Origin: Minisyncoccia bacterium
GTDB taxonomy: Bacteria > Patescibacteriota > Minisyncoccia > Phycocordibacterales > Zambryskibacteraceae
Direction: 5' to 3'
DNA: 64,000 nt
Assembly (NCBI GenBank): GCA_049651785.1
Contig: JBASCT010000022.1
Coordinates: 44-64,043 of the forward strand
This document shows positions 1-64,000 of this stretch, one piece after another (positions within the stretch are counted from its first letter, which is position 1; every line of letters begins with the position of its first letter). Made by a program: the position numbers and the translations under genes. A model generated the notes under the pieces. It made no database searches. It had not been told where the DNA came from and saw only the letters and a list, made by a program, of their open reading frames with translations.

Positions 1-178
1 CTTTTTTAGGATCCTCGGACTGCAAGAAAAGAAGTTGGGCGATAACAGTGTTGGCAACGGCATCGTCAATGTGTCCACCCAAAAATATTATTCGCTCACG
101 CAAAAGGCGCGAGTAAATGTCGTAGGCGCGTTCGCCGAACTGGCTTTTCTCTATAACGGTCGGGATGAGGTAGGCCAT
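1..178 (-). CDS. clpP: ATP-dependent Clp protease proteolytic subunit, N-terminal portion (gene continues past window start)
   Basis: Reverse translation from ATG at 176-178 reads [59 protein letters not shown], a canonical ClpP N-terminus. It is absent from the ORF track because it is truncated at the window edge. Confidence 0.8.
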
Positions 179-198
179 GCGAGATAGCCTAACAGAAA

Positions 199-229
199 AG
201 AGCCCGCGGGTGCAACCCGACAGGGCTCT
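199..229 (-). terminator. Intrinsic terminator hairpin (GAGCCC...GGGCTC with inner GC stem) followed on the minus strand by a T-run
   Basis: Inverted repeat AGAGCCCGCGGGTGCAACCCGACAGGGCTCT downstream of the 251..508 minus-strand gene; the minus-strand reading ends in TTTTCTGTT. Confidence 0.5.
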
Positions 230-250
230 TCTCTCTGAGATTACGAGTGC

Positions 251-508
251 TTAGGAGGCGTTGAATTCCGCGTCGAGATTTTCAACGTCGGTAGACTCAA
301 GGTCCGATTCGATTGAGCTCGTATCGTCCGAAATACTCTGCTCACTGATGTTCTCGACGGCCTCGTTAAGAGCCGCCTCATCGCTCGCGCCCTGCTTATT
401 CCAGAAGTAGAGCCCGGCGAGAACAAGGAGCACGAGTATCACTATCACGGCCACTTTAAGGCCAGAGCCGCTTTTCTCTCCCCCCATTGGGTTTTGTCCT
501 TCGTCCAT
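251..508 (-). CDS. Small membrane-anchored protein with acidic C-terminal tail (hypothetical)
   Basis: 85-aa ORF with one hydrophobic helix (VAVIVILVLLVLAGLYFW) and a D/E/S-rich tail. No recognisable family. Confidence 0.4.
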   Translation of the reverse strand: MDEGQNPMGGEKSGSGLKVAVIVILVLLVLAGLYFWNKQGASDEAALNEAVENISEQSISDDTSSIESDLESTDVENLDAEFNAS

Positions 509-519
509 GTTTTTATTTG

Positions 520-1191
520 CTAGCTGTTATCTGAATCATCGTTGCTGCCGTCGTCTGAGTCGTCGCTAGAACCGTCGTCATCGGGCGACTTGCCAGAAAC
601 GAGGGAGCGGATGGCATGCATGAGGTTTTGTCGCGCCTCTTTGATAAGGTCTCTCGCTTCGCTTGCCGCGGCGCGGATTCTCTGGAAGTTGTCTTGAGCC
701 GTCTCGCCCGAGAGGTCTACTGACGAGAAAGCTTCGACTTTCACTTTGGCGGCGGCAAGATTTGCTTTAGCCGCGGCGACGAACTCCTTGCTCTCTCCTA
801 CCCTCTTGCCTTCAGCCTCCTGTTTAGCAATTCTCGATTCAATCCTTTCAATAATTGCCTCAAGGCGCTCGATGGTGGCAAGCATCACGCGTCGCACATG
901 CTCGACCTGGCGCTTGGCAATATTCTGCTGGACTTCAATGCGCCTGGCGGTGGCAGTTGCTCTGCGATCGTCGATGTTTTGCTTGACATTGGCCCGCCTA
1001 GCCTCCCGCTCTTCCGTCGTCGAAGCGCGTCTCAGGTCTATGTTGGCCCGAACGTCTGCGCGCGTCTTTGTCGGAGTAACTGTGGCATTGAGCGAGGCGC
1101 CGGCACCGGCACTTTGTGCCAAGGCAAGGGCGGGAAAGACAACCGCCAAAGTAAGGCCCGTCACAACAAGTCGTTTGTAATTCATTGACAC
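520..1191 (-). CDS. Secreted coiled-coil protein with Asp/Ser-rich C-terminus (hypothetical)
   Basis: N-terminal signal peptide (LTLAVVFPALALAQS), a long R/E/A-rich predicted coiled coil and a DDDGSSDDSDDGSNDDSDNS tail. An extended -10 TGGTATAAT lies upstream on the minus strand. Confidence 0.55.
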   Translation of the reverse strand: MSMNYKRLVVTGLTLAVVFPALALAQSAGAGASLNATVTPTKTRADVRANIDLRRASTTEEREARRANVKQNIDDRRATATARRIEVQQNIAKRQVEHVRRVMLATIERLEAIIERIESRIAKQEAEGKRVGESKEFVAAAKANLAAAKVKVEAFSSVDLSGETAQDNFQRIRAAASEARDLIKEARQNLMHAIRSLVSGKSPDDDGSSDDSDDGSNDDSDNS

Positions 1192-1212
1192 TTTAAATTT
1201 AGCTCCTAATTC

Positions 1213-1241
1213 CTGCCGTTTCCGTAGAGCTCAATTATACC
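1213..1241. repeat. 29-nt motif CTGCCGTTTCCGTAGAGCTCAATTATACC (partner of 8759-8787); overlaps the -10 element of the 520..1191 gene
   Basis: Direct comparison. Confidence 0.55.
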
Positions 1242-1242
1242 A
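1234..1242 (-). promoter_or_regulatory. Extended -10 promoter element (TGGTATAAT on minus strand) for the 520..1191 gene
   Basis: Reverse complement of 1234-1242 is TGGTATAAT; AGGAG and the ATG follow about 45 nt downstream. Confidence 0.45.
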
Positions 1243-1244
1243 AA

Positions 1245-1775
1245 CTAGGCACCGGGTTTATATTTGTTCCTATAGAGTTTAGTACCTTCTTCAAAAGCTT
1301 TTTCGGCCTCACTCTTGCCCTTGAAACCCTTTATTTCAACGACCTTTTTCTGAAGCTGTTTGTAGGTGGAGTAGAAGTGCTCAAGTTCTTTGAGAGTATG
1401 CGGGTTCACGTCCTTGAGGTCACGGACTTCCTGCCAACGGGGGTCGCCCACGGGAACGGCGATAATTTTGTCATCACCTTCGCCCGAGTCAATCATATTC
1501 ATAAGCGCCACGGGCCTTGCTCTCACCAAGACTCCCGGCAGAAGCGGGTGAGTGGTTAAGAGAACAACATCCAAAGGGTCGTCGTCATGCCAGAGAGTCT
1601 GCGGCACGAAGCCGTAGTCGAAAGGGAAGTCTTGCGCCGTATGAAGCACGCGGTCGAGGGCGATAAGACCTGTTGCCTTATCGACCTCAAACTTGTTTTT
1701 CGAGCCGCGATTTATTTCAACCACGACATTCATCTCGTCTTTATTACCCGGACTAAGATCGTGCCACAAATTCAT
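1245..1775 (-). CDS. ppa: Inorganic pyrophosphatase
   Basis: 176 aa; motifs NVVVEINRGSKNKFEVD, DGDPLDVVLL-like (DDDPLDVVLL) and IIAVPVGDPRW are typical of family I PPase. Confidence 0.9.
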   Translation of the reverse strand: MNLWHDLSPGNKDEMNVVVEINRGSKNKFEVDKATGLIALDRVLHTAQDFPFDYGFVPQTLWHDDDPLDVVLLTTHPLLPGVLVRARPVALMNMIDSGEGDDKIIAVPVGDPRWQEVRDLKDVNPHTLKELEHFYSTYKQLQKKVVEIKGFKGKSEAEKAFEEGTKLYRNKYKPGA

Positions 1776-1782
1776 ATTTCAA

Positions 1783-2940
1783 TTATAAACTATTTTCTTC
1801 TTTTTTCTCGAGAGAAGCTGCGGGGGCTTCGGCGATGGCAAGTTCTTCACCCTTGGCGGACTGAATGTCTATTCGCCAGCCCGTGAGTTTGGCCGCCAAG
1901 CGCACGTTCTGTCCGCCCTTACCGATGGCAAGCGATTGCTGGTCTTCGGAGACATTAACCGTCGCCGACTTCTCTTCTGCGTTTATGTCGATGTTGAGAA
2001 TCTTAGCGGGGGAGAGCGCTTCTTCGATAAACTTGGCAGGCTCAGGAGACCACTCGATAATATCTATTTTTTCTCCGCGAAGCTCCGACATAACCGTCGA
2101 GACACGCACGCCGCGCTGGCCGACGAGCGCTCCGACCGGATCGATGTGGCTGTCAACGGCCTGGGCCGCAATCTTTGAGCGGTAACCTGCCTCGCGAGCG
2201 ATGGCCTTAATCGTGACTGTGCCGTTGGCAAGCTCGGGTGACTCGGCTTCAAAAAGTTTTTCTATGAATTTCGGATGCGAGCGCGAGAGGCGCAAAAAGA
2301 CCCCCCGAGGACTCTCTTCCACTCTATAGAGATAGGCCCTGACCCGCTCGCCTTGATTGAAGCGCTCGCCGGGAATCTGTTCCTCGTACGGCAGAAGTCC
2401 GGTCGCCCGGCCCATGTCGACAAAAATGTTGCCCCGCTCAATCCTCTGAACGGAGCCCGTGACAATCTGGCCCTCGCGCTTGCCGAATTCGGCCACGACC
2501 GAAGTCTTTTCGGCCTCGCGAATCTTTTGCGTGATGACTTGCTTGGCGGTCTGGGCGGCAATGCGGCCATAGTCACCCTTGGACTCAATGGGGAAGACAA
2601 CTTCTTCGCCGACGGCGGCGTCCTTTTTTATTTTTCTCGCATCCTCAAGAAGAATGTGATGCTCCGGATTGTATAGGTCGCGCGTATCGCCTTCCTTGAT
2701 TTCTTCCGTCTCGTTAAAAATGACATTGGAGTCGTCTACGACGATTTTTACCTGGAAAAAGTTCGTTTCGCCCGTGTTCGGGTCGAAGGTGGTGCGGATA
2801 ATTTGCCCCTTTTTGCCGTACTCTTTTTTGTAGGCCGTAGCGAGCGCCGCTTCTATCGCCTCAATTATAGAGGCGCGCGGAATACCGCGCACTTCTTCAA
2901 GTTCGCCCAAGACTGAATTGATGACTTTTAGATCAAACAT
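1783..2940 (-). CDS. nusA: Transcription termination/antitermination factor NusA
   Basis: 385 aa; NusA N-terminal domain followed by S1 and tandem KH regions (GQIVTGSVQRIERGNIFVDMG; AIGKGGQNVRLAAKLTGWRIDI). Confidence 0.9.
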   Translation of the reverse strand: MFDLKVINSVLGELEEVRGIPRASIIEAIEAALATAYKKEYGKKGQIIRTTFDPNTGETNFFQVKIVVDDSNVIFNETEEIKEGDTRDLYNPEHHILLEDARKIKKDAAVGEEVVFPIESKGDYGRIAAQTAKQVITQKIREAEKTSVVAEFGKREGQIVTGSVQRIERGNIFVDMGRATGLLPYEEQIPGERFNQGERVRAYLYRVEESPRGVFLRLSRSHPKFIEKLFEAESPELANGTVTIKAIAREAGYRSKIAAQAVDSHIDPVGALVGQRGVRVSTVMSELRGEKIDIIEWSPEPAKFIEEALSPAKILNIDINAEEKSATVNVSEDQQSLAIGKGGQNVRLAAKLTGWRIDIQSAKGEELAIAEAPAASLEKKEENSL

Positions 2941-3032
2941 ATTTGTATTTTTATGAAAGAAGTCCGCCTTGCGGCGAACTTCCCTAACTAACCCATATTA
3001 CGCCCTTATCCTATGCGACTTGGCCCTCCTTG

Positions 3033-3935
3033 TCAAGCCCGGCGGCGAGAATGGAACTTTTTGTGCGTCTCCTTAAGCTGACGGTCGGTGACGTGAGTAT
3101 AAATCTGGGTGGTCGCGATATTGGCGTGGCCCAAAAAGACTTGAACGCTTCGGAGGTCGGCGCCGTTTGAGAGGAGGTCGGTCGCGAACATGTGGCGGAT
3201 GACGTGCGGAGTCACTTTCTTCGAAATGCCGGCTTTTATAGCGTAGTGCTTGATGATTCTCTGGGCCGTGCGCGTGGTGACGGGGAAAAGAAAATCGTTG
3301 TCGATATCTTTCCGTTTATCCAAACCTGCCTGCGCAGACAGGTATTTTTTTATCGCCGTCTTGGCCTCGGGAGAGAGAAAAACAAGGCGAACCTTATCGC
3401 CCTTGCCCCGAACACTGAATTCGTCGCCGGAAAGATCGAGGTCGCGCGGCAGGGAACAGAGCTCAGAGACACGAAGCCCGGTGGAAAAAAGAGTTTCCAA
3501 GAGTGCTCTGTCCCGAAGGCCGTTTTCTTCTGAGACATCGGGCGCCTCCAAGAGACGCGTAAGTTCTTCGGGGGTTATGAGGTCTATAGAGCGCTCGCCA
3601 ACCTTGGCCAGCTCTATGGCTTCGGGTGAAAGGGTTTTAAACCCGCGTTTGGCGAGATATTTAAGAAACGCGCGCAGGGCGATGAGATAGTAATTCTGGG
3701 TTTTTTTCTTGAGTGTGTCGTTTTTGGCGGGCTGTCTATTGAGCCAGAGCCGGTACTCGCGCAAGATGTTCGGCGTAATCTCGCTTGTTTTTTTCGCCTT
3801 GGAATAGGAGAGGAATCGAGAGAGATACCGGTCGTAATTTTCTACTGTCTTTAGGCTCCGGCCCTTTTCTATCTCGGTGTATTCCAAGAATTCGCGCTTG
3901 AGTTGTTCGAGCTCGAGTGTCGCCATGTCGCACAA
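3033..3935 (-). CDS. xerC: Tyrosine site-specific recombinase, XerC/XerD family
   Basis: 300 aa; C-terminal catalytic signature HVIRHMFATDLLSNGADLRSVQVFLGHANIATTQIYTH (R..H..R..Y). Confidence 0.85.
   Translation of the reverse strand: MCDMATLELEQLKREFLEYTEIEKGRSLKTVENYDRYLSRFLSYSKAKKTSEITPNILREYRLWLNRQPAKNDTLKKKTQNYYLIALRAFLKYLAKRGFKTLSPEAIELAKVGERSIDLITPEELTRLLEAPDVSEENGLRDRALLETLFSTGLRVSELCSLPRDLDLSGDEFSVRGKGDKVRLVFLSPEAKTAIKKYLSAQAGLDKRKDIDNDFLFPVTTRTAQRIIKHYAIKAGISKKVTPHVIRHMFATDLLSNGADLRSVQVFLGHANIATTQIYTHVTDRQLKETHKKFHSRRRA
3325..3342. repeat. Copy of dispersed GC palindrome (CCTGCCTGCGCAGACAGG, one arm mismatch), inside the xerC coding sequence
   Basis: Direct reading; shares the CTGCCTGCGCAG core with copies at 8715, 32488, 33704 and 54688. 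Confidence 0.6.
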
Positions 3936-3996
3936 TATTATAACACGCTGAGATGGGTGGGTTGCAAAGTGTCGAGAGTTGTGCTATTATCAATAA

Positions 3997-4263
3997 GTGA
4001 TTTCGAAAACCAAGAAAGCAAAGCTCATTTCGGAAACCCGTATTCACGAAAAGGATACCGGTTCTCCGGAGGTGCAAATTTCCATATTGACGAATCGCAT
4101 TGAGGAATTGGCCAAACACCTAAAGACTCATGCCAAAGACAACCACTCGAGACGAGGGCTCCTTGCCATGGTCGCAGACCGCCAAGCTCACATGAGATAT
4201 TTGGAAAGGAAGAATCCGAAACGCGCCTCGGCTCTGCAGAAAAAACTTGGTTTGAAGAAATAA
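3997..4263 (+). CDS. rpsO: 30S ribosomal protein S15
   Basis: 88 aa; TGSPEVQISILTNRIEELAKHLKTHAKDNHSRRGLLAMV matches the conserved S15 core. Confidence 0.9.
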   Translation: MISKTKKAKLISETRIHEKDTGSPEVQISILTNRIEELAKHLKTHAKDNHSRRGLLAMVADRQAHMRYLERKNPKRASALQKKLGLKK

Positions 4264-4316
4264 CACGGAAATTTTACTTAAAGCTTCCGGGAATTTATCA
4301 GTATTTAGAAATTTAA

Positions 4317-4859
4317 ATGACAGTAATAAAACACAAAGCCCAGCGGGTCGGAATTTTTATAGACACGCAGAATGTTTACCATAGCGCGAAGAACATTCAC
4401 CACGCCAAAGCCAATTTCTCGGCTATTGTCAAAGACGCCTTAGCCGGACGCGTCCTAATCCGCGCCCTAGCCTACGTCGTCACGACCGAGTCGGGTGAAG
4501 AGAGCGCCTTCTTCGGCGCCCTTGAAAAGGCGGGGATTGAAATCCGCTCCAAGCCCTTACAAGTCTTCTTGGGCGGCGCCAAGAAAGCCGACTGGGATGT
4601 CGGGCTCGCCATAGACGCCGTTATCATGGCGCCCAAAGTAGACAGCATCATCCTTCTCTCCGGCGACGGCGACTATGTGCCTCTGGTTGAATATCTTCAA
4701 AATACTCACGGCTGCCAGGTCGAAGTGGTCGCCTTCGGTAAATCGGCTTCGGCACGCCTCGTCGAGGCGGCCGACGACTTCCTCGACCTTGACCAGAATC
4801 CGAGAAAATATCTTCTCAACAGCGCCGGCCCCAGAGTTCGTGAAGGTGGCTCAAGATAA
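4317..4859 (+). CDS. NYN-domain (LabA/PIN-like) protein
   Basis: 180 aa; RVGIFIDTQNVYHSAK ... ILLSGDGDYVPLV ... QVEVVAFG is the NYN/LabA-like arrangement of conserved acidic residues. Confidence 0.7.
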   Translation: MTVIKHKAQRVGIFIDTQNVYHSAKNIHHAKANFSAIVKDALAGRVLIRALAYVVTTESGEESAFFGALEKAGIEIRSKPLQVFLGGAKKADWDVGLAIDAVIMAPKVDSIILLSGDGDYVPLVEYLQNTHGCQVEVVAFGKSASARLVEAADDFLDLDQNPRKYLLNSAGPRVREGGSR

Positions 4860-4873
4860 GTTAAAATAGAGAG

Positions 4874-5713
4874 ATGGATAAGGAAGAGTCTCCTCTCAAA
4901 CAAATCCGCACCTATCAGGGTGACGTCGCCGAAGCGCTCAAAAAACAACGCGAATCTCTTTTCTCCGTTCAGCAAAAGGAACAGGCCAAAAAATCGGGCA
5001 GTCTTCGAGTCGAGCTGAGTCCCGATCGGAGGCGCCAACTTATTTCTCTCTCGCTTTGGAGTCTCGTTTTAATAGGGCTTGGCAGTCTTGGCGGCTGGTT
5101 TGCCTACAACGAATTCGCGAGAAAGACCGTCGCGCCGCCTCTCGAAGTGCCGGCCTCAAGATTTATCTTCGCCGGTAATGAAATAGAACTAACTTTGGAA
5201 GAAATTACGAGAACAGCACTCGTACAAAAAGTTACCGAAGCCGCGCGAGGGACGCCAAGAGGTGAAATAAGACATGTCGTTATAAAAAGAGCCGACGGCA
5301 TCCTTCTTCCAACCGAAGAATTTTTGCGAGCTCTTGAAATAACGGCGCCCGGCTACCTCATCCGAGCTTTTGGACCGCTCTTTATGTTCGGCGCCCTGGG
5401 AGAAGATAACTTTTTGATGATAAAACTTGTTTCGTTTGAAAGCGCCTTCGCCGGTATGCTTGCTTGGGAGAAAACGCTGGGACAAGAAATCGGACCGCTC
5501 TTCTCGACGGCCAATCTGTTGTTAAATCTCCCGTCGGGAGAACCTTTCACTGACCTGACCGACAGAAATAAAGATATTAGAGTGCTCGCAATGGGCGAAA
5601 ACCGCATCTTGCTCTACACGTTTTTTGAAAGCGACACTTTGGTTATAACCGAGAGTCTCGAGGCCATAAGAACCTTGGTCGATCGTCTCACTCAGGAAAA
5701 ACTTTCGCGCTAA
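4874..5713 (+). CDS. Membrane-anchored hypothetical protein
   Basis: 279 aa; one TM helix (LISLSLWSLVLIGLGSLGGWFAY) after a charged N-terminal segment. No recognisable domain. Confidence 0.5.
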   Translation: MDKEESPLKQIRTYQGDVAEALKKQRESLFSVQQKEQAKKSGSLRVELSPDRRRQLISLSLWSLVLIGLGSLGGWFAYNEFARKTVAPPLEVPASRFIFAGNEIELTLEEITRTALVQKVTEAARGTPRGEIRHVVIKRADGILLPTEEFLRALEITAPGYLIRAFGPLFMFGALGEDNFLMIKLVSFESAFAGMLAWEKTLGQEIGPLFSTANLLLNLPSGEPFTDLTDRNKDIRVLAMGENRILLYTFFESDTLVITESLEAIRTLVDRLTQEKLSR

Positions 5714-5737
5714 GCTCCTCTCTGCTAATATTGGGGC

Positions 5738-6097
5738 ATGCAAAGAGACCCGGAACACTTCAAGAAGAAATTGGAGGCGGAGAAAAAGCTTTTGGCCGAA
5801 GAGCTGGAAAAGGTCGGCAGACGAAATCCCGATAACCTCTCGGACTGGGAGGCGACTCCGACCGACCGCGACAGCTCACAGGCGGATGAAAACACCTTGG
5901 CTGATTCCGTCGAGGAATATGAAGAGAACCTAGCAATCGTTAACACTCTGGAGAGACGCTACCAGGAGATTAGAGATGCCTTAGCCAAAATAGAGAAGGG
6001 TACATACGGCCTCTGCGAGGTCTGCAGTGAGCCCATAGATGACAAAAGGCTTGAGGCCAATCCGTCCGCAAGATTCTGTCGCCAGCACATGAAATGA
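5738..6097 (+). CDS. DksA/TraR-family C4 zinc-finger protein
   Basis: 119 aa; coiled-coil N-terminus and C-terminal CEVCSEPIDDKRLEANPSARFCRQH (CxxC-x17-CxxH/C) as in TraR/DksA. Confidence 0.7.
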   Translation: MQRDPEHFKKKLEAEKKLLAEELEKVGRRNPDNLSDWEATPTDRDSSQADENTLADSVEEYEENLAIVNTLERRYQEIRDALAKIEKGTYGLCEVCSEPIDDKRLEANPSARFCRQHMK

Positions 6098-7623
6098 GCT
6101 TTTCGAGAGTCTATAGCGCGCAAACAAATCTTTTATCGGTCGTGCCAGTCTCGGTTGAAACGGATATTTCCCGCGGGCTCAACGCCTTTGCCGTCGTGGG
6201 ATTGCCCGACAAGGCGGTAGAGGAGGCGCGCGACAGAGTTTCGGCCGCGATAAAAAACTCCGGCTTCGATTCTCCGAAATCGAAGAATCACAAGGTCGTG
6301 GTCTCGCTCGCCCCCGCCGACCTCAAGAAGGAGGGCCCGTCCTTCGACGTCGCCATCGCCCTCTCCTACCTCTTGGCCAATAAAGACATAGCTTTCGACC
6401 CGGAGAAAAAGTTATTTCTGGGCGAGCTGGCTTTAGACGGTAAGGTGCGAAGGGTCTCCGGCATCTTGCCAATCGCCCGCTTCGCCAAAAAGAATAATTT
6501 TAAAGAACTTTTCGTGCCACTTGAGAATGTCTCCGAGGCGGCGATTATCGACAGTATCGATATTTTCGGCGTCTCGACTCTCGCGGACCTCGTTGAGCAC
6601 CTCGGCAACAAGAAAAAAATTGAAAAAGCCAGAGAGACAAAGGTTGATAAAATAAAGGCAACGTCAGCCATAGACTTCTCTGACATCAAGGGGCAAGAGC
6701 GCGCCAAGCGCGGCCTCCTCATCGCCGCCGCGGGGGGACACAATGTCGCCATGTACGGACCACCGGGCACAGGGAAGACCATGCTTGCCAAGGCCTTCGC
6801 TGGAATTTTACCGGAACTCTCGTTCGAAGAAGCGCTCGAAGTTACAAGTATTCACTCTGTCGCGGGTACCTTGTCGGAAACTTTCATCACCAATCCGCCC
6901 TTTCGTGCGCCGCACCACACCTCCTCATATGTCTCACTTGTCGGCGGGGGAACGACGCCGAGACCGGGAGAGATAACCCTCGCGCATTACGGCGTCCTTT
7001 TCATGGACGAGTTTCCCGAATTTGACAGACGAGTTATCGAGAGTTTGCGCCAGCCCTTGGAAGACAAGCTTATCTCCGTCGCGCGCGCCAAGGGCACGGC
7101 GCATTTCCCGGCGAATGTCTCGCTCGTTGCCGCCATGAACCCCTGCCCTTGCGGCAATTTCGGCTTCAGAGGCAGGCCCTGCGTCTGCACGCCTTCGGCT
7201 CTCTCGAAATACAGAAGAAAAATGTCGGGACCGATTATGGACAGGATTGATATCTGGCTTGAAGTGGATCGGGTGGTGCCAAGCGAGCTTTCCGGAACAG
7301 TCTCCGGCGCGAGAAGCGAGGAGCTTCGTCAAAGGGTTGAAGAGGCGCGAGGGCGGCAGCGCGCGCGATTTGAAAAATTGGGCAAAAAAATTTTAAGGAA
7401 CGCGGAAATGTCGGCGCGCGACATGACCTCAATCGTCAATTTGGATAAAGAGTCAAGAAAAACTCTGGACCTCGCCGCCGAGCGGCTGGGCTTCTCGCCC
7501 CGTGTTTATCACCGGATGATAAAAGTTTCGCGCACTATCGCCGACCTTGAGGGAAGTGCCGAAATTAAAAATGCCCACATTCTCGAGGCGATAGAATACC
7601 GTCCGAAAAAGTTTGATCTCTAA
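6094..7623 (+). CDS. comM: Mg-chelatase-like AAA+ ATPase, YifB/ComM family
   Basis: 509 aa; N-terminal Lon-protease-like domain, Walker A GPPGTGKTMLA, Walker B VLFMDEFPEF, and a C-terminal ChlI-like domain. Confidence 0.9.
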   Translation: MSFSRVYSAQTNLLSVVPVSVETDISRGLNAFAVVGLPDKAVEEARDRVSAAIKNSGFDSPKSKNHKVVVSLAPADLKKEGPSFDVAIALSYLLANKDIAFDPEKKLFLGELALDGKVRRVSGILPIARFAKKNNFKELFVPLENVSEAAIIDSIDIFGVSTLADLVEHLGNKKKIEKARETKVDKIKATSAIDFSDIKGQERAKRGLLIAAAGGHNVAMYGPPGTGKTMLAKAFAGILPELSFEEALEVTSIHSVAGTLSETFITNPPFRAPHHTSSYVSLVGGGTTPRPGEITLAHYGVLFMDEFPEFDRRVIESLRQPLEDKLISVARAKGTAHFPANVSLVAAMNPCPCGNFGFRGRPCVCTPSALSKYRRKMSGPIMDRIDIWLEVDRVVPSELSGTVSGARSEELRQRVEEARGRQRARFEKLGKKILRNAEMSARDMTSIVNLDKESRKTLDLAAERLGFSPRVYHRMIKVSRTIADLEGSAEIKNAHILEAIEYRPKKFDL

Positions 7624-7665
7624 ATTAGAACGCCCTTCGATGGACTCAGGGCATTTTAGCTGGCG

Positions 7666-8508
7666 CTAAAATGGATTCTTCGCGCCACGAACTTCAAAGT
7701 GAACATGTGGCCCTGTTGAGCGACCGGAGCTACCGACGGCCCCGATAGTTTCTCCCTGTGATACGACTTGCCCAACCGAGACATTCACTTTCGAGAGATG
7801 GCCGTAGAGCGTTTGCGTGCCATTGTCATGTCGGACGACGATATAGAGACCGTAGCCACCGTTATAACCGGAGGGTCTGGAAACGATAACCGTGCCTGCG
7901 GCCGAAGCAAAAACGGGCGTTCCCATGGGGGCGGCGATGTCAACGGCGTTGTAGCCGTGTATATTCTGGCTTTTCTTCCCGCCGACGATGGGTCGCATAT
8001 AGTATCCCGCGTAGGTTGGGTAACTCGAAGAGCTACCGGATTGGGCGAGAGTCGTAGGGGCGTTTACGATACCGCCAGGAATAATGATGACATCTCCGGT
8101 TTTGAGTTTGGAGTCCGCGGCAAGACCGTTATATGAAAGGACGTCGTCAAGATCGGCCTTATATTTGGTAGTAATAGATTTGAGCGTGTCGCCCGACTTC
8201 ACGATGTGGCGGACACCCGAGATCGGCAGGATGACGAGCTCCTGACCCTCTTTAATAGTAGAGCCGCGAAGGCTGTTCGCCCAGATAATCGTGTTTCTTG
8301 ATACTCCGAACATCTCGGCGATCTCGCCAAGCGTATCACCCTTGCGGACGACATAGACGCTGATCTCGCCCGTGCCGGATTTGCCAAGGTCAATGAAGAT
8401 GTCGCCCGCGCCACCATAAGATTCGAGCGCCACTTCATCAACGATAATAATTTCGGCTCCGCCCGTGCCGGTCGGATTAATATTGAGATAGCCCTCAAGG
8501 AGGGCCAT
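7666..8508 (-). CDS. Peptidase M23 with two LysM domains. It probably extends upstream by about 45 codons encoding a signal anchor, with no canonical start codon.
   Basis: Two LysM motifs (GDTLGEIAEMFGVSRNTI; GDTLKSITTKYKADLDDV) and the M23 HxxxD...HxH core (GYNAVDIAAPMGTPV...GPHVHFEV). The in-frame upstream reading KKKGLKATVLVALFLFAPLSLAAF runs to 8640. Confidence 0.85.
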   Translation of the reverse strand: MALLEGYLNINPTGTGGAEIIIVDEVALESYGGAGDIFIDLGKSGTGEISVYVVRKGDTLGEIAEMFGVSRNTIIWANSLRGSTIKEGQELVILPISGVRHIVKSGDTLKSITTKYKADLDDVLSYNGLAADSKLKTGDVIIIPGGIVNAPTTLAQSGSSSSYPTYAGYYMRPIVGGKKSQNIHGYNAVDIAAPMGTPVFASAAGTVIVSRPSGYNGGYGLYIVVRHDNGTQTLYGHLSKVNVSVGQVVSQGETIGAVGSSGRSTGPHVHFEVRGAKNPF

Positions 8509-8714
8509 GGTCTGGGAATTAAAAATTGGCGCGATGTTTGTCGGGCGAATAAGCTTGCTCGTTTCTCGGTAGGAAAAGGCGGCAAGGGATAGCGGCGCAA
8601 AGAGAAAAAGCGCGACTAAGACTGTCGCCTTGAGACCTTTCTTTTTAGGGACTGTGTCTCGGTAACTTATATAGAAGGGCTAAACTGGTCAAAAATATTC
8701 GGTCAATCAGAAAT

Positions 8715-8735
8715 GCCTGCCTGCGCGGGCGGGGC
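8715..8735. repeat. Degenerate copy of the GC palindrome family (GCCTGCCTGCGCGGGCGGGGC)
   Basis: Direct reading; intergenic between the M23 peptidase and pcrA. Confidence 0.4.
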
Positions 8736-8758
8736 TCAAATAGAGCCCTACATCTTAT

Positions 8759-8787
8759 CTGCCGTTTCCGTAGGGCTTAATTCTACC
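8759..8787. repeat. 29-nt motif CTGCCGTTTCCGTAGGGCTTAATTCTACC (26/29 identical to 1213-1241)
   Basis: Direct comparison of the two intergenic stretches; both lie upstream of minus-strand genes for exported proteins. Confidence 0.55.
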
Positions 8788-8828
8788 TTAAAATCGCCCT
8801 TAGTCAATTCTTATTTCCACATGCTATA

Positions 8829-10823
8829 GTGTCGGAAATGGCCGGAAAAAAGGGCGAAAATCTTAACCCCGAGCAGAGACGGGCGGTGCTTTTGACCGAG
8901 GGACCGCTCTTAATCCTTGCCGGCGCGGGCGCCGGCAAGACCAAGACCATTGCCGAGAGAATCAGACACTTGGTAACAAAAGGGGTTGCGCCGTCAAAAA
9001 TTTTGGCCATCACCTTTACCAACAAAGCGGCGCGCGAGATGCGGGAGAGAGTGGAAAATATTTTGAAAGAAGACAAGGAATTAAACAGGCCGATATCAAG
9101 CGCCGAGCGGCCGTTCGTCAGCACTTTCCACTCGCTCGGGGTCCACATTCTTAGGGAGCAAGCCGCGAACCTTGGCATCAAAAAATATTTTTCCATTTTC
9201 GACCGTGATGATTCAAAAAAGGCGGTTAAAGAGGCGCTTCTCGCGCTCGGCTTTGACCCAAAAACACATGAACCGGGTAAAATTCTCTCGATAATCTCGA
9301 AAGAAAAGGGTGCCGGCAGGAACTTCGAGAACTATGAGGCCTCGCGGCACGGCTACTTCGGGAAAGTGGTCGCGGCAGTCTGGCCCGAATATGACAAGGC
9401 GCTCAAAAGAGAGGGGGCGCTCGACTTCGACGACCTTATTTTGAAAACCCGTGACCTCTTGCGGACCAGGGATGATGTCAGGGATTACTATCAGAATGTC
9501 TGGAGTCACATCCACATCGACGAATATCAGGACACCAACCGCGTTCAGTACGAGATCTCGCGCCTTCTTGCCGACAAACATAAAAATATTTGCGTTGTCG
9601 GGGACGCCGACCAGAATATTTACTCCTGGCGCGGTGCCGAGATAAAAAATATTCTTGATTTCGAGAAGGATTATTCGAATACCTCGGTGATTGTCCTCGA
9701 GGAGAACTACCGTTCAACGAAAAATATCCTTGAGGCGGCAAATAATGTGATAGAGAAGAATAAAATCAGGCGCGAAAAAAATCTTTTTACCGCCAATGAA
9801 GCTGGCGAGAGGATAAGTCTTCTCGCGGGCTTCGATGAGGCGAGCGAAGCGCTCTTGATCGCCGAGAAAACTGGCGAACTCATCCGTGGCGGCACCTTGC
9901 CGGGTGAGATTGCGGTACTCTTCAGGGCAAACTTCCAATCGCGGGCGCTCGAAGAGGCGTTCATGAATCTCTCAATTCCCTACGAGCTTGTCGGCACGCG
10001 CTTTTTCGAGCGCAAGGAAGTCAAAGACATAATTTCTTACCTGCGCCTCGCCCTCAATCCCGAGAGTCTCTCCGATTTTAAGCGGGTGGCGAACGTGCCG
10101 ACGCGGGGCTTGGGCAAAACAAGTATTCTTAAAATCGCGATGGGACAAGAGGGGACTCTGCCGCCCGCCACAAAGAGAAAATTAGAGAGTTTCAGGACCC
10201 TTCTTAAGAGAATCGAAAAGGTGGCGCAGGAGAAAAAACCTAGTGAAACAATCGCTTTTATCATCAAAGAGACGGGCCTTGAAGAGGAGTGGAGGCCCGC
10301 CCGACCGAACGGTCGTTCGGGCGGGGGGGGTGGAGACGAAGGACTTTCGCGCCTTGAAAACGCCTATGAGTTGGTGAATTTCGCTTCAAGGTACGATGAA
10401 GTTGGGCCAGAGCGTGGAGTCCTTGAGCTCCTCTCGGAGGTGGCTCTGCAGAGCGACCAAGATAATATGCGCGAAGACGGTAGTGCCGTGCGCCTTATGA
10501 CAGTACACGCCTCCAAGGGGCTCGAGTTCGATGTTGTTTTCATCACCGGTTTGGAAGAAGGGCTCTTCCCGCATTCAAAAGTCGATGATGACGAGACGGC
10601 GCCCGAAGAGGCCGAGGAGGAGCGGCGGCTTTTCTATGTGGCACTCACCCGCGCGAGGAAAAAGGTTTTCTTGACTTACGCCGAGACAAGAAATATTTTC
10701 GGCTCGCGTCAGGTGGGTCTGCCTTCCACATTTCTCTCGGACATTCCGAACAAACTTTTTGAAGAAACTCTTACTAGTGAGCATGGTGGCGAGAGAAGGC
10801 CGCTTCTCGAAATAGAATTTTAG
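8829..10823 (+). CDS. pcrA: ATP-dependent DNA helicase, UvrD/PcrA/Rep family
   Basis: 664 aa; motif I GAGAGKTKT, motif II DEYQDTN, and motifs V/VI (TVHASKGLEFDVVF; LFYVALTRARK). Confidence 0.9.
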   Translation: MSEMAGKKGENLNPEQRRAVLLTEGPLLILAGAGAGKTKTIAERIRHLVTKGVAPSKILAITFTNKAAREMRERVENILKEDKELNRPISSAERPFVSTFHSLGVHILREQAANLGIKKYFSIFDRDDSKKAVKEALLALGFDPKTHEPGKILSIISKEKGAGRNFENYEASRHGYFGKVVAAVWPEYDKALKREGALDFDDLILKTRDLLRTRDDVRDYYQNVWSHIHIDEYQDTNRVQYEISRLLADKHKNICVVGDADQNIYSWRGAEIKNILDFEKDYSNTSVIVLEENYRSTKNILEAANNVIEKNKIRREKNLFTANEAGERISLLAGFDEASEALLIAEKTGELIRGGTLPGEIAVLFRANFQSRALEEAFMNLSIPYELVGTRFFERKEVKDIISYLRLALNPESLSDFKRVANVPTRGLGKTSILKIAMGQEGTLPPATKRKLESFRTLLKRIEKVAQEKKPSETIAFIIKETGLEEEWRPARPNGRSGGGGGDEGLSRLENAYELVNFASRYDEVGPERGVLELLSEVALQSDQDNMREDGSAVRLMTVHASKGLEFDVVFITGLEEGLFPHSKVDDDETAPEEAEEERRLFYVALTRARKKVFLTYAETRNIFGSRQVGLPSTFLSDIPNKLFEETLTSEHGGERRPLLEIEF

Positions 10824-10842
10824 TAATCTAGCCAACGCCCCC

Positions 10843-11523
10843 GGTTGACACGGTTGACGCTCGGTGTCAACATGAGAGAATAAATTCATGAGAAATATCA
10901 GGTTGGCGGAAGGTGAGTTCTATCACGTCTATAACAGAGGCGTAGACAAGAGGGTGGTCTTTTCTAATAAAAAAGACTTTGATCGGTTCTTGGAGGGTAT
11001 GAAAATATTTAACACGAAAGAAAATGTGGGTAACTTAACTCGCCACAGCAGTACAGAGGGAGAAGAAAAATTGGTTGATTTTGTTGCTTATTGTATTAAC
11101 TCGAATCATTTCCATTTTCTAATTACACCTCTAACAGAAAAAGGGTTGGAAAAATTTATGCACAAATTGTGTATGGGGTATTCGAAATATTTCAACGCAA
11201 AATATCATAGATCAGGCGCTCTTTTCCAGGGAAAATTTAAGGCCATCCATGTTGATACCAATGAGTATTTGTTGCATCTCAGTGCTTATGTAAATTTGAA
11301 CGAAAAAGTTCATAGACATGAGGGGAACAGTAGGTCCAGTTGGGAAGAGTATGCAGAAAGCGCTACAACTGGTTTATGTAAAAAAGACATTATACTTGGT
11401 CAATTTAAAAATCGAGGCGAATATGTAACGTTTGCTAAAAAAGCACTAAAACATATTGTTGATAAAAAATTATCCTTAAAAGACTTGGAATCCAACTCAT
11501 ATCCGTTGACACTCGGTGTCAAC
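10843..11523 (+). mobile_element. IS200/IS605-like element: Y1 (HUH) transposase gene flanked by subterminal hairpins
   Basis: Left end GGTTGACACGGTTGACGCTCGGTGTCAAC (10843-10871); right end GTTGACACTCGGTGTCAAC (11505-11523). The roughly 680-bp size matches IS200. Confidence 0.6.
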
Positions 11524-11541
11524 ATAAAGATAAAGAAATGA
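10888..11541 (+). CDS. tnpA: IS200-like / REP-associated tyrosine (Y1, HUH) transposase
   Basis: 217 aa; HUH motif NSNHFHFLI and catalytic tyrosine region HLSAYVNLN. The stop overlaps the rsmA start (ATGA). Confidence 0.75.
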   Translation: MRNIRLAEGEFYHVYNRGVDKRVVFSNKKDFDRFLEGMKIFNTKENVGNLTRHSSTEGEEKLVDFVAYCINSNHFHFLITPLTEKGLEKFMHKLCMGYSKYFNAKYHRSGALFQGKFKAIHVDTNEYLLHLSAYVNLNEKVHRHEGNSRSSWEEYAESATTGLCKKDIILGQFKNRGEYVTFAKKALKHIVDKKLSLKDLESNSYPLTLGVNIKIKK

Positions 11542-12356
11542 GGGCAAAAAAATCACTCGGACAACATTTTCTAAAATCGGAGAGGGCTCTCGGAAAAATC
11601 GTAGAGGCGGGAGAACTTAAGTCGGGCGATGCGGTACTCGAAATCGGTCCGGGTATGGGAGCTCTGACACAAAAAATGTTGGAAACAGGAGCAAGAGTTA
11701 CCGCCGTTGAAAAAGATGATGGGTTGTTCGGATTTTTAAAAAATAAATTTGAAAAAGAAATCGTTGAAAAAAAATTAACCTTAACTCACGCCGACATTCT
11801 GGATTTAGAAATTTCTTACTCCTTACTTCCTGCTCCTTACTACAAGCTCATCTCCAACATTCCCTACAACATTACCGGCGCAATCCTGGAAAAATTCCTG
11901 TCGACAAAATATCAGCCGGAACGAATGGTTCTTCTCGTTCAGAAAGAAGTGGCGGAAAGAATTGTCGCAAAAGATGGCAAAGAAAGTATTTTGTCACTTT
12001 CCGTAAAAGTTTATGGCAAACCAAGATATGTTGAGACCGTCAAGGCCGGCTCATTTGCGCCGAGACCGAAGGTGGATTCGGCAATTATCGCCATAGAAAA
12101 TATTTCCAAAGAATTTTTCAGAAAATTTCCGGAAAAAGAGTTTTTCGCGCTCCTTAAGGCAGGTTTCAAATCCAAGCGTAAAAAACTCTCTTCAAACCTC
12201 TCCAATCTTTTCGGTAAAAGTGAAATTAATGAGATTTTCAAGAAACTTGGCATAGGCAAGAACGCTCGGGCGGAGGACTTGAATCTCGATTTGTGGCAAA
12301 AATTGGCTGAAAATCTGGAAAAAATGGAAAATAAGAAGAATTTGACGAGTGAATAG
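11538..12356 (+). CDS. rsmA: 16S rRNA (adenine1518/1519-N6)-dimethyltransferase
   Basis: 272 aa; LGQHFL, SAM-binding VLEIGPGMGALT, and NIPYNIT motifs. Confidence 0.9.
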   Translation: MRAKKSLGQHFLKSERALGKIVEAGELKSGDAVLEIGPGMGALTQKMLETGARVTAVEKDDGLFGFLKNKFEKEIVEKKLTLTHADILDLEISYSLLPAPYYKLISNIPYNITGAILEKFLSTKYQPERMVLLVQKEVAERIVAKDGKESILSLSVKVYGKPRYVETVKAGSFAPRPKVDSAIIAIENISKEFFRKFPEKEFFALLKAGFKSKRKKLSSNLSNLFGKSEINEIFKKLGIGKNARAEDLNLDLWQKLAENLEKMENKKNLTSE

Positions 12357-12423
12357 AACAATTTGCGCCTTATTTCTGCCCTTTGAGTCGGGATTTCCTT
12401 CCTAATCCACAATTTCGGTCATT

Positions 12424-12468
12424 TTGTCCTTTAGAGCCGAAAAATGCCTATATTCCGTGTGGTATAAT
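12424..12468 (+). promoter_or_regulatory. Candidate promoter of the T4SS-like operon (extended -10 TGGTATAAT at 12460-12468; weak upstream -35)
   Basis: Direct reading; the first gene's ATG is at 12479 with little or no leader. Confidence 0.45.
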
Positions 12469-12478
12469 TTTCACTAAC

Positions 12479-13264
12479 ATGCGATTCGGAACAATATTTG
12501 CCCTTCTGTTCTCGGTCGTAATCGTAGGACTGGCACTTTTATGGCGTTTCTCGGACACAAAAGAGAGTGAATCTGTCCTTTATTCGGTGGAAACAGAGAG
12601 GCCCGACGACTACGAAGAGGCCTTGGCCTACTTTACCCAGCCAGCTGCCCCGCAAGCGACCACCACCGAGCCCGCCGAACCGAAACCCCTTACGGAGACC
12701 GATATTATCAGCCGCAACCTGCTTCTTAGTTACCTCGGTGTCGCCGTCGGGAACGAGGATATTGAGAAAGAGGATATGGAAAAAGTGGCGGAGCGCTATC
12801 TGGATCAGGCCGTCGGACTCCACAAGTTTGAAAAAATCGGTGCCGAGAGTCTTAAGATGGTGGCGGATAGTGAAGCGAACGCGAGGACCTACGGCCTTGG
12901 GTTCGCAAATATTTACACTACTTACGCGGCCAGCATGGCAGGTGTGATGGGTGACCTTACCGCCACCGACCAGCCGGAGAATACTTACGCGCAGTTTGTC
13001 GCGCCAATAGCAGACTCCTACTCGGGGATCGCAACGGCGCTCAAGGTCCTGCCCGTACCCGTTTCTCTCTCGCTTCTTCACTTGGAGCTTATAAACATTT
13101 ATCTCTCGAATGCGGCCGCTATGAAATCGATTGGGAAAATGAATGAGGAGCCGCTGACTGCCATGTCAGGGCTTGTGGCAATCAAAGAGAACGGGGCGAA
13201 AGAAATGGCCATTCTTAAAGAGCTTATGGAAGTCTTTACCAGCAAGTGGGGCGTAATAGAATAA
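12479..13264 (+). CDS. Signal-anchored hypothetical protein (first gene of T4SS-like operon)
   Basis: Track ORF 12383..13264. I place the start at MRFGTIFALLFSVVIVGLALLW (12479) because it provides an N-terminal hydrophobic anchor and follows the promoter. Confidence 0.45.
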   Translation: MRFGTIFALLFSVVIVGLALLWRFSDTKESESVLYSVETERPDDYEEALAYFTQPAAPQATTTEPAEPKPLTETDIISRNLLLSYLGVAVGNEDIEKEDMEKVAERYLDQAVGLHKFEKIGAESLKMVADSEANARTYGLGFANIYTTYAASMAGVMGDLTATDQPENTYAQFVAPIADSYSGIATALKVLPVPVSLSLLHLELINIYLSNAAAMKSIGKMNEEPLTAMSGLVAIKENGAKEMAILKELMEVFTSKWGVIE

Positions 13265-13268
13265 AAAT

Positions 13269-14393
13269 ATGATACGCAAAAAATATATTACGGGTCTTCT
13301 GGTTCTCTCAATTTTCGCGACAAGTTTCCTGCCGGCCTTCGCTCCCAAGGCAAAGGCACTCTTCGGCGCCTCTATCGTCTTAGACCCCACAGTCAACATG
13401 TCGATTATTTTTGATACTGGCCTTACTCTTGCCAACATGGCCGCAAGAGTCCTGGCCCAAGCGATTTTACAAAGAATGATCGAATCAACTGTTCAGTGGG
13501 CTAATGACGGCTTCGAAGGCAACCCCGCCTATGTCACCGACCCGGATAGCTTCTTCACGAACATCGCCGACAGTGTCGCGGGTGAGATTATCAGGGGTTC
13601 TGACCTTGGCTATCTCTGCTCGCCCTTCCAGAACACCATAAGACGTTCCCTCCAACAAAATTATGTAAATCGAGGTAGCTGGATGCCGCAAAATCGTTAT
13701 CAATGTACTCTAACAAATGTTGTCGGCAATATTGAAGGATTCTATGACGACTTTAGTCAGGGCGGCTGGCAGGGATGGTTTGGCATGACCCAGCGCAGTT
13801 CAAATAATCCATACGGCGCATTTCTTCAGGCACAAGCGGACCTTGATGAAAGAATTGCCAAGAGACTTGACCTCCAAAGAGAGCAGCTAGGTTGGGACAG
13901 TGGATTCTTGAGCTGGAGAGAGTGTACAGGAGGAAGAGCCCCAGGTTCCGGAGAGTGTCTCGGGTTCGGACCGACAAAAACTCCCGGCTCTGTCATCGCC
14001 AATCAGCTCAATCAGGTCTTGCCTGCGAATATGCAGAGATTTATAAATGCCCAGAATCTTGAGGACCTTGTCGCCGCCTTCGTCTCGGGCGCTCTCAACC
14101 GCTATGTCTTCAGCTCCTCCGACGGTCTCTTTAGTTCCGCTCCGCCACCACCGAGAGTCCCCCCGTCGCCACCCCCGCCGACTTCCGGCGCCGGTGCGGT
14201 TCAGACCTGCATGAACAACTGCATCAACCTCTACTGCCCGTCGAGTGACCCAAATAGCGGAAACTGTAACCAGCCGGCACTCAACCGTTGTGTGAATGGG
14301 TGCGCCGGCTTCACACCGCCCGCCCCGGTACCGGGACCGGGCGGTCCATTCTTCCCTGGCCCAGGACCCGGACCAGGCAACCCGATACCCTAA
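13269..14393 (+). CDS. Secreted protein with Pro-rich linker and Cys-rich C-terminal module (hypothetical)
   Basis: Signal peptide LLVLSIFATSFLPAFAPKAKA; PPPPRVPPSPPPPTSG followed by CMNNCINLYCPSS...NCNQPALNRCVNGCAG. Confidence 0.5.
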   Translation: MIRKKYITGLLVLSIFATSFLPAFAPKAKALFGASIVLDPTVNMSIIFDTGLTLANMAARVLAQAILQRMIESTVQWANDGFEGNPAYVTDPDSFFTNIADSVAGEIIRGSDLGYLCSPFQNTIRRSLQQNYVNRGSWMPQNRYQCTLTNVVGNIEGFYDDFSQGGWQGWFGMTQRSSNNPYGAFLQAQADLDERIAKRLDLQREQLGWDSGFLSWRECTGGRAPGSGECLGFGPTKTPGSVIANQLNQVLPANMQRFINAQNLEDLVAAFVSGALNRYVFSSSDGLFSSAPPPPRVPPSPPPPTSGAGAVQTCMNNCINLYCPSSDPNSGNCNQPALNRCVNGCAGFTPPAPVPGPGGPFFPGPGPGPGNPIP

Positions 14394-14397
14394 TTAG

Positions 14398-16485
14398 TTG
14401 ATGAAAAGATACGCCAAGAGAATTTCCGCCTTTCTCCTCGTTTTTATCCTTGTCTTCGGGATAAGTGGCGTTATCGCACCCCAAACGGCTGATGCTTGGA
14501 TATTCGAATACATACAGTGTGCCCTGAGTAACAGCTCGTTTGCTTGCGCTCTACGAGGCTTGGTTACCGGGCTCATGGAGGCGGTGCTTGCAATTGCGGG
14601 TCTTATTACCGGTCTTGCTGGAGTCATGCTTAACGGTGTTGTTTATCACACTGTCGTTAACGTGGCACAGAACTACGCCAATATTCCCGCGATAGACGCG
14701 GCCTGGACCACCGTCCGAGACCTCGCCAATATGGTCTTTATCTTCCTGCTCCTTTACGCGGCAATACGCATCATCCTCGGCTGGGGCGAGGACAGTAAGC
14801 GTCTCATCGTCAATATCATCATCGTCGCCATTCTCATAAACTTCAGTCTCTTTTTCACAAGAATTGTCATAGATGCTTCGAACATGTTGGCGCTCTTCTT
14901 CTACGGCGCCATAAGCCCTGGCGCATCAGTTAATAACTTTTCGCTTGACCCGGGTTCCACGAGCATCGCCGATCAGTTTATGAGCCGGCTTGAATTAACA
15001 AACCTTTATAATGCTGAGGGTGTTGAGACCAGCACAATCTTTGTCATGGGAATAATGGGCACGATGATGCTCATGATAGCTGCGTTTGTCTTTTTCTCCA
15101 TATCTATCATGTTTATCGTGCGGTATGTGATGCTAATTTTCGTTCTTATCCTCTCACCATTGGCCTTTCTTTCATACGCGTTTCCCGCCCTAAGAGGGGC
15201 GGGAAGTAAGTGGCTCGACACGCTGATAGGACAATCGTTTTTTGCGCCAATATATTTCATGATTACTTGGATTGCCCTAAGAGTACTGGGAGATGTAGCG
15301 AGAGTATTGGGAATCGATACCGGAGATTTGCAAGATGCAAGAAACTCCATATCACAGATTGCCACGGCCCAACCCGGCCAGCTGACCATAGAACCCTTTA
15401 TGGTGATTTTGAATTTTCTAATAGTTATTGTCTTTCTCTTGGCTTCACTATCTATCGCAAAGAGTTGGGCCAATCGGGCGGGAAATAGTGCACAAAAGGC
15501 AAACAAGTGGCTTGCTGGGGCTGCCGTTGGAACTGCGGCATTTGCCGGCAGACAAACGGTCGGTAGATATGCCGCCAGAACAGCAGAAAGGGGTGATTTG
15601 AAAGAAAGAGCGCTCGCTGGAGATAGGGGTGCTCGTCTGCAACTTTGGGCGGCAAGAAAGGGGGCCGCCGCAAGTTTTGATGCTAGAGGAGCAGGTCTTG
15701 GTATTGGTGCCGCAATGGATATGGGCAAGGCTGGTGGCAAGGGTGGCTATGCTGAATTCAGAAAGAAACAGGATGATAAGCTAGAGAAAATTGCTAAATC
15801 TTACGGTCCTTCGGAAGTAGAAATTGATCAGGCAAAACAAGCCTTGGCGAGGGCAAAAGAGAGCGGAACAGAACAAGAAAGGAGAGAGGCGCAAGCAAGG
15901 GTGGATCAGCTAGTGGGTATAAAAGGAGGAAAAGAAGGGAAAAAAGAAATCGCATCAAGAAAAGAAGATTTAAGGAGGAGAAAGGAACAGGCATTAAAAA
16001 ATGATGCGAACCTACAATCCTCCATAAACAAAGAGTTGGATATTGAGGAACAAATAAGGGATCAGGAACGCGAGGTTTCCATTGCCGCCAATCCGCACCT
16101 GAAAAGAGAGCGCGAAATGAAGCTTGATGAACTTAAAACACAATTAGAAAAACAGAAACAGGCTTCTAAAGCATTGAGTTCGTCTATTACTGAGGCCTTT
16201 GACAAAGAAATTGAGGGAATAAAAGAAACGAGTAGTTTGGCAGAAAAACATAAGCTGGCCTATGCTTCAATGATTGAAAAAGATTTCATTCCAACAATCC
16301 TCGGCTACAACAAGACAGCGGCGGCCAAAATAAGGGCTGGTAAATCAAAGAAAGATCAAGCTGTAGAGGCATTAAAGGGGCTCCAAGAAGAAGGCGTGAT
16401 TGAAGGTGGTGCCGAAAAAGAGGCGGCGGAACCAGAAACTTCACCAGAAACAACTAATTCTGAAGGTAATCCAAAGGCCGCATGA
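14398..16485 (+). CDS. Polytopic membrane protein with long K/E-rich coiled-coil tail (VirB6/TrbL-like topology)
   Basis: 695 aa; N-terminal signal, about six hydrophobic helices over residues 50-350, then about 300 aa of charged coiled coil. Assigned by topology and its position next to the VirB4-like gene. Confidence 0.55.
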   Translation: MMKRYAKRISAFLLVFILVFGISGVIAPQTADAWIFEYIQCALSNSSFACALRGLVTGLMEAVLAIAGLITGLAGVMLNGVVYHTVVNVAQNYANIPAIDAAWTTVRDLANMVFIFLLLYAAIRIILGWGEDSKRLIVNIIIVAILINFSLFFTRIVIDASNMLALFFYGAISPGASVNNFSLDPGSTSIADQFMSRLELTNLYNAEGVETSTIFVMGIMGTMMLMIAAFVFFSISIMFIVRYVMLIFVLILSPLAFLSYAFPALRGAGSKWLDTLIGQSFFAPIYFMITWIALRVLGDVARVLGIDTGDLQDARNSISQIATAQPGQLTIEPFMVILNFLIVIVFLLASLSIAKSWANRAGNSAQKANKWLAGAAVGTAAFAGRQTVGRYAARTAERGDLKERALAGDRGARLQLWAARKGAAASFDARGAGLGIGAAMDMGKAGGKGGYAEFRKKQDDKLEKIAKSYGPSEVEIDQAKQALARAKESGTEQERREAQARVDQLVGIKGGKEGKKEIASRKEDLRRRKEQALKNDANLQSSINKELDIEEQIRDQEREVSIAANPHLKREREMKLDELKTQLEKQKQASKALSSSITEAFDKEIEGIKETSSLAEKHKLAYASMIEKDFIPTILGYNKTAAAKIRAGKSKKDQAVEALKGLQEEGVIEGGAEKEAAEPETSPETTNSEGNPKAA

Positions 16486-16973
16486 CCGAAGAAGAAAAGC
16501 TTATAAAAGAACAGTGGGACAAACTACCGCCGGCACTCCAGCGGGCGATTGAATCTCTGCCTTGGAAAAGTTTGGTGAAAGAAGTTGGCCAGGCGAATGC
16601 CTTAGACAACGAGCAGTTGGTCTCGCTTGAGAGAGAGGCGATGTTTATCCTATATGGCTTTGAGAACCCCGCTGATTTTGTCTCAAACATCACAAGAGAG
16701 GTTGGGGTTTCTGAAGAAAAAGCTCTGGCGGTAGCGGCAGCCATTGCCGAAAAGATTTTTGAACCTATTTCTACAAAAATTGCTGCTGGGTCTGGCTCAA
16801 ACGCAGCTCTACCCATGGTCGAGGAGGGGGAAAAAGTTCATGATGCTCCGCATGTTGAAGCGGCACCAACACAGCCTGCGCCGCAGGCACGGCCGGAACC
16901 GAAGATAAAAACTCCTTTACCAGATTATCGTTACCCCGACGGCACGGATCCCTACCGCGAACCTCTTAAGTAG
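16482..16973 (+). CDS. Hypothetical protein (operon member; start overlaps upstream stop)
   Basis: 163 aa; ATGA overlap at 16482-16485. Confidence 0.45.
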   Translation: MTEEEKLIKEQWDKLPPALQRAIESLPWKSLVKEVGQANALDNEQLVSLEREAMFILYGFENPADFVSNITREVGVSEEKALAVAAAIAEKIFEPISTKIAAGSGSNAALPMVEEGEKVHDAPHVEAAPTQPAPQARPEPKIKTPLPDYRYPDGTDPYREPLK

Positions 16974-16988
16974 GCTCGCGGGGAAGCA

Positions 16989-17008
16989 GGGAGTAAGAAG
17001 TAGGAAGT
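16989..17008. repeat. Left inverted repeat (GGGAGTAAGAAGTAGGAAGT) abutting the ATG of the four-helix-bundle gene
   Basis: Its reverse complement matches ACTTCTTACTTCCTAC-type units in 17396-17452. Confidence 0.6.
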
Positions 17009-17392
17009 ATGATAATTGATGCAAAAATCAAAACCTTTAGGGATCTAAAAGTCTGGCAAGAGGCTCATAAGTTAGTGCTGGAAATATACAAAGTTACCAA
17101 AAGTTTTCCCAAAGAAGAGTCGTTTGGTCTAACTAGCCAGCTTAGGCGAGCATCGGTGTCTATAACCTCGAACATTTCCGAAGGTTTTAACAGAAGTTCT
17201 GCCAAAGAAAAACTACAGTTTTATTACATTGCCCTCGGTTCGCTCGCCGAGGTTCAAAATCAATTACTAATAGCGAAAGACATAGGTTATATAAAGCCAG
17301 AAATGTCTGATAAAATAGAAGAGCAGTTGATCGTGGCACAAAAATTGCTTAACGGTTTTATAAAAAGTACCCGTTCATTCTCCGAATCATGA
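17009..17392 (+). CDS. Four-helix-bundle protein of the type encoded in 23S rRNA intervening sequences
   Basis: 127 aa; FRDLKVWQEAHKLVLEIYKVTKSFPKEESFGLTSQLRRASVSITSNISEG is the characteristic signature. Confidence 0.75.
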   Translation: MIIDAKIKTFRDLKVWQEAHKLVLEIYKVTKSFPKEESFGLTSQLRRASVSITSNISEGFNRSSAKEKLQFYYIALGSLAEVQNQLLIAKDIGYIKPEMSDKIEEQLIVAQKLLNGFIKSTRSFSES

Positions 17393-17395
17393 CCC

Positions 17396-17452
17396 ATCTT
17401 ACTCCTTACTCCTTCCTTCCTACTTCTTACTTCTTACTCCTTACTTCTTAAT
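17396..17452. repeat. Right inverted repeat with tandem CTTACTC/CTTCCTA heptamer-like units
   Basis: ATCTTACTCCTTACTCCTTCCTTCCTACTTCTTACTTCTTACTCCTTACTTCTTA; starts 4 nt after the stop and ends 4 nt before the next ATG. Confidence 0.6.
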
Positions 17453-17455
17453 TTC

Positions 17456-17884
17456 ATGCGCTTTCAAGTCCCACAATTCATAGAGGTGGAAGACAAAATT
17501 TTCGGACCACTTACCTTTAAGCAATTCGTCTACGCCGGCGGCGGTATCGGCGTCGCGGTCGTTCTCTTTTTCCTCATCCCGAAGTTTCTCGCCATTCTCA
17601 TCGGCCTGCCGATAATGGCTTTCGGCTTCGCCCTCGCGTTCTACAAGATTAACGGCAAGCCGTTCATCGCCGTCGTCGAAGCGTTTGCCAAATACACTTT
17701 CACCAACAAGCTCTATCTCTGGAAAAAGGAGGAGAAAGCGCCGGTCGCGGGCGAGAGAGACAAGCCCTTGGAGCAAGTTTATGTGCCGAAGCTCTCCGAT
17801 TCGAAACTTAGAGAGCTCACCTGGGGCCTCGGGGTCAAAGATGACATAAATTCAGAGAGCGATCGGAGAGAGGATAAGATATAA
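17456..17884 (+). CDS. Small two-TM protein (VirB3/PrgI-like candidate)
   Basis: 142 aa; two hydrophobic helices (IGVAVVLFFLIPKFLAILIGLPIMAFGFALAFY) and the position directly upstream of the VirB4-like ATPase. Confidence 0.45.
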   Translation: MRFQVPQFIEVEDKIFGPLTFKQFVYAGGGIGVAVVLFFLIPKFLAILIGLPIMAFGFALAFYKINGKPFIAVVEAFAKYTFTNKLYLWKKEEKAPVAGERDKPLEQVYVPKLSDSKLRELTWGLGVKDDINSESDRREDKI

Positions 17885-17891
17885 TTAGACA

Positions 17892-18545
17892 ATGGCCCAA
17901 GCTTCGAGCCCCACACAGGAGTTCATCCCGATAAAAGAGGTGCGCGACGGCGTCGTGATGCTCAAAGATGGCGGCATGCGCGCCATCCTCCTCTGCTCGT
18001 CCTTAAACTTCTCGCTCAAGTCGGAGGACGAGAGGCAGGCTATCCTTTACCAATTCCAGGATTTCCTGAATTCGCTCGACTTTTCTATAGAAATAATCAT
18101 TCAGTCGAGAAAGCTCGACATCCGCCCCTACATCGCCCTCCTCGAGACGCAGGAAAAGAATCAGGTAAACAATCTGATGAAAATACAGGTGAGAGAATAT
18201 ATCGAGTTCATAAAGAATTTCACCGAGTCGACAAGCATTATGACCAAACACTTCTTCATCGTCGTGCCCTACAGTCCTGCCCTCCTCTCGACGGGGAAGG
18301 CGGATGGGCTCGCCGGCGGTATTACTTCGAAGCTCGGGCTCGGCGGTAAGAAAGAAGGTCCAATAACAACCGAGACAAGCTTCGACGAGAACAGGAGCCA
18401 GCTCGAAGAGCGCTTGGGCGTCGTCGAACAGGGTCTCATAAGAAGCGGTATTAGGGTCGCGCGACTGGGAACGGAAGAGGCGATAGAACTGTTCTACAAA
18501 GCGTTTAACCCCGGCGAGACCGAGAAGCCGATTAAACTCCAATAA
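17892..18545 (+). CDS. Hypothetical protein; possibly the detached N-terminal domain of the VirB4-like ATPase
   Basis: 217 aa; ends 1 nt before the 18547 ATG in a different frame. Combined length 843 aa matches VirB4/TraC proteins. Confidence 0.45.
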   Translation: MAQASSPTQEFIPIKEVRDGVVMLKDGGMRAILLCSSLNFSLKSEDERQAILYQFQDFLNSLDFSIEIIIQSRKLDIRPYIALLETQEKNQVNNLMKIQVREYIEFIKNFTESTSIMTKHFFIVVPYSPALLSTGKADGLAGGITSKLGLGGKKEGPITTETSFDENRSQLEERLGVVEQGLIRSGIRVARLGTEEAIELFYKAFNPGETEKPIKLQ

Positions 18546-18546
18546 C

Positions 18547-20427
18547 ATGGGGCTCTTCGATACACTCTTCAATAAAAAGAAGGATGGGAAGCAGGACATT
18601 GCCTCTATCCTGCCTAAAGAGATTTTCGAAGCGGGCGCCTTGGAGCTCAAAGATATTATCGCCCCCTCCGCCCTCAAGGTCGGGCCGAAAGAAATAAATC
18701 TCGGTGAGAAGGTTTTGAGAAGTTTCTTTGTAATCTCCTATCCGCGCTTCCTCTCCGAGGGGTGGTTCAGTCCAATTATCAATATGGACAAGGTCTTCGA
18801 CGTCTCAATCTTCGTCCACCCGATAGAGACCTCCAAGGTTCTGCGCCAATTCCAAAGAAAGGTTGCCGAAGTGCAGTCCCAAATTCACGGCAGAGAGGAG
18901 AAGGGTCTTGTGCGCGATCCGGTCCTTGATGTCGCCTACCAAGACCTCGAGAACCTGCGCGACCAGCTCCAACAGGCGCAAGAAAAGCTTTTTGACGTCG
19001 GTCTCTACATCACAATCTACGGCGACAACTCCGATGATTTGGATAAAATCGAGTCGGAGATAAAATCCATTCTTGAAGCAAAACTCATCTACGTTAAGCC
19101 CGCCCTCTTCCAGCAGGAACAGGGCTTCAAAAGCACCTTACCCTTAGGAAACGACCTCTTGGAGGTTCACTCTAAGCTAAATTCCTCTCCACTCTCCTCT
19201 CTCTTTCCATTTACTTCATTTGACCTGACTTCCGACAAAGGCATCCTCTACGGTATTAATAGACATAACTCCTCCCTCGTCCTCTTCGACCGCTTCTCGC
19301 TTGAGAACTACAACTCAATAATGTTCGCGAAGTCCGGCGCCGGCAAATCCTACGCCACGAAGCTTGAAATCTTGAGGACTCTTATGTTCGACACGGAGGT
19401 TATCGTCATCGACCCGGAGCGAGAGTACGAATACATGGCGGAAGCGACGGGCGGCAGATATTTCAAGATCTCCCTTAACTCCGAGCACCACATCAACCCC
19501 TTCGACCTACCCGTCCCGGGCCCGGACGAGAGCACGGCCAATGTCCTTCGTTCAAATATTATCAACCTAGTCGGCCTCTTCCGCCTGATGATGGGCGGTC
19601 TCACGGCGGAAGAAGACGCCATAATAGATCGCGCCATCACCGAGACCTATGCTCTGAAGGACATTACGGCCGAGTCAGACTTCAGAAATGTCGAGCCGCC
19701 TCTCATGTCTGACTTCGAGCTCGTGCTCGCGGGCATGGAGGGTGGCGAGTCTCTGGCCCAAAGACTTTCAAAATACACCAAAGGCACGTGGTCGGGCTTC
19801 ATCAACCGCCCTTCGAATGTCGATATCAATAAAAAGTTCGTGGTCTTCTCGCTCCGAGACATGGAGGATGAACTGAAACCCATCGCCATGTACATCGTCA
19901 CGCACTACATCTGGAATTCGATTAGGAAAGATCTTAGAAAGCGCCTCCTCGTCATTGACGAAGCGTGGTGGATGATGAAGTCGGAGGACACCGCCTCTTT
20001 CCTCATGGGCCTCGTCAAGCGAGGCAGAAAATATTTCCTCGGGGTCGCCACGATAACGCAGGACGTCGGGGACTTCTTGAAGAGTCCTTATGGACTCCCG
20101 ATTATCACCAACTCGTCAATTCAGATTCTGATGAAGCAGTCGCCAACAATTATCGACGAGCTTCAGAAAACTTTCAACCTGACGGATGAGGAAAAGTTCT
20201 TATTGCTTGAGTCCGACAGGGGAGAAGGAATCTTCTTCGCCGGCCTCAAGCACGTCGCGATAAAAAACATTGCTTCCTACACCGAGGACCAGATTATCAC
20301 CTCCGACCCGTCGCAAGTCTTGGCCATCAAGCGCGCCAAGCAAGAAGAAGTGTGGAAACAGGATGCCGAAACGGAAGCCAAGAAAGCCGAGATCCTTGCG
20401 GCCAAGGCGCAACCGAATAAACAATGA
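18547..20427 (+). CDS. virB4: VirB4/TraC-family T4SS ATPase
   Basis: 626 aa; Walker A FAKSGAGKSY, Walker B RLLVIDEAWWMM, and C-terminal motifs typical of the CagE/TrbE/VirB4 family. Confidence 0.8.
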   Translation: MGLFDTLFNKKKDGKQDIASILPKEIFEAGALELKDIIAPSALKVGPKEINLGEKVLRSFFVISYPRFLSEGWFSPIINMDKVFDVSIFVHPIETSKVLRQFQRKVAEVQSQIHGREEKGLVRDPVLDVAYQDLENLRDQLQQAQEKLFDVGLYITIYGDNSDDLDKIESEIKSILEAKLIYVKPALFQQEQGFKSTLPLGNDLLEVHSKLNSSPLSSLFPFTSFDLTSDKGILYGINRHNSSLVLFDRFSLENYNSIMFAKSGAGKSYATKLEILRTLMFDTEVIVIDPEREYEYMAEATGGRYFKISLNSEHHINPFDLPVPGPDESTANVLRSNIINLVGLFRLMMGGLTAEEDAIIDRAITETYALKDITAESDFRNVEPPLMSDFELVLAGMEGGESLAQRLSKYTKGTWSGFINRPSNVDINKKFVVFSLRDMEDELKPIAMYIVTHYIWNSIRKDLRKRLLVIDEAWWMMKSEDTASFLMGLVKRGRKYFLGVATITQDVGDFLKSPYGLPIITNSSIQILMKQSPTIIDELQKTFNLTDEEKFLLLESDRGEGIFFAGLKHVAIKNIASYTEDQIITSDPSQVLAIKRAKQEEVWKQDAETEAKKAEILAAKAQPNKQ

Positions 20428-20810
20428 ACGAAGAAGGGGAACAAATACAGGAACAAGAGCTAGAGCACCATAAGAAGTTCGGAGGAGTAACCTTTATCCT
20501 GATGCTCATCGTGGCTCTGTTTTTCGACGGTATTCAGATTCTGGTCCAGCTCATTCCGGTCGCGGGACAGATTCTCGGAAGCGTCATCGGTCTTCTCGCT
20601 TTCATGACCTTTTTCCTCTGGTTTGCCATGAAGGGCATGAGGTTTCTGACCGCAGGAAGAATTATCACCATGACAGGAACCTTGTTCGTGGAAGTTATAC
20701 CTTTAGCCAGCGCCCTGCCCGTCTGGACCCTTTCGATTGTCCTTATGTTTATCACCAGTAAGTTTGGGCGAACTACCAAAGTTGCGAGTATAATAACATC
20801 AAGGAAATGA
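20424..20810 (+). CDS. Small polytopic membrane protein (operon member)
   Basis: 128 aa with 3-4 hydrophobic helices; ATGA overlap with the upstream stop. Confidence 0.5.
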   Translation: MNEEGEQIQEQELEHHKKFGGVTFILMLIVALFFDGIQILVQLIPVAGQILGSVIGLLAFMTFFLWFAMKGMRFLTAGRIITMTGTLFVEVIPLASALPVWTLSIVLMFITSKFGRTTKVASIITSRK

Positions 20811-21514
20811 AGCCATTTTACTCCCTTTTAATAGCCCTCCTACTTGCTCCGGCGTTTAGCGTCTCGGCGCAGGAGGTAGACATCCTCTGGCAAGGTGAGA
20901 CCTACACTCCGCCGTTTTACGAAGGTCGGGCCCTCTGGTCAAATCAGTCGAGAATTACCTTGGTCGCCATACCGCAAGGCTTAGGAAATCCGACAAGCCT
21001 CAACTATAAGTGGATAAAAAATGGCACGGTGCTTGGTAATGTGAGTGGAATCGGTAGAGGCTCTCTTTTCTTCATCGATACGGTGCTCTCAAGGCCGCAG
21101 ACGATAGAGGTGGAGATTATCGCGAGCGACAAGAGCGTTCTCGCCAAGAATTCGGTCTATGTCGTCCCGCGCCCGCCCGCCTTGGCGGTGTATGAAAATA
21201 ATCCGCTCTACGGCTTCATGTTCCACAAAGAAATCAGCGAGTATGATATGCAGAGTCCCGAAGTGGTTCTGGCCGCCTTCCCGCTATTCTTCAGCACTTC
21301 TGACCGTTCTGACTTTTCCTTGGAATACGACTGGGCGAGCAATGCCGGCGACAGAAATAAAGAAAGTTCGGTAACCTATCGTGCGCCCGAAGGGGGTTCC
21401 GGCTCGGCAAGTGTAACGGTGCGGGTCAAGAGCTTGGATAATCTTATGCAGTCGGCAAGTAAAAATTTGCTCTTAAAATTTAATAGCGAGAATATTAATA
21501 ACTTCGGATTATGA
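20807..21514 (+). CDS. Secreted hypothetical protein
   Basis: Signal peptide MKPFYSLLIALLLAPAFSVSA; translationally coupled. Confidence 0.5.
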   Translation: MKPFYSLLIALLLAPAFSVSAQEVDILWQGETYTPPFYEGRALWSNQSRITLVAIPQGLGNPTSLNYKWIKNGTVLGNVSGIGRGSLFFIDTVLSRPQTIEVEIIASDKSVLAKNSVYVVPRPPALAVYENNPLYGFMFHKEISEYDMQSPEVVLAAFPLFFSTSDRSDFSLEYDWASNAGDRNKESSVTYRAPEGGSGSASVTVRVKSLDNLMQSASKNLLLKFNSENINNFGL

Positions 21515-22353
21515 AATATTTAATTGGCGCCACGCTTTCTCTGTTCCTGTTTATCGGTCTAGCGAGTTTTTCATTCGCACAAGATTACCAGCTGCTTCAA
21601 CCCCTGCCCATAGGTACCGGTGGAACGGAAGCAAGGACAATCACGCCGACTCAATATATTTCAGGCATGTTCATGTTAATTATCGGCATTGCGGGAGTTC
21701 TTGCGGTCATTATGATTATCGTCGGCGGTATTAAGTACATGACGACCGATGCCATGGGGGCGAAAAGTGACGCCAAGAAAACAATCCAAAACGCTATTTT
21801 CGGTCTGCTCCTCGCTCTCGGTGCTTGGATAATTCTCTACAGCATCGGCGGCGATCGCTTGACGAACTTTACCATTTCTCTTGACGCAATCCCGGCCGCA
21901 AGCACAACTCCGCCAATCCAACGAGAACCCTGGCCCGATGACTCCGCGCTACGCCGAGCTTTGCTCCAGAATGGAATTACCGTCCAAAGAACAACCTCAT
22001 GTTTATGGGTAGGACAAACGGCGTGTACCTCTCTTTCTGACATAGGTGGCACCGTAATTGCCGGGCTAGGAACGCTTCGGGCAAATTGTCCTACTTGCAT
22101 GATTGTTATCAACGGCGGGACAGAGTATTGGCTTCATGGTAATGGATCAAGAGTGTTGGCAGACAACCCAACGGACCATAGGCCTGGAGGGGGCGCGGTT
22201 GATTTGGACAACACCACGACCCTAAACAGATTTGTACTTGACAACGGACAAGAAATAACCGGTAGAAACAATTGTAGTAACGTTGGCCCTGCTTACAGGA
22301 TTGGAAATGCAATTTATGTTAACGAGTTTAACCACTGGCATGTCTGCTACTAA
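21511..22353 (+). CDS. Pilin-like protein (signal peptide + two hydrophobic helices, VirB2/TrbC-like topology) fused to a Cys/His-containing C-terminal domain
   Basis: MKYLIGATLSLFLFIGLASFSFA, then FMLIIGIAGVLAVIMIIVGGIKYMTTDAMGAKSDAKKTIQNAIFGLLLALGAWIILYSI. C-terminal HGNGSRVLAD...DHRPGGGAVD...EFNH resembles metallopeptidase motifs (weak). Confidence 0.5.
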   Translation: MKYLIGATLSLFLFIGLASFSFAQDYQLLQPLPIGTGGTEARTITPTQYISGMFMLIIGIAGVLAVIMIIVGGIKYMTTDAMGAKSDAKKTIQNAIFGLLLALGAWIILYSIGGDRLTNFTISLDAIPAASTTPPIQREPWPDDSALRRALLQNGITVQRTTSCLWVGQTACTSLSDIGGTVIAGLGTLRANCPTCMIVINGGTEYWLHGNGSRVLADNPTDHRPGGGAVDLDNTTTLNRFVLDNGQEITGRNNCSNVGPAYRIGNAIYVNEFNHWHVCY

Positions 22354-22359
22354 CAAAAA

Positions 22360-23616
22360 ATGAAAAAAATATTATTAATTTCCGGTGGAGTAATTCTCGT
22401 AATCGTCTTGGGAATTTTTTCCTGGATTCTCGTCTCCAAAGATCCAGAGGTGCCGGTGGGTGAGGCCCTGAGGGACTTTTTGCCGTTCGGTTCGGGCGAT
22501 GACTTCGTCGTGCCTCCCGGTGGGGGCGGGTTCAGCGAGGGCGGGGGCGGTGAAGATTCTTCGGCGGGCGAGGGTGGTGCTCCTGAGAAAATTCTTTTCC
22601 GTATTACTGACGTTCCCGTCGCTGGCTTCGTCGCCCTTAATAGGGGCACCTCTTCTACGGCCGTGCGCTATGCCGAGCGCGCCACGGGCCATATCTACGA
22701 AGTGAATCTTGGGAATCTTGAGAGAGCAAGGCTGACGAACCAGACCCTGCCGAAAATTTATGAGGCGCACTTCCGAGCGGACGGGAGCGCCGTCCTCTTC
22801 AGATCACTTAAAGATGATTCTGATGTAGTAGAAAATATTTCTCTCGCTCTTACACCGCCGAAGGCGACGGCCACTTCTTCGGAAGAAGAGTTTTACTCCG
22901 TTTCATCAACGCCTCTGCGCGGCGAACTTGGCTCAACTGCGGCCGGTTCCACAAACACTCTTTTCTATGTTCTTGAGGACGCGGGCTCTGTCGTCTCGTC
23001 CGCCTTTGACGGCTCGGGTCAGAAGACTCTTCTTTCTTCGCAATTCACCGACTGGGCTCTTGCTCCTTACGGCAACACGGGTCTTCTCGTTTATACCAAG
23101 GCTGGCGGCGCCAATACTCCCGGATATGCCTACACTCTTGGCGGCTCAGGAGGTCTTACTAAAGTTATCGGACCGGTTCCGGATTTGACGGCCCTTATGA
23201 GTCACGACGGCAAGAGGTTGGTTCTTTCCCAGAGTTATGCCGGAAGCATCAGATCTTTTATAAGAAATGTGGAAGATGATACCAGCTTCGAAATGTCTTC
23301 TCCCACCTTTGCCGACAAATGTGTCTGGAGCAGAGCAAGGCTTGCGGTCGTTTTCTGCGCCACTCCTTCAAACAATATTGGCTCGGGTGAGCCGAGCAAT
23401 TGGTATTTGGGCCGCACCTCGTTCCAAGACAAGATTTGGGTCTTTGATGCCGAAACAGAACTCTCGGAGCTTCTCGCCGAGCCGGCAAATGTTGTCGGTT
23501 TGGATCTCGACGTTGTCGAGCTGAAACTTTCTCCCAGGGAAGACTACCTGGTGTTTATAAATAAAAAAGATCTGTCACTCTGGGCGCTTAAGCTTGAGCC
23601 GGCCCCCGAGGAGTAG
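22360..23616 (+). CDS. Signal-anchored extracellular protein (last gene of T4SS-like operon)
   Basis: 418 aa; N-terminal TM helix, Gly-rich linker (PPGGGGFSEGGGGEDSSAGEGG), then a large probably beta-rich domain. Confidence 0.5.
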   Translation: MKKILLISGGVILVIVLGIFSWILVSKDPEVPVGEALRDFLPFGSGDDFVVPPGGGGFSEGGGGEDSSAGEGGAPEKILFRITDVPVAGFVALNRGTSSTAVRYAERATGHIYEVNLGNLERARLTNQTLPKIYEAHFRADGSAVLFRSLKDDSDVVENISLALTPPKATATSSEEEFYSVSSTPLRGELGSTAAGSTNTLFYVLEDAGSVVSSAFDGSGQKTLLSSQFTDWALAPYGNTGLLVYTKAGGANTPGYAYTLGGSGGLTKVIGPVPDLTALMSHDGKRLVLSQSYAGSIRSFIRNVEDDTSFEMSSPTFADKCVWSRARLAVVFCATPSNNIGSGEPSNWYLGRTSFQDKIWVFDAETELSELLAEPANVVGLDLDVVELKLSPREDYLVFINKKDLSLWALKLEPAPEE

Positions 23617-24319
23617 CCCTCATTTTCTTTCTTATCACGAGTTCCTGGCCGATACCGAAAAGGTTGTTGGTAAGCCAGTAGAGCGCGATGGCGCCGGAGA
23701 TACTGTAGGAGACAAAGAAGACGATTACGGGAAGAAAATATTTCATTTGTAGCTGCATATTGCGGGCAAGGTTTGAGCCGAAGGAATTGCCTTGCGGCGG
23801 GGTCTGGTTTCTCATTGAAATACTGAATTGGAAAAATGTTGAGAGGCCGGCGAGAAGAGCAATAACAATGCTTTTATCGGTAATATCAACCAGACCGAGA
23901 AAGTTGGTATTGATGTATTCCGGCGCTGTCACAAAAGAGTACAAGAGAGACTTATTTACCTCTGGAAACTTGAGGAAAATTTGGTAGAGCGCGAAAATGA
24001 TCGGGATCTGTATTATGATAACGAAAATTCCAGAGAAAGGGTTAACCTTCTTGTCTTTGTAGAGCGAGAGAATTTGCTTGGCTTGCTCCTCCGACTTGTC
24101 TTTGTACTTTTCTTTTATTTTCTCAAGCTCGGGAGCAATCTCGGCCATCTTCACTTGGGTGTGGATGGCCTTTCTTGAGAGGGGAAAGATGATGAGGCGC
24201 ACGACAATCGTCAGGATAATAATGATAATGCCGGCGCCAGCCCAGGGAAGCGCGTTGAAAAGAAAGATGAGAAAGTTGTAGATAGGGTTAAAAATGAAGT
24301 TGTGGTAGAGGTCGGACAT
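23588..24319 (-). CDS. yidC: Membrane protein insertase YidC/Oxa1 (short form)
   Basis: 243 aa; conserved PLSRKAIHTQVKMAEIAPELEKIKEKYK and five TM segments. Confidence 0.9.
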   Translation of the reverse strand: MSDLYHNFIFNPIYNFLIFLFNALPWAGAGIIIIILTIVVRLIIFPLSRKAIHTQVKMAEIAPELEKIKEKYKDKSEEQAKQILSLYKDKKVNPFSGIFVIIIQIPIIFALYQIFLKFPEVNKSLLYSFVTAPEYINTNFLGLVDITDKSIVIALLAGLSTFFQFSISMRNQTPPQGNSFGSNLARNMQLQMKYFLPVIVFFVSYSISGAIALYWLTNNLFGIGQELVIRKKMRATPRGPAQA

Positions 24320-24328
24320 TGGGTAATT

Positions 24329-24646
24329 CTATCCTTTAGATAAAAGTTCTGCCAGTTCGTTTTTAAGCTCTTCTCCCCTAAGCTTATCCGTGCCCGGCTT
24401 GGCAATAAGTAAAAAAAGTTTCTTTGGAAGGGCTGGTAAGAGCTCGCGCACGACAGAATAGGTTCGGCGGCGAATTTTATTGCGCACCACCGCCTTTTTG
24501 GAAATCTTTTTTGACACGGAGACGGCGAGGCGGGCCGTCTTTGACGGTGCTGTTCTCAAGAAGAAATATTTTGAATCGACTTTTTTGCCGAATTTTAAAA
24601 TAACTTCAAAAAGTTCGCGCGAGATTCTCCTGTTTCGGGGAAGCAT
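24329..24646 (-). CDS. rnpA: Ribonuclease P protein component
   Basis: 105 aa; basic, with RLAVSVSKKISKKAVVRNKIRRR (RNR motif region). Confidence 0.85.
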   Translation of the reverse strand: MLPRNRRISRELFEVILKFGKKVDSKYFFLRTAPSKTARLAVSVSKKISKKAVVRNKIRRRTYSVVRELLPALPKKLFLLIAKPGTDKLRGEELKNELAELLSKG

Positions 24647-24781
24647 TTAGGCGGCGAGTCTCCTTCTGCCCTTTCTTCGTCTATTACGAACGGTCCTTCT
24701 GCCGGTGGAACTTTTGTGTCGCGATAAAAATCCGTGAGTTCTGGCTCTTTTCCTCTTTTTTGGTTGGTAAGTTCTCGACAT
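24647..24781 (-). CDS. rpmH: 50S ribosomal protein L34
   Basis: Manual translation [44 protein letters not shown] (44 aa); not in the track because it is under 60 aa. Confidence 0.9.
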
Positions 24782-24880
24782 TTATTATTAACAAGTTATA
24801 AACATATTATAAACATTTTTTGATGATTTAACAAGTTCTCGCGAGAGCCCTAAAAGATATACTATAGTACCGATATTCCC
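24782..24880. promoter_or_regulatory. dnaA upstream region with direct repeats (TTAACAAGTT x2, TTATAAACA x2); candidate DnaA-box cluster / oriC part
   Basis: Direct reading; AT-rich 99-bp spacer between divergent rpmH and dnaA. Confidence 0.45.
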
Positions 24881-26227
24881 ATGACTGACTATAAACAGCT
24901 CTGGCAAAGTGTCCTCGTCGAGATAGAGCTGGGTATTTCAAGCGCAAACTTCGCAACCTGGTTTAAAGACACAAAAATTGTCAAAGAAGATGCCGGCATA
25001 ATCATTCTCTCCGTGCCCAACGCCTTTGTGAAAGAGTGGCTTCTGACAAAATACCACAACACCATTCTTAAAAGCCTGAGAAACGTCAACGGCGCCATTC
25101 ATGCTGTTGAGTACGTGGTGAACAAGGAGGAGGTGAGGAGAAAAGAATCAAGGCCCGAGAGCGAAACTCACACCAAGGAGCTTCCTTTACCGGAAGTGCT
25201 GGTAAACAAGGACGATAATCTCAATCCGCGCTACACCTTCGAGACGTTTGTGGTTGGGCCGTTCAACGAGCTTGCCCACGCGGCGGCTCAAGCGGTGATA
25301 AAAAAACCGGGAATCATGTACAACCCACTTTTTATCTATGGTTCAACCGGCCACGGCAAAACACACCTGATCCAGGCGGTGGGAAATTACATAAAACAAA
25401 CCAGTCCGAGCAAAAGAGTCTACTACATGACCTCGGAACAGTTCGGCCAAGAGTGGATGAACGCGCTCCAGAACAATAAAATTGCGATTTTTAAGGATAA
25501 ATACAGGAAATATGACGTTTTTATCGTTGATGATATCCAGTTTTTCTCCGATAAACAAAAGTTGCAGGAGGAAATCTTCCACCTTTTTAACGCCCTCTAC
25601 GACAGCAACAAGCAAATAATCTTTTCTTCCGACAAACACCCCTATTTCATTACCGGTCTCGAGGAGCGCCTGAAGTCGCGGCTCTCGGCCGGGATGACGG
25701 TTGATATTCCGGTCCCGGACAAAGAGTCCCGGGTCGCAATAATATCTGCTAAGGCAAAACAACAGGGAATGAATCTTTCTGGAGAAATAATAGATTACCT
25801 GGCCCACACCATAAACGGCAACATCAGAGACCTTGAGGGCGCGGTGAACACCCTTCTCTGTCACGCCCAGCTTAAAAACAAGGAGATTAGCATGACCGAC
25901 GTTAGAAACTACATTAAAAACAACATAAAACCAAAGAAGGCGGTGGCGGTCAAAGATGTTGTTAAGGTTGTCTCCGATTTCTACAACATAAAAGAAGACA
26001 GTATTTACGAAAAAACCAGACATAAAGAGGTAATAAGACCAAGGCAAATAATCATGTACCTTTTAAGGGAAGATTTTAATATTTCTTACCCGTCCATCGG
26101 CCAGAAGCTCGGCGGCAGAGATCACACCACCGTGATTCATTCGTGTGAAAAAATAAAAAATGACATAAAAGCCGACCAAGGGCTCCTGGAAGAGGTCGTT
26201 AGAATTAGAAACCTTTTGGCTGTGTAA
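24881..26227 (+). CDS. dnaA: Chromosomal replication initiator protein DnaA
   Basis: 448 aa; AAA+ Walker A GSTGHGKTHL and C-terminal DNA-binding signature GGRDHTTVIHSCEKI. Confidence 0.95.
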   Translation: MTDYKQLWQSVLVEIELGISSANFATWFKDTKIVKEDAGIIILSVPNAFVKEWLLTKYHNTILKSLRNVNGAIHAVEYVVNKEEVRRKESRPESETHTKELPLPEVLVNKDDNLNPRYTFETFVVGPFNELAHAAAQAVIKKPGIMYNPLFIYGSTGHGKTHLIQAVGNYIKQTSPSKRVYYMTSEQFGQEWMNALQNNKIAIFKDKYRKYDVFIVDDIQFFSDKQKLQEEIFHLFNALYDSNKQIIFSSDKHPYFITGLEERLKSRLSAGMTVDIPVPDKESRVAIISAKAKQQGMNLSGEIIDYLAHTINGNIRDLEGAVNTLLCHAQLKNKEISMTDVRNYIKNNIKPKKAVAVKDVVKVVSDFYNIKEDSIYEKTRHKEVIRPRQIIMYLLREDFNISYPSIGQKLGGRDHTTVIHSCEKIKNDIKADQGLLEEVVRIRNLLAV

Positions 26228-26431
26228 AAGTATGTATATTAACTATGAAAAAGCTGTTAAGAAGATGTTGAGGATTTTATCTTTTTCTCGTCTGGCCAAG
26301 ATGTGTTCGTTTCTATCTATGGCTAATCCTCAAGTTATCAGAAATAAAAATTCAGGAAACGGCGCTGGTGTTGGATTTTTTGGTCTATGCACTTATTCAC
26401 ACTACTAATAGTATTAATATAATTTTTATAT
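26228..26431. promoter_or_regulatory. dnaA-dnaN intergenic region: candidate oriC / DNA-unwinding element
   Basis: 204-bp AT-rich spacer with the DnaA-box-like TTATTCACA (26393-26401) and an AT-only stretch at 26404-26433. Confidence 0.45.
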
Positions 26432-27535
26432 ATGAAAATAGAATGTATTAAAGAACAACTCGAGGAGGCCCTAAACAAAGCTAACAAAGTTTCCGCGAGA
26501 AGCAACGCCCTACCGGTTCTTTCCGGATTATACCTTAGTGCCAGACAAAACGCTCTTGCTATAAAAGCCACCAACTTGGACCTTGGAATCTCAATTAGCA
26601 TCCCCGTCAGAATAACCGAACCGGGAATTGCCGTGGTGCCGGCACAAATAATAACTTCTTTTATCTCCTCGTTATCAAGCGACAAAAGCATAAACATAAG
26701 CACCAAAGGACAAACCCTGGAGATAAAAACAAAAAACACAAAAACGGTTATCAAAACAATCCCGAACGAAGATTTTCCGGTTATTCCGGAAATAGAAGAC
26801 GAAAAAGCTTTTTCAATACAGGCGCGAGACCTTGTTTTTGGCATAAGGTCTGTTGTCTATGCTGCGGCCGTGGGCGGAGCAAGGCCGGAACTCTCGGCGG
26901 TCTCTCTTACTCACGAGGGAGACGCGCTTGTCTTTGCCGCAACGGACTCTTTTAGGCTTGCCGAGAAGAGAATTAGAGTGAAAAAGGCCCCAAGATTTAA
27001 ACAAATTCTTATTCCACAAAAAAATGCCGTCGAGATATCAAGAATTTTTGATAAAGGAGAAGAAGATGTTTCTATTTCTGTCGAAGAACACCAAATAGCC
27101 ATGAGGGCAGGCGGTGTTTATCTCACTTCTCGCATTGTTGACGGATCCTTTCCTGACTACAAACAAATTATTCCCAAGGAGATGAAGTCAAAAGCGATTG
27201 TTTTAAAGCAAGACCTCATAAACGCCCTTAAAACAAGCCTTATTTTCTCGGACAACTTTAACCAGCTCACTTTTAAGCTCATGCCGAAAGCAAAAAGCTT
27301 TGAGCTTGAGTCAAAAAACAACGCCGTCGGCGAAAACACCGACGCCGTTGACGCCGCGCTCGAGGGCGAAGATATTTCTGTAAATATAAACCACAGATAT
27401 TTTACCGACTGTTTTCAGTCCATAATCACCGACAGTGTTTCTCTCGAGTTTGGCGGAGAGGCGCGCCCCATTCTGGTGCGCGGTGTTGGGGACACGAGCT
27501 TCCTCTACCTTGTGATGCCAATGAATCAGTCTTAG
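26432..27535 (+). CDS. dnaN: DNA polymerase III beta sliding clamp
   Basis: 367 aa; three-domain clamp profile with N-terminal MKIECIKEQLEEALNKANKVSA....LPVLSG. Confidence 0.9.
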   Translation: MKIECIKEQLEEALNKANKVSARSNALPVLSGLYLSARQNALAIKATNLDLGISISIPVRITEPGIAVVPAQIITSFISSLSSDKSINISTKGQTLEIKTKNTKTVIKTIPNEDFPVIPEIEDEKAFSIQARDLVFGIRSVVYAAAVGGARPELSAVSLTHEGDALVFAATDSFRLAEKRIRVKKAPRFKQILIPQKNAVEISRIFDKGEEDVSISVEEHQIAMRAGGVYLTSRIVDGSFPDYKQIIPKEMKSKAIVLKQDLINALKTSLIFSDNFNQLTFKLMPKAKSFELESKNNAVGENTDAVDAALEGEDISVNINHRYFTDCFQSIITDSVSLEFGGEARPILVRGVGDTSFLYLVMPMNQS

Positions 27536-29604
27536 GGCCTTCTTGAGCTAAGCCAGAGCCTTGTCGCATACTCCCAATTATTGAACTGAGAATCGTTTGA
27601 CGGATTTTGGGGAACCGGACCCCTCGGATCTTCTTTATCAATCCAATATAGAAGAGAATGAATTTCTTGCCCCGGCTCACCCGCCTCTCCTCTTAGGACT
27701 GGTTTAAGAGAGTCGTCGTCTTCCGGTTCAGGACTAAGAAACGGCTCGACGGGGAGAGACGGAAGAATCTTGTCCATAAATTCCCGCCACATTGGAGAAA
27801 CAATGAATCCTGCCACCTTTTTCTCCATCTCTGAATTGTCGTTATTGCCGGCCCAGACACCAACGGCGATATTTGGTGTGTAGCCGATAATCCAAGCGTC
27901 TCGGTAATCGTTCGAGGTGCCGGTTTTCACCGCCACGTCTCTTGAGGCAATGTAAAGGGGAGAATTAAGGCCATAAGACGGCGCCCTTGCCTCGTTGTCC
28001 GAGAGAATGCTTGAGATAATCCTCGCCGTCTGTTCGGGGAGGGCTCTCGTTGGGTAGGCCGCGCGTCTGTCTATAATATTGCCGTCCTTATCCTCAATCC
28101 AGAGAAGGGGATTGTATTTATTTCTTATTCCGTCGTTTGCGAAAACAGAGTAGGCCGAAGTTATATCGAGAAGAGAAACGGCACCGCCGCCAAGAACAAG
28201 AGAGAGACCATAAGCATCGAGGTCTGTCAGGCTTTCGATGCCAAGGGTTTTTGCAAGGTCAACGGAGTTTTTGACCCCCGCCAGATAGAGCGCCTGAACG
28301 GCCGGAATGTTTATCGACTGCGCTAGAGCACTCCTCATTGTTATAGGGCCCCGGAAATTGTCGTCATAATTTACCGGCGAATAGCAGACGTCGTCGGTCT
28401 CAAATTTATCCGGCGGGCAGGCGGGAGAGAACTGCGTCGGAGCGTCAAAGAAAACTGTTTTATCGGTATAGCCGCGATTGAGAAGCACCGAATAAACAAA
28501 GGGCTTGAAAGTCGAGCCGGGCTGTCTGTATCCGGTCGCGGCGTTGAAGTTGCCGTCAATTTCCTGATCAAAATAATCCTTCGAGCCGACCATTGCAAGG
28601 ATATCGCCATTTTTTGGATCAAGGGCAACCATGGCGTTGTTTTCCGCCCGGAAGCGTTCTTTATTTATGACGCCGTATTTTTTGGCCACAGCTTCCGCCT
28701 CTTTTTGAATCTCATAATTTAAGGTCGTCACAACCTTAAAGCCGCTGCCCGAAAGAGTTTCTTCTCCATAGGCCCGAGCAAGCTCTTCGAGGACGAAGAA
28801 GACGAAGTGGGGCGCTTTAATACTTCCCGTGTCTTGCCTTGGCCTGAATTCAGCCGCCTCATTTATCGCCGAATCAAATTCTTCCTGTGACACGAAGCCG
28901 TTCTCGAGCATCTCCGTCAGAACAAGATTTTTTCTTGTCTCAAGCTCGGCCTTGTGTGAGCCGTAGGGAGAGTAGTAGGTGGGCGCTTTTGGCAGGGCGG
29001 CGAGATAAGCGGACTCGGCCAGCGTCAGGTCTTTGGCCGGCTTGCCGAAGAAGTTTTGAGAAGCCTCCTCTATGCCGTAGATTGTGCCGCCGTAAGGTAT
29101 TTCGTTTAAATACAGAGAAAGAATTTGGTCCTTGGTAAGAACCTTTTCAAGCTTAAGAGCAAGAATCAACTCCTTTAATTTTCTGGCCGGGGTCTTGTCT
29201 TTGGTGAGAATGGAATTTTTTACCACCTGTTGGGTAATGGTTGAGCCGCCCTGGCTAAAAGAAAGGCTGGTTATATTTATAAGCACCGCCCTAAGAAAGG
29301 AGCGTAGCTGAAAGCCGTTGTGGGAGTAGAAGTTTCTGTCTTCTATGGCCAGGGCCGCCAGTCTCGCGTAAGGAGAAATCTCGTCGAGGAGCACGGTCGC
29401 ACGCTTCGTGTCCCTCGAGGTGTCGTAGAGAAGAATTTCTCCCGTGCGGTCATATATTTTTATCGAGCGATCCACCTTGCGCTCAGAAATGTCTTCCAGG
29501 GCGGGGATGCGGAACGACGAGACCCAAAGAACAAGGGCGCCGGCAACAAAAAGAACTAGGGTGACCGAGATTAAAAAACGGTTGGAATGACGCAATTTCT
29601 TCAT
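27532..29604 (-). CDS. Class A penicillin-binding protein (glycosyltransferase + transpeptidase), PBP1A type
   Basis: 690 aa; GT51 motifs EDRNFYSHNGF, GGSTITQQ; transpeptidase SxxK (STFKP), SxN and KTG (KTGTS). Confidence 0.85.
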   Translation of the reverse strand: MKKLRHSNRFLISVTLVLFVAGALVLWVSSFRIPALEDISERKVDRSIKIYDRTGEILLYDTSRDTKRATVLLDEISPYARLAALAIEDRNFYSHNGFQLRSFLRAVLINITSLSFSQGGSTITQQVVKNSILTKDKTPARKLKELILALKLEKVLTKDQILSLYLNEIPYGGTIYGIEEASQNFFGKPAKDLTLAESAYLAALPKAPTYYSPYGSHKAELETRKNLVLTEMLENGFVSQEEFDSAINEAAEFRPRQDTGSIKAPHFVFFVLEELARAYGEETLSGSGFKVVTTLNYEIQKEAEAVAKKYGVINKERFRAENNAMVALDPKNGDILAMVGSKDYFDQEIDGNFNAATGYRQPGSTFKPFVYSVLLNRGYTDKTVFFDAPTQFSPACPPDKFETDDVCYSPVNYDDNFRGPITMRSALAQSINIPAVQALYLAGVKNSVDLAKTLGIESLTDLDAYGLSLVLGGGAVSLLDITSAYSVFANDGIRNKYNPLLWIEDKDGNIIDRRAAYPTRALPEQTARIISSILSDNEARAPSYGLNSPLYIASRDVAVKTGTSNDYRDAWIIGYTPNIAVGVWAGNNDNSEMEKKVAGFIVSPMWREFMDKILPSLPVEPFLSPEPEDDDSLKPVLRGEAGEPGQEIHSLLYWIDKEDPRGPVPQNPSNDSQFNNWEYATRLWLSSRRP

Positions 29605-29655
29605 TTTTTGGACCGCTAAAGGCCCATTTTAACACATTTCACTTTTAGGCCGAAC

Positions 29656-31077
29656 GTGTTAAATTGGCTCTATATGACTAAAGAGGTCGAGGAAGTACTC
29701 GCGCGCGGCGTCAGCGGACTCGTCGACCCCGGCGGCGTCTTTACGGAAAAACTTCTTAAAAAAGCGAAAGGAGAATACCAAAAAGACATTATTATAAAAC
29801 TCGGAGTGGACCCGAGCCGTCCCGATATCCACCTTGGGCACGCCGTTATTCTTAGGAAATTGCGCCAGCTTCAGGACCTGGGCTGCAAAACAGTGTTTCT
29901 TGTCGGTGATTTTACCGCGCGCATCGGCGACCCGTCGGGCAAGAGCAAAACGAGGCCCGAGCTCGAGCAGGCGGAGGTCGACCATAACGCCAAAACCTAT
30001 ATAGACCAGGTCGGCAAAATTTTAAGAACCGAACCGAAATATTTTTCTTGGATAAGAAATTCAGACTGGTTTACCAACATCACCGATCTTAATCTGCCGA
30101 ATGATTACGAAGTCAGTATGGACGTCACGGTAGAAAAAAAGACGGCCAAAATAAGAATCACCCCAAATTCTTTCGTCGGCAAAGCAATCGTTTTCGAAAA
30201 AACGAGAATGCAGGTGCGCGACCTCGGGCTCAAAGATCGTATCTCGGTTATCACCCTTCTAAACCTTCTCTGGGCTCTCAAGCACACGACGCACTCGCGT
30301 CTTATCGAGCGCGACATGTTCCAGGAAAGGCTCTCGGCCGGCCAGGAACTTTTCATGCACGAGATGCTCTATCCCGTTTTCCAAGGTATTGATTCTTTCG
30401 TTATCTCCCAAATTTACGGCTCCTGTGACCTTGAAATTGGCGGCACCGACCAGACCTTCAACATGCTCGTGGGGCGCGACGTTATGAAGGCCAACAAATC
30501 AGAACAACAGGCGGTAATGTCGTTGGAAATCTTGCCCGGTCTCGACGGCAAGGAAAAAATGTCAAAGAGCCTCGATAACTACATCGCCATCACCGACAAG
30601 CCCAGCGAGATGTTCGGCAAGGTTATGTCTCTTCCCGACTTTGCTATTGCGATTTATTTCAAACTCGCCACCTATGCGCCTCTCTCGGAAATAAAAGAGA
30701 TAGAGAAAAAACTCTCCGATTCCAAACATAATCCAAAAGATGTGAAAATGCGCTTGGCGCACGAAATAGTCTCGATCTATCACGGCGAAGCCGCCGCCAA
30801 AGAGGCCGAAAAAGAATTCACCAACACCTTTTCCAAAAGACAAAGTCCCCAAACCCCGGAGACGGTAAAAATTTCTCGCGGCACAAAACTTTCCGAAACT
30901 CTTCTGGCTCAAGGCATCGTTGAATCGAAGACCGAATGGCGTCGCCTTATCAAAGAGGGGGCAATCACCAATGTCGAGACAGGAAAAAAAATTTCCTCGG
31001 TCGACGAGACGCTCGGCGATAAACCAGTGACCCTAAGAGTAGGGAAACATCGGTTTATTAAAATTGAGCCTCTTTAA
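29656..31077 (+). CDS. tyrS: Tyrosine--tRNA ligase
   Basis: 473 aa; HIGH-like DIHLGHAV and KMSKS (KMSKSLDNYI) motifs. The C-terminal S4-like domain is replaced or extended. Confidence 0.85.
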   Translation: MLNWLYMTKEVEEVLARGVSGLVDPGGVFTEKLLKKAKGEYQKDIIIKLGVDPSRPDIHLGHAVILRKLRQLQDLGCKTVFLVGDFTARIGDPSGKSKTRPELEQAEVDHNAKTYIDQVGKILRTEPKYFSWIRNSDWFTNITDLNLPNDYEVSMDVTVEKKTAKIRITPNSFVGKAIVFEKTRMQVRDLGLKDRISVITLLNLLWALKHTTHSRLIERDMFQERLSAGQELFMHEMLYPVFQGIDSFVISQIYGSCDLEIGGTDQTFNMLVGRDVMKANKSEQQAVMSLEILPGLDGKEKMSKSLDNYIAITDKPSEMFGKVMSLPDFAIAIYFKLATYAPLSEIKEIEKKLSDSKHNPKDVKMRLAHEIVSIYHGEAAAKEAEKEFTNTFSKRQSPQTPETVKISRGTKLSETLLAQGIVESKTEWRRLIKEGAITNVETGKKISSVDETLGDKPVTLRVGKHRFIKIEPL

Positions 31078-31082
31078 GAAAA

Positions 31083-31111
31083 ATCCGCCCCGACGCAACT
31101 TCGGGGCGGAT
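31083..31111. terminator. Terminator hairpin ATCCGCCCCGA-CGCAAC-TTCGGGGCGGAT between convergent tyrS and the ruvC operon
   Basis: 10-bp GC-rich stem; a T-run follows on the minus strand. Confidence 0.7.
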
Positions 31112-31117
31112 AATCTT

Positions 31118-31285
31118 AGAGCGGATTGACGTCGTCGAACGGCTCCTCCTCTTCTTCCTCGTCTTCGGCGAGCTCCTCTAGACTTTCATGCTCTTCATCG
31201 AGGATATCGGCGTTCTTTTCGTCTTCCGGAAGCTTAGAATCAAGATCCCCTTCTTCTTCCAATCCTTCGTCAATTTCGTCCATTT
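31118..31285 (-). CDS. Candidate 55-aa highly acidic mini-protein downstream of ruvC
   Basis: Manual translation MDEIDEGLEEEGDLDSKLPEDEKNADILDEEHESLEELAEDEEEEEPFDDVNPL, same strand as ruvC and ending at the terminator. The opposite-strand 31126..31308 ORF is Ser-only low complexity. Confidence 0.3.
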
Positions 31286-31356
31286 TTAAAATTAAAACTA
31301 ATTTTTAATAAAAATGCTCGAAAAACTTCCGGCATTTTTGAATGCTAATATTTGTA

Positions 31357-31881
31357 TCAAATACCCCTTTCAGTTGCAAGATGAGTAATCCCCAGGGCAA
31401 TCGCATCGGTCTCATCATCCAGTATTTTCAATTGACCCTTCATGCCCAAAAGCTTTTTGACCATCAAGGCAACCTCTTTCTTACCCGCCTTGCCGTAGCC
31501 GGTAACGGCCACCTTTACCGTCTGCGGGCCGTACTCATATATTTCAAGCCCGGCCTTGTCCGCCTCGTAGAGAATAACGCCGCGCGCTTCAGCTACGCCT
31601 ATGGCGCTCGTCGCGTTGGTGTTGAAAAAAAGCGTTTCGATGGCGAGCGCCTCGGGGCGCCACTCCCGTATTGTTTTTTTAAGCCTCTTGCCTATTGAAG
31701 AAAGTCTTTCGGCCCCGGTTTTTTTCTTATTTGTTTTAAAACATTCCGAAAAGATAAGTTTGGGATTGCCGCGCTCCTTCGTAAGCAGGGCAATACCGAC
31801 CCTGTCGAAACCGGGGTCAACAGCGAGAATTTTCTTAGGCCGCGTTGGTGTAGACGTCTTGGACTTCATCATTTTCTTCAA
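31357..31881 (-). CDS. ruvC: Holliday junction resolvase RuvC
   Basis: ILAVDPGFDRVGIAL ... EALAIETLFF ... ETDAIALGITH. The true start is probably an internal Met, since the annotated start overlaps yebC by 47 nt. Confidence 0.9.
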   Translation of the reverse strand: MKKMMKSKTSTPTRPKKILAVDPGFDRVGIALLTKERGNPKLIFSECFKTNKKKTGAERLSSIGKRLKKTIREWRPEALAIETLFFNTNATSAIGVAEARGVILYEADKAGLEIYEYGPQTVKVAVTGYGKAGKKEVALMVKKLLGMKGQLKILDDETDAIALGITHLATERGI

Positions 31882-32365
31882 GGGCCTCTATAAGTTTTTC
31901 AAGATTTTTCTCGTCTTCTTCGGAGAGGGCGACGGTCGTTGTCGGTCGCCATTCGCGCCCGTCTTTGACGAAGGCCCAAGTGACGGAGCCCGGTGTTGCG
32001 AGACCAAGGGCGTGTTGCGACAAAATAAATTTTACTTCTTGCGCCGCCTTATTTCTGTTTGCCGTAAGGGCCTCGATTATCAGGGCCGCCCCTCCCGGGC
32101 CGTAGGTTTCGTAAGTCACCGTCTCGAGGTTCTCGTTATCTCCGCCGGCACCCTTCTTGATTGCGCGCTCAATGTTTGAGGCCGGCATATTATATTCGCG
32201 CGCCTTCTCCACCACTGCCCGCAGGGCGGGGGAACTAGTGTCGCCTCCCGCCTCCCTTGAGGCGACGGAGATTAGGCGAGCCATTTTTGAGAAGATTTTA
32301 GACTTAGCCGCATCCGTAACCGCCTTTTTATTTTTTATTTTTGACCATTTGTTGTGGCCACTCAT
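31835..32365 (-). CDS. yebC: YebC/PmpR-family transcriptional regulator (compact form)
   Basis: MSGHNKWSKIKNKKAVTDAAKSKIFSKMARLI...VTYETYGPGGAALIIEALTANRN; 176 aa, shorter than typical YebC. Confidence 0.85.
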   Translation of the reverse strand: MSGHNKWSKIKNKKAVTDAAKSKIFSKMARLISVASREAGGDTSSPALRAVVEKAREYNMPASNIERAIKKGAGGDNENLETVTYETYGPGGAALIIEALTANRNKAAQEVKFILSQHALGLATPGSVTWAFVKDGREWRPTTTVALSEEDEKNLEKLIEALEENDEVQDVYTNAA

Positions 32366-32448
32366 CCCGTTAGAGATTAATCATGTTGTTCTAATAAGAG
32401 GCATTATATAACTTCGGAAGCGCTAGCGCTTCCTATCTCTAACGGGAC

Positions 32449-33498
32449 TCATAGGAGTTTCTTCTGGCGCCTGGTCGGAACGGTTTTGCCTGCCTGCGCA
32501 GGCAGGCCAAGGTGTTTATAAGCATGCTCCGTCAGCACTCGTCCCCTGGGACTGCGCTCTAAGAGGCCAAGCTGCAAGAGATAGGGCTCATTAAACTCCT
32601 CAACGGTCGCTTCTTCTTCCGAAAGGGCGGCGGCAAGAGTTGAGAGCCCCACCGGTCCGCCGCCAAACTTCTCCGCCACCGTTTCAAGAAGCTTTCTGTC
32701 CGAGGGCGAGAGACCCTTCTCGTCTATACCGAGAAGTTTGAGGGCAAGCTCAACGGTTTCCTTGTCCAAAGAGCGATTCTCGACCTGCGCGAAGTCGCGG
32801 GCCCGTTTGAGGAAGTAGTTTGCCGTGCGCGGCGTGAAGCGCGAGCGTTTGGCGATTTCTTTTTCGGCATTTTTTGCCATTTCGACACCGATTATTTTTG
32901 CCGAACGGCGCAAAATCTCGGCAATCTCTTCTTCGGTGTAAAAATCAAGACGAAAAACTCCGCCGGAAAATCGGCTTCTTAATGGCGAAGAGATCATTGC
33001 CACTCTTGTTGTTGCCGCCAGGAGCGTAAAGGGCGGCAACTCTAGCTGGATGGTGCGCGCCGAAGGTCCTTTGCCGATAATAATATCGAGCACTCCCGAC
33101 TCCATGGCGGGATAGAGGACCTCTTCAACCGTTTTGTTTAATCGGTGAATTTCGTCTATGAAAAGGATGTCGCCCCCAGAGAGGTTGGTGAGGATAGAGG
33201 CCAAGTCTCCGACGCGCTCTATGGCCGGGCCGGAGGTAATCTTTATCGCTCGGCCCGTTTCTTTCGCCACCAAGTGGGCCAAGGTCGTTTTACCGAGCCC
33301 CGGCGGCCCGTAGAAGAGGACGTGCTCGGGCGGAGTGCCACGCTCCATGGCCGCCCGGAGAAGAATCTTGAGATTGTCTTTGACCGCCTTCTGGCCGATG
33401 TATTCGTCCCAGCGGGACGGCCTCAACTCATTATCGAGAAAAGAAGCATAGGCACCCTCTTCTTTGTCCTTAGGCTCCTTACTTCCTTTACTTGACAT
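32449..33498 (-). CDS. ruvB: Holliday junction branch-migration ATPase RuvB
   Basis: 349 aa; Walker A GPPGLGKTTLA, Walker B ILFIDEIHRL, sensor TTRVAMISSPLRSRF. Confidence 0.95.
   Translation of the reverse strand: MSSKGSKEPKDKEEGAYASFLDNELRPSRWDEYIGQKAVKDNLKILLRAAMERGTPPEHVLFYGPPGLGKTTLAHLVAKETGRAIKITSGPAIERVGDLASILTNLSGGDILFIDEIHRLNKTVEEVLYPAMESGVLDIIIGKGPSARTIQLELPPFTLLAATTRVAMISSPLRSRFSGGVFRLDFYTEEEIAEILRRSAKIIGVEMAKNAEKEIAKRSRFTPRTANYFLKRARDFAQVENRSLDKETVELALKLLGIDEKGLSPSDRKLLETVAEKFGGGPVGLSTLAAALSEEEATVEEFNEPYLLQLGLLERSPRGRVLTEHAYKHLGLPAQAGKTVPTRRQKKLL
32488..32507. repeat. Perfect 20-nt GC palindrome GCCTGCCTGCGCAGGCAGGC inside the 3' end of the ruvB coding sequence
   Basis: Direct reading; encodes ...PAQAGKT... 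of RuvB. Confidence 0.7.
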
Positions 33499-33550
33499 AA
33501 AAATTTTTATGTGATAGACTATTTTCCAGCAAATCCGTTCTTATCCAGAG

Positions 33551-33695
33551 CATAAATCTCTAAGCAACGTGCCTCTCGGGGCATTTGGACTTTTCTCTAA
33601 GGACACTCTTGGTATCCCTTGGGATTTCTGAAGCCATCCTCAAAAGAATCGTTTAGCTTTTGGTGTATTCTGAAAGTGTTGCTTAGAGATTTATG
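33551..33695. repeat. 18-bp perfect inverted repeat pair (CATAAATCTCTAAGCAAC / GTTGCTTAGAGATTTATG) enclosing about 109 nt: structured RNA or MITE-like element
   Basis: Direct reading; lies in the 305-bp spacer between pilB and ruvB and contains the inner hairpin ATCCCTTGGGAT. Confidence 0.5.
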
Positions 33696-33703
33696 TGCTG
33701 GAC

Positions 33704-33720
33704 TCGCCTGCGCAGTCAGG
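33704..33720. repeat. Degenerate copy of GC palindrome (CGCCTGCGCAGTCAGG)
   Basis: Direct reading. Confidence 0.4.
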
Positions 33721-33803
33721 ACTCCAGACCCAATTATTCATTCTCCAAGAAACTAATCAATATTGACTAATACAATTTTAATACTTTTAGAGTTTCGCCA
33801 CAA

Positions 33804-35486
33804 TTAATCTATTGACGAAAGGTCCACCACGCGGTCGAGTTCTTCGAGCGTCGTAACACCCTTTAGCACTTTAATTACTCCATCCTCCACGAGACCCAGA
33901 AGCTTTTGTCCCTTAGCTGCCTCACGAATATCGCGTTCGGAAGGATTTTGTATAACCGCTTTTTCTATCTCATTGTCTATCAAAACAGCTTCAAAGACGC
34001 CAATTCGGCCAAGAAAGCCGATATTATTGCACTTGCCACAGCCCAGCGCCTCCCAAACGTGGGCTCTCTGAACCCCCTCTAAATAGGCGGGGTCGGGAAC
34101 ATTGGCAAGAATTTTGTCTATAATTTCCTTCTTTTTACCCTCAAGAGGCACCTCCTTTTTGCAATTCTCGCAGAGCTTACGCACGAGTCTCTGGGCGAGC
34201 GAGATGTTGAGGGCGGAGCTTATAACTTTGGAATTGACTCCGAGATCGAGCAATCTCGGGAAGGCGCCCGCGGCGTTGTTCGTGTGGAGGGTCGAGAACA
34301 CGAGGTGACCGGTGAGCGCGGCGTTGATTGCCGTTGTCGCCGTTTCCTCGTCTCTGATTTCTCCCACCATGATGATGTCGGGGTCCTGGCGCAGGGCGCT
34401 TCTGAGCCCCTCGGCGAAGCTGTAGCCCTTGTCCTCTTCGGCTTGTGTCTGGACGATGCCCTTGAGGTGGTACTCAATCGGATTTTCAATCGTGACTATT
34501 TTTATGTCCGGAGTGTAGATGTGTCTCAAAAAAGCGTAAAGAGTCGTCGTTTTACCCGAACCGGTGGGCCCCGTGGTGAGAATCATGCCGTTGGGTCTTC
34601 TAATCTGTTGCTTAATTATTTCCAAGAGACGCGGGTCAAGACCCAGAGTCTCGAGTTCCACCGCAATCGCGTTCGGGTTGAGGACTCGGAGCACTACAGA
34701 CTCGCCGTAGGGTCCGGGGAGAAGCGAGGTGCGCACCTCGATATCCTCTTCGCCGACCTTAATGGAGAATCTGCCGTCCTGAGCTTTTTCCTTGACGTTG
34801 AGTTTTAATTCGCTCACAAGTTTGATGCGCGAGAGCAAGAGTTCAAAAGTCTCCGAATCGAAGTGGAGAATGTCGGTTAAGACGCCGTCGAGTCTGTAAC
34901 GCAGACGCACCTCTTTTTCTTCCGGCTCGAGGTGGATGTCGGAGGCCTTGAGACTGATGGCACCGGCGAGAATGATTTCAAGAATTTTTGAGATCCGGTA
35001 GGCGCGCTTCAGAGACAGGACATTCTTAATCATCTTAGTGATGTCCTCAAGAGAGTTAACGCTTTTGATTATCTCGAGAATCTCTTCGTTCGAAATGTCG
35101 AGAGAGCCGGACTTGGTCTCGAAGGAGTACGACATATCTTTATAGCGCTCCCAGACCTTCTCAAGACTCTGGTGCGAGGCCATGAAGATTTCCGGTATGT
35201 AGCCCTTGGACTCGAGGAGCGCTATTGCCTCTCGCGTCTTTTCGTTCTCGGGGGAGATGACCGCAACGGCGATGCGCTTATCGGTGGCGTTGAAGACCGC
35301 CAAATCCGCCGCCCTAGCGTCGGCCTCCTTAATCACCCGCAGAGCGTCGATGTTTATAGGGTGGGAGGAAAGGTCGACATAGGTGACGCCGTGACGCCCC
35401 GACAGGGCAGAGGCGAGCTCTTCCTCTTCTCGTTCGAGAAGGGCCTTGAGCTTCTCCTTCTGCTTTTCTTCGTCGAATTTAACCAT
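33804..35486 (-). CDS. pilB: Type IV pilus / type II secretion assembly ATPase (GspE/PilB family)
   Basis: 560 aa; Walker A TGPTGSGKTTT, Asp box, Walker B IIMVGEIRD, His box TLHTN, tetracysteine CENCKK...CGKC. Confidence 0.85.
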   Translation of the reverse strand: MVKFDEEKQKEKLKALLEREEEELASALSGRHGVTYVDLSSHPINIDALRVIKEADARAADLAVFNATDKRIAVAVISPENEKTREAIALLESKGYIPEIFMASHQSLEKVWERYKDMSYSFETKSGSLDISNEEILEIIKSVNSLEDITKMIKNVLSLKRAYRISKILEIILAGAISLKASDIHLEPEEKEVRLRYRLDGVLTDILHFDSETFELLLSRIKLVSELKLNVKEKAQDGRFSIKVGEEDIEVRTSLLPGPYGESVVLRVLNPNAIAVELETLGLDPRLLEIIKQQIRRPNGMILTTGPTGSGKTTTLYAFLRHIYTPDIKIVTIENPIEYHLKGIVQTQAEEDKGYSFAEGLRSALRQDPDIIMVGEIRDEETATTAINAALTGHLVFSTLHTNNAAGAFPRLLDLGVNSKVISSALNISLAQRLVRKLCENCKKEVPLEGKKKEIIDKILANVPDPAYLEGVQRAHVWEALGCGKCNNIGFLGRIGVFEAVLIDNEIEKAVIQNPSERDIREAAKGQKLLGLVEDGVIKVLKGVTTLEELDRVVDLSSID

Positions 35487-35554
35487 CCCCCTATTATAAG
35501 CCCTAAAGCCGAGAGCTCCTAGTTTAAGCCCAATTCTAGCCCCATTTTAGCCCT

Positions 35555-35583
35555 TGACTTTTACCTACCTCTTATGGTATAAT
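35555..35583 (+). promoter_or_regulatory. Near-consensus sigma70-type promoter (TTGACT-17 bp-TATAAT with TG extension) plus AAGGAGG RBS for the lipoprotein gene
   Basis: Direct reading of 35555-35560 TTGACT and 35578-35583 TATAAT. Confidence 0.6.
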
Positions 35584-35618
35584 GGCAACAGGTTAAACGA
35601 AGGCCCAAAGGAGGGTCT

Positions 35619-36080
35619 ATGAACAGGTTCTTTACAATCATCGCAGCCGTTCTTGTGTCGGGCTGCACCGGCCTGGGTTACACGACCGTGCCGACCGTGC
35701 CGTCGTCGACTCAGTACGAGGTCAAACCCGTTTGGTTTCTCCAGCGTGGAGTCAATGCTCAAGTGATCAACTTCTGCAGCTCGCGCGCGGTGCTTTACCC
35801 GACGTATCCTTTCCCGACGAATGGTGAGGCGATTGAGTTGCCGCCCGGCCAGCCGGTCTGGGTTGCGATGGCACCGAACCTTCTTGAAATGTCGCGTGGT
35901 CTCGCGGCCACCGTCGTTTTCTATGAGAAAGGTATCCAGATGGGTACGGTTAGCCGGTCTTTCCGGATTGATCAGTACTCGACGCAGAGGGTCCAGTGGA
36001 TTCTCGGCGGCGACCGCGGCGGTGGTGGGCAGAACGTTTTCGTCGACCGCTGCCCGCGCTCACTCGACCGGAGTCGGTAA
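35619..36080 (+). CDS. Lipoprotein (hypothetical), GC-rich stand-alone cassette
   Basis: Lipobox LVSGC after the signal peptide; bracketed by a consensus promoter and a terminator. Noticeably GC-richer than its neighbours. Confidence 0.5.
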   Translation: MNRFFTIIAAVLVSGCTGLGYTTVPTVPSSTQYEVKPVWFLQRGVNAQVINFCSSRAVLYPTYPFPTNGEAIELPPGQPVWVAMAPNLLEMSRGLAATVVFYEKGIQMGTVSRSFRIDQYSTQRVQWILGGDRGGGGQNVFVDRCPRSLDRSR

Positions 36081-36100
36081 CGCCATGTGTTACCCCAACA

Positions 36101-36133
36101 AGGGCAGAGAGAAATCTCTGCCCTTTCTTTTTG
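36101..36133 (+). terminator. Rho-independent terminator AGGGCAGAGA-GAAA-TCTCTGCCCT + TTCTTTTT
   Basis: Direct reading. Confidence 0.75.
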
Positions 36134-36155
36134 CCTAAAGTGCTAAAATGCTTTT

Positions 36156-36587
36156 ATGAAATATATCTCAAAGAGTCTTATCGAAACAGGGGAGATCGCC
36201 GAGAATTTTCTCGGGAGCCTGAGGTCCTCTTCAGGAGCAACGGTCGTCGCCCTCTCCGGAGATCTCGGCTCGGGCAAAACTACTTTCGCGCAAGCGCTTG
36301 GGCAGGCGCTCGGTGTCACGGAAAGTATCCAGAGCCCAACCTTTGTCATAGAAAAAATTTACGATATTGATTTCAAAAACTTCCGCCGTCTTATACACAT
36401 TGATGCGTACCGCTTGGAAGGCGACAAAGAACTTCTACACCTCGGCTGGGAGGAAATTACCAAAGAGCCGGAAAATTTGATTCTGATAGAATGGCCCGAG
36501 AATGTCCGAGGTATTATTCCCGAGGACGCGAAGACTATCCGGTTCAGGTTTGTGGACGAACACACGCGCGAAATTTCTTATGACTAA
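36156..36587 (+). CDS. tsaE: tRNA threonylcarbamoyladenosine biosynthesis protein TsaE
   Basis: 143 aa; P-loop LSGDLGSGKTTF and a conserved HxDxYR-like HIDAYR motif. Confidence 0.85.
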   Translation: MKYISKSLIETGEIAENFLGSLRSSSGATVVALSGDLGSGKTTFAQALGQALGVTESIQSPTFVIEKIYDIDFKNFRRLIHIDAYRLEGDKELLHLGWEEITKEPENLILIEWPENVRGIIPEDAKTIRFRFVDEHTREISYD

Positions 36588-38997
36588 AGACAAAGCCAAA
36601 AAAGAGGGGAAGAAGAGATTGGTGCTTCTTGACGCGCACGCGATAATCCACCGCGCCTATCACGCCCTGCCGGAGTTTGCCGCCTCATCTGGCGAGCCGA
36701 CTGGCGCTCTCTACGGTCTCTCCACGATGCTTCTTAAAATTATTAATGAACTTAAGCCGGACTTTATTATCGCCTGTCTTGATCTCCCCGGACCGACACA
36801 TCGGCACGAAGCGTATGAAACTTATAAAGCCGGCCGGGCCAAAACCGAGGACGCTCTTGTCCTTCAGCTCGGACGCGCCAAAGAAGTTTTTGACGCCTTC
36901 GATATCCCGACCTACTCACATCCGGGCTTTGAAGCGGATGACGTTCTCGGGACGATTGTCTCAGATCTGAAAGAGAACAAAGATTTGGAAATTATTATCG
37001 CCACGGGCGACATGGACGCGCTCCAGCTCGTCGAGCCGGAGCGGGTTAAGGTCTATACTCTCAAAAAGGGTATAAGTGACACCATTCTCTATGATGAGAA
37101 AAAGGTTGAGACGCGTTTCGGCTTCGGGCCCAAACTTCTTGTGGATTACAAAGGACTGCGCGGTGATCCTTCCGACAACATCGTGGGCGTCAAAGGTATC
37201 GGAGAGAAAACGGCGACGGCCCTTATCACGACTTTCGGCACGGTAGAAGATATTTATAAAGCCCTTAAGAAAGACAAAGACGCTTATAAAAAAGCGAGCA
37301 TTACCGAAAGGATAAAAAATTTACTTCTCGACAACGAAGAAGAGGCGCTCTTTTCTAAAACCCTTGCTACTATCCGCACCGACGCGCCGATAAACTTCGC
37401 TCTGCCGGCCGCTTGGCGCGAGAGCGTGAACATAGAAAAATTGGAAGAGCTATTCAAGAAACTTGAATTTAGAACGATGGGAGAGAGGGTAAAAAATATT
37501 TTGGGGGACAGCCATGTCGAGCGGAAAACCGCGGACAATTTTCTACCCTCACAAGAAAATTCTTTGGAAGAGAAGGAGCTTTGTCTCGCGCTCTGGGTTG
37601 TAGACTCTAATCTTAGTAATCCAACCCTTGAAGAGGTGTTTCGATTTACGAAAACGAAAGATATTAAGGAGGCAAGGCAAGTTCTTGAAAAGGAACTTGA
37701 AAAGAGGGGTGCCAAAAAACTTTTTGAAGAAATAGAGAAGCCGCTCATTCCGATCGTGGGCGCCATGAACGCCCGGGGCATCAAAATTGACAAGAAAAAT
37801 CTCGGAAAGCTCTCTCTTGAATACCACAAGGAACTCGCGCGCCTTGAAGAAGCGATTTGGCGCGCGGCGGGGGAGGAACCCGCCCGAACGGCTGAAGGTG
37901 TTCAGTCGGGCGGGTTCAACATCAATTCGCCCAAGGTACTTGGCGGTATTCTCTTCGAAAAATTGGGCCTAGCCGGCAAAAACCAGAAAAAGACTCCGAC
38001 CGGAGCACTCTCAACGAAGGAGTCGGAGCTCGAGAAACTAAAAGACAAACATCCGATAGTGAAAATGATTCTTGAATACCGAGAGCTCGCCAAACTCCTC
38101 TCGACTTACATCGACGCTATCCCGCCGCTCTTGGATAAAGATTCTCGGCTCCACTCCACCTTTCTCGCGGCGGGTACGACCACGGGCCGTATGGCCTCCA
38201 ACTCGCCCAATCTCCAGAACATTCCGAATAAAACGGCGCTGGGCCGCGCCATCCGCCACGCGTTTGTCGCCGAGAAAGGCTTTCGGCTCGTTTCTTTCGA
38301 CTATTCGCAAATTGAACTTCGTATCGCCGCCATTCTCTCGAAAGACAAAAAACTTATTGAAATCTTTAAGTTAGGTACGGACGTCCACGCCGGTGTGGCC
38401 GCAAGAATCTTCAAGGTGGGGGAGAAAGATGTCGACAAGGGCATGCGCATCAAGGCGAAGACCATCAATTTCGGCATTCTCTACGGTATGGGGGTTAATG
38501 CCTTAAAGACCAATCTTGGTGTTGACCGCAAGGAAGCGCAAGAATTTTACAACGAATACTTTAAAACCTTTCACGGACTCTCGAACTATCTTGACCGCGT
38601 TAAGGCCGAGGCGGAGCGCCGTGGTTATACCGAAACGATGTTCGGAAGGCGGCGTTATTTCTCCGGTTTCCGCTCACCCCTGCCTTATGTGAAGGCGCAG
38701 GCGGAACGCATGGCGATAAATGCGCCGATCCAAGGAACGCAAGCCGATCTGACGAAACTTGCCATGAAGCAAATTGATGATTTTATAAAGAAGAATAAAT
38801 ATGGAGAGGATGTCCGCCTCCTTCTTCAAGTCCATGACGAACTTGTTTATGAAGTGAAAGACTCGCTTGTCGGCAAGGTCGCTCCCGAAATCAGAAAGAT
38901 AATGGAAAAAGCTTTCCCCGAAAAAGAGACCCTCGGAGTGCCGATAACGGTTGAAGCGCAGGCGGGGGACAATTGGGGTGAGATGAAAAAGATATGA
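36580..38997 (+). CDS. polA: DNA polymerase I (5'-3' exonuclease + polymerase domains)
   Basis: N-terminal FEN domain (LVLLDAHAIIHRAYHAL...GFEADDVLGT) and polymerase motifs A (LVSFDYSQIELRI), B (RIKAKTINFGILYG) and C (LLQVHDELV). Start reassigned to ATG 36580 (MTKDK), overlapping the tsaE stop. Confidence 0.9.
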   Translation: MTKDKAKKEGKKRLVLLDAHAIIHRAYHALPEFAASSGEPTGALYGLSTMLLKIINELKPDFIIACLDLPGPTHRHEAYETYKAGRAKTEDALVLQLGRAKEVFDAFDIPTYSHPGFEADDVLGTIVSDLKENKDLEIIIATGDMDALQLVEPERVKVYTLKKGISDTILYDEKKVETRFGFGPKLLVDYKGLRGDPSDNIVGVKGIGEKTATALITTFGTVEDIYKALKKDKDAYKKASITERIKNLLLDNEEEALFSKTLATIRTDAPINFALPAAWRESVNIEKLEELFKKLEFRTMGERVKNILGDSHVERKTADNFLPSQENSLEEKELCLALWVVDSNLSNPTLEEVFRFTKTKDIKEARQVLEKELEKRGAKKLFEEIEKPLIPIVGAMNARGIKIDKKNLGKLSLEYHKELARLEEAIWRAAGEEPARTAEGVQSGGFNINSPKVLGGILFEKLGLAGKNQKKTPTGALSTKESELEKLKDKHPIVKMILEYRELAKLLSTYIDAIPPLLDKDSRLHSTFLAAGTTTGRMASNSPNLQNIPNKTALGRAIRHAFVAEKGFRLVSFDYSQIELRIAAILSKDKKLIEIFKLGTDVHAGVAARIFKVGEKDVDKGMRIKAKTINFGILYGMGVNALKTNLGVDRKEAQEFYNEYFKTFHGLSNYLDRVKAEAERRGYTETMFGRRRYFSGFRSPLPYVKAQAERMAINAPIQGTQADLTKLAMKQIDDFIKKNKYGEDVRLLLQVHDELVYEVKDSLVGKVAPEIRKIMEKAFPEKETLGVPITVEAQAGDNWGEMKKI

Positions 38998-39434
38998 GAG
39001 ACGAGTTTTATCACAAAGACCTTTTCGGCGCGGTTGTGGACTTCTCTCCCAAAGAGGAAGAAGAAAAGCCCCTTTTTGACAAAAAGGGCAGAGAATTTAA
39101 TATTTTTATCCTAACGGACGCCTTGGGTGCCAGAAATAAAAAAGAAGCTTGGACTCTTTACCAGAAGGCCTTGGCGGCCGGGGTCTCGGTCGATGAAATA
39201 TTTTTCAAAATTTTCTGGCAAGTGAAATCTATGCTTCTGGCTTCAAAAACGAAGGGTGTCGCCGAGACCGATATGAAGCCATTCCCCTACAACAAAGCCA
39301 AAGGTTACGCCAAAAACTATTCTCCCGAGGAGCTAGAAAACCTCTCACAAAGTCTTGTCGAGGGCTATCTCCTGGCCCGCCGCGGCGAAGGGGAGATTGA
39401 GACCCTGCTCGAAAAAATACTTCTTAAACTATGA
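38994..39434 (+). CDS. Hypothetical protein coupled to polA
   Basis: 146 aa; ATGA overlap with the polA stop; no confident family. Confidence 0.4.
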   Translation: MRDEFYHKDLFGAVVDFSPKEEEEKPLFDKKGREFNIFILTDALGARNKKEAWTLYQKALAAGVSVDEIFFKIFWQVKSMLLASKTKGVAETDMKPFPYNKAKGYAKNYSPEELENLSQSLVEGYLLARRGEGEIETLLEKILLKL

Positions 39435-39452
39435 AAATGCTATGATTGTTGT

Positions 39453-40646
39453 ATGAATAACGACCCCATTGGCAAGAATGGTAACGGGCTAGCTGATGTG
39501 GAACCAACTATTTTCAACCGTAATCAAAAATTAAAGAAACTTTTAATAATACTCTCTGCTTCTGTGTTGTTGAGTGTATTTATTTTATTTAAAAACGATA
39601 CCCCCTTTTCCTCTCGGCTTGTGCCGTCTGAGAAATTAGCACCACAATTACAAGAAGGCATCGACAATGCTAGTACTAGCGAACCTATAATACTAACCGC
39701 CCGAGGCGAGGGCGGCTATGTGATTAAGGATGGAATTCTTTATTACTTTTCTCGCGAGGTGCCCGGTGTTGATATTGCGACCCTTGAAGTTATTAACGAT
39801 TATTGGGTTAGGGATAAAAATAATGCCTATAATGGAGAAAAAATTTTTGACCATGATGAGGTAGATGTTGGGTCTCTTGAAATTCTTGATGGATATGTCA
39901 TCAAAGATAACAAAAATGTTTATTCCACTATTGGTGACAAACTACAAATTGTTCCAAATGTTGATATAACAAGCTTCCAATATGTTGGAACTTGTAAAGG
40001 GTTTTCAGGTGCCCGCGGCGAAAACTATTTTCGAGACAAGTTTAATATATACCATGCAACATATGGACAAGATTTCGCTCCAAATTTTTCGATTAAAAAA
40101 TTAGATTATATAGATACTTCATCGTTTCAATATTTAGGTTTTTACTCCCCCTTTGGACCAGGGGAGATACAGCCCTCGGTGCCCTACGCGAAGGATAAAA
40201 ACAATATCTACTATGCCTGCGGCGAGATTTTAAAAGACGCGGATCCAAATAGTTTTATAGACTTTACAGACGGTTATGCCAAGGATAAGTTAACGGTTTG
40301 GTATTTGGGCGAATTGATTGAGGGAGCAGATTCGGCGACATTTCAACCATTAACTACTAAATATTACCATAACGGATATTACTGGGGTGATTTTTACGCC
40401 AAAGACAAATCAAATGTTTACGTTGGAGGCCACGTTCTTGGTGACCTTGATCCCGCGACACTTGTAATTGTTGAAGGGTGGCTCCTGGAGGACCAAGTAT
40501 TTACTATCTACTTAAAAGATAAAAATTATGTTTACGCAGCTGCTGGTTACAAAGTAACTGGAGTTAATCCCACAGACTGTACTCCAGAAACATTCTCAAA
40601 GTGCAAAAACGATGATTACCAGAGATACAATCTAGGGCCCTTCTAG
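39453..40646 (+). CDS. DKNYY-repeat membrane-anchored protein
   Basis: N-terminal TM helix; at least seven repeats of (K/R)DKNN(I/V)YY-type units (KDKNNIYYA, KDKSNVYVG, KDKNYVYAA...). AT-richer than the flanking core genes. Confidence 0.65.
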   Translation: MNNDPIGKNGNGLADVEPTIFNRNQKLKKLLIILSASVLLSVFILFKNDTPFSSRLVPSEKLAPQLQEGIDNASTSEPIILTARGEGGYVIKDGILYYFSREVPGVDIATLEVINDYWVRDKNNAYNGEKIFDHDEVDVGSLEILDGYVIKDNKNVYSTIGDKLQIVPNVDITSFQYVGTCKGFSGARGENYFRDKFNIYHATYGQDFAPNFSIKKLDYIDTSSFQYLGFYSPFGPGEIQPSVPYAKDKNNIYYACGEILKDADPNSFIDFTDGYAKDKLTVWYLGELIEGADSATFQPLTTKYYHNGYYWGDFYAKDKSNVYVGGHVLGDLDPATLVIVEGWLLEDQVFTIYLKDKNYVYAAAGYKVTGVNPTDCTPETFSKCKNDDYQRYNLGPF

Positions 40647-40667
40647 TGCGCCCAGTAGCGGTCGAAC

Positions 40668-41498
40668 CTAGTTTTTAAAGGATTTAATTGCTTGAGCAAG
40701 CAGAATTTGTTTTTCCAAGGGTTTCTTCCAAACGCTATTTAAGCGTCTCCCATTCAATCTAACTCCCGGAGAAAAATTAATTTCTTCCTGAAACTTCTGC
40801 ATATTTTCTTTTCTGCTGATTACCACCTCGTTTGGTCTTAACACTCTCGATTCAATATTAAATTCCGAAAGAAGTTTTTGGATCAGAAAAAGTCTCGAGA
40901 CATCTTTTTGGTAGCCCCTTATTTGTCTTAAATTTCTCTTAGGCCTGAAATCCATGCAACCCTCATCATCAAAAAAAGCCCTAACAAACTCTTTTTTCAA
41001 AGCTTTGGGTAGTCGATAAATAACTTTCAGCAATTCTTTTGATTTTATTTGTAAATAAGCTCCTAGGGCCACGTTATGATAACTAATACGAGATACTCCC
41101 GTTGTTGTATTCACCCACCGCCGAGGCGGGTAATTGTAAATCTCTTTCATACAGTTTTCTACCATGTCGAGCAACGACTGATTTCGGTTGTTATAGACAC
41201 AGCTAGTCCTGCTTATTGTCCCATCAAAAATTAGATGAGCCACAAGCAAGACAGTTTTCTTCTCCCATCGGTCAAATTTCTTGAAATCCCTATCACTTTT
41301 TCCCCTTCTAGCTAAGGCAAGATTTTTTGCTCTGACACCACTAGCAGTACGAATTGATTTTATCTTTTCTGCGCCCAAGGGGATGTGGTGAATGTGAGAA
41401 TAAACTGAAGTTTTAGAGCGTCCGGTAATTTTTACTATTTCTGTTAAGGTGTGGCCCGACTTGCGTAAATTGAGGCAGCGCTTCTTAAAATTATTCAT
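40668..41498 (-). CDS. HTH + double-motif LAGLIDADG-like homing endonuclease family protein
   Basis: N-terminal HTH (LRKSGHTLTEIVKITGRSKTSVYSHI) and two LAGLIDADG-like motifs (LVAHLIFDGTIS; VRAFFDDEGCMDF). Start codon 2 nt from the tRNA-Lys 3' end. Confidence 0.65.
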   Translation of the reverse strand: MNNFKKRCLNLRKSGHTLTEIVKITGRSKTSVYSHIHHIPLGAEKIKSIRTASGVRAKNLALARRGKSDRDFKKFDRWEKKTVLLVAHLIFDGTISRTSCVYNNRNQSLLDMVENCMKEIYNYPPRRWVNTTTGVSRISYHNVALGAYLQIKSKELLKVIYRLPKALKKEFVRAFFDDEGCMDFRPKRNLRQIRGYQKDVSRLFLIQKLLSEFNIESRVLRPNEVVISRKENMQKFQEEINFSPGVRLNGRRLNSVWKKPLEKQILLAQAIKSFKN

Positions 41499-41499
41499 G

Positions 41500-41570
41500 T
41501 CCCCCCACCAGGAATCGAACCTGGATCAGCGGATTAAAAGTCCGTTGCTCTACCACTGAGCTATGGAGGG
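41500..41570 (-). tRNA. tRNA-Lys (anticodon UUU)
   Basis: Manual cloverleaf CCCTCCA-TA-GCTC-AGTGGTA-GAGC-A-ACGGA-CTTTTAA-TCCGC-TGAT-CCAGG-TTCGATT-CCTGG-TGGGGGG-A; no encoded CCA. Confidence 0.8.
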
Positions 41571-41673
41571 TTACCTTAATAGGATAACAGACGCAGGTTC
41601 TATTAATCTCACTTTCTGTGGATAATCACAAAAAGTTTTAAAACTATACCTAAAAACAAGACTTCTGTCGATA

Positions 41674-42078
41674 TTAAAGCGGTATATCTAGGGCGTAGCC
41701 ACCGGCTCCAGTTACAAGAAGAGAAAGCGAGATGACGAAAATGAATAGGTAGAAAACGACATCGCGTTTAAGAATCTCGCGCGCCTTCCATTCTATGTAA
41801 AGCTCAAGCCCTGAAAAAACTACGAAAGCAAGGGCCACCACTTGGGTCCAGAGGCCGATGATAAGAAAGAAGCCGCCGACAATCTGGAGCACTGCGTAGA
41901 AAGGCACGAAAAAATTTGCTGGTCGCAAGCCCAGAGCATCAAAACTCGAGAGCCAGCCCTCTTTTTCCCCGCGGAGCTTAAGAATACCGAGGTCGATGAA
42001 CAGAAGTCCGAGCACGAGGCGCAAAATAAGCGGCGCCAGAGCCGAATACATCAGGAGTTCGGGGAAAGGATTAAGCAT
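41674..42078 (-). CDS. DoxX-family membrane protein
   Basis: 134 aa, 4 TM; N-terminal LILRLVLGLLFIDLGILKL is typical of DoxX. Confidence 0.75.
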   Translation of the reverse strand: MLNPFPELLMYSALAPLILRLVLGLLFIDLGILKLRGEKEGWLSSFDALGLRPANFFVPFYAVLQIVGGFFLIIGLWTQVVALAFVVFSGLELYIEWKAREILKRDVVFYLFIFVISLSLLVTGAGGYALDIPL

Positions 42079-42103
42079 GTTATTTATAGTGAGCTTGTCG
42101 AAT

Positions 42104-42574
42104 CTATTTTAGCACAAAGAGGGCAACGCCCGCCGCAACCGAGACATTGAGCGAAAGGGAGTTGCCCGGCGTGCCTATTTCTACAATCTCATCGGAAAGT
42201 TCGAGCGTCTTTTTCTCGACACCCGCAACCTCGCTACCTACTATTAGGGCGAATTTTTCTTTGGCTTTGAAATTTTTAAGCTGTCCCGCCCGCAGGTCTT
42301 GTTCAAGAGCAATGATTTGGAAGCCGTCTTGTTTCAATTTTTTTACCGCCGATTCTGCCGTCTTCTCGTATTCCCAAGGCACTCTTTTTTCCGCGCCCAA
42401 GGACACCTTGGCGAAATCTTGGCGCGCCCTCCGGAAGCGGTCGAGGGGCGCGGGGGTTGTACCGACCAGAACTATTTTTGAGACTCCAAAACGGTCGGCG
42501 GTGCGGAAGATTGAGGCCGTATTCTCAACACTCCTGATATTTTCAAGCACCAAGATGGAAGTTCGGTTTGTCAT
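42104..42574 (-). CDS. SpoU/TrmH-family RNA 2'-O-methyltransferase
   Basis: SPOUT motifs LENIRSVENTASIFRTADRFG, LEQDL, LIVGSEVAGV and EIGTPGNSLSLNVSVAAGVALF. Start reassigned to internal Met so that the stop/start couples with mutM. Confidence 0.8.
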   Translation of the reverse strand: MTNRTSILVLENIRSVENTASIFRTADRFGVSKIVLVGTTPAPLDRFRRARQDFAKVSLGAEKRVPWEYEKTAESAVKKLKQDGFQIIALEQDLRAGQLKNFKAKEKFALIVGSEVAGVEKKTLELSDEIVEIGTPGNSLSLNVSVAAGVALFVLK

Positions 42575-43473
42575 TTGCCTGCCCGCCGACGAGGCGGGTA
42601 GAGTTTCTGGTGCTTGTTGCAGAAGTGAGTACTTCTCGAACCAATTACGAGGCGCTCCATTTTTCCTCGGCAGCCGGGTTTCAGACATCTTTCTCCCGTT
42701 CGCTGATAGGCCCTGTGATGGTTCTGAAACTTGCCCTTGCCACCCTCAATATTTCGGTAATCGGAGGTTGAGTCTCCACCAAGATCTAGGCCCTTGCGCA
42801 AAAGCTCTTTCATCGCCCGAAAAGAGAGCTTCAAATTTGTTTCCGGAATTTTATCCGGGTGGGAGAGAGGGTGAATTCCCGCCCGCCAGAGAATTTCGTC
42901 GGAATAAATATTACCGATGCCCGAGATTAAGCTCTGGTCGAGAAGAACCTGCTTAATTTTCCCCCTTGGGCGCAAGAGGAGACGCCTCCTGAAATCCGGG
43001 AAGCCAAAATTTTTATCCAAGGGTTCGGGTCCGAGGTTTTGGAGGTGCGGGGAACGGTGGAGCGCCTCTGTTCTGACAACAGTCACTTTGGCGAATTTTC
43101 GCAGGTCGGAGAATAACAGATCTTTGCTGTTGTCGAGGGCGAATTTCAGACGGACAAACTTGGTTTCCGGCCTGTCGTAGACGAAGTGCCCTGTCATTTT
43201 CATATGGACGATGATAGTTTCTCCGCCTGCTTGCCCCGAGCCCGGTTGAGGGGAGAGATGGATTAAGATGTTTTTTGCCCTTCTTTCTGCTCTAAGAATC
43301 TTTTTGCCCACGATGCGTCTCCTAAAATTTAGAAAAAACTTTGGATCCTTAATATTATCTTTGCCTTTGTGATACTCACTTCGGTAGTCAGTAGTAACGC
43401 TAAGGATTTTCTTTCCTTTTACCGTTCTGTTTAGTCCTTTGACCGTAGTTTCTACTTCCGGCAGCTCAGGCAT
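42571..43473 (-). CDS. mutM: Formamidopyrimidine-DNA glycosylase
   Basis: MPELPEVETT N-terminus (catalytic P2/E3) and C-terminal zinc finger CLKPGCRGKMERLVIGSRSTHFC. Confidence 0.9.
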   Translation of the reverse strand: MPELPEVETTVKGLNRTVKGKKILSVTTDYRSEYHKGKDNIKDPKFFLNFRRRIVGKKILRAERRAKNILIHLSPQPGSGQAGGETIIVHMKMTGHFVYDRPETKFVRLKFALDNSKDLLFSDLRKFAKVTVVRTEALHRSPHLQNLGPEPLDKNFGFPDFRRRLLLRPRGKIKQVLLDQSLISGIGNIYSDEILWRAGIHPLSHPDKIPETNLKLSFRAMKELLRKGLDLGGDSTSDYRNIEGGKGKFQNHHRAYQRTGERCLKPGCRGKMERLVIGSRSTHFCNKHQKLYPPRRRAGK

Positions 43474-43479
43474 ATACTT

Positions 43480-44082
43480 TTAACTCTTCTTAACTCCGAT
43501 GTAGGATTTGATCTTGCGATCACCGCTTACAGCGAAAGCAATGGATCTCATATTGCCGTCGTCAAGCTCCCAGCGCATTTTTTTCAACCCTTTTCTATTG
43601 ACCGGACTCGGACCTCTTTCGATCACTATGGGCAAGGAATATCGGTCTTTTTTTATAATCTTTTTGAGATTAATAATAATTGGAACGACGCGCCTGGCTC
43701 TTTTGTTAAGAAGCCCGCTACCTGACTCAAGAGCTTTTCTAACCATTTTTCCAGTATGCGCCAGTGAATTATCTGTCCAAGAAACAGGGAGTCCGCCAGC
43801 TCTTTTCCAAACCCCCACTTCTTTGGTTAAAAGCTCACCTACATACCAGTCAACTTTTTGATAAGCAACAAGCCTCTTTTTCCAGCTGCCGATAATTTTA
43901 TCCAGTTTTTTCTCCGGCAGTTTTCTTAGCGCCTTGTAGGCTCGGGCTCTTGCCAGCAAATATTTTTTAACTGGGGGAATTTTTTTATCATTTTTTTTAG
44001 CAACACCGTATTTCCGGAGAAATTCTGTTAAAAGAAAAGTTCTCTTAACCTCAATACCGCCAACTCTTCTCATTAACTTCAT
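43480..44082 (-). CDS. Lys-rich hypothetical protein between ruvA and mutM
   Basis: 200 aa, coupled to ruvA (overlapping stop/start); no confident family. Confidence 0.45.
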   Translation of the reverse strand: MKLMRRVGGIEVKRTFLLTEFLRKYGVAKKNDKKIPPVKKYLLARARAYKALRKLPEKKLDKIIGSWKKRLVAYQKVDWYVGELLTKEVGVWKRAGGLPVSWTDNSLAHTGKMVRKALESGSGLLNKRARRVVPIIINLKKIIKKDRYSLPIVIERGPSPVNRKGLKKMRWELDDGNMRSIAFAVSGDRKIKSYIGVKKS

Positions 44083-44654
44083 GATCTTGCAGAAAGCAGT
44101 TTGAGGGCGGCGCGGACTCGCTCAGAGACACCCTTAATATCCTTAGAAACTTTTTTCAACGCCTCGCGAGCATCACGTTCGCTGTAGCCGAGAGAGACCA
44201 GAGCCTCGAGGGCGTCTCCTTCCGAGCGGGTGTCGAGGCCGCCGTCCTCTTTGGTTATCTTCAGCTTGTCTTTGAGCTCCAAGACAATTTTCTCCGCGTT
44301 CTTTTTACCGATACCGGAGACGCGCGTCAGGTATGAAGTGTCGGAGCTCGCCACGGCCTGCCGAAGCGTTTGCGGACTCGCAACGTTGAGAATGTTTAGC
44401 GCCGTCTTCGGCCCAATGCCCGAAATCGTTATCAGAAGCTCAAAAGTATCCAAGGTTTCTTTGTCGATAAACCCGTACAAATCAAGAGCGTTTTCCCGCA
44501 CGGCCAAATGCGTCCAGAGAAAAATTGGCGCCCCCACCGTTGCCTCAAGCGCGGTCTCAGCCGTGACGGCCGTGCGGTAGCCGACCCCCGAGACCTCCAC
44601 TACCAGCGAGCCGAGACCTCTGCTTTTTACCGTACCGTTAAGCGAGCCTATCAT
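44079..44654 (-). CDS. ruvA: Holliday junction DNA helicase RuvA
   Basis: 191 aa; MIGSLNG N-terminus, HhH motifs (LITISGIGPKTALNIL; LTRVSGIGKKNAEKIVLEL). Confidence 0.9.
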   Translation of the reverse strand: MIGSLNGTVKSRGLGSLVVEVSGVGYRTAVTAETALEATVGAPIFLWTHLAVRENALDLYGFIDKETLDTFELLITISGIGPKTALNILNVASPQTLRQAVASSDTSYLTRVSGIGKKNAEKIVLELKDKLKITKEDGGLDTRSEGDALEALVSLGYSERDAREALKKVSKDIKGVSERVRAALKLLSARS

Positions 44655-44697
44655 CGTCTTGTCATTATAAATGAAAGTCTGCTAAGATGCTCTCACT

Positions 44698-44958
44698 ATG
44701 GCAATTACGCAAAGCGCGAAGAAAGCCCTGCGAGTCTCGAAAAGGAGGCGAGTCTTTAATCTGCGCCGTAAAAGCGAAGTCGAGCGCGCCGTAAAATCTT
44801 TCAAAAAACTCCTAGCTTCTGGCGATAAAAAGGGGACTCTGGAAGCCATGCGCCAGGTTCAGAGTGCTCTGGATAAGGCGGTCAAAGGCAAAACCTTGAA
44901 GAAAAACAACGCCGCGCGCAAAAAGTCTCGCCTTTCAAAGCTCTTGAAGAAGCTATAA
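44698..44958 (+). CDS. rpsT: 30S ribosomal protein S20
   Basis: 86 aa; MAITQSAKKALRVSKRRRVFNLRRKSEVERAVK is S20-like. Confidence 0.85.
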   Translation: MAITQSAKKALRVSKRRRVFNLRRKSEVERAVKSFKKLLASGDKKGTLEAMRQVQSALDKAVKGKTLKKNNAARKKSRLSKLLKKL

Positions 44959-44992
44959 ACTGGAACTGTTCATCTGCGTCTACCAGAGACAA

Positions 44993-45066
44993 GCTCTCAT
45001 CGTTCAATGGATAGGACATAACTTTGCGGAAGTTAAAATGTAGGTTCGATTCCTACTGAGAGCACC
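44993..45066 (+). tRNA. tRNA with anticodon GCG (Arg, decoding CGC/CGU)
   Basis: Manual cloverleaf GCTCTCA-TC-GTTC-AATGGATA-GGAC-A-TAACT-TTGCGGA-AGTTA-AAAT-GTAGG-TTCGATT-CCTAC-TGAGAGC-A-CC; G37 is consistent with a CGN decoder. Confidence 0.65.
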
Positions 45067-45537
45067 TTAGAATCCGAAATACTCGAGAATTTTTTCTACA
45101 AACGGGAGAGCGTGGAACTCTTCTTTTAGAACCGAAGAAAGATTCTCGTGGAGTTCGTCGGCGTCGATTTCATCATTTAAGGGTACGATGATAAGGGGCA
45201 TGAGCATTTTTTGCGACTTGAGAATTATCTTTTTATGAGGATGCTCGACATCTATCCAAAAAGATTCGAGGGTGGAATAAGGATAAAATACCTTGCCGCG
45301 CACAAGACCCTTCTCGTCGACCGCCACATGGACATTGTTCGGCGGACGCTTGGCAAAGAGGGAGAGGGCGAAGGCGCCGACCAGAATCAGAATACCGAGG
45401 ATAATATTTTTGAAAATTATTGCGGCAACCGCGAGAGCAACAGCGACAATTCCGACCGCCCAGAACCAGTCTGAACTCCTAACTTTATGTTCGTATTCGT
45501 GGGCGTCCCACTCCATTCTGAAAGAGGGTCGTGGCAT
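45067..45537 (-). CDS. Membrane hypothetical protein
   Basis: 156 aa; two TM helices after HEYEHK; no family recognised. Confidence 0.45.
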   Translation of the reverse strand: MPRPSFRMEWDAHEYEHKVRSSDWFWAVGIVAVALAVAAIIFKNIILGILILVGAFALSLFAKRPPNNVHVAVDEKGLVRGKVFYPYSTLESFWIDVEHPHKKIILKSQKMLMPLIIVPLNDEIDADELHENLSSVLKEEFHALPFVEKILEYFGF

Positions 45538-45580
45538 AGATGGAAAAATTATATCATAATCAATATAACAAGATTACAGC

Positions 45581-46336
45581 ATGACCGAAGTACTTCTTTA
45601 TTCCGTCCTCGTGATGCTTGCCTCCCTTGTCGGCGTTTTCGCTGTCTGGCGCAACGTCGGCCGCCTTATCGAGCGCAATCTTAGCCTTTTGGTAAGTCTC
45701 TCGGCGGGCGTCTTTGTTGTCATAACTTACAACCTGATGAAGGAAACCATGGAGCACTCGAGCGGAGTGACAGAGGGGCTCGCCTGGATTCTCGGCGGAG
45801 CTTTCTTCTTCTGGCTGCTTTTTAAACTGGCACCCCTCTTCCACCACCACCACGATGCCAGCAGAGAAACGACTCCGCACTCTCGGATAGATGCGCGCCG
45901 GGTTATGGCCGGAGATGCCCTGCACAATTTCAGCGACGGCCTTCTGCTTGCCGCCTCTTTTGGGGTCAGCTCTGCCTTCGGTGTCTTAACCGCCTTGAGT
46001 ATTTTTGTTCACGAACTGGTGCAGGAGATGTCGGAGTTTTTTGTTTTGAAGCAGGCGGGCTACCAGACCAAGAAAGCGCTTATTTCCAATTTCGCCATAT
46101 CCTCGACAATTTTACTCGGCTCGCTTGTTGGGTTTTTCCTTATAGATAATTTTGAAATGTTCGAGGTACCGCTTCTGGGGCTGACAGCTGGCGCCTTCCT
46201 TGTTGTCGTCCTCGATGACCTTATTCCGCATTCAATCCGCGCCTCTAGATTAACTCAATTCTATGCCAGACACCTCGCTTGGTTTGTCATCGGGCTCGTT
46301 TTAATGTTTGTTGTTAGCTCTTTTGTTACACCCTAA
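45581..46336 (+). CDS. ZIP-family divalent metal transporter (ZupT-like)
   Basis: 251 aa; His-rich loop LFHHHHDA, conserved HNFSDGL and HELVQE motifs. Confidence 0.8.
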   Translation: MTEVLLYSVLVMLASLVGVFAVWRNVGRLIERNLSLLVSLSAGVFVVITYNLMKETMEHSSGVTEGLAWILGGAFFFWLLFKLAPLFHHHHDASRETTPHSRIDARRVMAGDALHNFSDGLLLAASFGVSSAFGVLTALSIFVHELVQEMSEFFVLKQAGYQTKKALISNFAISSTILLGSLVGFFLIDNFEMFEVPLLGLTAGAFLVVVLDDLIPHSIRASRLTQFYARHLAWFVIGLVLMFVVSSFVTP

Positions 46337-46337
46337 C

Positions 46338-46422
46338 TGGCGGAGGGTAGAGGACTCGAACCTCTAAGGGCTTTCACCCGCCGGTTTTCAAGACCGGTGC
46401 CATACCGTTAGGCGAACCCTCC
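46338..46422 (-). tRNA. tRNA-Ser (anticodon UGA), CCA encoded
   Basis: Manual fold GGAGGGT...CCGGT-CTTGAAA-ACCGG, long variable arm, T-arm AGAGG-TTCGAGT-CCTCT, ACCCTCC-G-CCA. Confidence 0.8.
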
Positions 46423-46434
46423 AATTAAGTTACT

Positions 46435-46671
46435 TTACTCGGTTTTTTCAATTACTTCCACCTTATATTTTCGTGCCACAAGAGAGTAGTAAATAATTTC
46501 GAGAACGCCGAAAGTGTTGATTATGAAAATAGCAACGAACCAATATTTATGTCTCAGACCTGCCGCGGTCCATAAAGCGAACCCCTTCCAGGCAAGAGAC
46601 CAGATTACCAGTAGAGCAATTGCCGCAAGCTCCGTCGGGCTGAACTGGGACAAAATTTCGAGCAAATTCAT
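46435..46671 (-). CDS. Small two-TM membrane protein (hypothetical)
   Basis: 78 aa; two hydrophobic helices. Confidence 0.4.
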   Translation of the reverse strand: MNLLEILSQFSPTELAAIALLVIWSLAWKGFALWTAAGLRHKYWFVAIFIINTFGVLEIIYYSLVARKYKVEVIEKTE

Positions 46672-46703
46672 GTTAATTCCCCAATTGTACTATAATTTCC
46701 CTA

Positions 46704-47078
46704 ATGAGACTTATGGCGATAGATTATGGCTCCAAGCGCGTCGGTATCGCCTCAACCGATGAGACCGGGAGGTTTGCTCTGCCGCGCGCCGTCTGGCCAA
46801 ACGACGACAAGCTTCTTGATAAGATTCTTGAGTTTAAGGAGAAAGAGGGGGTAGAGAAGATCGTCATCGGCGAATCTAAAAATTTTAAAGGTGGGCCCAA
46901 CCCCATTCAGAAAGAAATAGAAGAATTTAAAAAAACTCTTGAGGCGCTGGGAATCTCCGCGGTCTACCATCCCGAAATAATGACAACAGTTGAAGCAAGA
47001 CGGATTCAGGGTAATACGGAGTTCACGGACGCCTCGGCCGCCGCGCTTATCCTCAGGAATTTCCTTGATGCTGTATAA
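46704..47078 (+). CDS. ruvX: YqgF/RuvX RNase H-fold nuclease (putative pre-16S rRNA nuclease)
   Basis: 124 aa; MRLMAIDYGSKRVGIA with conserved D/E residues. Confidence 0.85.
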   Translation: MRLMAIDYGSKRVGIASTDETGRFALPRAVWPNDDKLLDKILEFKEKEGVEKIVIGESKNFKGGPNPIQKEIEEFKKTLEALGISAVYHPEIMTTVEARRIQGNTEFTDASAAALILRNFLDAV

Positions 47079-47087
47079 TAAATCCGT

Positions 47088-48086
47088 ATGGCGGTACTTT
47101 TGAGACGCAGAAGTTTAATGGACTTTTTCCCCGTGCCCGAGTTCATGCTTCTCTCGATGACGGGGATTGTTATAACCGACGACGACACTCGTTTTGTCGA
47201 GCTGAAGCGAGGCCTTTTCGGCGACGGCTTCGAGCTGGTGCACGCAAGCAAGGCCGCCAACCCCAAGGGTGCTGTTGAGTCGGGGCTTATTGTTAGTCCG
47301 CAAAATCTTGCCCCAGTGGTCAAAAAGCTCTCTGAGCACTACGGGGTACGATACGCCCGAGCCGTCCTACCGGAAGAGCGGGCCTACCTTTTCACCACCA
47401 CGATAGACTGGGTCCCGCGCGAAGGTTTGAGAGATGCCGTGGCTTTCATTATCGAAGAAAATGCGCCGGTGTCTCTCGCTGAATCCGTATTTGATTTCGA
47501 AGTAATAAATTCCGACCGAGGAGCGGGGGAGATAAAGCTTGCCGTCTCCGTTGTGCCGAAAGAGATTACAAAAAGTTACGAAGGCCTTCTGGAATCCGTG
47601 AACATCACCCCAATCTCTTTTGAGCTCGAATCGCAAGCTGTTGCCCGCGCGGTTATTCACCGCGAGGATAAGCGCCCGCAACTTATAATAAATTTGTCTC
47701 TCAAGAAAACAGGTTTTTATGTCGTCGAGGACGGCGTGGCCCAGTTCAGCACCACACCGGTATTTGGCATCGGTGCCGACGGTGCTTACGCCAATCTGGC
47801 AGACCTTCGAGCCGAGATGAGGAAGGTTATTACTTTCTGGAATGTTCGTACCGACAAAGAAGGCCGGCCGGGGAAGAAAATAGAACAAATCGTTCTCTGC
47901 GGCCAAGGAACAAATGACCCGGCCTTTGTCGACAAGCTCATGGAAGGAAGTGAAGTGGATCACCAGCTTGCTGACGTCTGGCTCAACCTCTCTTCTTCAC
48001 GCGACGCGACCCCGCCGATCCCTTTTGAGGAATCGCTTGGCTACACTCCGGCTATCGGTCTGGTCCTGCCGCGTCGAAACGAATAA
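47088..48086 (+). CDS. pilM: PilM-like type IV pilus assembly protein (actin-like fold candidate)
   Basis: 332 aa; cytoplasmic protein directly upstream of two bitopic PilN/PilO-like genes. Assigned mainly by context. Confidence 0.55.
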   Translation: MAVLLRRRSLMDFFPVPEFMLLSMTGIVITDDDTRFVELKRGLFGDGFELVHASKAANPKGAVESGLIVSPQNLAPVVKKLSEHYGVRYARAVLPEERAYLFTTTIDWVPREGLRDAVAFIIEENAPVSLAESVFDFEVINSDRGAGEIKLAVSVVPKEITKSYEGLLESVNITPISFELESQAVARAVIHREDKRPQLIINLSLKKTGFYVVEDGVAQFSTTPVFGIGADGAYANLADLRAEMRKVITFWNVRTDKEGRPGKKIEQIVLCGQGTNDPAFVDKLMEGSEVDHQLADVWLNLSSSRDATPPIPFEESLGYTPAIGLVLPRRNE

Positions 48087-48088
48087 AT

Positions 48089-48619
48089 ATGCTTAAACTC
48101 TTAACAGACGAGGGCAGAGAAAAAGTTTCCGAGGAGTACAAAGTACGCCGAGTGGTCGTTATTATTTTGGCGCTTATCGTCATTACGATTATAACTATTA
48201 TCGGACTTTTGCCGTCATATGTTCTCTCAGACAGCCGCGAAGAAGAAGCACTCGCTCGTCTGCGACTCACCGAATCTGGCGGCCAGAAAGAGGGACAAGA
48301 GCTTCGCACCTGGCTTGCCGAGACCAATAAAAGACTCTCAACCATCGCGCCGAACCTTGACACCGACAAGCCCTCCAATTTCATCGCGCGCGCCATAGCC
48401 CTAAAGCCCTCGGGTATAAAAATCACCAGTTTTTCCTGGACCAAGGCAAAGGACAAAGTCACCCTTTCTCTTAGTGGTACGGCCCTGGACCGACAGACTT
48501 TGGTACGCTTCGAAAACGAGATAGAGGCGTCGGGTCTTTTCTCTGACATTACTCTGCCGATTTCTGATCTCGCCAAGGATCGCAATATCGGTTTCCAGAT
48601 AAAATTCTCGCCGATATGA
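48089..48619 (+). CDS. PilN-like bitopic pilus assembly protein
   Basis: 176 aa; N-terminal TM helix then periplasmic domain. Confidence 0.5.
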   Translation: MLKLLTDEGREKVSEEYKVRRVVVIILALIVITIITIIGLLPSYVLSDSREEEALARLRLTESGGQKEGQELRTWLAETNKRLSTIAPNLDTDKPSNFIARAIALKPSGIKITSFSWTKAKDKVTLSLSGTALDRQTLVRFENEIEASGLFSDITLPISDLAKDRNIGFQIKFSPI

Positions 48620-49137
48620 CAAACAAAAGCTCAAAACCGATTCTCATTCTCCTCCTAATTATTTTTGCCGCCCTCATTGCGGTATTGGTCTTCGGCATTC
48701 TTGACATCAGGACAAAGAACACGGAAATCTCAAGATTGGTCAACGAGGCGGATCAGGCGGTCGAGAATGAAAGACTCATCCAGTCCATAAAGGAACTCCA
48801 GAACGAAGCGGCCGGGAATCTTGAAGCCTTTGGTCAGGCGGTCTTTATGGACGACAAGCTTGTCCCTCTTATCGAGATGATAGAGGGGCTAGGCAGAAGT
48901 TTGGGCCTCGAGACGAGGATTGCTTCCGTTTCAGAGATAGAAGATAAAAAGTCGGCCGAGCCCAAAATTATTAAAATTACAATTGAGGCAACCGATGGTT
49001 CTTGGAGTTCGGCCTTCTCTTTTTTGAGAGCGATAGAAAACTTGCCGCATAGAGTTATGGTAGAAGACGCCAGTCTTTCTAAAGAAGGGGATGACTGGCG
49101 CCTGCGCCTGACCATCTCTCTCTACTCATTCAAATAA
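48616..49137 (+). CDS. PilO-like bitopic pilus assembly protein
   Basis: 173 aa; TM helix + coiled coil + C-terminal domain; overlapping stop/start. Confidence 0.45.
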   Translation: MTNKSSKPILILLLIIFAALIAVLVFGILDIRTKNTEISRLVNEADQAVENERLIQSIKELQNEAAGNLEAFGQAVFMDDKLVPLIEMIEGLGRSLGLETRIASVSEIEDKKSAEPKIIKITIEATDGSWSSAFSFLRAIENLPHRVMVEDASLSKEGDDWRLRLTISLYSFK

Positions 49138-49138
49138 C

Positions 49139-49462
49139 ATGGAAGAAAAGAAAAACATATTTAACATAAGCGGCAAACTCCACATCCATTTTCTCCATTG
49201 GGGGAGGAGTCCGGAGAGGGATTGGAAGATAATATTTGTCTTTGCCACCATTTTCGTTTTCTGCTCCATCGCCACGAGCGCTTTTATCTTCGTCAAAATA
49301 GACAGAGGCGAAATATTCCTTGCTGAAAAAGTTAACGAAGAATCTGGAGAAACTCTCGACTTTAAAAAACTCGAAGAAACGGCTTCGTACTATAAAAACA
49401 AAGAACTCGAATTGGAAAAAATTATAAGGTCAAAACCGCAGTACGTTGACCCGTCGCTCTGA
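49139..49462 (+). CDS. Small membrane protein (PilP-position gene)
   Basis: 107 aa; one TM helix. Confidence 0.4.
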   Translation: MEEKKNIFNISGKLHIHFLHWGRSPERDWKIIFVFATIFVFCSIATSAFIFVKIDRGEIFLAEKVNEESGETLDFKKLEETASYYKNKELELEKIIRSKPQYVDPSL

Positions 49463-49484
49463 TAAAGCTACGATTGAGGCACCT

Positions 49485-49556
49485 GTCCCCGTAGCTTAAT
49501 GGATAAAGTAGAGCTCTTCTAAGGCTTTGATGCAGGTTCGATTCCTGCCGGGGACA
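49485..49556 (+). tRNA. tRNA-Arg (anticodon UCU)
   Basis: Manual fold GTCCCCG-TA-GCTT-AATGGATA-AAGT-A-GAGCT-CTTCTAA-GGCTT-TGAT-GCAGG-TTCGATT-CCTGC-CGGGGAC-A. Confidence 0.75.
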
Positions 49557-49622
49557 CAAATTGACTTCTCTCTTCCAGAGTGCTATTTTCGCCTCTAGCC
49601 TAACTATTTTGGGGAGAGACAA

Positions 49623-50261
49623 ATGGAATCTCCGAATGTGTTACCGTTCTTTGACGATCCCGGAAAATTTTTCGGCAATTGTGATATCGGCGATAAGGAG
49701 GCGCCACGCCACATAGTCGAGGCCCAAGAGCCCCGGTACCAGTACCACGCGATTCTGACAAAGGATGTTGGGCAAGTTTCTGGAGAAGACTTCCTTCGAT
49801 ACACGAGACGCCTTGTTGCAATCTGCTACCGCGTTTACCGAAGGGCGGAATGGGAACTGACCGCCGATTCAAGGGGTCCGATTAGTTTCTATATTTCCTC
49901 GAGTGGGAAGTATCAGAAACCGCCGTACTTTACGAATGACGTGAGCCAGCTCAACGAGAAGGTTTTCTTGGCGATGTTCAGGATGTCGTACTTCATGAAG
50001 CTTCGTGTCAATCAGAGGCCTATCTCTGGTCGGCAACCAAGCTCTTACGCCAAGATTTTCTGGCATTGTTACAAACCCGACATGCTCTTCGTGGCGGCCA
50101 GGCGCGACCATCGTGATGACTATCGAGGTACGGCCGCCGCCCTTGAGGGTCTGCTTTCTCGGAAATTTCTCTATGTTCCGAAAATGGCACCAACCGATGG
50201 CTTCTCCGTGGATCTCGGCATGGACATCTACAACAGGGAAGAAATGGAATTGCCTTCCTGA
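49623..50261 (+). CDS. Hypothetical protein immediately downstream of tRNA-Arg
   Basis: 212 aa; no recognisable family. Confidence 0.45.
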   Translation: MESPNVLPFFDDPGKFFGNCDIGDKEAPRHIVEAQEPRYQYHAILTKDVGQVSGEDFLRYTRRLVAICYRVYRRAEWELTADSRGPISFYISSSGKYQKPPYFTNDVSQLNEKVFLAMFRMSYFMKLRVNQRPISGRQPSSYAKIFWHCYKPDMLFVAARRDHRDDYRGTAAALEGLLSRKFLYVPKMAPTDGFSVDLGMDIYNREEMELPS

Positions 50262-50302
50262 TTTTCGACACAGGGCGTCCAACGATAGGGCGCTCTTTCT
50301 TT

Positions 50303-51004
50303 TTACAAACTTATCTCTCGAACGGATTGATTGCGATGAATTAGTTCGTCATTTCTGACGGAGAGGAAAAATTCGTACTGGTTTCTTGGGTTCCTGCCGT
50401 ACCAACGCAGGAATTCGCTCTCAACCGGTTTTTTCTTCAGCTCCTCGCCTCGGGTTTCGAGAAATTTTGAGTATTGTTCAAATGCGTGTTGTTCGAAAAG
50501 ATAATTAAGCTCGAGAGACGCCCTGGGGCTGAAAAGGTACAAAAGGTAAGAGGTCCAGAAATAGAAGAAAGCGAAAAGCATCGGCACAAAAGTGTGTCTA
50601 AGGAAGCCGGCCCTCTTCTCTTTTTTTGCCAATTGCGTTATGACGATTACATGCATGGTCTCGTTGTCTTGCGCTAGGCGGGCGTAGCGCGTGACATTTG
50701 AGAGTCGGAGGGCGCGTTTCTCATCCGAATAAAACATTGTAAGAAGTGTATAGGCGACCGAGGACCAAGAGTGGTAGGGAACACGGGCGATAACTTCCAC
50801 GGCACGAAATTTCAGATAAGACGGCTTGAAGCCGTAGAAAAGATTGCCGCAATTAACGAGAAAACCCCCGAGAATCTGGGGCAGGAATCCGGGGCGGTAG
50901 CTGTCGAAAGGTTTTTTATAAGCTTCGAGTTGTTCCGGGTTATTGAGTTCTAGGTTGAGCGCTTCTAACCCTGGTTTATCTTTTGGTGTATCCATTAGAA
51001 ACAT
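50303..51004 (-). CDS. Alternative oxidase / plastid terminal oxidase family di-iron carboxylate protein
   Basis: All four AOX iron-binding helices are present: EVIARVP (LETVAAVPG-like), NETMHV (NERMHL-like), EQHAFEQY (EEEAIHSY-like), RNDELIHRN (RADEAHHRDVNH-like). The track's longer GTG start at 51106 lies inside tRNA-Leu and is rejected. Confidence 0.75.
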   Translation of the reverse strand: MFLMDTPKDKPGLEALNLELNNPEQLEAYKKPFDSYRPGFLPQILGGFLVNCGNLFYGFKPSYLKFRAVEVIARVPYHSWSSVAYTLLTMFYSDEKRALRLSNVTRYARLAQDNETMHVIVITQLAKKEKRAGFLRHTFVPMLFAFFYFWTSYLLYLFSPRASLELNYLFEQHAFEQYSKFLETRGEELKKKPVESEFLRWYGRNPRNQYEFFLSVRNDELIHRNQSVREISL

Positions 51005-51025
51005 TATAACTGACAAAGTTACTAC

Positions 51026-51112
51026 TGGTGCCGAGGAGGAGATTTGAACTCCTACGAGGGTTCCCTCACTGCGTTCTGAACACAGCGTGTCTACCAATTT
51101 CACCACCTCGGC
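51026..51112 (-). tRNA. tRNA-Leu (anticodon CAG)
   Basis: Manual fold GCCGAGG-TG-GTG-AAATTGGTAGA-CAC-G-CTGTG-TTCAGAA-CGCAG-long variable arm-AGGAG-TTCAAAT-CTCCT-CCTCGGC-A-CCA. Confidence 0.8.
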
Positions 51113-51120
51113 TTTGCTAG

Positions 51121-51194
51121 TGCGCGCTGAGGGATTTGAACCCCCGGCCTACTGTGTGTAAAACAGTCGCTCTAACCAACTGAGCTAAGCGCGC
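51121..51194 (-). tRNA. tRNA-Val (anticodon UAC)
   Basis: Manual fold GCGCGCT-TA-GCTC-AGTTGGTTA-GAGC-G-ACTGT-TTTACAC-ACAGT-AGGCC-GGGGG-TTCAAAT-CCCTC-AGCGCGC-A. Confidence 0.8.
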
Positions 51195-51275
51195 GTGCTT
51201 CAGTTATACACTATTATTCTTAAAGCAACAATATTAGACTGGAGTAACTCATACTAGGTATGTTATACTTTACTT

Positions 51276-51944
51276 ATGAAAGTTAAAGAAAGAGAACATG
51301 CTCGTAAGTTGCGGAAAAAAGGCAAGTCAATGAACCAAATTATTGAAGAAACTGGATATTCTAAGGCTAGTGTAAGTTTTTGGACTCGTGACATTAAGCT
51401 AACTCCTTATCAAAAAAATAAGATATCGTTGCGAGGAAGGAGTATTGAATCAATTGAGAGAAGAAGAGAGAGTCGCCTTGCAAATATAGCAAATAAAAGG
51501 CGGGAGATAATAGACTTGGCAAAAGGAGATTTTACGAGTCTAACCATAAGGGAACTAAAATTAGTAGGAGCTATGATTTACTGGGGGGAAGGTAGAAAGG
51601 CCGGAAACTGGACTGTTAGTTTGGCAAATAGCGATCCGTTAATTATTAAGGTTATGATGAGATTTTTTCGGGAAGTGTGCAAGGTGCCGGAGGAAAAATT
51701 TCGTGGACATATACACACTTTTGAAAATGCTACGATATCTAAGACTGAAAGATACTGGTCCGAAATATCTGGTATACAACGAAAACAGTTTTATAAAACA
51801 TATACAAAGCCAAGCAAAGGAGGTTTGCAAAAAAGACAAACATTACCCTACGGGACCCTAGACATATATGTCAATGACACAAAATTATTTCTTACAATTA
51901 AGGGGTGGATTGAGAAAATTGCTGAATTAGCCATAAATTCATGA
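51276..51944 (+). CDS. HTH + LAGLIDADG-like protein, paralogue of the 40668..41498 gene
   Basis: N-terminus LRKKGKSMNQIIEETGYSKASVSFW aligns with LRKSGHTLTEIVKITGRSKTSVYSHI of the tRNA-Lys-adjacent gene. Motif LVGAMIYWGEG corresponds to LVAHLIFDGTI. Confidence 0.5.
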   Translation: MKVKEREHARKLRKKGKSMNQIIEETGYSKASVSFWTRDIKLTPYQKNKISLRGRSIESIERRRESRLANIANKRREIIDLAKGDFTSLTIRELKLVGAMIYWGEGRKAGNWTVSLANSDPLIIKVMMRFFREVCKVPEEKFRGHIHTFENATISKTERYWSEISGIQRKQFYKTYTKPSKGGLQKRQTLPYGTLDIYVNDTKLFLTIKGWIEKIAELAINS

Positions 51945-52699
51945 TTGACCTATCTAAAAATATTCTTTACGAAGACTCCGACTTGCTGGTGATAAACAAG
52001 CCAGCTGGACTCGTGGTGCACCCAGACGGTAGGACCAAAGAGCCGAGTGTCTCGGAGTGGTTTGAGAAAAAATTTCCCGAAGCGCGCAGCGTGGGCGAGC
52101 CCTTAGAGCTTGAAACAGGAGAAATTTTAGAACGCACGGGGGTGGTACATCGGATAGACCGAGAAACTTCTGGGGCCCTAATTCTTGCTAAAACAAAAAA
52201 AGGACACGCGGCGCTCAAAAAACAATTCCAAAATAGAGAGGTTTCAAAAATTTACCACCTTTTTGTCGCGGGCGACCTCAAGCGTGACCAAGGCACGATT
52301 GATTTGGCGATAGGCAGAAGTATTAATGACTTCCGCAAACGCTCGGCAGAACGCATTACTCGAGGCGAGAAAAGAGAAGCCCTGACGCACTTCAGAGTGC
52401 TTAGGAAACCATCCGATAAGACCTCCACTTTCGTGGAAGCAAGACCAAAAACAGGTCGAACCCATCAGATTAGAGTTCATTTCAAAGCTATTGGACACCC
52501 GGTTGTTGCCGATAAACTTTACGCGCCGAAAGGGAAATCGATTCTTGGATTCAAGAGACTAGCACTCCACGCTCGTGCCGTAACTTTCAAAAATCTCTCC
52601 GGTCAAGAAGTTGCCGTCGAAGCGCCGTACCCAGAAGATTTCGAACAAGCACTTTCTGGTCTAAAAGAAAACGCCCCGCATCACTTGGGGGCGTCTTGA
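51941..52699 (+). CDS. RluA-family pseudouridine synthase
   Basis: 252 aa; LVINKPAGLVVHP and catalytic HRIDRETSGALILAKT motif. Confidence 0.85.
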   Translation: MIDLSKNILYEDSDLLVINKPAGLVVHPDGRTKEPSVSEWFEKKFPEARSVGEPLELETGEILERTGVVHRIDRETSGALILAKTKKGHAALKKQFQNREVSKIYHLFVAGDLKRDQGTIDLAIGRSINDFRKRSAERITRGEKREALTHFRVLRKPSDKTSTFVEARPKTGRTHQIRVHFKAIGHPVVADKLYAPKGKSILGFKRLALHARAVTFKNLSGQEVAVEAPYPEDFEQALSGLKENAPHHLGAS

Positions 52700-53379
52700 G
52701 GAGCGAGTTCAAGCTCGCACTGAGTATGATTGTCGGAATGGAGACATCCGGCGAAGTGCTCAGAGGCGATGCTGTAGGCGGCTCTAGCCGCTTTACGAGG
52801 GGGTCGCTTGTGACCGTCTCGTGCGCGTTCGCCAGTTAGAACAATGTTATTTTCCGTCTTCGTTACCCGGAGCTCACCACTCGGGTGCAAATAAAAGCCG
52901 AAGAGGTACGGGGACCAGGCGCGTCTTTTGAACCTGACTGTGACTTTTGACTTATCTTTCGGATCAACGGTCAGCACGTGCTCATGAAGAGACTTGATGC
53001 TATCCAGGTCCTTTTCAACCTCAAGAAAACCAAGAACTTCTGCGAGCATCTTTTGGTACAGTTCGTACGGCACATCTACCGCCACCCGTAGGCCGGACGG
53101 CTCGATGCGCCCATGACGGCGTCTTTCTATGTCTTCACCGCTCTCGCTGTCCTCATTGACGAGCCAGTTGATGAAATAGTAATCGCCAAGACACTCTCCC
53201 ACGACTTCTATCATGCTCATGAGGTCGCCATAGCCAGGCAGCTTGAAGCGGCGCTCGACAAACTTCACCCCAACTGCTGGAGGCCAGTTTTCCGATTTCA
53301 CAAAGTACTCCTCTAAAACCGTTCCGCTCGCCAATATAGCAGAAACGGCTTCCGCCGAGTAATGGACACTGGCGGCCAA
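52681..53379 (-). CDS. Hypothetical protein
   Basis: 232 aa; no confident family. Confidence 0.4.
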   Translation of the reverse strand: MAASVHYSAEAVSAILASGTVLEEYFVKSENWPPAVGVKFVERRFKLPGYGDLMSMIEVVGECLGDYYFINWLVNEDSESGEDIERRRHGRIEPSGLRVAVDVPYELYQKMLAEVLGFLEVEKDLDSIKSLHEHVLTVDPKDKSKVTVRFKRRAWSPYLFGFYLHPSGELRVTKTENNIVLTGERARDGHKRPPRKAARAAYSIASEHFAGCLHSDNHTQCELELAPQDAPK

Positions 53380-53393
53380 AATGTGTTAGATTA

Positions 53394-53795
53394 TTGCCCA
53401 CTGCCGTTATGAAAATAATGAGTCCAGTCAATATCGAAGAGAGGCAAAAACTCGACATCCGAGCGGGCGACACTGTCCGTGTCTGGCAAAAAATATTGGA
53501 AAAGGGCAAGACCCGCTTGCAGGCCTTTGAGGGCCTGGTTCTTGCCACTAAACACGGCAAGGAGGCAGGGGCAACCCTAACTTTACGCCGTACTGCCTCG
53601 GGCGTTGGGGTTGAGAAAATTTTCCCGCTCTACTCTCCCGTAATCGACAAAATTGAAATCGTTAAGCGCTCAAAGGTCCGCCGAGCCAAGCTCTATCACA
53701 TCAGAGAAAAGGCGACCAAGGAGATCAGTCGCCAGATGAGAAATGTCCGCATGGCGAAAGACGAAGAGGTGGCAGCTGAGGCGGAAGCGAAGTAA
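53394..53795 (+). CDS. rplS: 50S ribosomal protein L19
   Basis: 133 aa; FRAGDTVRV...RLQAFEGLV...HGKEAGATLTLRR...GVEKIFPLYSP signature. Confidence 0.9.
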   Translation: MPTAVMKIMSPVNIEERQKLDIRAGDTVRVWQKILEKGKTRLQAFEGLVLATKHGKEAGATLTLRRTASGVGVEKIFPLYSPVIDKIEIVKRSKVRRAKLYHIREKATKEISRQMRNVRMAKDEEVAAEAEAK

Positions 53796-53827
53796 GATTG
53801 AAACACGCCCTCCTTCGCCGAGGCTTC

Positions 53828-53911
53828 GGACGGGCAATGCGCGGGTGGCGAAATTGGTAGACGCACTACCTTGAGGTGGTAGCGCTGGCAACGGCGTGGA
53901 GGTTCAAATCC
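53828..53911 (+). tRNA. tRNA-Leu (anticodon GAG)
   Basis: Manual fold GCGCGGG-TG-GCG-AAATTGGTAGA-CGC-A-CTACC-TTGAGGT-GGTAG-long variable arm-GGAGG-TTCAAAT-CCTCT-CCCGCGC-A. Confidence 0.75.
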
Positions 53912-53924
53912 TCTCCCGCGCACT

Positions 53925-54473
53925 ATGTTTTTTACCGGTAAGGGTGATAAGGGTACCACGAAGTTTTTCGGCACGGATGCCAGGCGTGTTTCGAAAAGCT
54001 CGAATGTGGCGGAAGCGCTCGGGAGTTTAGACGAGCTCAATTCTCTTCTCGGGCTTGTAAAGGTGAAATGTCTTGAGAAAAAGACCGAGGTTTATGACAA
54101 CTTGGCTGAGACGGTAGAAAACGTTCAGGAAAATATTTTTATCATCTCGGCCAATATCGCTGGGGCGAACAAAAATATCACGGAGGAGAAAGTGAAGGAA
54201 ATGGAGGAGATTATCCGCCAGTGCGAAAAGACTCTGCCGCCGATAAAAACTTTTACCGTTGCCGGCGGCACGGAGCTCTCGGCACTCTTTGATTTCGCCA
54301 GAACCCTGGCGCGCCGGGCCGAGAGGCGAGTGGTCTCAGTCAATGAAGAGCTTCCTATCGCGCCACCCGAAATTCTGAAGTATATGAATCGACTCTCAAG
54401 TCTTCTTTTTGCCCTCGCTCGACTCTCGAATCACCTTTCTGGTATAAAAGAGCGCGCTCCGCGATATACTTAA
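53925..54473 (+). CDS. ATP:cob(I)alamin adenosyltransferase, PduO type
   Basis: 182 aa; N-terminus TGKGDKGTTKFFGTDARRVSKSSNVAEALGSLDELNSLLG matches the PduO/MMAB family signature. Confidence 0.8.
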   Translation: MFFTGKGDKGTTKFFGTDARRVSKSSNVAEALGSLDELNSLLGLVKVKCLEKKTEVYDNLAETVENVQENIFIISANIAGANKNITEEKVKEMEEIIRQCEKTLPPIKTFTVAGGTELSALFDFARTLARRAERRVVSVNEELPIAPPEILKYMNRLSSLLFALARLSNHLSGIKERAPRYT

Positions 54474-54487
54474 AACGGAGAATTAAT

Positions 54488-54560
54488 GGCGGCTATAGTT
54501 TAGTGGTAGAACTCCAGCTTGTGGAGCTGGTCGCGAGAGTTCGATTCTCTCTAGCCGCCC
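54488..54560 (+). tRNA. tRNA-His (anticodon GUG) with genomically encoded G-1
   Basis: Manual fold G(-1)-GCGGCTA-TA-GTTT-AGTGGTA-GAAC-T-CCAGC-TTGTGGA-GCTGG-TCGCG-AGAGT-TCGATTC-TCTCT-AGCCGCC-C; G-1 pairs with discriminator C. Confidence 0.8.
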
Positions 54561-54570
54561 AAGATACAAA

Positions 54571-54600
54571 AATGTCTGTTCTTACGACAGGCATTTTTGT
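54571..54600 (+). terminator. Terminator hairpin AATGTCTGT-TCTTACG-ACAGGCATT + TTTTGTT after tRNA-His
   Basis: Direct reading. Confidence 0.6.
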
Positions 54601-54617
54601 TATCTTTGTCTTGTTTA

Positions 54618-54635
54618 GGAGAGAGAATCGAACTC
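54618..54635. repeat. Inverted partial copy of the tRNA-His T-arm (GGAGAGAGAATCGAACTC)
   Basis: Reverse complement GAGTTCGATTCTCTCTCC matches tRNA-His 54536-54552 at 16/17 positions. Confidence 0.6.
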
Positions 54636-54687
54636 GGGAAGGGGGTCGGGGAAACTCTAGTTTCCCCGTGGAGGAAGGCAGGGCGAT

Positions 54688-54703
54688 CTGCCTGCGCAGG
54701 CAG
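54688..54703. repeat. Perfect 16-nt GC palindrome CTGCCTGCGCAGGCAG
   Basis: Direct reading. Confidence 0.7.
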
Positions 54704-54752
54704 GAGCCCGTCGGAAAACCGAGGGTTTCCGAGGAGTGAGATAGCGGAGCGT

Positions 54753-54767
54753 CTCTCTAGCCGCCCA
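54753..54767. repeat. Direct repeat of the tRNA-His 3' end (CTCTCTAGCCGCCCA), about 190 bp downstream of the gene
   Basis: Identical 15-mer to 54547-54561. Confidence 0.7.
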
Positions 54768-54837
54768 CGTCAAACGTGGCCTTGCCCGTGCAGACGTGTC
54801 CCGTTCGACGGGACCCGTCAATCTATATATTATTTAA

Positions 54838-54860
54838 GTAGCGACGTCAGACGTCGCTAC
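54838..54860 (+). promoter_or_regulatory. Perfect 11-bp-arm hairpin GTAGCGACGTC-A-GACGTCGCTAC ending 4 nt before the GIY-YIG start codon
   Basis: Direct reading; preceded by two more palindromes (CCACGTCAAACGTGG 54768-54782; GTCCCGTTCGACGGGAC 54798-54814). Confidence 0.55.
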
Positions 54861-54863
54861 GAG

Positions 54864-55130
54864 ATGCAACACTTCTACATTTACGTATTATTAAGTCGTA
54901 GGGATAAAAAACTTTATATTGGCTATACCAATAATCTAAAAAGACGGCTGACAGAACACGCAAACGGGGAAGTGAAATCAACCAAAAACCGCAGACCACT
55001 AAGACTCATTCATTATGAATATTTTATTGATGAAAGAGATGCTAAATCGCGAGAGATATTTTTAAAAAGTGGGGCAGGACACAAGCAACTTAAAGATAAG
55101 TTAAAACAAACTTTCACTAACCTATCCTGA
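54864..55130 (+). CDS. Stand-alone GIY-YIG nuclease domain protein
   Basis: 88 aa; FYIYVLLSRRDKKLYIGYTNNLKRRLTEH...N has the GIY/YIG, Arg and Glu/Asn catalytic positions. The track's longer 54597 start runs through the hairpin array and is rejected. Confidence 0.7.
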   Translation: MQHFYIYVLLSRRDKKLYIGYTNNLKRRLTEHANGEVKSTKNRRPLRLIHYEYFIDERDAKSREIFLKSGAGHKQLKDKLKQTFTNLS

Positions 55131-55397
55131 CCGTCGAATTTTATTGATTTGACAAGATAGGTAAATAAGTAGATAACGATAGAGGTAGTTCGTTGACTGT
55201 GCTACTTCCTCCTCGGATTAGAGGGCAATATCTTTAGGGCAAATTAGCCCAAAAGGAACAAAATAATGAGCGCACAATTCGCAATCGCGGAGGTTTTACC
55301 GGGCAAATTGAACGCGCTGGTGAAAAACATCATGAGTCCGACTTGAGAAGCTGACCCAAATAAGGCTGTCCGACTTGTCAACTCAGGCGAGTGGATA

Positions 55398-55916
55398 GTG
55401 GTTTCAAAACCAGCGCGCCCGTGGCGTGATGAAGGGGGTATTCTCTACTTCTCGGTCACGAGTAATGGAACAACTGGCGAGGAGTGGGTCGAACGACTCC
55501 AGAAGAAAGGTTTCCGATTAGGAGACTACGCGAAGAGAGCACTTCTTTCACCGGGCTTTAAGCCAACTTTTGGCATCACGATCGAAGTTGCTGTTCTCCA
55601 TGGCTTAATCTTCGAGGATGACAATCGGCTCACTCAAAAGATTCGCACATTTGCAGCCGAGCGTAAGCTCGAAGCTCCGAGCGCCGAGATTGCCTGTCTA
55701 ATTCGTGAGAAGTTCACGGACAAGGAAATCAAGGAGATGGGTCTGTGGTACATCGTTGCCATGCACGAACCCTTCGGCTTTGACGGCGACATGTTCTTGC
55801 TCGATGCAAACCGTGACGATGGTGGGCGATGGCTCGGCACCTCCTATGGCTGGTCTGACGACTCATGGGAATGGGACAGCGGGTTCGCGTTCGTCGTGTC
55901 GCAAACGAGTAGCTGA
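55398..55916 (+). CDS. Hypothetical cytoplasmic protein (GC-rich, GTG start)
   Basis: 172 aa; followed by a strong terminator. Confidence 0.45.
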   Translation: MVSKPARPWRDEGGILYFSVTSNGTTGEEWVERLQKKGFRLGDYAKRALLSPGFKPTFGITIEVAVLHGLIFEDDNRLTQKIRTFAAERKLEAPSAEIACLIREKFTDKEIKEMGLWYIVAMHEPFGFDGDMFLLDANRDDGGRWLGTSYGWSDDSWEWDSGFAFVVSQTSS

Positions 55917-55930
55917 AGACAGTTCCCTTC

Positions 55931-55960
55931 GGGCCCCGCAATCGTTGCGGGGCCCTTTTC
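55931..55960 (+). terminator. Rho-independent terminator GGGCCCCGCAA-TCG-TTGCGGGGCCC + TTTTC
   Basis: Direct reading. Confidence 0.8.
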
Positions 55961-56011
55961 TATAAACAAAGGTTCAAATGTTATACTTTTAGTGTGAAGT
56001 AATACGCATTA

Positions 56012-56746
56012 GTGATTTTCGATTTGGATGGTACCTTGGCACCATCTAAATCGCCGATGGAGCCGGATATGACCAGGCTCTTGGCAAAACTCCTTGAGAA
56101 AACGGGGGTGGTGGTAATTTCCGGCGGCTCTTGGAGCCAGTTTGAAAAACAGTTTCTTGCGAGCGCCAATTTCTCTTCGGGACAACTGGAGCGGCTGTTT
56201 CTTGCGCCCACAAGCGGTGCCAGTTTTTTTAGATTCGCGAATGGCAAGTGGCACAGAGTTTATGCCGAAGTTTTATCTCGAGAAGAGAAAAAAAGAATCT
56301 TTGAAGCTTTCGACTACGCTCTGCCGAAGGGAGGATACGTGCCGCCGAAAAATCCCCACGGTGAACTTATCGAAGACCGCGTGACACAAGTAAGTTTCTC
56401 CGCCTTGGGACAGCAAGCACCATTGGCGCTCAAAGAAAAATGGGACCCGGATAAAAAGAGACGCCTCAAAATTGTTCCGTTTCTTAAAGAAAAACTCCCA
56501 GACCTTGAGGTACGCATCGGCGGCACCACCACCATAGACATAACCAAAAAGGGTATCGACAAAGCCTACGGCATCCAGAAGATTTCCGAAGAACTCGGGC
56601 TTTCGATAGATAGAATGCTCTTCGTCGGCGACGCCCTCTTTGAAGGGGGCAATGACGAGGCGGCCAAAAAGACCGGTATAGACTGCCGGGCCGTCCGTGA
56701 CACGGCAGATACGAAGCAACTCATACGCGAACTCATTGGTCAATAG
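56012..56746 (+). CDS. HAD-superfamily subfamily IIB hydrolase (phosphomannomutase-like candidate)
   Basis: Motif I IFDLDGTLAPS, motif II VVVISGGS, C-terminal FVGDALFEGGNDEAA (motif IV). Confidence 0.65.
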   Translation: MIFDLDGTLAPSKSPMEPDMTRLLAKLLEKTGVVVISGGSWSQFEKQFLASANFSSGQLERLFLAPTSGASFFRFANGKWHRVYAEVLSREEKKRIFEAFDYALPKGGYVPPKNPHGELIEDRVTQVSFSALGQQAPLALKEKWDPDKKRRLKIVPFLKEKLPDLEVRIGGTTTIDITKKGIDKAYGIQKISEELGLSIDRMLFVGDALFEGGNDEAAKKTGIDCRAVRDTADTKQLIRELIGQ

Positions 56747-56768
56747 GAAGTGCTACAATATTGCCATC

Positions 56769-57119
56769 ATGAAAGAATTAAAACCTTTTACTGACAATCG
56801 CCCTTGGGGCTGGTTTCGGGACTTCATAGACAATAAGTCCTGCACGGTCAAAATCCTTTTTGTAAAGAAAGGCGAAGCTTTCAGCCTTCAGAAGCACCTA
56901 AGACGCGACGAATTCTGGCGAGTCTTGAAAGGGGAGCCGGAAATCACTCTGGGAGATAAAATCATTGAGGCCAAGCCGGGCGATGAGTTTGAAGTTTCAA
57001 GGAAAACCATTCACCGAATTTATTCGCCCAATACCGACTCGGAAATTTTAGAGATCTCAAGAGGTAAATTCGACGAGAACGATATAATTAGAATCGAAGA
57101 CAAGTATGGCCGCGCCTAA
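56769..57119 (+). CDS. Cupin-2 protein resembling the cupin domain of type II mannose-6-phosphate isomerases
   Basis: RPWGWF...FSLQKHLRRDEFWRVLKGEPEITLGD...GDEFEVSRKTIHRIYSP. Start placed at internal MKELK; the track start is at 56697. Confidence 0.6.
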   Translation: MKELKPFTDNRPWGWFRDFIDNKSCTVKILFVKKGEAFSLQKHLRRDEFWRVLKGEPEITLGDKIIEAKPGDEFEVSRKTIHRIYSPNTDSEILEISRGKFDENDIIRIEDKYGRA

Positions 57120-58269
57120 AAAGAAAATTAAGAAAAAAGTTTCCAAGAAAACCCGCCCGAATGACCGGAATCATTCGGTCGGGCGAGAACCCGCGAGAAA
57201 GGTTCTCAAAAGAGCGGTTACACGTCGGGTGAAGAGGTCGGGTCAATTAGCCCCAAGAATCCTCCGTAAGTCGGAAGGGAATCCCATCATCATGCCGATT
57301 ACTACCGATTCTTGGCAGTCGAAGGCCACCTTTAACCCCGCGGCGCTCTACCACGACGGCAAGGTTCATATTATTTATCGTGCGATAGGCGATTCGGACG
57401 AGTCAGTCTTGGGTTACGCCAAAAGTTCCGACGGGCTCTCGGTTGATTCTCGCTTCGGCCACCCCGTTTTTTCCCACACGCGGCCGCGTGAAAGCTCTGA
57501 GGCTTTACCAAAAATTTCTTATACCTCCGGGGGTGGCTGGGGCGGCGGCTCGGAGGACCCGCGCCTGACGCTAATAGACGACCAAGTCTACCTTATTTAC
57601 ACCGCCTTTGACGGTTGGGGTTCTGTAAGAATCGCCCTGTCTTCCATCACCCTCGATGATTTTATTTCAAACCGCTGGAAGTGGAAAAAGCCGGTTCTAA
57701 TCTCGCCCCCGAACGAGATAAACAAAAACTGGGTACTCTTTTCCGACAAGATTAACAACAGATTTGCCATTCTTCACAGTCTTTCGCCGGAAATTCTTGT
57801 TGATTACTTTAGCGATCTTGACGAACTTGACGGCAGCCGCTTCATAAAAAGCATCCACCAAGGCAGCCCTTCTTGGTACAAGCGCGACAAGGGGATTCGC
57901 GGCGTCGGTCCTACGCCCATCAAGACAAAGTACGGCTGGCTCGTTCTCTACCACGCCATGGAGGAAGGCAACCCCAACCACTACAAGCTCTGGGCCATGA
58001 TTCTTGATCTCAATAATCCCAAAAAGATTCTTTACCGCGGTGTTGAACCCGTTCTTGAGCCGGATCAATCGTACGAGAACGACGGCTTTAAGTCTGGCGT
58101 GGTCTACTCCTGCGGTGCCGTGGTCAAAGACGGGGAACTCTTTGTCTACTATGGCGGCGCTGACACGGTTTCCTGCGTTGCCACGGCCAATTTTGAAAAG
58201 TTTCTTGAAGAAGTGGTCTCGTCCAAGCCCGCGAGACTCACCAAGAGAAAAATAAAATCAAGAACATAA
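57106..58269 (+). CDS. Glycoside hydrolase family 130 (beta-mannoside phosphorylase-like) protein with Lys-rich N-terminal tail
   Basis: NPIIMPITTDSWQSKATFNPAALYHDGKVHIIYRAIGD...DPRLTLIDDQVYLIYTAFDGW...YYGGADTVSCVATAN is the GH130/DUF377 pattern. Confidence 0.8.
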   Translation: MAAPKKKIKKKVSKKTRPNDRNHSVGREPARKVLKRAVTRRVKRSGQLAPRILRKSEGNPIIMPITTDSWQSKATFNPAALYHDGKVHIIYRAIGDSDESVLGYAKSSDGLSVDSRFGHPVFSHTRPRESSEALPKISYTSGGGWGGGSEDPRLTLIDDQVYLIYTAFDGWGSVRIALSSITLDDFISNRWKWKKPVLISPPNEINKNWVLFSDKINNRFAILHSLSPEILVDYFSDLDELDGSRFIKSIHQGSPSWYKRDKGIRGVGPTPIKTKYGWLVLYHAMEEGNPNHYKLWAMILDLNNPKKILYRGVEPVLEPDQSYENDGFKSGVVYSCGAVVKDGELFVYYGGADTVSCVATANFEKFLEEVVSSKPARLTKRKIKSRT

Positions 58270-60186
58270 ATGTTCATCACCAAGCGCTCACACCACAATC
58301 CGATCCTGACACCGACCCAAGAACACTACTGGGAAGCGTTCGCCACCTTTAACATGTCTCCCATAAAGCACGGGAAGGCGACCTACGGCCTTTACCGCGC
58401 CATATCGTCGCGCGACTCGCTGAGGGTACCCGACAGAATCTCGACGATCGGGATTGCGAAAAGTACCGACGGCACCCATTTCAGCGATCGCAAAATTTTT
58501 ATTGAACCCTCGGAGGAATGGGATAAATTCGGATGCGAAGATCCCCGAGTGACCTACTTTGAAGGGAAGTTCTATATTTTCTACACGGCCATTTCCACTT
58601 TTCCCCCTTCTCCGGATGGCATCAGGGTAGCGGTTGCCATATCAAAGGATCTCAAACATGTGGATGAAAAGCATCTTATAACCCCATTTAATGCTAAGGC
58701 GATGGCTCTTTTCCCCGAGCGCATTAACGGAAAAATCACCGCAATTTTAAGCGCCCATACCGACAGTCCGCCGACCAAAATGTCTTTTGCCCAAGTCGAT
58801 AACATCGAGCAATTGTGGGACGAGAAATTTTGGAATTCTTGGCACTCGGAAATTAACAGCCATTCCATAGATCCGCGTCGGGGCGACAAGGATCAGGTGG
58901 AAGTCGGGGCGGTACCCCTTAAGACCAAATACGGCTGGTTACTTGTCTATTCGCATATCGAAGACTATTTTTCTGACAATAAGCGATTCGGGATTGAGGT
59001 CCTGCTTCTCGAGCTCGGCAATCCGCAGAAAATCGTCGGGCACACGAAGGGTCCGATTGTTGTGCCAGAAGAGCCGTACGAAACCTCCGGCCATATCGGC
59101 AACATCGTGTTTCCGTCGGGCGCGCTTGTTGATAAAGATCTCCTTACAATTTACTACGGCGCCTCGGATACCACCGTTTGTAAAATTCGCGTCAATCTCG
59201 AGGATTTAATTTCGAGTGTTTTTGTCGAGACGGAGGCTAGGTGGCACTTCAAGCGTCTGAAAAATAATCCGATTATCGTACCCAACCCGAATCATAAGTG
59301 GGAATCAAAGGCCACCTTTAACCCGGCCGCCATAGACCTTGGCGGCAAGGTCCACATTCTCTACCGCGCCCTCTCGGATGACAACACTTCTTCCATGGGC
59401 TATGCCATAAGCGAAGATGCCGCCTTTATTAGCGAGAAGTCGAATGAGCCGATCTATGTGCCGCGCGAAAATTTTGAGATTAAAAAAGTTGAAGGAGCAA
59501 ACTCCGGTTGCGAAGACCCGCGTCTTACGAAAATGGGTAAGGACATCTTCATGTGCTACACCGCCTTTGACGGTGTCGGCCCGCCGAGAGTCGCCGTCAC
59601 TTCAATCAAAGAAGCTGATTTTTTGGCGCGTAATTGGAAGTGGACCAAACCCAGACTGATTACTCCGGAAAATGTTGACGATAAGGATGCCTGCATTTTG
59701 CCGGAGAAGATTAAGGGTTCCTACCTCATTCTCCACAGAATCGGCACGGACATCTGTGCCGACTTTCTCAAGACGCTTGATTTCAAAACGGAGACTGTTA
59801 AGAAGTGCATCAGAATTTTCGGACCGCGACCGGGCGCTTGGGACGGCACCAAGGTGGGCATCGCCGCGCCGCCGGTAAAGACCAAAAAGGGCTGGCTCCT
59901 TATTTACCACGCGGTCTCCGAACATCACCACACCTACCGCATCGGAGCCGTGCTTCTGGATCTTAAAGACCCGACGGTGGTTCTCGCGCGCTCGACTGAT
60001 CCAATTTTTAGTCCGGAAGAAGAATTCGAAAAAATCGGTATCGTAAACGGTGTTGTTTTCCCCTGCGGCATGGTTGTGCGTGACGGTCTTCTCTATATTT
60101 ACTACGGTGGCGCCGACAGAGTAACGGGTGTGGCCACCATGGAAATCGACGTTCTTGTCAATGCTCTGACAAGAAATTTGTACTAA
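58270..60186 (+). CDS. Tandem double GH130-domain protein
   Basis: Two repeats of NPI(L/I)xP...(K/E)ATFN...YRA(I/L)S...CEDPR(V/L)T...YYG(A/G)(S/A)D across 638 aa. Confidence 0.8.
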   Translation: MFITKRSHHNPILTPTQEHYWEAFATFNMSPIKHGKATYGLYRAISSRDSLRVPDRISTIGIAKSTDGTHFSDRKIFIEPSEEWDKFGCEDPRVTYFEGKFYIFYTAISTFPPSPDGIRVAVAISKDLKHVDEKHLITPFNAKAMALFPERINGKITAILSAHTDSPPTKMSFAQVDNIEQLWDEKFWNSWHSEINSHSIDPRRGDKDQVEVGAVPLKTKYGWLLVYSHIEDYFSDNKRFGIEVLLLELGNPQKIVGHTKGPIVVPEEPYETSGHIGNIVFPSGALVDKDLLTIYYGASDTTVCKIRVNLEDLISSVFVETEARWHFKRLKNNPIIVPNPNHKWESKATFNPAAIDLGGKVHILYRALSDDNTSSMGYAISEDAAFISEKSNEPIYVPRENFEIKKVEGANSGCEDPRLTKMGKDIFMCYTAFDGVGPPRVAVTSIKEADFLARNWKWTKPRLITPENVDDKDACILPEKIKGSYLILHRIGTDICADFLKTLDFKTETVKKCIRIFGPRPGAWDGTKVGIAAPPVKTKKGWLLIYHAVSEHHHTYRIGAVLLDLKDPTVVLARSTDPIFSPEEEFEKIGIVNGVVFPCGMVVRDGLLYIYYGGADRVTGVATMEIDVLVNALTRNLY

Positions 60187-60219
60187 GTATAATGGTCTCC
60201 TTATGATAGGCTTAATCCA

Positions 60220-60882
60220 ATGATATTTCCGAACTGGGCTAAAAATATTTTGTTTCTTTTGGTTCTGATGATTTCAGGACTTCTTCTTATTATCATCATT
60301 GAGGGTTTGATTTCCGGCAACGAGCTTATTCCCCTCAATACCGCAATCGAGAGTGCCATAACTCGCATGAGAACTCCGCTTTGGACCAACTTTTTTGTCG
60401 CTGTTACCAAAATCGGCAACCCGTTTGTTCTAACTTTTGCCTCAGCCCTCATGGCCTTCTTCCTCATTCTCCGCGGACGGCTCTACGACGCCGCCCTTTT
60501 CGTTACGGCCCTTGTCATAGCGATAGTCTCCCTCGTAGTTCTCAAAGAAACTTTCCAGATTGCCCGCCCGGCTTCCGACCTTCTTGCGACCGAGGGTTGG
60601 AGCTTCCCTTCGGGGCACGTCGCGGTCGCCACCGCCTTCTTTTTCATGTTTGCATACTCGTTTTACGGCAAGATGAAGACAATCAGACACAAAACTATCC
60701 TAATTCTTTCCTCATTTACAGCGACGCTCCTCATCTCGCTCTCGCGACTTTATTTGGGCGCCCACTGGACGCTTGATGTCTTGGCGGGCATTGCCTTAGG
60801 GCTCTTGTCTGTAAGCTTCACCATCCTCGTCTTCAGTTTGTTTCTTGACGGCAGGCGCTCGTTTAGAGATAGGCTCGGCTAG
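60220..60882 (+). CDS. PAP2-family phosphatase (undecaprenyl-diphosphatase-like)
   Basis: KETFQIARP ... SFPSGH ... SRLYLGAHWTLDV (KxxxxxxRP / PSGH / SRxxxxxHxxxD). Confidence 0.8.
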   Translation: MIFPNWAKNILFLLVLMISGLLLIIIIEGLISGNELIPLNTAIESAITRMRTPLWTNFFVAVTKIGNPFVLTFASALMAFFLILRGRLYDAALFVTALVIAIVSLVVLKETFQIARPASDLLATEGWSFPSGHVAVATAFFFMFAYSFYGKMKTIRHKTILILSSFTATLLISLSRLYLGAHWTLDVLAGIALGLLSVSFTILVFSLFLDGRRSFRDRLG

Positions 60883-60934
60883 AAAGAGTCCAGGAGGTTG
60901 CGCGTCTCCTACTCTGTAATATAATTCAGTAATT

Positions 60935-61723
60935 ATGATGAACACAGAATCAACACAAAACGTTTTTAAGTGGGGGAAAATTGTACTTATAGTTTTAGCA
61001 GTATTTCTTGCCGCCGAGGCTCTGGGCTCTCTCAAGGGGCTTAAGGCCATTGATCCGGCCTATAACTCGATTTCCGTCTCGGGCGAAGGGGAAATAGTCG
61101 CACCGCCGGATGTTGCTGTCTTTTCTTTCTCGGTTTCAGCCGATGCCAAATCGGTTAGTGACGCTCAAGGCGAGGTAACCGAGAAAATGAACTCGATTCT
61201 TGATGGGCTTGAAACCATGGGTGTTGAAGAAAAAGATATCAAGACTACCGATTATTCCATCTGGCCGAAGTATAAGTACGAACCCCTTATTTGTACCACG
61301 ATGTATTGCCCCCCCTCGCGACAAGTTGAAGACGGTTATACCGTGACCCACAGTGTTTCCGTCAAAGTAAGAAAAACGGAACAAGCTGGCGAAGCGCTGG
61401 CTCTGGTCGGGGAGAAAGGGGCCACCAATCTATCTGGCATTTCTTTCGTGGTTGATGATCCAGATAAAATTCTTGAAGAAGCAAGAGCCATGGCTATTGC
61501 CGATGCCAAGGAAAAGGCGAAAGCTCTTTCCAAGGATCTTGGTGTTCGCCTGGTAAGGGTGGTCAGCTTCTATGACAACACTGGTGGCGGTATTCCATCT
61601 TACGGCGAGGCGATGGGTATGGGTGGCGACATGGTAAGGAATATCAAAGCTCCTGCTCCAACAATTCCTATGGGTGAGAACAAGATTACGGTTAACGTCA
61701 CAGTGGTCTACGAAATCAGATAA
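60935..61723 (+). CDS. SIMPL-domain (DUF541) exported protein
   Basis: 262 aa; signal anchor then the SIMPL fold signature (SVSGEGEIVAPPDVAVFSFSV...ITVNVTVVYEI). Confidence 0.75.
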   Translation: MMNTESTQNVFKWGKIVLIVLAVFLAAEALGSLKGLKAIDPAYNSISVSGEGEIVAPPDVAVFSFSVSADAKSVSDAQGEVTEKMNSILDGLETMGVEEKDIKTTDYSIWPKYKYEPLICTTMYCPPSRQVEDGYTVTHSVSVKVRKTEQAGEALALVGEKGATNLSGISFVVDDPDKILEEARAMAIADAKEKAKALSKDLGVRLVRVVSFYDNTGGGIPSYGEAMGMGGDMVRNIKAPAPTIPMGENKITVNVTVVYEIR

Positions 61724-61763
61724 TAGTTGACTCGCGGCGCGAACCTATAGTATTATCAAAAGG

Positions 61764-61783
61764 CACCCCCAGGGGTGTTTTTT
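61764..61783 (+). terminator. Terminator CACCCCC-A-GGGGTG + TTTTTT
   Basis: Direct reading; separates the SIMPL gene from secE-nusG-rplK. Confidence 0.6.
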
Positions 61784-61792
61784 GTAACAGCA

Positions 61793-61975
61793 ATGTCACG
61801 ACTAACAGACTATCTCAAAGAGACTCGCGAGGAGCTAAGACACGTCTCCTGGCCAACGAGGCGTCAGTCCATCGCCTTTACCGTGGGAGTCATTGCCATC
61901 TCCCTTCTGGCCGCCGCCTATCTCGGCTTTTTCGACTTTCTCTTTTCGCAGATTCTTAAAAAGTTCATTCTCTAG
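61793..61975 (+). CDS. secE: Preprotein translocase subunit SecE
   Basis: 60 aa; ETREELRHVSWPTRRQ then a single TM helix; immediately upstream of nusG. Start placed after the terminator T-run. Confidence 0.7.
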   Translation: MSRLTDYLKETREELRHVSWPTRRQSIAFTVGVIAISLLAAAYLGFFDFLFSQILKKFIL

Positions 61976-61999
61976 TTCGATAAGCTCACTATAAATAAA

Positions 62000-62545
62000 A
62001 TGACGAAGCAACAGCTCTCCGAAGGCCGAAATTGGTACGTTATTCATACCTACGCGGGGTATGAGAATGCCGTGATGCGAAACCTCAAGCAACGCATAGA
62101 GTCACTCGGCATGGAGGACAAAATCTTTAATGTTATTGTCCCGACCGAAAAGAAAATAAAAATCAAAGGCGGTAAACGGGTCGAGGAAGAGGAGAAGATC
62201 TACCCGGGCTATATTCTCGTCGATATGATTGTGACGGACGATTCCTGGTACGTGGTCAGAAACACTCCGCGCGTAACCGGCTTCGTCGGTTCCGGAGTTT
62301 TCCCTGTGCCAATAGATAAGAAAGAGGTTGACTCACTTTTCGCCAGAATGTCTGCCGACAAGGTCATGCACACCATCAATCTTCAGGAAAATGACGCCGT
62401 CCTTGTCGTTGACGGACCATTTAAGGAACTTGAAGGCAAAGTCTCCGACATTGACGAAGAGCGGGGCAAGGTTAAGGTCCTCGTCAACATGTTCGGTCGA
62501 GAAACACCCGTTGAGCTTGATTTCTTGCAAGTCAAAAAAATTTGA
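62000..62545 (+). CDS. nusG: Transcription termination/antitermination factor NusG
   Basis: 181 aa; NGN domain WYVIHTYAGYENAV and C-terminal KOW (GKVKVLVNMFGRETPVELDF). Confidence 0.9.
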   Translation: MTKQQLSEGRNWYVIHTYAGYENAVMRNLKQRIESLGMEDKIFNVIVPTEKKIKIKGGKRVEEEEKIYPGYILVDMIVTDDSWYVVRNTPRVTGFVGSGVFPVPIDKKEVDSLFARMSADKVMHTINLQENDAVLVVDGPFKELEGKVSDIDEERGKVKVLVNMFGRETPVELDFLQVKKI

Positions 62546-62567
62546 AGTATTGTAGTTTCCTAAAACC

Positions 62568-62990
62568 ATGGCTAGAAAAGTCGTAAAAATTCTCAAACTC
62601 CAGATCCCCGGCGGACAAGCCGTGCCCGGTCAGCAATTGGGTCCCGTCTTGGGCGGTGCGGGTATTCCCATCGGAGAATTTGTTAAGCGCTTTAACGACG
62701 AGACTAAAGACCGCAAGGGCGAGATTGTACCGACAGTCGTTCACGTCTTTGAGGACAAGAAATATTCTCTGACCTATAAAACCGAACCCGCCTCGGCCAT
62801 GATTCTTAAGGCGCTGGGGAAAGAAAAAGGTTCCGGCACGCCGAACACTTCTAAAATCGGCACCCTTTCAAAAGTGAAACTAAAAGAAATCGCCGAGAAA
62901 AAGATGCCCGATTTAAACGCAGGGAGCCAAGAGGCGGCTGAAAAAATTATCGCCGGCACAGCTCGAAGCATGGGGGTCGATATAAAATAA
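62568..62990 (+). CDS. rplK: 50S ribosomal protein L11
   Basis: 140 aa; KLQIPGGQAVPGQQLGPVLGGAGI...EFVKRFND signature. Confidence 0.9.
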   Translation: MARKVVKILKLQIPGGQAVPGQQLGPVLGGAGIPIGEFVKRFNDETKDRKGEIVPTVVHVFEDKKYSLTYKTEPASAMILKALGKEKGSGTPNTSKIGTLSKVKLKEIAEKKMPDLNAGSQEAAEKIIAGTARSMGVDIK

Positions 62991-63011
62991 AGGTTTTAGT
63001 AGGAAAAAATT

Positions 63012-63039
63012 AGCCCCGTGACGCATGCGTCACGGGGCT
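63012..63039. terminator. Bidirectional terminator AGCCCCGTGACGCATGCGTCACGGGGCT between convergent rplK and thyX
   Basis: 12-bp stem; T-rich on both flanks when read from either strand. Confidence 0.75.
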
Positions 63040-63046
63040 TTGAGTT

Positions 63047-63955
63047 TCAGACCTTGCGGTACTTGGTCTTGACCGCTCTGGTCCCGTCACCCAAGGTTAC
63101 TTCTTCGTAATCCTCGAGGAGCACGGGCCAGACCTTCTTGAGGAGAGTGAAGCAAAGAAAGATGAGTGCGCGAATTTCCGTTTCGGCGCCCTCGGACGCT
63201 CTCATCTCGAAGATGTGGCGCCAGGCCCGGGTGTTGCCGGTGAAAAGAACGATGGTCTCGGTCTCGTTCGGCAGGCACGAGCGGGCCGCTTGATTGACCC
63301 TCTTCCTCGCATCGGTCTTGCGCTCGGCGGACATATCTTCGTCTCCACGCTCCTGCTTAAGGAGAAGCAGAGAAGCCCGCTCTTCGTATTCTCGAGCCGA
63401 CAGATCAATCCAGTCCTCGAAGCGACTGTGAAGCGCCTCGTCGTTCTGATATTCCGGCCGCTCGACGAAGCGCACGAGCTTTCCCGAGACGTACCTCTGG
63501 GAGAGTTGTGAGAAAGCGGTACCCGCCCGGTGACGCACCAGCTCGTGCGTGAGACTCCGGCTTACACCGTAGACGAGAACGGAAGCAGAAGCGTGCTCGA
63601 GAACCGAGCCATGCCCCGACTCCTTGAGGTGTTCGAAATACTTCGAGGCCCCTTCGTTCTTTGTCCGTTTCTCGCCTAGACTCATATAGCAGATCTGGCC
63701 GCCGACCTTGGTGATGGCTTCGCCGCTCGGGATGAGCGTTGGGTCGAGGAGATAACCATCGAACCCGAACTCTTCGAGAAACTCTGCGATGCCGTCAATG
63801 TTGGTCATGGTCTGTCCGACCACGGCGGCACCGGGCTCCTTCAAGTAACGGGTTCCAGCTTTGGTGGTGAAGACTTTCGGATGGTGGCGAGGCCACGCGA
63901 GAGTGGGATCCACAAAATACTTCGGCACAAAGACTCCTTTGTTTCCTAAGAACAA
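63047..63955 (-). CDS. thyX: FAD-dependent thymidylate synthase ThyX
   Basis: 302 aa; ThyX signature RHRAGTAFSQLSQRY (RHRxxxxxS...SxRY). Confidence 0.85.
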   Translation of the reverse strand: MFLGNKGVFVPKYFVDPTLAWPRHHPKVFTTKAGTRYLKEPGAAVVGQTMTNIDGIAEFLEEFGFDGYLLDPTLIPSGEAITKVGGQICYMSLGEKRTKNEGASKYFEHLKESGHGSVLEHASASVLVYGVSRSLTHELVRHRAGTAFSQLSQRYVSGKLVRFVERPEYQNDEALHSRFEDWIDLSAREYEERASLLLLKQERGDEDMSAERKTDARKRVNQAARSCLPNETETIVLFTGNTRAWRHIFEMRASEGAETEIRALIFLCFTLLKKVWPVLLEDYEEVTLGDGTRAVKTKYRKV

Positions 63956-64000
63956 GTTGTTCTGGCGCCCATACTATTCTTCTCTTCTCGAGAGTCAAGA

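Follow-up and report, generated by a model that had tools for sequence, protein, structure and literature searches.

An 18-bp palindrome dispersed through a 64-kb stretch of a metagenome-assembled genome of the Minisyncoccia (Parcubacteria, CPR; hereafter the window) is best explained as a mini-insertion, either the termini-only miniature or the footprint of a family of cassettes encoding GIY-YIG nucleases (probability roughly 0.6). The 16-mer CTGCCTGCGCAGGCAG matches the window five times at three or fewer mismatches (nt 3326–3341, one mismatch; 8717–8732, two; 32490–32505, none; 33704–33719, three; 54688–54703, none), giving two exact copies and three with 1–3 mismatches. Dinucleotide-preserving shuffles of the window gave a mean of 0.14 copies, and five were reached in none of 100, which bears out, within the window, the claim of the initial annotation that the palindrome is far more frequent than expected by chance. 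The half-sites CTGCCTGC and GCAGGCAG were not found in the window outside these five copies. The natural unit is the 18-mer CCTGCCTGCGCAGGCAGG, with halves CCTGCCTGC|GCAGGCAGG or, in another notation, (CCTG)2-CG-(CAGG)2. As first described, two copies lie within ORFs (copy 1 in xerC and copy 3 near the 3′ end of ruvB), while copies 2, 4 and 5 are intergenic. As DNA, the perfect copy forms a stable hairpin (−8.7 kcal/mol), a stability that is lost in copies 1, 2 and 4.

Copy 1 (nt 3325–3342, CCTGCCTGCGCAGACAGG, 17/18 identical to the 18-mer) is an 18-nt in-frame insertion in a gene for a XerC/XerD-like tyrosine recombinase (nt 3033–3935, minus strand; Phage_integrase, E = 8e-40). Its minus-strand translation is LSAQAG, and it splits a Tyr codon between TA and T. 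It is missing from P0122–P0126 and from the DNA of L004–L007, and the insertion is missing in all but two of the other 119 homologs listed. Loci L208 and L209 carry the identical variant at the same xerC site, the same-site copies being 18/18 identical despite a flank identity of 73%; in the XerC tree they are patchily distributed, which is compatible with precise loss or repeated gain. Copy 3 (nt 32489–32506), an exact 18-mer, adds 18 nt in frame within the C-terminal tail of ruvB (nt 32449–33498, minus strand; RuvB_N, E = 8e-70), where the 16-mer sits 41–56 nt ahead of the stop codon and encodes LPAQAG (HLG-LPAQAG-KTVP); it is missing from L001–L003 and from all of the other 119 RuvB homologs listed. 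At both sites, the filled and empty forms differ by precisely the 18-mer. The two copies had been described as lying in conserved coding sequences, and the host genes are indeed conserved, but the label is misleading because the copies themselves are lineage-specific insertions of six residues.

The three intergenic copies differ in age and setting. Copy 4 (unit at nt 33703–33720; CTCGCCTGCGCAGTCAGG, 15/18) is a 19-nt insertion in the pilB-ruvB spacer (nt 33702–33720) that is missing from L001, L002 and L003, and a GGACTC direct repeat leaves its exact position uncertain by 6 nt. Copies 3 and 4 are the sole two gaps in a 2.5 kb alignment with relatives at 91% identity. The spacer that separates the divergent M23 peptidase and uvrD genes contains copy 2 (nt 8716–8733, CCTGCCTGCGCGGGCGGG, 16/18), which is older and decaying; its ortholog in L007 reads CCTGCCTGCGCAGACAGG, L004 has none, and the versions in the window and in L007 are both mutated. 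Copy 5 (nt 54687–54704, TCTGCCTGCGCAGGCAGG, 17/18 with an exact 16-mer) lies inside a window-specific insert of ~210 nt after tRNA-His; in the closest relative, L128, tRNA-His runs straight into the upstream hairpins of the GIY-YIG gene without this insert. The xerC, ruvB and pilB-ruvB spacer copies are clean 18–19-nt insertions without counterpart in close relatives, and copy 2 is shared with a more distant one; of the five copies, at least three were gained recently in the source genome. New copies are exact additions of 18 bp, in one case 19 bp, without target-site duplication; older copies decay through point mutation.

An exact scan for the 16-mer returned at least 120 stretches from many genomes, the taxon proportions of which are only indicative. 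Among the 120 matches listed, at least 60 stretches belong to named CPR lineages of many classes, and others to Bacteroidota, WOR-3 and further groups; several genomes have matches on more than one contig. The sites are unrelated, with no homology between loci in their flanks, and no recurring gene family was found near the copies at the loci among the matches listed. Extension to the full 18-mer was seen, among the matches listed, for 77 of 86 at loci below 52% G+C and for only 18 of 37 at loci of 52% G+C or more, so that many matches in the G+C-richer genomes could be due to chance. Chance matches in G+C-rich sequence, or artefacts of assembly or library, are scarcely credible as an explanation of the pattern as a whole. 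All the source data are metagenome assemblies, and extension is poorer in G+C-rich genomes, but this reading is contradicted by the five copies observed against 0.14 expected, by mutated and orthologous copies in independent assemblies from different studies, by the presence of the element in the cultured isolates Litoribacter ruber and Rosettibacter primus, and by a reading-frame bias that is the signature of selection on real sequence. At the loci below 52% G+C (among the matches listed), a purine precedes the 18-mer in 75 of 86 and a pyrimidine follows it in 66 of 86, a bias that persists among non-coding copies; the two flanks vary independently of each other and are random beyond the purine|pyrimidine pair. 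The 18-mer occurs in spacers, tRNA fragments and protein-coding genes, about half of the 77 exact low-G+C copies lying within ORFs of at least 200 aa. LPAQAG is the reading of 27 of the 32 copies in unambiguous ORFs of this size (p = 4e-9), and a copy within a gene is tolerated as a loop of six residues, LPAQAG in nearly every case.

The same data make it very unlikely that the palindrome is a selected functional DNA signal, whether a competence-pilus DNA-uptake sequence, a global-regulator operator, a terminator, or a restriction or methylation target. Such a role would suit the pilus/competence-type genes of the window (PilB, PilM/N, ComM-like), the stable hairpin of the perfect copy and the unusual conservation of the same-site xerC copies within diverged flanks. 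However, copies appear as whole 18-nt insertions and not via substitution, different phyla carry the identical sequence, about half of the copies lie in ORFs with one preferred frame, three of the window copies have lost hairpin stability, and placement relative to genes is inconsistent (divergent spacer, gene tails, tRNA fragments). Uptake sequences (DUS/USS) are lineage-specific motifs that accumulate by substitution and uptake bias, a pattern at odds with whole-insertion origin and with one sequence shared by many CPR classes, Bacteroidota, WOR-3 and others; the DNA-uptake signal suggested in the initial annotation is accordingly set aside. Its further proposals, a restriction-modification or methylation target and a global-regulator site, would each leave unexplained the clean in-frame 18-nt insertions of identical sequence in different phyla.

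The 9-nt halves of the palindrome are identical to the terminal 9 nt at the inverted ends of six GIY-YIG cassettes (282, 285, 291, 291, 300 and 324 nt, each a multiple of three), which carry one single-domain GIY-YIG nuclease in-frame within a host gene (LPAPRP...GIY-YIG...ARQAG). The cassette termini were confirmed in the DNA of L235–L239 (CCTGCCTGCGCCGCG... / ...CGCGGCAGGCAGG), and the T/A variant that copy 1 carries (CCTGTCTGC / GCAGACAGG) is common among them. A single HsdR-like ORF (L099) contains an 18-mer, a 21-mer, a 39-mer and a 291-nt in-frame cassette, every one of which begins CCTGCCTG and ends CAGG. The solo hairpins that adjoin cassettes are 21–42 nt long, in multiples of three, with termini progressively reduced, and a graded series with the same terminal 9 nt runs from the cassette (282–324 bp) through the solo hairpins (21–42 bp) to the 18-mer. 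The shared termini and the graded hairpins make the end of this series, with nothing but termini left, the best reading of the 18-mer. Of 15 homologs of the L099 GIY-YIG domain, 7 have LPAPR(P/R/Q) on the N side and 10 have (A)RQAG on the C side, and their embedding hosts are HsdR, MsrB and proteins resembling HsdS or HsdM. Pfam returned only the GIY-YIG domain for the nuclease, with UPF0213 proteins as the nearest solved structures by sequence (PDB).

According to this best explanation, the 18-mer would be either a derivative that is minimal and non-autonomous or an unvarying footprint that a departing cassette leaves behind. When the DNA is single-stranded, during replication or following uptake, the termini would pair into a hairpin, a cognate Ssn-type GIY-YIG nuclease would recognise the hairpin and cut at its base, and host ligation or repair would seal the junction, allowing seamless gain and loss. 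The putative mobilising enzyme of the 18-mer is thus a GIY-YIG nuclease. Counting against the explanation, GIY-YIG nucleases are hydrolytic and we know of no strand transfer by them. Copy 4, with its 19 nt, three substitutions and 6-nt flanking direct repeat, is a poor fit to a seamless model. The window contains no cassette bearing these termini. Its small GIY-YIG nuclease ORF (88 aa; nt 54864–55130, plus strand) adjoins copy 5, which lies 160 nt upstream, but this ORF is of another subfamily and, unlike the six cassettes bounded by the halves, is not flanked by palindrome termini; 80 loci (269 kb) around its close homologs contained no 18-mer copy. The six cassette loci have no established CPR assignment, whereas most 18-mers are in CPR, and none of the five window copies fits the published SRM search motif. 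A bolder version, which we put forward only tentatively, is that the 18-bp palindrome is the shortest transposable unit observed so far, no more than two 9-nt termini that are excised and pasted without a seam, in single-stranded hairpin form, by GIY-YIG (Ssn-type) nucleases, themselves carried in-frame inside host genes. If true, there would be a class of DNA transposon built on a hydrolytic GIY-YIG nuclease instead of a DDE, HUH or serine/tyrosine enzyme, and the 18-mer would be moving through the candidate phyla radiation and adding LPAQAG loops to housekeeping proteins.

It is rather improbable that the 18-mer is immobile and that each copy is simply the scar of a full cassette removed by cuts 9 nt inside each end. 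Such scars would account for the constant 9+9 junction (77 of 86 at loci below 52% G+C, among the matches listed) and for a reading frame that is the one a cassette needs for translation with its host gene, and the L099 ORF holds cassette, intermediate solo hairpins and 18-mer together. Yet no orthologous site has so far been found where one lineage carries a cassette and another the 18-mer, and the scar version is unproven because no XerC homolog has a full cassette at the xerC insertion site. An in-frame cassette would gain nothing in spacers and tRNA fragments, where many of the 18-mers are found. Moreover, most 18-mers are in CPR, and no such cassettes were observed among the CPR loci fetched.

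There is a precedent in small GIY-YIG Ssn nucleases, which cut single-stranded DNA beside hairpin repeats that flank their own genes (PMC11893778). Like the six cassettes, though not the GIY-YIG gene of the window, the Ssn NTS/SRM system (Chenal et al. 2025, PMC11893778) has a single-domain GIY-YIG gene bounded by inverted hairpin repeats and, like the 18-mer, these repeats are also dispersed through the genome. Compared with the quoted consensus (PMC11893778), the NTS core CCCGCGCAGGCGGG differs from CCTGCGCAGGCAGG by one compensatory pair, both NTS and 18-mer translate as ...PAQAG..., and a few copies of the 18-mer (L090, L232) are embedded in NTS-like GTCATTCC...GGAATGAC contexts. Unlike NTS, the 18-mer is a perfect, unoriented 18-bp palindrome without the oriented 5′ CGTCAT tag, and about half of its copies are genic, against 2% of NTS in N. 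meningitidis (PMC11893778); the cassettes also differ from the Ssn system in lying in-frame inside host genes. The SRM search motif HGTCWYN(0-2)YYVSBRHN(0-5)WNVSBRGN(0-2)RNCYNB had no matches on either strand of the window (mononucleotide shuffles, mean 0.35).

Alternatively, the 18-mer could be a REP-type hairpin moved by a Y1/HUH transposase (RAYT or IS200-like 'peel and paste'), with GIY-YIG cassettes inserting into or borrowing the same hairpin, but this is unlikely. The single-stranded HUH transposition of IS200/IS605 elements has as its hallmark a seamless insertion that duplicates no target, a trait that the 18-mer insertions share; the fixed tetra- or pentanucleotide target that IS200/IS605 elements have 5′ of the insertion is represented here by no more than the purine|pyrimidine flank. 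The window holds a recently acquired Y1 gene (Y1_Tnp, nt 10888–11541), which weakly matches the NCBIfam model for a REP-associated tyrosine transposase, in a RAYT-like single-gene element (nt 10824–11537, plus strand) with its own flanking hairpins (nt 10846–10873 and 11505–11523). Each of the Y1 genes in CPR loci has flanking near-perfect palindromes of the same size class (17–25 nt), copies of which are found even within ORFs, and two of three Y1 homologs of palindrome loci lie ~200 nt from an 18-mer. However, the window gene is itself a recent insertion of ~715 nt whose hairpins (GTTGACRC-TCG-GTGTCAAC) differ from the palindrome, and for every Y1 gene inspected (window, L046, L050, L094, L200) the cognate hairpin is a different one and never the CCTG palindrome. 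Near palindromes, Y1 homologs show no enrichment (3 in 960 kb, versus 1 in 353 kb of control DNA), and the REP tag GTAG or CGTC is absent from the 18-mer. The local HUH transposase, of which the palindrome had been proposed as a substrate, is not supported as mobiliser, given its own, different hairpins and this lack of enrichment.

A REP-like nature, also suggested initially, broadly holds in that the copies are insertions, present or absent among relatives, and the sequence is dispersed at unrelated sites in many genomes. Like REPs (Di Nocera et al. 2013, PMC3733652), the 18-mer is a short, G+C-rich, multicopy palindrome, and its hosts xerC and ruvB, together with uvrD and polA as hosts of a second palindrome family, parallel those of intragenic REPs, some of which are in-frame, notably in DNA replication and repair genes (PMC3733652). 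As an 18–20-bp palindrome with five copies in 64 kb it agrees with the short multicopy form of REPs, although the 18-bp unit falls below their usual 20–40 bp. The likeness fails in other respects: no GTAG/CGTC tag is conserved beside the 18-mer (only a purine before and a pyrimidine after), no RAYT (Y1) gene flanked by it was found among the window Y1 gene and four homologs, and placement is not predominantly extragenic, two of the five window copies and about half of the 77 being in ORFs. The 18-mer also lacks the dimer or BIME organisation of REPs and, unlike them, is found mainly in CPR.

As in MITEs, the termini are shared with a putative autonomous element, the 9-nt halves being GIY-YIG cassette termini, but this partner encodes a GIY-YIG nuclease and not a known transposase. 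Target-site duplication of the MITE kind was not found at the xerC and ruvB sites, copy 4 alone having a 6-nt direct repeat, and 18 bp is, to our knowledge, far below the size of any described MITE. Organellar G+C-cluster and short palindromic elements, like the 18-mer, insert in-frame in genes and are tolerated as extra peptide segments. Rickettsia palindromic elements (RPE) are roughly 100–150 bp in size and are described in Rickettsia, whereas the 18-bp element occurs across CPR classes and several other phyla. RPE resemble the 18-mer as in-frame genic palindromes tolerated as extra peptide (PMC3733652). The ShiLan element, described as an in-frame homing insertion in a phage methylase (PMC11855218), resembles the full-length cassettes, with an HNH nuclease in place of GIY-YIG.

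The palindrome is genuine and occurs far in excess of chance. With up to three mismatches, the 16-mer CTGCCTGCGCAGGCAG matches the window at five sites (nt 3326, 8717, 32490, 33704 and 54688), two of them exact, as against a mean of 0.14 in dinucleotide-preserving shuffles, none of which (0/100) gave five copies. The excess claimed in the initial annotation is thereby upheld, as is its placement of the copies relative to genes. Copy 1 (nt 3325–3342) lies within a tyrosine recombinase gene (xerC, nt 3033–3935, minus strand) and copy 3 (nt 32489–32506) near the 3' end of ruvB (nt 32449–33498, minus strand), 41–56 nt ahead of the stop codon. The other three are between genes: copy 2 (nt 8716–8733) in the spacer of the divergent M23-peptidase and uvrD genes, copy 4 (nt 33702–33720) in the pilB/ruvB spacer, and copy 5 (nt 54687–54704) downstream of tRNA-His. 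The window is part of a 71,477-bp contig of a Minisyncoccia MAG (Parcubacteria group, candidate phyla radiation, CPR), and its G+C content is 44–52% along its length. As single-stranded DNA, a perfect copy has a folding energy of −8.7 kcal/mol, a stability largely gone in copies 1, 2 and 4. No 8-nt half-sites were found elsewhere in the window, and a larger element with 18-mer termini was rejected there because half-sites are confined to the five copies.

Comparison with related loci shows that the copies are additions to otherwise conserved sequence. The window RuvB (349 aa) reads HLG-LPAQAG-KTVP at copy 3 where its closest relative (97% identity) has HLGKTVP, and the insertion is found in none of the 119 other homologues listed. 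At the DNA level the window is longer by exactly 18 bases than the related loci L002 and L003 (91% DNA identity) and L001. Copy 4 adds 19 bases to a pilB-ruvB spacer that is otherwise near-invariant, and the 2.5-kb alignment with L002 and L003 has no gaps other than copies 3 and 4. Copy 4 has several oddities: its length of 19 nt, three substitutions and a 6-nt direct repeat at its flanks. In XerC, copy 1 gives KKY-LSAQAG-LDKRKD where eight aligned homologues have KKY-LDKRKD (or LEKRKD, LSKRKD), and exactly 18 bases are absent in four related sequences. Deleting the 18-mer from xerC restores ...AAA TAT TTG GAT..., which places copy 1 between bases 2 and 3 of the Tyr codon, without duplication. 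Two copies had earlier been described as lying inside conserved coding sequences; among orthologues, neither the ruvB insertion (missing in the 119 other listed homologues) nor the xerC insertion (missing in the eight aligned) is conserved. Copy 2 is common to the window and a more distant relative (L007) and missing in L004, and both versions have diverged from the consensus. Copy 5 lies within a segment of ~210 nt (nt 54561–54770) that is bordered by a 16-nt direct repeat of the tRNA-His 3' end and is missing in the closest relative, L128. This insert also contains an inverted T-arm fragment and several G+C-rich hairpins, and resembles what is left of an element that had integrated at the tRNA. 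A structured RNA at copy 5 was rejected, since Rfam searches at gathering and permissive thresholds returned tRNAs only.

The palindrome is an insertion element, and not a binding site for a regulator or a DNA-uptake signal, both of which had been proposed. The same site may be occupied in distant lineages. An 18-mer identical to the xerC copy (18/18, asymmetric T included) lies at the same nucleotide in the XerC genes of loci L208 and L209, which belong to a different clade and share only 73% DNA identity with the window gene. Closer XerC relatives in both clades are without it; for so patchy a pattern on the XerC tree, the 18-mer must have been gained more than once at a single site or else lost precisely from several lineages. 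Same-site 18-mers also occur in a topA-like ORF of two loci (L023 and L066) and, in four lineages, at one common position of a broken, duplicated tRNA-Gln fragment (...TCG followed by TCTAATGG...). Free-standing small GIY-YIG ORFs are seen beside tRNA-Gln genes with partial tRNA duplications in other genomes (L044, nt 1700–2110; L059, nt 6730–7200; L112, nt 6180–6620; L064, nt 360–490).

Searching one genome per species for the exact 16-mer gave at least 120 stretches. At least 60 of the 120 listed belong to named CPR lineages (WWE3, Saccharibacteria, Microgenomates groups and many Parcubacteria groups, including Zambryskibacteria), and the non-CPR stretches among the matches listed include Bacteroidota, WOR-3 and two cultured isolates (Litoribacter ruber and Rosettibacter primus). 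One Sphingobacteriales MAG has the 16-mer on at least five contigs. The calculated per-site probability of the 16-mer is ~3e-11 at 40% G+C, so the CPR matches cannot be due to chance. Among the 86 matches listed from loci with less than 52% G+C, 77 extend to the 18-mer CCTGCCTGCGCAGGCAGG, the base 5' of which is a purine in 75/86 and the base 3' a pyrimidine in 66/86; sequence beyond these two flanking bases is random. The flanking bases were rejected as arms of a 20-nt palindrome (28 complementary pairs vs 26.5 expected, no covariation), and the bias is also present in copies outside long ORFs; they thus represent a site preference and not a part of the repeat. Long ORFs contain about half of the copies. 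The 18-mer is free of stop codons in all three frames, and in 32 unambiguous ORFs of at least 200 aa it is read as LPAQAG in 27, as PACAGR in 5 and as CLRRQ in none (p = 4e-9 vs equal frames). A larger common element around the copies in other genomes was rejected, as all-against-all comparison of flanks gave a few orthologous or paralogous pairs and otherwise unrelated sequence; clustering of neighbouring ORFs returned housekeeping families only, and no recurrent gene family. A scan of a viral collection found 25 stretches, mostly in high-G+C phages; one gene lying between two palindrome copies encodes no enzyme, being a structural gene. Full-text literature searches gave no mention of the 16-mer or of LPAQAG, and keyword searches on palindromic or in-frame insertions in CPR/Patescibacteria gave no description of the present element.

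Two genes of the window were weighed as mobilisers. The first is a Y1/HUH gene (nt 10888–11541; Pfam Y1_Tnp, E = 8e-8, with a weak NCBIfam match to REP-associated tyrosine transposase), which the initial annotation had suggested might use the palindrome as its substrate. It forms a RAYT-like single-gene element (nt 10824–11537) whose insertion of ~715 nt separates uvrD from ksgA; the element is missing in L004 and L007 and is bordered by its own hairpins, GTTGACRC-TCG-GTGTCAAC. Homologues in other CPR loci are each accompanied by a different near-perfect palindrome of 17–25 nt, sometimes also found in an ORF. With different hairpins of its own and homologues that are not enriched near the 18-mer, the HUH transposase was rejected. 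The second, a small GIY-YIG gene (nt 54864–55130), is 160 nt from copy 5. It too was rejected as a partner, as no 18-mer (up to three mismatches) was present in 80 metagenome loci of close homologues (269 kb). The gene belongs to a different subfamily from the cassette nucleases described below and tends to adjoin tRNA genes with partial tRNA duplications.

Elsewhere, the termini of the 18-mer are those of small nuclease cassettes. In a WOR-3 MAG (L099), one HsdR-like ORF of 1170 aa carries four related insertions: the 18-mer, a 21-mer (CCTGCCTGTCCGGCAGACAGG), a 39-mer (CCTGCCTGCCGCGCCGC-TTCACTT-TGCGGCGCAGGCAGG) and an in-frame segment of 291 nt that codes for a GIY-YIG domain, starting with CCTGCCTGC and ending with GCAGGCAGG. 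In the first 15 of 34 homologues of this domain, the hosts are HsdR, MsrB and proteins resembling HsdS or HsdM, and the domain is flanked by LPAPR(P/R/Q) on the N side in 7/15 and (A)RQAG on the C side in 10/15; three more homologues use another frame of identical termini. The termini (CCTGCCTGCGCCGCG... and ...CGCGGCAGGCAGG) were confirmed in the DNA of five further loci. Together with L099 (nt 6788–7078), these are L235 (nt 854–1138), L236 (nt 5081–5380), L237 (nt 5027–5308), L238 (nt 10047–10337) and L239 (nt 7941–8264); in ascending order, the cassettes measure 282, 285, 291, 291, 300 and 324 nt, every length being divisible by three. The cassettes lie in-frame in host genes, mostly type I restriction-modification subunits (the MsrB case, P0254, is at the protein level only), and have inverted termini of ~15 nt at their borders. 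In L235 the host gene has its first ~20 codons twice, so an intact copy comes after the interrupted one. Adjoining solo hairpins of 27, 30, 33, 39 and 42 nt have the same stem base as the cassettes. The 18-mer consists of the outermost 9 nt of both cassette ends, joined; LPA-QAG is the N-side signature fused directly to the C-side signature, and the frame preferred by the 18-mer is the one that lets the host gene and the cassette nuclease be translated together. The asymmetric variant in copy 1, CCTGTCTGC (complement GCAGACAGG), is frequent among cassette termini and therefore need not be a private mutation. No full cassette was found at the xerC site, where longer XerC homologues contain other duplications. 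Termini common to both in other genomes suggest a link between the window 18-mer and the GIY-YIG cassettes.

The nearest described systems are the Ssn proteins, small single-domain GIY-YIG nucleases that are site-specific for ssDNA and bind NTS/SRM hairpin repeats, which border the ssn genes and are scattered in hundreds of copies; the authors likened NTS-ssnA-NTS to an insertion sequence, an IS-like origin being put forward as a hypothesis only (Chenal et al. 2025, PMC11893778). The NTS core CCCGCGCAGGCGGG and the present element CCTGCGCAGGCAGG are one compensatory pair apart and, as with the NTS, a few copies in other genomes are embedded in GTCATTCC...GGAATGAC. Unlike the NTS, the window copies have no oriented CGTCAT tag, nor does the window contain any match to the published SRM search pattern; for these two reasons the element is not classed as an SRM, which it may resemble in its way of working. 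Tagged REPs, some of them intragenic in replication or repair genes, have also been described (Di Nocera et al. 2013, PMC3733652). Unlike these, the 18-mer carries no tag and is without a RAYT partner. The earlier REP-like reading holds as far as an insertion element of the hairpin-repeat kind, and fails on the tag and the RAYT partner. The element resembles a MITE as a derivative reduced to the termini and differs from one in the absence of target duplication. At 18 bp it is also far below typical MITE size.

The element is a widely distributed insertion that fits best as a new and extremely small member of the hairpin-repeat/miniature-element type, tied by its termini to in-frame GIY-YIG cassettes. 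We infer that it would be cut and sealed on a single strand, directed by the hairpin, and that the nuclease acting in the window genome would be of the Ssn type. If so, a mobile element can be as short as 18 bp and yet spread between phyla, which lowers the known size limit of insertion elements, and the recently described Ssn-type single-strand nucleases would acquire a definite selfish life cycle, made up of the in-frame cassette, the solo hairpins and the 18-mer as end member. Also explained would be a class of six-residue insertions (LPAQAG, PACAGR) seen in RuvB, XerC, GatB and other CPR proteins, otherwise mistakable for lineage-specific protein features or alignment noise, and the nuclease and hairpin pair would be a candidate sequence-specific ssDNA tool.

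Several other insertions and features were observed. An 83-nt MITE-like insertion (nt 32365–32447), with 13-nt inverted termini (TCCCGTTAGAGAT) and an inner perfect palindrome (GGAAGCGCTAGCGCTTCC), lies exactly between the ruvB stop and the yebC start, where an ATGAG-type duplication recreates the ATGA stop/start overlap of relatives; there is no second copy in the window. A second family of intragenic G+C-rich palindromes (30, 36 and 32 nt), with the stem base CCCGCCCGA...TCGGGCGGG, occurs in uvrD (nt 10296–10325), in polA (nt 37879–37914) and in another genome (L122, nt 4093–4124), the uvrD and polA sites being extra sequence in the window by BLAST against relatives. Further window-specific hairpin insertions are found in fpg (nt 42583–42597 and 43228–43251). 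A window-specific segment of ~2.2 kb (nt 39430–41675), unmatched in L001, contains a DKNYY-family ORF and a LAGLIDADG-domain ORF (nt 40668–41498), with an adjacent tRNA-Lys. An ORF of the 23S rRNA intervening-sequence protein/bAvd-like family (nt 17009–17392) lies inside a type IV secretion-like cluster (TrbL/VirB6, PrgI, TraG-like ATPase and T4SS pilin). Between the convergent rplK and thyX genes, a perfect palindrome of 28 nt (nt 63012–63039, AGCCCCGTGACGCATGCGTCACGGGGCT) is probably a bidirectional terminator.

Follow-up and report, generated by a model that had tools for sequence, protein, structure and literature searches.

A single-gene cassette of 714 nt lies exactly between the pcrA stop codon and the rsmA start codon of a Minisyncoccia (Patescibacteria) genome, and it is probably a RAYT-like HUH nuclease unit, made up of a left hairpin, a promoter, the Y1 gene, and a right hairpin, that is exchanged horizontally. 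The features of the locus are listed in Table 1 by their positions in the window, i.e., the whole 64-kb stretch of DNA that was analyzed.

Table 1. Features of the pcrA-rsmA region, in coordinates of the 64-kb window
Feature	Position	Strand	Basis or remark
pcrA/uvrD helicase gene	8829-10823	+	Pfam UvrD-helicase 5.6e-85, UvrD_C 3.1e-67
Whole cassette	10824-11537	+	Occupied versus empty site comparison; identity step versus L001
Tandem duplicate of the left arm, GGTTGACAC	10843-10851	+	Read as a scar beside the left hairpin
Left cognate hairpin, GTTGACGC-TCG-GTGTCAAC	10853-10871	+	Imperfect, one G.T mismatch
Sigma-70-type promoter overlapping the left hairpin	10854-10881	+	Predicted from sequence
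Y1 HUH (RAYT-like) gene	10888-11541	+	217 aa; Pfam Y1_Tnp
Right cognate hairpin, GTTGACAC-TCG-GTGTCAAC	11505-11523	+	Perfect, 8-bp stem, 3-nt loop, within the 3' end of the ORF
ATGA overlap of Y1 stop (TGA) and rsmA start (ATG)	11538-11541	+	
rsmA (16S rRNA dimethyltransferase), right insert border	11538-12356	+	Pfam RrnaAD 2.6e-53

The left border of the insert is the pcrA stop codon TAG (10821-10823), and the GC content of the cassette is 36.8%, compared to 49% for the window. An earlier sequence-only reading had described a Y1/HUH gene with palindromes at both ends, the right one inside the 3' end of the open reading frame (ORF) and the stop codon overlapping the rsmA ATG; the gene (Pfam Y1_Tnp, 32.8 bits against a cutoff of 23), the two hairpin copies, and the overlap were all found where that reading had placed them. 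The hairpins lie 29 nt (left) and 14 nt (right) inside the borders of the insert, and the right one covers Y1 codons 206 to 212 (PLTLGVN). Both hairpin copies are part of a direct repeat of 21 nt, GTTGAC[G/A]CTCGGTGTCAACAT, at 10853-10873 and 11505-11525, in which 20 of the 21 positions are identical. When the window was searched with the hairpin pattern (up to 3 mismatches), only these two sites were detected, while a shuffle control gave 0.09 expected matches and none of 100 shuffles reached two. No internal in-frame hairpin remnant was found in the window's Y1 gene at the same mismatch limit.

The left palindrome is composite, as the GGTTGACAC copy at 10843-10851 can pair alternatively with 10864-10871; its folding energy is -7.4 kcal/mol (z -1.5), compared to -5.4 kcal/mol (z -3.8) for the inner left hairpin and -6.9 kcal/mol (z -3.6) for the right hairpin. 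The left hairpin is conserved at the same place in the related loci L001, L002, and L005, and half-arm duplications resembling that of the window also occur in L011, L203, L184, L180, and L124. An Rfam search of 10600-11800 returned nothing credible. An intrinsic terminator was set aside, given that neither hairpin copy is followed by a T-run and that a terminator scan called none there.

The Y1 protein carries the motif HFHFL at residues 74 to 78, with N73-H74-F75-H76 encoded by 11104-11115 and the HUH motif by 11107-11115, and SAYVNLN at residues 132 to 138, with the catalytic Tyr134 encoded by 11287-11289. The HUH and Tyr catalytic residues are intact in the window enzyme. None of H74, H76, Y134, and N138 varies among 40 homologues, and the motif set of the family is NH[FY]H / FQ / Y-x-N-L-N (Y[VI]NLN). 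For all 40 members tested, REP_Tyr_transpos was the sole NCBIfam match, and none matched an IS200 model in NCBIfam. The curated RAYT model NF047646, an equivalog with a cutoff of 80 bits, scored the window protein at 25.3 bits (E 1.1e-5), below the cutoff, as were all 40 members (best E 6e-9). An AF2 model of the window protein (pLDDT 80.6) had 4er8_A as its top Foldseek match in the PDB (E 4.5e-5, TM 0.60 on target), with the TnpA proteins of IS608 and ISDra2 ranking after it; 4er8_A is the E. coli TnpA_REP (YafM) bound to a REP hairpin. Residues 203 to 217, whose codons lie in the right hairpin and spacer, form a low-confidence tail in the model. PDB sequence searches with the single protein and with a 40-member profile detected no relative, and only the fold search linked the family to solved Y1 enzymes. 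Judged by motifs, HMM matches, and predicted fold, the closest relatives are REP-associated tyrosine transposases (RAYTs) and not IS200 TnpA, in agreement with the sequence-only reading.

The family comprises about 2000 proteins from Patescibacteria; each of 92 loci, and likewise the window, has a single Y1 gene. No relative of the Y1 protein was found in viral contigs; therefore, a phage vector is not indicated. Class 2 TnpA_Y1 enzymes combine HUH with a single Tyr and the signature Y-x-x-x-N-P (Quentin et al. 2018; PMC6006769); the motif set of the family fits that class apart from the proline after Y-x-x-x-N, which is not conserved here, E139 occupying that position in the window protein. 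As part of the cassette explanation, the family is probably a Patescibacteria-specific set of RAYT-like (class 2 TnpA_Y1) HUH nucleases.

The association of the gene with its hairpins extends across the family: among 78 homologous loci, 62 have the Y1 gene between two copies of a single hairpin. In these 62 loci, the sequences 5' and 3' of the gene match exactly over at least 14 nt, compared to 4 of 300 mixed pairs. The family consensus is ACTTGG-N4-N3-N4'-CCAAGT; the geometry is fixed, the inner stem varies from lineage to lineage, and compensatory changes occur in 11 of 12 stem pairs. Pairing was found in 92.9% of cells, compared to 72.5% in shuffles and 31-43% when the partners were slid. 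Nearly all stem pairs are Watson-Crick, the stems are strand-symmetric, and the 3-nt loop flips relative to the gene (27 direct, 22 inverted); an RNA-level role of the hairpins was set aside on account of these nearly G-U-free stems and the mixed loop orientation. A second hairpin type, type B, has the sequence CCACTTGGAGGCTCAGCCTCCAAGTGG. At its feet, the window hairpin reads CC-GTTGACAC...GTGTCAAC-AT and the family consensus reads (CC)ACTTGG...CCAAGT(GG), with GTGG on the 3' side and within the stem; neither has a 5' foot tag of the GT[AG]G (or CGTC) kind. No conservation that could mark a guide or cleavage motif was found in the bases 5' of the hairpins or in the terminal tetranucleotides. 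A covarying palindrome is also expected of a dimeric operator on double-stranded DNA.

The search for further hairpins that the sequence-only reading had proposed was positive in related genomes, beyond the two copies of the window. Small relatives each carry 3 to 7 dispersed copies of this hairpin, and for a sister hairpin type the number rises to at least 17; these extra copies make the dispersal in related genomes REP-like but low-copy. Additional cognate hairpins lie in frame inside the Y1 gene, neighbouring genes, and, in many cases, housekeeping genes of related genomes, among them those of TopA, ArgS, LeuS, TsaD, and RsmA; the in-frame palindromes in essential genes use only the two stop-free frames. 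Across 596 Gb of genomes, the hairpin pattern had 117 matches compared to about 139 expected by chance (our estimate); because the total is about that of chance, single matches, e.g., in Vibrio, were left uninterpreted, and only clustering within a genome was used.

The left hairpin is built into the predicted promoter of Y1, as seen in the sequence, with its 5' arm forming the -35 element and its 3' foot the TG of an extended -10. The prediction consists of -35 TTGACG (10854-10859), a 16-nt spacer, TG (10873-10874), and -10 GAGAAT (10876-10881), and because the Y1 ATG is only 6 nt past the -10 element, a leaderless mRNA is predicted. Within the family, the box TAnnnT directly follows 34 of 49 left hairpins but 1 of 47 right hairpins (Fisher p = 4e-13); TGn precedes the box in 30 of the 34, ATG is 6 to 7 nt downstream in 21 loci, and no Shine-Dalgarno sequence precedes the Y1 gene in 62 loci. 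Binding of Y1 at the left hairpin would then repress the overlapping promoter.

At the other end, the 4-nt ATGA overlap is shared with L001, L002, L005, and L212. In most family members, the hairpin begins past the Y1 stop codon (median, 2.5 nt), and therefore the position of the window's right hairpin inside the ORF is considered derived. Since as little as 1 nt separates pcrA from rsmA at empty sites, they are presumably translationally coupled there. In the clade of the window, the stop codon before the right hairpin may have been lost, so that the ORF continues across the hairpin as far as ATGA, and this read-through would plausibly restore coupled translation of rsmA without a Shine-Dalgarno sequence; no Shine-Dalgarno-like motif precedes the rsmA ATG in the window.

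Comparison of junctions showed that the cassette is present, absent, or swapped for another type precisely where the pcrA stop meets the rsmA start. As the sequence-only reading had suggested checking, pcrA directly abuts rsmA in four relatives with the same ChlI/LysM/pcrA/rsmA synteny, which have no cassette and 1 to 25 nt from stop to ATG. No hairpin or scar was found at these four empty sites, where an att-like footprint of one hairpin was expected, and a target-site duplication looked for at the cassette was not found; in L001, the pcrA end carries just a tandem TTCTAGTA. Between loci, anywhere from 2 to about 50 nt separate the pcrA stop and the left hairpin. Hosts with an empty site are intermingled with occupied ones, sister hosts carry two different cassette types, and in L002 a type-B half hairpin is left 5' of a type-A hairpin. 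In this host group, the cassette is always at the same pcrA/rsmA junction and not at scattered sites.

The cassette is also much younger than its flanking genes, as shown by comparisons at four-fold sites. Against L001, the Y1 gene keeps 82% identity at these sites, whereas PcrA and RsmA keep 38% each, and a second pair, L143 and L212, has 96% in Y1 but 55-57% in the flanking genes. The step in nucleotide identity against L001 coincides with the cassette borders. Moreover, the GC3 of the cassette is 36.7%, compared to 57.7 ± 7.5 in long ORFs of the host (about 2.8 SD below), and the PcrA and Y1 trees, built by neighbour-joining without support values, are incongruent, the cassette types not tracking the PcrA tree. 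All loci come from metagenome assemblies, in which chimeric assembly of a conserved 0.7-kb segment is formally possible; such chimeras would have to recur in independent samples. Because of the empty sites, the four-fold-site contrast, the GC3, and the incongruent trees, we conclude that the cassette is probably exchanged horizontally at this junction, and in the window host it seems to have arrived comparatively recently, at a site that is used recurrently.

We infer that the Y1 enzyme itself may drive the exchange. Y1 would bind its hairpin once the palindrome is extruded on single-stranded DNA, Tyr134 would cut beside or in the hairpin, and the enzyme would then rejoin the ends; such cutting and rejoining could keep the flanking hairpins identical and seed new copies, and the hairpin-bounded unit would be excised and inserted as in the 'peel and paste' of IS200/IS605. 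A more elaborate proposal, which we consider possible but less likely than not, is that of an autonomous, single-copy, site-specific element of Patescibacteria in which a RAYT-type enzyme still moves its own gene. This element would home in on the pcrA-stop/rsmA-start junction, or on a hairpin already resident at it, replace cassettes of other specificity with half-hairpin scars left behind, regulate itself through its hairpin-embedded leaderless promoter, and repair the split operon by ATGA coupling, while its hairpins would colonise essential genes in frame.

It is unlikely, in our judgment, that the cassette instead moves by homologous recombination after DNA uptake, through the conserved ends of pcrA and rsmA, with the palindromes serving as a promoter/operator on double-stranded DNA (5') and a second operator (3') rather than as transposition substrates, and with Y1 having another role on single-stranded DNA. 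Recombination through the last ~25 nt of pcrA and the first ~45 nt of rsmA would give equally sharp borders, the identity borders do fall in the most conserved stretches of the flanks, the empty sites have no scar, and competence genes are reported to be common in Patescibacteria (PMC12455944), yet the flanks are only about 63% identical in nucleotides, a poor substrate for recombination. Likewise, the precise predicted promoter geometry at the left palindrome, the strand-symmetric stems, and the flipping loops suit an operator, but this reading does not account for the second copy of the palindrome that most loci have past the Y1 stop, where a -10 box is lacking (1 of 47), for the in-frame copies in Y1 and the essential genes, or for the half-hairpin scars, and solved Y1 enzymes bind single-strand hairpins (PDB 4er8, 2a6o, 2xm3).

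Still less probable is a stationary, domesticated RAYT that entered between pcrA and rsmA long ago and has since been inherited only vertically, with relic hairpins and a host function within the operon. This view, in which the sequence-only reading saw a stably embedded, domesticated element, holds only in part. In its favour, relatives as distant as 48-55% in protein identity share the pcrA-Y1-rsmA order and the ATGA overlap, the catalytic residues are conserved family-wide, the gene is single-copy in the window, and RAYTs are typically single-copy and vertically inherited (PMC5581495). Stable embedding, however, does not sit with empty sites among occupied hosts, two cassette types in sister hosts, the low GC3, or the tree incongruence, and hairpins that were relics would not keep their left and right copies identical yet differ between lineages. 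On present sequence comparisons, the synonymous-site contrast weighs heavily against vertical inheritance alone.

An ordinary active IS200/IS605-family insertion sequence, seen once in the window by chance, is the least credible reading: the 714-nt size, the hairpins near both ends, the single tnpA, the Y1_Tnp match, the precise presence or absence without target duplication, and the evidence of horizontal movement would all suit it, but the motifs are NHFH and Y-x-x-x-N rather than DH[VI]H and Y-x-x-x-Q, no NCBIfam IS200 model matches any of the 40 members, the element has no tnpB gene, each locus holds one Y1 match, the same junction is used each time in the host group, the hairpins are perfect symmetric palindromes also found as orphans, and the window has no further copy that would support a multicopy IS.

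The RAYT-like cassette shares features with several known systems and differs from each in others. With RAYT/TnpA_REP (E. coli YafM, 4er8), the closest by fold and HMM, it shares the HUH and single-Tyr core, and like a REPtron it consists of one gene between its own palindromes, which co-evolve with the protein and, in related genomes, are also found elsewhere, in frame in the transposase gene (as reported for subclass 2.4) and in other genes (PMC6006769, PMC3733652). It differs in the missing GT[AG]G/CGTC 5' foot tag, in its perfect symmetric palindrome of 8 to 10 bp with a flipping 3-nt loop, in the Y-x-N-L-N motif without a conserved Pro (25 bits against the 80-bit equivalog cutoff), and in copy number, as classical REPs have far more copies than the 2 in the window or the 3 to 7 per related genome. 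RAYT groups 2 and 3 are described as vertical (Bertels et al. 2017), whereas the Patescibacteria gene appears exchanged and presence-polymorphic at a fixed site.

Judged from motifs only, subclass 2.1 TnpA_Y1, the TIRYTs of TIRtrons (De Nocera et al. 2013; Quentin et al. 2018), shares NH[YF]H, FQ, and Y[IV]xLN-, as well as a length of more than 200 aa, a conserved C-terminal extension, small repeat families, and flanking repeats that are possibly self-complementary and possibly overlap gene ends. That subclass is reported without REP-like hairpins and with the TIR consensus GGGGWSAS, whereas the flanks here are short ACTTGG-N11-CCAAGT hairpins that also occur as orphans. The IS200/IS605 elements IS200, IS608, and ISDra2 likewise have a ~0.7-kb unit with hairpins near both ends, a Y1 transposase, a promoter in the left end, and the seamless presence or absence that single-strand 'peel and paste' predicts. 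Their TnpA is about 150 aa, however, compared to 217 aa with NHFH and Y-V-N-L-N in the window, and the Patescibacteria cassette has class 2-like rather than class 1 motifs, a single Y1 gene per locus, recurrence at one junction, and identical left and right palindromes in which guide and cleavage tetranucleotides are not identifiable. Rickettsia palindromic elements and intragenic REPs also place palindromes in frame inside essential genes, as in the related genomes; unlike these, the Patescibacteria palindrome is much shorter (19-23 nt) and linked to an identifiable Y1 gene, and none occurs outside the cassette in the window.

The best-studied groups of RAYTs are immobile and vertically inherited. 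For the questions of what RAYTs do and whether they are domesticated or mobile, the pcrA/rsmA junction offers a natural experiment, as the same site is empty, occupied, or occupied with a different hairpin specificity, and because protein and hairpin co-vary, the family provides a large set of matched enzyme-substrate pairs that biochemistry can use. In annotation, the 'transposase' label of the Y1 gene in Patescibacteria genomes is better read as RAYT-like, and the last ~12 residues of the window's Y1 ORF as hairpin-encoded read-through. Altogether, the results suggest that a selfish or semi-selfish unit can occupy a tightly coupled housekeeping operon of a minimal genome without breaking it and that short in-frame palindromes are a source of protein variation in ultra-small bacteria.

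The features of the sequence-only reading, a Y1 (HUH) transposase ORF with HFHFL and SAYVNLN motifs, two flanking palindromes and an overlap with rsmA, were all borne out. The motifs lie at aa 74-78 and 132-138 of the protein, the Y1 TGA overlaps the rsmA ATG at 11538-11541, and the upstream neighbor, a PcrA/UvrD helicase gene, ends at 10823. The left and right hairpin copies form a 21-nt direct repeat with an identity of 20/21, and the right copy, folded as single-stranded DNA, gave -6.9 kcal/mol (z = -3.6). When the 64 kb were scanned with the hairpin pattern at ≤3 mismatches, only these two matches were detected (shuffles, 0.09), with no extra in-frame cognate hairpin in the window, including its Y1 gene. 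Tandem duplications of one hairpin arm accompany full hairpins in many loci, including the window, L011:10656-10665, L124:6574-6589 and the right flanks of L203, L184 and L180; these half-arm duplications may be by-products of Y1 activity.

Coordinates of the Y1 gene and of hairpins in the window and in loci of other genomes (L numbers, each with its own coordinates)
Feature	Location	Strand	Remarks
Y1 ORF	window 10888-11541	+	217 aa; Pfam Y1_Tnp match above threshold
Right hairpin GTTGACAC-TCG-GTGTCAAC	window 11505-11523		perfect 8-bp stem, 3-nt loop; within 3' end of Y1 ORF
Left hairpin	window 10853-10871		5' of Y1 ORF; as right copy but one G.T mismatch
Tandem copy of left arm of left hairpin	window 10843-10851		precedes left hairpin
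In-frame hairpin, TopA	L077:6501-6519; L124:6545-6563		same position in two genomes
In-frame hairpin, ArgS	L037:293-311; L111:6807-6825		same position in two genomes
In-frame hairpin, LeuS	L052:5059		
In-frame hairpin, TsaD	L025:855		
In-frame hairpin, SodA	L028:6514		
In-frame hairpin, reverse transcriptase gene	L058:3354		
In-frame hairpin, RsmA	L071:7686; L002:5083; L212:3921		
Y1-internal hairpins (examples)	L142:3150 and 3429; L155:3159 and 3438; L010:10183; L011:10156; L190:3447		
Sister-type hairpins, MAG133 (JAYEKQ01)	L018, L034, L040, L045, L046, L053, L064, L072, L076, L091, L097, L118, L125		
Sister-type hairpins, JACOYH01	L035, L069, L092, L112, L120		
Sister-type hairpins, CAZHQQ01	L047, L055, L095, L105, L109		
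Palindrome clusters, Clostridia JAGBIF01	L026, L032, L042, L049, L079, L084, L100, L108		unrelated genome
Palindrome clusters, Metaruminococcus	L023, L065, L067, L121		unrelated genome
Palindrome clusters, Vibrio	L086, L087, L101, L102, L113, L127		unrelated genome

The pcrA-Y1-rsmA order was found in 17 loci, with Y1 identity as low as 48%; in 49 loci the gene has other contexts. Four relatives with the same ChlI/LysM-M23/pcrA/rsmA synteny possess neither a Y1 gene nor a hairpin, pcrA being directly followed by rsmA with 1 nt between stop and ATG (25 nt in one case); at 14 occupied loci, an insert of 665-820 nt lies exactly between the pcrA stop and the rsmA ATG. Compared to the related locus L001, nucleotide identity of the window was 50-75% through pcrA and rsmA but 85-97% within 10869-11520, and identity at 4-fold sites was 38% for PcrA, 82% for Y1 and 38% for RsmA (a small RsmA sample, n = 29). 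A second pair, L143 and L212, gave 55%, 96% and 57%, with the left identity border at the pcrA stop. The PcrA of L001 is nearest to hosts of another cassette type (75% to L143, whose Y1 is 52% identical), whereas its Y1 is nearest to that of the window (89%). In neighbor-joining trees, built without support values and, like all these comparisons, from metagenome assemblies, empty sites and the two cassette types, A (that of the window) and B, are interleaved among hosts. At L002:3940-3966, and also in L130, a type-B half hairpin (CCCCACTTGGAG) sits just 5' of a type-A left hairpin, which suggests that one cassette replaced another in situ, the DNA having broken close to the tip of the hairpin. 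The window cassette has a GC content of 36.8% and a GC3 of 36.7%, compared to a GC3 of 61% in pcrA and a mean of 57.7 ± 7.5 in 23 long ORFs.

Altogether, the empty sites, identity contrast, interleaved types and GC3 show that a hairpin-bounded unit has been repeatedly gained, lost and replaced at one junction, and the window cassette appears to have reached its host relatively recently, from a donor of lower GC. The earlier view of a stably embedded element holds in that the same junction recurs in 17 loci; the empty sites, identity contrast, low GC3 and interleaved trees speak against it. The GC3 of rsmA (11538-12356), 42.5%, is also approximately 2 standard deviations under the long-ORF mean, and this gene lies outside the high-identity tract common to the window and L001. 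At the left junction of L001 (3925-3950), the last pcrA bases are tandemly duplicated (TTCTAGTA-C-TTCTAGTA), with a weaker echo in the window (TTTTAGTAATCTAG); this duplication may stem from the flank of a donor.

Several comparisons tie the hairpins to the gene. Orthologous loci (72-88% protein identity) keep both hairpins to the base while the DNA around them has diverged, with the 3-nt loop at times inverted; more distant loci carry other palindromes, yet one same palindrome on both sides per locus. Among 80 further metagenome loci, 78 of which had enough flank, an exact match of ≥14 nt between the 5' and 3' flanks was detected in 62/78, compared to 4/300 for randomly paired flanks. The shared sequence was always a hairpin, with the consensus (C)ACTTGG-N4-N3-N4'-CCAAGT(G), which is shortened in the GTTGACAC type of the window (cf. 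L190, ACTTGGACACCGAGTGTCCAAGT); median distances were 14.5 nt from the left hairpin end to the ATG and 2.5 nt from the stop to the right hairpin. In 41 distinct hairpins, 11 of 12 stem pairs exhibited compensatory changes and 92.9% of cells were paired, versus 72.5% in shuffles and 31-43% with slid partners, although these hairpins were chosen as palindromes and the independent test is the flank-sharing comparison. Wobble pairs are nearly absent from the stems, and the left-copy loop is direct relative to the right copy in 27 cases and inverted in 22; the constraint is therefore on DNA, strand-symmetric, and not on an RNA.

When 185,579 species genomes were scanned for GTTGACAC-N3-GTGTCAAC, 117 stretches matched; this total is close to chance expectation, but the matches concentrate strongly in a handful of small Patescibacteria genomes. 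The dispersal expected of a REP-associated tyrosine transposase (RAYT) was found in related genomes: those with the window's TCG/CGA loop contain 3-7 copies, of which two flank the Y1 gene, and a sister type, GTTGACAC-CTG/CAG-GTGTCAAC with extended stems, reaches from 6 to at least 17 copies per genome, the top being at least 17 in a single MAG, where a distant Y1 gene lies alongside. The sister hairpin, which at L091 flanks a distant Y1 gene (35% identity), looks like a fuller REP-like expansion. Orphan copies lie mostly within long ORFs, several of them essential genes, and are read only in the two frames free of stops (VDTECQ or LT(LG/PS)VN). More cognate hairpins occur in frame within the Y1 gene or in the next gene in 38/50 Y1 loci; the Y1-internal ones, one or two extra copies at two hot spots (around aa 60 and around aa 150), explain why the protein alignment varies in its "RHGVST" and "SRRLPETT" stretches. 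Because in-frame REPs inside tnpA_REP (subclass 2.4; PMC6006769) and intragenic REPs in repair and tRNA-synthetase genes (PMC3733652) are on record, this behavior, though not novel on its own, favors the analogy with RAYTs. The leucyl-tRNA synthetase at L052:3334-6111 has an embedded NUDIX domain (aa 339-470). This 8-3-8 palindrome also clusters in unrelated genomes, where its loops vary and its flanks are conserved; in Vibrio it takes the form AAAGG-hairpin-CCTTT next to short tandem repeats. The matched Clostridia, Metaruminococcus and Vibrio stretches showed no Y1 relative.

The window Y1 protein is the sole member of its 90% cluster, and a protein search returned approximately 2000 homologues of roughly 215 aa, every source name being patescibacterial (Zambryskibacteria, Giovannonibacteria, Minisyncoccia). 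Among 40 aligned members, N73, H74, H76, Y134 and N138 are invariant; REP_Tyr_transpos was the single NCBIfam match for 40/40, always under its equivalog cutoff, and no IS200 model matched. PDB sequence searches found nothing. The AlphaFold model has a pLDDT of 80.6, falling to <50 over the final 15 residues, which the right hairpin and spacer encode; its best structure match was E. coli TnpA_REP in complex with a REP hairpin (4er8), with IS608 and ISDra2 TnpA next. The sole family match, lack of IS200 hits and top fold uphold a RAYT-like rather than IS200-like assignment. Quentin et al. 2018 (PMC6006769) define class 1 (IS200) by DH[VI]H and Y---Q and class 2 (TnpA_REP) by Y---NP; the motifs of the present family, NH[FY]H, FQ and Y[VI]NLN, would fit class 2 and, judged from motifs alone, resemble subclass 2.1 (TnpA_Y1), a group of long proteins that carry a C-terminal extension and were reported to lack REPs. 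In Zambryskibacteria MHWM01, the Y1 gene match (L015:2075-2721) is split into two segments that differ in reading frame, so that the gene is either a pseudogene with a frameshift or misassembled.

Directly 3' of the left hairpin, a TAnnnT hexamer was found in 34/49 distinct copies, compared to 1/47 right hairpins (Fisher p = 4e-13). It is preceded in 30/34 by TGn, supplied by the 3' foot of the hairpin, and followed after 6 nt (18 loci) or 7 nt (3 loci) by the ATG, while the 5' arm gives TTGGNN at 17-nt spacing; the window scan yielded TTGACG-16-(TGa)GAGAAT, then 6 nt, then ATG. No Shine-Dalgarno motif precedes the Y1 ATG in 62 loci. This arrangement predicts a leaderless Y1 transcript and a presumed Y1 binding site overlapping its own promoter; from that geometry, we infer autoregulation.

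We propose that the Y1 enzyme would recognize its own palindrome as a hairpin on single-stranded DNA, cleave through Tyr134 and rejoin, by analogy with solved relatives. Such activity could homogenize the flanking copies, seed orphan copies and allow seamless excision and insertion of the unit. For the exchange step, the main rival, also compatible with the data, is homologous recombination through conserved gene ends after DNA uptake. Given the tight pcrA-rsmA spacing at empty sites, an insertion would uncouple rsmA; in the window clade and type B, the stop before the right hairpin is lost and the ORF ends in ATGA on the rsmA start, and because rsmA has no Shine-Dalgarno sequence, this overlap plausibly restores coupling.

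Among known systems, the RAYT/REPtron comes nearest; the cassette's motifs resemble those of subclass 2.1/TIRYT, and physically it is laid out like IS200. Unlike RAYTs, the cassette falls below the curated RAYT HMM cutoff, its hairpin lacks a GT[AG]G tag, copies in the window and related genomes are very few and inheritance is not purely vertical; unlike IS200, it does not have the IS200 motifs, and no second copy was seen in the window or in any of 92 loci. In the literature searched, no paper connected RAYT, TnpA_REP or IS200 with Patescibacteria; one preprint mentions a RAYT-type KO adjoining rbcL in an archaeon. What emerges is an apparently single-copy RAYT-like cassette with a self-embedded, predicted leaderless promoter, exchanged at a fixed operon junction.

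Follow-up and report, generated by a model that had tools for sequence, protein, structure and literature searches.

The gene cluster at positions 12,479-23,616 of the analysed window (the whole 64,000-nucleotide stretch of a contig from a MAG) is almost certainly a chromosomal, vertically inherited T4SS typical of Patescibacteria, in its Paceibacteria/'Minisyncoccia' arrangement. The predicted identity rests on family matches for VirB4, TrsD, PrgI, VirB6/TrbL and the T4SS pilin, and on the nearest relatives of its VirB4, which all belong to Patescibacteria, Zambryskibacteria and Taylorbacteria among them. The cluster is related to the monoderm conjugation machinery of the MPF-FATA class. Our best explanation joins this identity to a role as a conduit at contacts with a host cell, and we give the whole a probability of about 60%; for the mechanistic part by itself, a contact or conduit mechanism without a coupling protein, the chances stand about even.

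The cluster comprises 12 tightly packed ORFs on the forward strand that encode a VirB6/TrbL-like protein, PrgI, TrsD, VirB4, a VirB2-type pilin, six accessory proteins and one unrelated 23S-rRNA-IVP cassette ORF. The sequence-only reading had the coordinates and strand right but counted thirteen ORFs, and there is no gap able to hold another. The start and stop codons overlap as ATGA at 16,482, 20,424, 20,807 and 21,511, as that reading had noted. Its short spacing at the other junctions also holds (1-8 nt), except for gaps of 36 and 63 nt on either side of the IVP ORF. Upstream, the putative extended -10 promoter element TGgTATAAT is present at 12,461-12,469 (+). Since this element lies only 10 nt before the ATG at 12,479, the predicted operon mRNA would be nearly leaderless; a scan for consensus promoters does not list it because a -35 element is missing. 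No convincing terminator was found by a scan within the cluster, and its GC content is in line with that of the flanking DNA. The IVP ORF (17,009-17,392; PF05635, E 4e-41) belongs to an inserted cassette (16,983-17,447, +) with 30-nt inverted-repeat arms at 16,983-17,012 and 17,418-17,447 that are 87% complementary. The cassette occurs at varying positions in only 14 of the 80 loci compared, and significant duplexes flank it both in the window and in 9/14 other copies. This ORF is unrelated to secretion and is not a T4SS component.

Two proteins would make up the membrane platform. The VirB6/TrbL-like protein (14,398-16,485, +; true start probably the ATG at 14,401) has about 7-8 hydrophobic segments followed by a charged, coiled-coil-like cytoplasmic tail of ~300 aa, 58% of which is K, E, R, D, Q or A. 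Its earlier assignment as a polytopic VirB6/TrbL-like protein with a long charged tail stands, by a narrow margin: the Pfam TrbL match (E 7.5e-6, 26.3 bits) is borderline against the 25.9-bit cutoff, and only 3 of 40 homologues reach this threshold independently. A VirB6-like protein is found at the same position in 61/80 loci. The 142-aa protein at 17,456-17,884 (+), a two-helix membrane hairpin, matches Pfam PrgI (E 8.9e-13, 49 bits against a cutoff of 27), the VirB3 equivalent of monoderm T4SSs, as had been proposed; it is present in 76/80 loci with a median identity of 51%. The small integral membrane protein o9 (128 aa, ~four hydrophobic segments; 20,424-20,810, +) has no Pfam family among 34 homologues and is not pilin-like by hhalign, and a similar small membrane ORF follows VirB4 in most loci. 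The 163-aa o4 (16,482-16,973, +) is a cytoplasmic protein without a TM segment or a PDB relative. It consists of a helical N-domain, a Pro-rich linker and the C-terminal peptide DPYRE, in which D156, Y158 and E160 do not vary among 38 homologues; in the loci this motif occurs 64 times, 63 of them at a C-terminus. A VirB8-like component was not identified in the cluster.

The motor belongs to the VirB4 family, as the sequence-only reading had proposed. VirB4 (18,547-20,427, +) contains the middle and C-terminal ATPase domains; its Walker A motif reads SGAGKS and its Walker B motif LLVIDEAWW. It exceeds the cutoff of the NCBIfam conju_CD1110 profile (E 1.7e-112, 377 bits against 325; profile positions 183-736) and also matches Pfam P-loop_TraG (1.4e-25). 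Its closest solved structure is Thermoanaerobacter VirB4 (PDB 4AG5, 7e-41), followed by TrwK (2.4e-8), and neither the profile nor the PDB searches group it with FtsK/HerA. The N-terminal domain of VirB4 is encoded by a gene of its own, the TrsD-like protein of 217 aa (17,892-18,545, +). It matches N-terminal parts of the full-length VirB4 profiles Mbov_0397 (positions 102-233, E 2.4e-12) and CD1110 (positions 1-114) as well as the TrsD/TraD profile (5.5e-5), all three NCBIfam matches being under the curated cutoffs. TrsD stands as a separate ORF in 78/80 loci, with a median identity of 62%. This ORF ahead of VirB4 had been overlooked in the first reading.

The sole pilin of the cluster is o11 (280 aa; 21,511-22,353, +), which was earlier singled out by its pilin topology and matches PF18895 T4SS_pilin. 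This VirB2-type protein has a signal peptide and a helical hairpin, joined by a linker to an extracellular domain of 140 aa. The fold of this domain is Hedgehog/DD-peptidase-like, and it carries the invariant motif H..D..E..H.H and a conserved putative zinc site; it is probably a cell-wall peptidase. A pilin that bears such a globular domain may fail to polymerise altogether.

Four other proteins of the cluster are exported or anchored at the surface. The 261-aa o1 (12,479-13,264, +) has an N-terminal membrane anchor (TM-like segment at residues 3-21) and a ~240-aa external domain with no relative in Pfam, NCBIfam or PDB. No other member of the cluster is as divergent; in most of 44 loci a positional orthologue (~270-350 aa) lies ahead of o2, many being too diverged for BLAST. 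The secreted o2 (374 aa; 13,269-14,393, +) combines a conserved N-domain of ~285 aa, with invariant cysteines, and a Cys/Pro-rich tail, in place of which its relatives carry adhesin-type domains; it is a candidate host-binding or tip protein. The exported o10 (235 aa; 20,807-21,514, +) has a signal-like N-terminus and repeated Ig-like units, two in the window and three in most relatives. Its profile matches phage Hoc Ig-like domains (E 5e-4), the consensus shows Y-x-W-x-x-N-G repeats, and the gene is present in 74/80 loci. Finally, o12 (418 aa; 22,360-23,616, +) has an N-terminal anchor (TM residues 7-25) and a probable beta-propeller ectodomain, with weak matches to DPPIV_N (7.8e-4) and the TolB profile (E 0.09). 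Present in 62/80 loci, it is the last gene of the cluster every time, and its 3' end overlaps the convergent yidC 3' end by 29 nt. In the o2 and pilin families the C-terminal domains are swapped between relatives, and the adhesin-type domains exchanged among the surface components include Ig-like, discoidin, fn3 and PKD.

The order uvrD-rsmA-[T4SS]-yidC-rnpA-dnaA-dnaN recurs in more than 40 species, and nearly all of the 44 species compared share the gene order inside the cluster. The neighbours rpmH (24,647-24,781), rnpA, yidC, dnaA and dnaN were confirmed, as were pilB, a pilM-like gene and comM elsewhere in the window. Among 30 of the larger ORFs elsewhere in the window, comprising every sizeable non-shadow ORF of at least 250 aa and ten of 180-250 aa, neither a relaxase nor a T4CP was found, and these ORFs are housekeeping, unrelated or without a family match; this bears out the reported lack of a relaxase and a coupling ATPase in the 64 kb. 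VirB11 is likewise absent from the 64 kb. The median pairwise identity is 63% for TrsD, 61% for DnaA, 53% for UvrD and only 30-38% for VirB6, o2, o10, the pilin and o12. For VirB4, whose identity is 78-92% in 80 species, it is 80.6%, and VirB4 identity exceeds DnaA identity in 53/53 loci; the VirB4 identity is inflated to some extent because the 80 loci were picked by VirB4 similarity. As judged from these alignments, the motor is under strong selection and the surface diversifies.

When compared with known systems, the cluster shows no essential difference from the T4SS that the available text of Quinonero-Coronel 2025 (PMC12102498) describes for ultrasmall Patescibacteria, in its Paceibacteria arrangement; the role assumed for such systems is host contact and not conjugation. 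There, too, VirB4 stands beside TrsD, PrgI/VirB3, a VirB6-like protein and a PF18895 VirB2-like pilin, the VirB4 has monoderm (MPF-FATA) affinity, no relaxase or T4CP is nearby, and the chromosomal locus lies beside dnaA, dnaN, rnpA, ksgA (rsmA) and rpmH. In Ca. Southlakia epibionticum ML1, the T4SS (SEML1_0006-0019; Wang 2023, PMC10633639) is near the origin too, according to its low locus-tag numbers; it includes PF18895 pilins, and neither a T4CP nor a relaxase is recognisable in the cluster. The core genes follow an order parallel to that of the window (VirB6 ... PrgI - TrsD-like - VirB4 - ... - peptidoglycan hydrolase / Ig-like exported protein), with the peptidoglycan hydrolases downstream of virB4. 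In contrast to the single large pilin of the window with its fused peptidase-like domain, Southlakia carries on the other strand an array of six small pilins (103-185 aa). Its lysozyme-like hydrolases are separate proteins, and it possesses a second giant membrane protein as well as an NTF2-like (VirB8-like) one; in the window no NTF2 protein is recognisable. Essentiality has been shown only for Southlakia, a cultivated Saccharibacterium, by Tn-seq of its T4SS genes and pilins.

The MPF-FATA conjugative T4SSs (pCF10 Prg/Pcf, pGO1/pSK41 Trs and CTn2 of C. difficile) share with the window a CD1110-family VirB4, PrgI, a VirB6-like channel protein and associated cell-wall hydrolase activity, and the TrsD-type split N-domain is common to the window and pGO1. 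However, these systems reside on plasmids or ICEs, contain a relaxase, a T4CP of the PcfC/TrsK type and surface adhesins, and lack VirB2-type pilins, whereas the window has a pilin, a fixed chromosomal site and no relaxase or T4CP. H. pylori ComB and archaeal Ced, two DNA-import T4SS relatives, resemble the window in having VirB4-, VirB6- and VirB2-like proteins without a relaxase or a coupling protein. This likeness is one of composition. ComB differs by its outer-membrane core VirB7-10, and CedB is a distinct equivalog, which VirB4 of the window matches only locally, in the P-loop core (1e-9, 37.6 bits against a 700-bit cutoff).

In the proposed mechanism, the VirB6-like and PrgI (VirB3-like) proteins would form a membrane platform on which VirB4 docks, with TrsD providing the VirB4 N-domain in trans. 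VirB4 would spend ATP to pull the pilin from the membrane into a short surface fibre or tube, and the zinc-peptidase-like domain of the pilin would open peptidoglycan, the cell's own or the host's. The contact site on the host cell would be built and aimed by o2 with its swappable adhesin modules, by the Ig-like repeats of o10 and by the anchored propeller of o12. Such a host-contact conduit would not need a coupling protein; conjugation by the cluster is not expected, since a relaxase and a coupling ATPase are lacking within the 64 kb.

An integrated conjugative element or its decayed remnant is effectively refuted. Although the conjugative-transposon ATPases of the CD1110 (CTn2) family are the nearest to VirB4 and a tyrosine recombinase gene (3,033-3,935) and an IS200-like Y1 transposase ORF (10,888-11,541) are present, the recombinase is 8.5 kb off with housekeeping genes between, and the transposase ORF occurs in only 3/80 loci. 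No att-like boundaries or deviant GC content were found, relaxase and T4CP are absent from the 64 kb, and all genes are intact, VirB4 being more constrained than DnaA. The same flanks and internal order in more than 40 species therefore indicate a vertically inherited chromosomal machine, as the sequence-only reading had held. It is also improbable that the 'pilin' does not polymerise and its hairpin just anchors a wall-remodelling enzyme, the cluster then serving envelope assembly or cell-wall maintenance with no relation to hosts. The large size of the only pilin-family gene product (280 aa, against a median of 318 aa in relatives) with its globular domain, the location amid envelope genes with housekeeping roles, among them yidC and one of the PBP1a type, and a VirB4 conserved like an essential housekeeping protein would fit this explanation. 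In contrast, fast diversification and swapping of adhesin-type domains at the surface are expected for partner recognition rather than housekeeping, and the PF18895 pilins of Saccharibacteria are small proteins that epibiotic growth requires.

More weight, short of a preference, is due to two transport functions. Import as the main job, a Ced/ComB-like uptake of DNA, nucleotides or host macromolecules through the VirB6 channel that is powered by VirB4 and serves a recipient unable to make them, is a minority possibility. It is suggested by the VirB4, VirB6-, VirB3- and VirB2-like composition without T4CP or relaxase, which is that of the two known importers, by the local CedB match and by a 2024 perspective (PMC11665869) in which nucleotide acquisition is put forward as a candidate. 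However, the low score of that match, the type IV pilus genes and comM of the usual monoderm uptake route in the same window and the lack of a recognisable DNA-binding component in the cluster argue against it. In Southlakia, where competence is ComEC-dependent, a comEC deletion is viable and the T4SS is essential (PMC12857230); the essential role is therefore not ComEC-coupled DNA uptake, which leaves direct import untouched. Somewhat less likely still is an effector translocator that delivers proteins to the interior or the surface of the host cell, be it by a two-step route with Sec-exported intermediates, the way pertussis toxin leaves via Ptl, or by means of a coupling ATPase whose gene lies elsewhere in the genome. 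Exporters without a T4CP are known (Ptl and Brucella VirB; PMC12857230), all accessory proteins have Sec-type N-termini, speculation on Saccharibacteria includes effector delivery (PMC10633639, PMC11665869), and VirD4-like matches occur in most Patescibacteria genomes, mostly distant from virB4, according to the available text of PMC12102498. On the other hand, no candidate effector/immunity pair lies in or beside the cluster in the 44 species, VirB11 and T4CP are both absent from the 64 kb, and the same text reports the Southlakia T4CP homologue to be non-essential, unlike the T4SS.

The cluster is thus an intact, good example of a known Patescibacteria system and is not new. The accessible text of PMC12102498 already reports the system, its lack of a relaxase and its dnaA/rnpA/ksgA/rpmH position in Paceibacteria, and the earlier statement that such systems are described only computationally does not hold for the essential Saccharibacterial homologue (PMC10633639). 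Details that this text of PMC12102498 does not mention are the fixed 11-gene order, the modular o2 family, the DPYRE-tailed o4, the Hedgehog/DD-peptidase-like domain on the pilin and the conservation of VirB4 above that of DnaA. What the window contributes is a set of small additions: a VirB4 more conserved than DnaA, divergent surface parts that swap domains and a peptidase-like domain fused to the pilin.

The T4SS-like cluster occupies positions 12479-23616 of the window and consists of 12 ORFs in operon-like packing on the plus strand, not 13 as the sequence-only reading had counted; every gap is too small for one more. The ATGA start/stop overlaps noted in that reading at 16482, 20424, 20807 and 21511 are all present, while the remaining junctions are 1-8 nt long, except for the 36-nt and 63-nt spacers that flank the ORF at 17009-17392. 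Only 10 nt separate a candidate extended -10 element (TGgTATAAT, 12461-12469) from the first ATG, so that a transcript from it would have almost no leader. This site is without a -35 element and was not listed in a consensus promoter scan; the same scan found no convincing terminator within the cluster. With Rfam models, tRNAs were the sole matches in the window, and the cluster gave none.

Upstream of the cluster are uvrD/pcrA, a Y1-transposase-like ORF and rsmA, the latter directly adjoining it. Downstream, yidC, rnpA and rpmH (24647-24781) on the minus strand are followed by dnaA and dnaN, and the 3' ends of o12, the last gene of the cluster, and of the convergent yidC overlap by 29 nt. The genes dnaA, dnaN, rnpA, ksgA and rpmH were described as neighbours of the T4SS in Paceibacteria and Microgenomatia (PMC12102498); the window shows this neighbourhood, as do more than 40 species. 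The Y1 transposase ORF (IS200-like; PF01797, 8e-8; 10888-11541) lies between uvrD and rsmA, its stop codon overlaps the rsmA start (ATGA at 11538), and it occurs in just three of 80 related loci. Four of these loci (L018, L030, L037 and L069) have an extra ORF of 535-550 aa between rsmA and the position of o1, the first gene of the cluster; nothing in the window corresponds to this ORF. A LysM and Peptidase_M23 protein is encoded on the minus strand at 7666-8508, 4 kb upstream of the cluster; M23 and LysM domains were noted among the VirB1-like hydrolases of Patescibacteria (PMC12102498).

The central gene of the cluster, virB4 (18547-20427, plus strand), encodes an ATPase with the Walker A motif SGAGKS and the Walker B motif LLVIDEAWW. 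Its best curated family is the CD1110 type of MPF-FATA (NCBIfam conju_CD1110, 377 bits against a cutoff of 325 bits, E 1.7e-112), it matches the Pfam family P-loop_TraG (1.4e-25), and its best solved relatives are the C-domain of Thermoanaerobacter VirB4 (4AG5, 7e-41) and TrwK of R388 (2.4e-8). An FtsK/HerA identity of the ATPase, which the sequence-only reading had named as grounds for giving up its view, is rejected on the curated-family and PDB matches. An NCBI 'Minisyncoccia bacterium' MAG encodes a protein identical to this VirB4. All 120 source-named best matches listed belong to Patescibacteria or to MAGs unclassified beyond 'bacterium', at 88-100% identity, and the relatives include Zambryskibacteria, Taylorbacteria and other Parcubacteria/Paceibacteria. 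The conju_CD1110 match begins only at profile position 183, and the N-domain that VirB4 thus lacks is encoded by the ORF directly upstream (17892-18545, plus strand), a TrsD-like protein of 217 aa that matches TrsD/TraD and the N-terminal parts of full-length VirB4 profiles; as TrsD is a separate ORF in 78 of the 80 related loci, the split is genuine. PrgI, the VirB3 equivalent (17456-17884, plus strand), scores 49 bits against a cutoff of 27 bits. The VirB6/TrbL-like protein (14398-16485, plus strand) has the expected polytopic topology and a charged tail of 300 aa, with a borderline TrbL match (26.3 bits, cutoff 25.9). Since the TrbL threshold is reached individually by only 3 of 40 homologues, VirB6 is the weakest assignment of the core. 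A VirB4 with Walker motifs is thereby clustered with VirB3-like and, at borderline score, VirB6-like partners, as predicted for the T4SS superfamily, and both a TrsD homologue and a VirB2-like pilin of family PF18895 lie near virB4, as in the Patescibacteria clade of these systems. The cluster is almost certainly a Patescibacteria-type T4SS.

The ORF flanked by the two longer spacers is not part of the secretion machine but an inserted cassette (16983-17447). It encodes a 23S_rRNA_IVP protein (17009-17392, plus strand; 4e-41) in the loop of a 30-nt purine/pyrimidine-rich inverted repeat, an arrangement like that of an rRNA intervening sequence. The IVP ORF is present in just 14 of the 80 related loci, at differing positions. 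Duplexes around the ORF reach significance in the window copy and in nine of 14 other IVP copies. The pattern suggests a mobile cassette bracketed by a stem, through which the operon mRNA could acquire an RNase III site.

The pilin gene o11 (21511-22353, plus strand) lies three genes downstream of virB4, and its product matches T4SS_pilin (PF18895). An AlphaFold model built from a 100-sequence alignment (mean pLDDT 86, and ~98 across residues 140-280) has a signal peptide and a helical hairpin (46-78 and 82-113), which a flexible linker joins to a compact alpha/beta domain. Conservation across the 100 homologues is complete or no lower than 90% at H223, D231, E272, H275 and H277, and complete or almost complete at four cysteines; 60 divergent representatives show the same pattern. 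The five residues, which may include the metal ligands, follow the pattern of LAS and Hedgehog/DD-peptidase metal sites (H-x(n)-D ... H-x-H, with a Glu before the last motif in the M15 type), and their spacing, H-x7-D ... E-x2-H-x-H, resembles the metal site of M15/LAS enzymes. The family of this C-domain comprises 382 clusters at 50% identity, the domain being at the C-terminus of its proteins, and a recognisable pilin domain accompanies it in 46 of 60 sampled divergent representatives. Only 16 of 64 loci have this type of C-domain on the pilin gene; elsewhere other C-terminal extensions are found.

No match reached the curated M15 families in 175 homologue scans, which gave two sub-threshold hits (M15_4, 0.0026; M15_3, 0.037); Pfam searches of the 100 and 60 homologues returned the pilin domain only, apart from that one M15_3 match. 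Foldseek comparison of the model with the PDB gave nothing significant, tblastn of the C-domain matched nothing among phage genomes, and hhalign of the C-domain family against Ply500, the LAS peptidase endolysin of Listeria phage A500, was negative. With at best two sub-threshold M15 matches among these searches, we regard the C-domain as a probable wall peptidase, a moderately supported assignment. In the cultivated Saccharibacterium Ca. Southlakia epibionticum ML1, the region downstream of virB4 encodes lysozyme-like proteins, which are separate and essential, together with an exported protein of the Ig-like type (PMC10633639). Taken together with the o11 domain, the Southlakia hydrolases make a wall hydrolase downstream of VirB4 look like a conserved theme.

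Among the accessory proteins, o2 (13269-14393) combines a conserved N-domain of ~285 aa, in which cysteines are invariant, with a tail that is Cys/Pro-rich in the window. Its homologues range from 284 to 655 aa, and the tail is swapped for Ig-like, discoidin, fn3, PKD, InlB-B or SdrD-B domains; such replacement suggests that o2 is a candidate host-binding protein. The product of o10 (20807-21514) is built of two Ig-like repeats, where most relatives have three, and its profile weakly matches phage Hoc; o12 (22360-23616) is membrane-anchored with weak beta-propeller signals. The cytoplasmic o4 protein (16482-16973) has a variable proline-rich linker and an invariant terminal DPYRE (16947-16961), which is at most eight residues from the C-terminus in 63 of 64 occurrences in ORFs of the 80 loci. 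The membrane-anchored o1 (12479-13264) has no detected relatives outside the clade. The small membrane protein o9 (20424-20810) has about four hydrophobic segments and no Pfam family; its candidacy as a second pilin was rejected (hhalign probability below 1%). Profile searches of the PDB gave nothing usable for o1, o2, o4 and o12, and for o10 only the weak Ig-like (Hoc) match.

A scan with one genome per species yielded 586 relatives, and we compared the best 80 loci by VirB4 similarity. The arrangement uvrD-rsmA-[cluster]-yidC-rnpA-dnaA-dnaN is kept in these 80 loci wherever the contig extends far enough, and every such locus contains the cluster, so that its distribution is not patchy. The internal order o1-o2-VirB6-o4-PrgI-TrsD-VirB4-o9-o10-pilin-o12 recurs in almost every one of 44 species, with positional orthologues of o1, o4 and o9 often too diverged for BLAST, and no gene of coupling protein (T4CP) or relaxase size is intercalated within the cluster in these species. 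Family scans of the larger ORFs of the 64-kb window found no relaxase or T4CP, in agreement with the sequence-only reading; 30 of the larger ORFs outside the cluster (at least 180 aa) are housekeeping, unrelated or without a family match. The sole recombinase gene is 8.5 kb from the cluster, beyond housekeeping genes. An integrative conjugative element is accordingly rejected, given conserved flanks, the lack of a boundary integrase and the lack of a relaxase and T4CP in the 64 kb, and a recent horizontal acquisition is equally rejected on conserved synteny and a GC content equal to that of the flanks. The cluster is a vertically inherited chromosomal system, and the earlier view of a fixed chromosomal machine is borne out by its flanks and internal order.

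Conservation within the cluster is highly uneven. In 31 species holding all families, the median pairwise identity is 80.6% for VirB4 and 63% for TrsD, compared with 61% for DnaA, 53% for PrgI and UvrD, 49% for RsmA, 48% for DnaN, 45.5% for YidC, 38% for the pilin, 33% for o2, 32% for o10, 31% for o12 and 30% for VirB6, absolute values being biased by the ranking of loci on VirB4 similarity. Identity to the window is higher for VirB4 than for DnaA in 53 of 53 loci. Despite the ranking bias, the comparison within genomes shows a very strongly constrained motor and fast-diverging surface parts.

By established T4SS biology, VirB4 would dock on VirB3/VirB6 and power pilin extraction and fibre assembly. 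Without a T4CP, the options would narrow to forming a pilus or a contact, to import of the kind seen in ComB and Ced, or to two-step export of the Ptl kind. Import or export may be the function of the cluster. As to the specific components of Ced and ComB, the CedB match is only 37.6 bits against a cutoff of 700 bits, and homologues of VirB7-10 were not detected with Pfam and NCBIfam. The best reading, to which we assign a probability of roughly 0.5, is a conduit for host contact that VirB4 and TrsD would assemble and that would be equipped with wall-cutting and adhesin modules. A more specific version is speculative and rather unlikely: the pilin would polymerise and carry its zinc-peptidase-like domain along or at the tip of the T4SS fibre as an enzymatically armed pilus that cuts host peptidoglycan and so opens a junction, with the swappable C-terminal modules of o2 and the pilin setting the host range. 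Such a pilus, if it exists, would act in a way new to conjugation-type pili and would offer a concrete entry point to the means by which Paceibacteria breach their hosts.

Elsewhere in the window, positions 39000-42000 form a low-GC stretch (0.40-0.41, against ~0.49 elsewhere) that includes a DKNYY-family protein (39453-40646) and, on the minus strand, a LAGLIDADG-domain ORF (40668-41498) abutting a tRNA gene (41500-41570); the stretch could represent a small island or the insertion of a homing endonuclease. Two tandem GH130 genes of the mannoside phosphorylase family (57106-60186) and an ORF with a weak alternative-oxidase match (50303-51106) are unusual metabolic content for a reduced genome.

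The system itself has been described. Quinonero-Coronel et al. (2025) analysed 3,035 Patescibacteria genomes and placed most VirB4s in a single clade within MPF-FATA; in these genomes TrsD, PrgI, VirB6 and PF18895 pilins occur close to virB4, hardly any relaxases are present, and T4CP genes are seldom adjacent (PMC12102498). Using Tn-seq in Southlakia, Wang et al. (2023) demonstrated that epibiotic growth requires the T4SS and its pilins as essential components, and noted the absence of a coupling protein and relaxase (PMC10633639). According to a 2025 review (PMC12857230) and a perspective of 2024 (PMC11665869), the T4SS has no known function; the ideas put forward are effector delivery, signal exchange or host-molecule uptake. 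Given the match to these descriptions, the finding is a correct rediscovery: the feature is real, was correctly read and is already known. Only the pilin-peptidase fusion and the modular o2 family may be new.

The role of the T4SS, essential in the one species tested, bears on how ultrasmall and biosynthetically poor Patescibacteria live on other cells. The window leaves that picture unchanged, since the published system is seen here in its typical Paceibacteria form. It does provide targets for experimenters, namely a VirB4 and TrsD motor conserved above the level of DnaA, a fixed order of 11 genes, a probable wall-cutting domain of the pilin that could be expressed and assayed alone, and fast-evolving, domain-swapping surface parts that are candidate determinants of host range.
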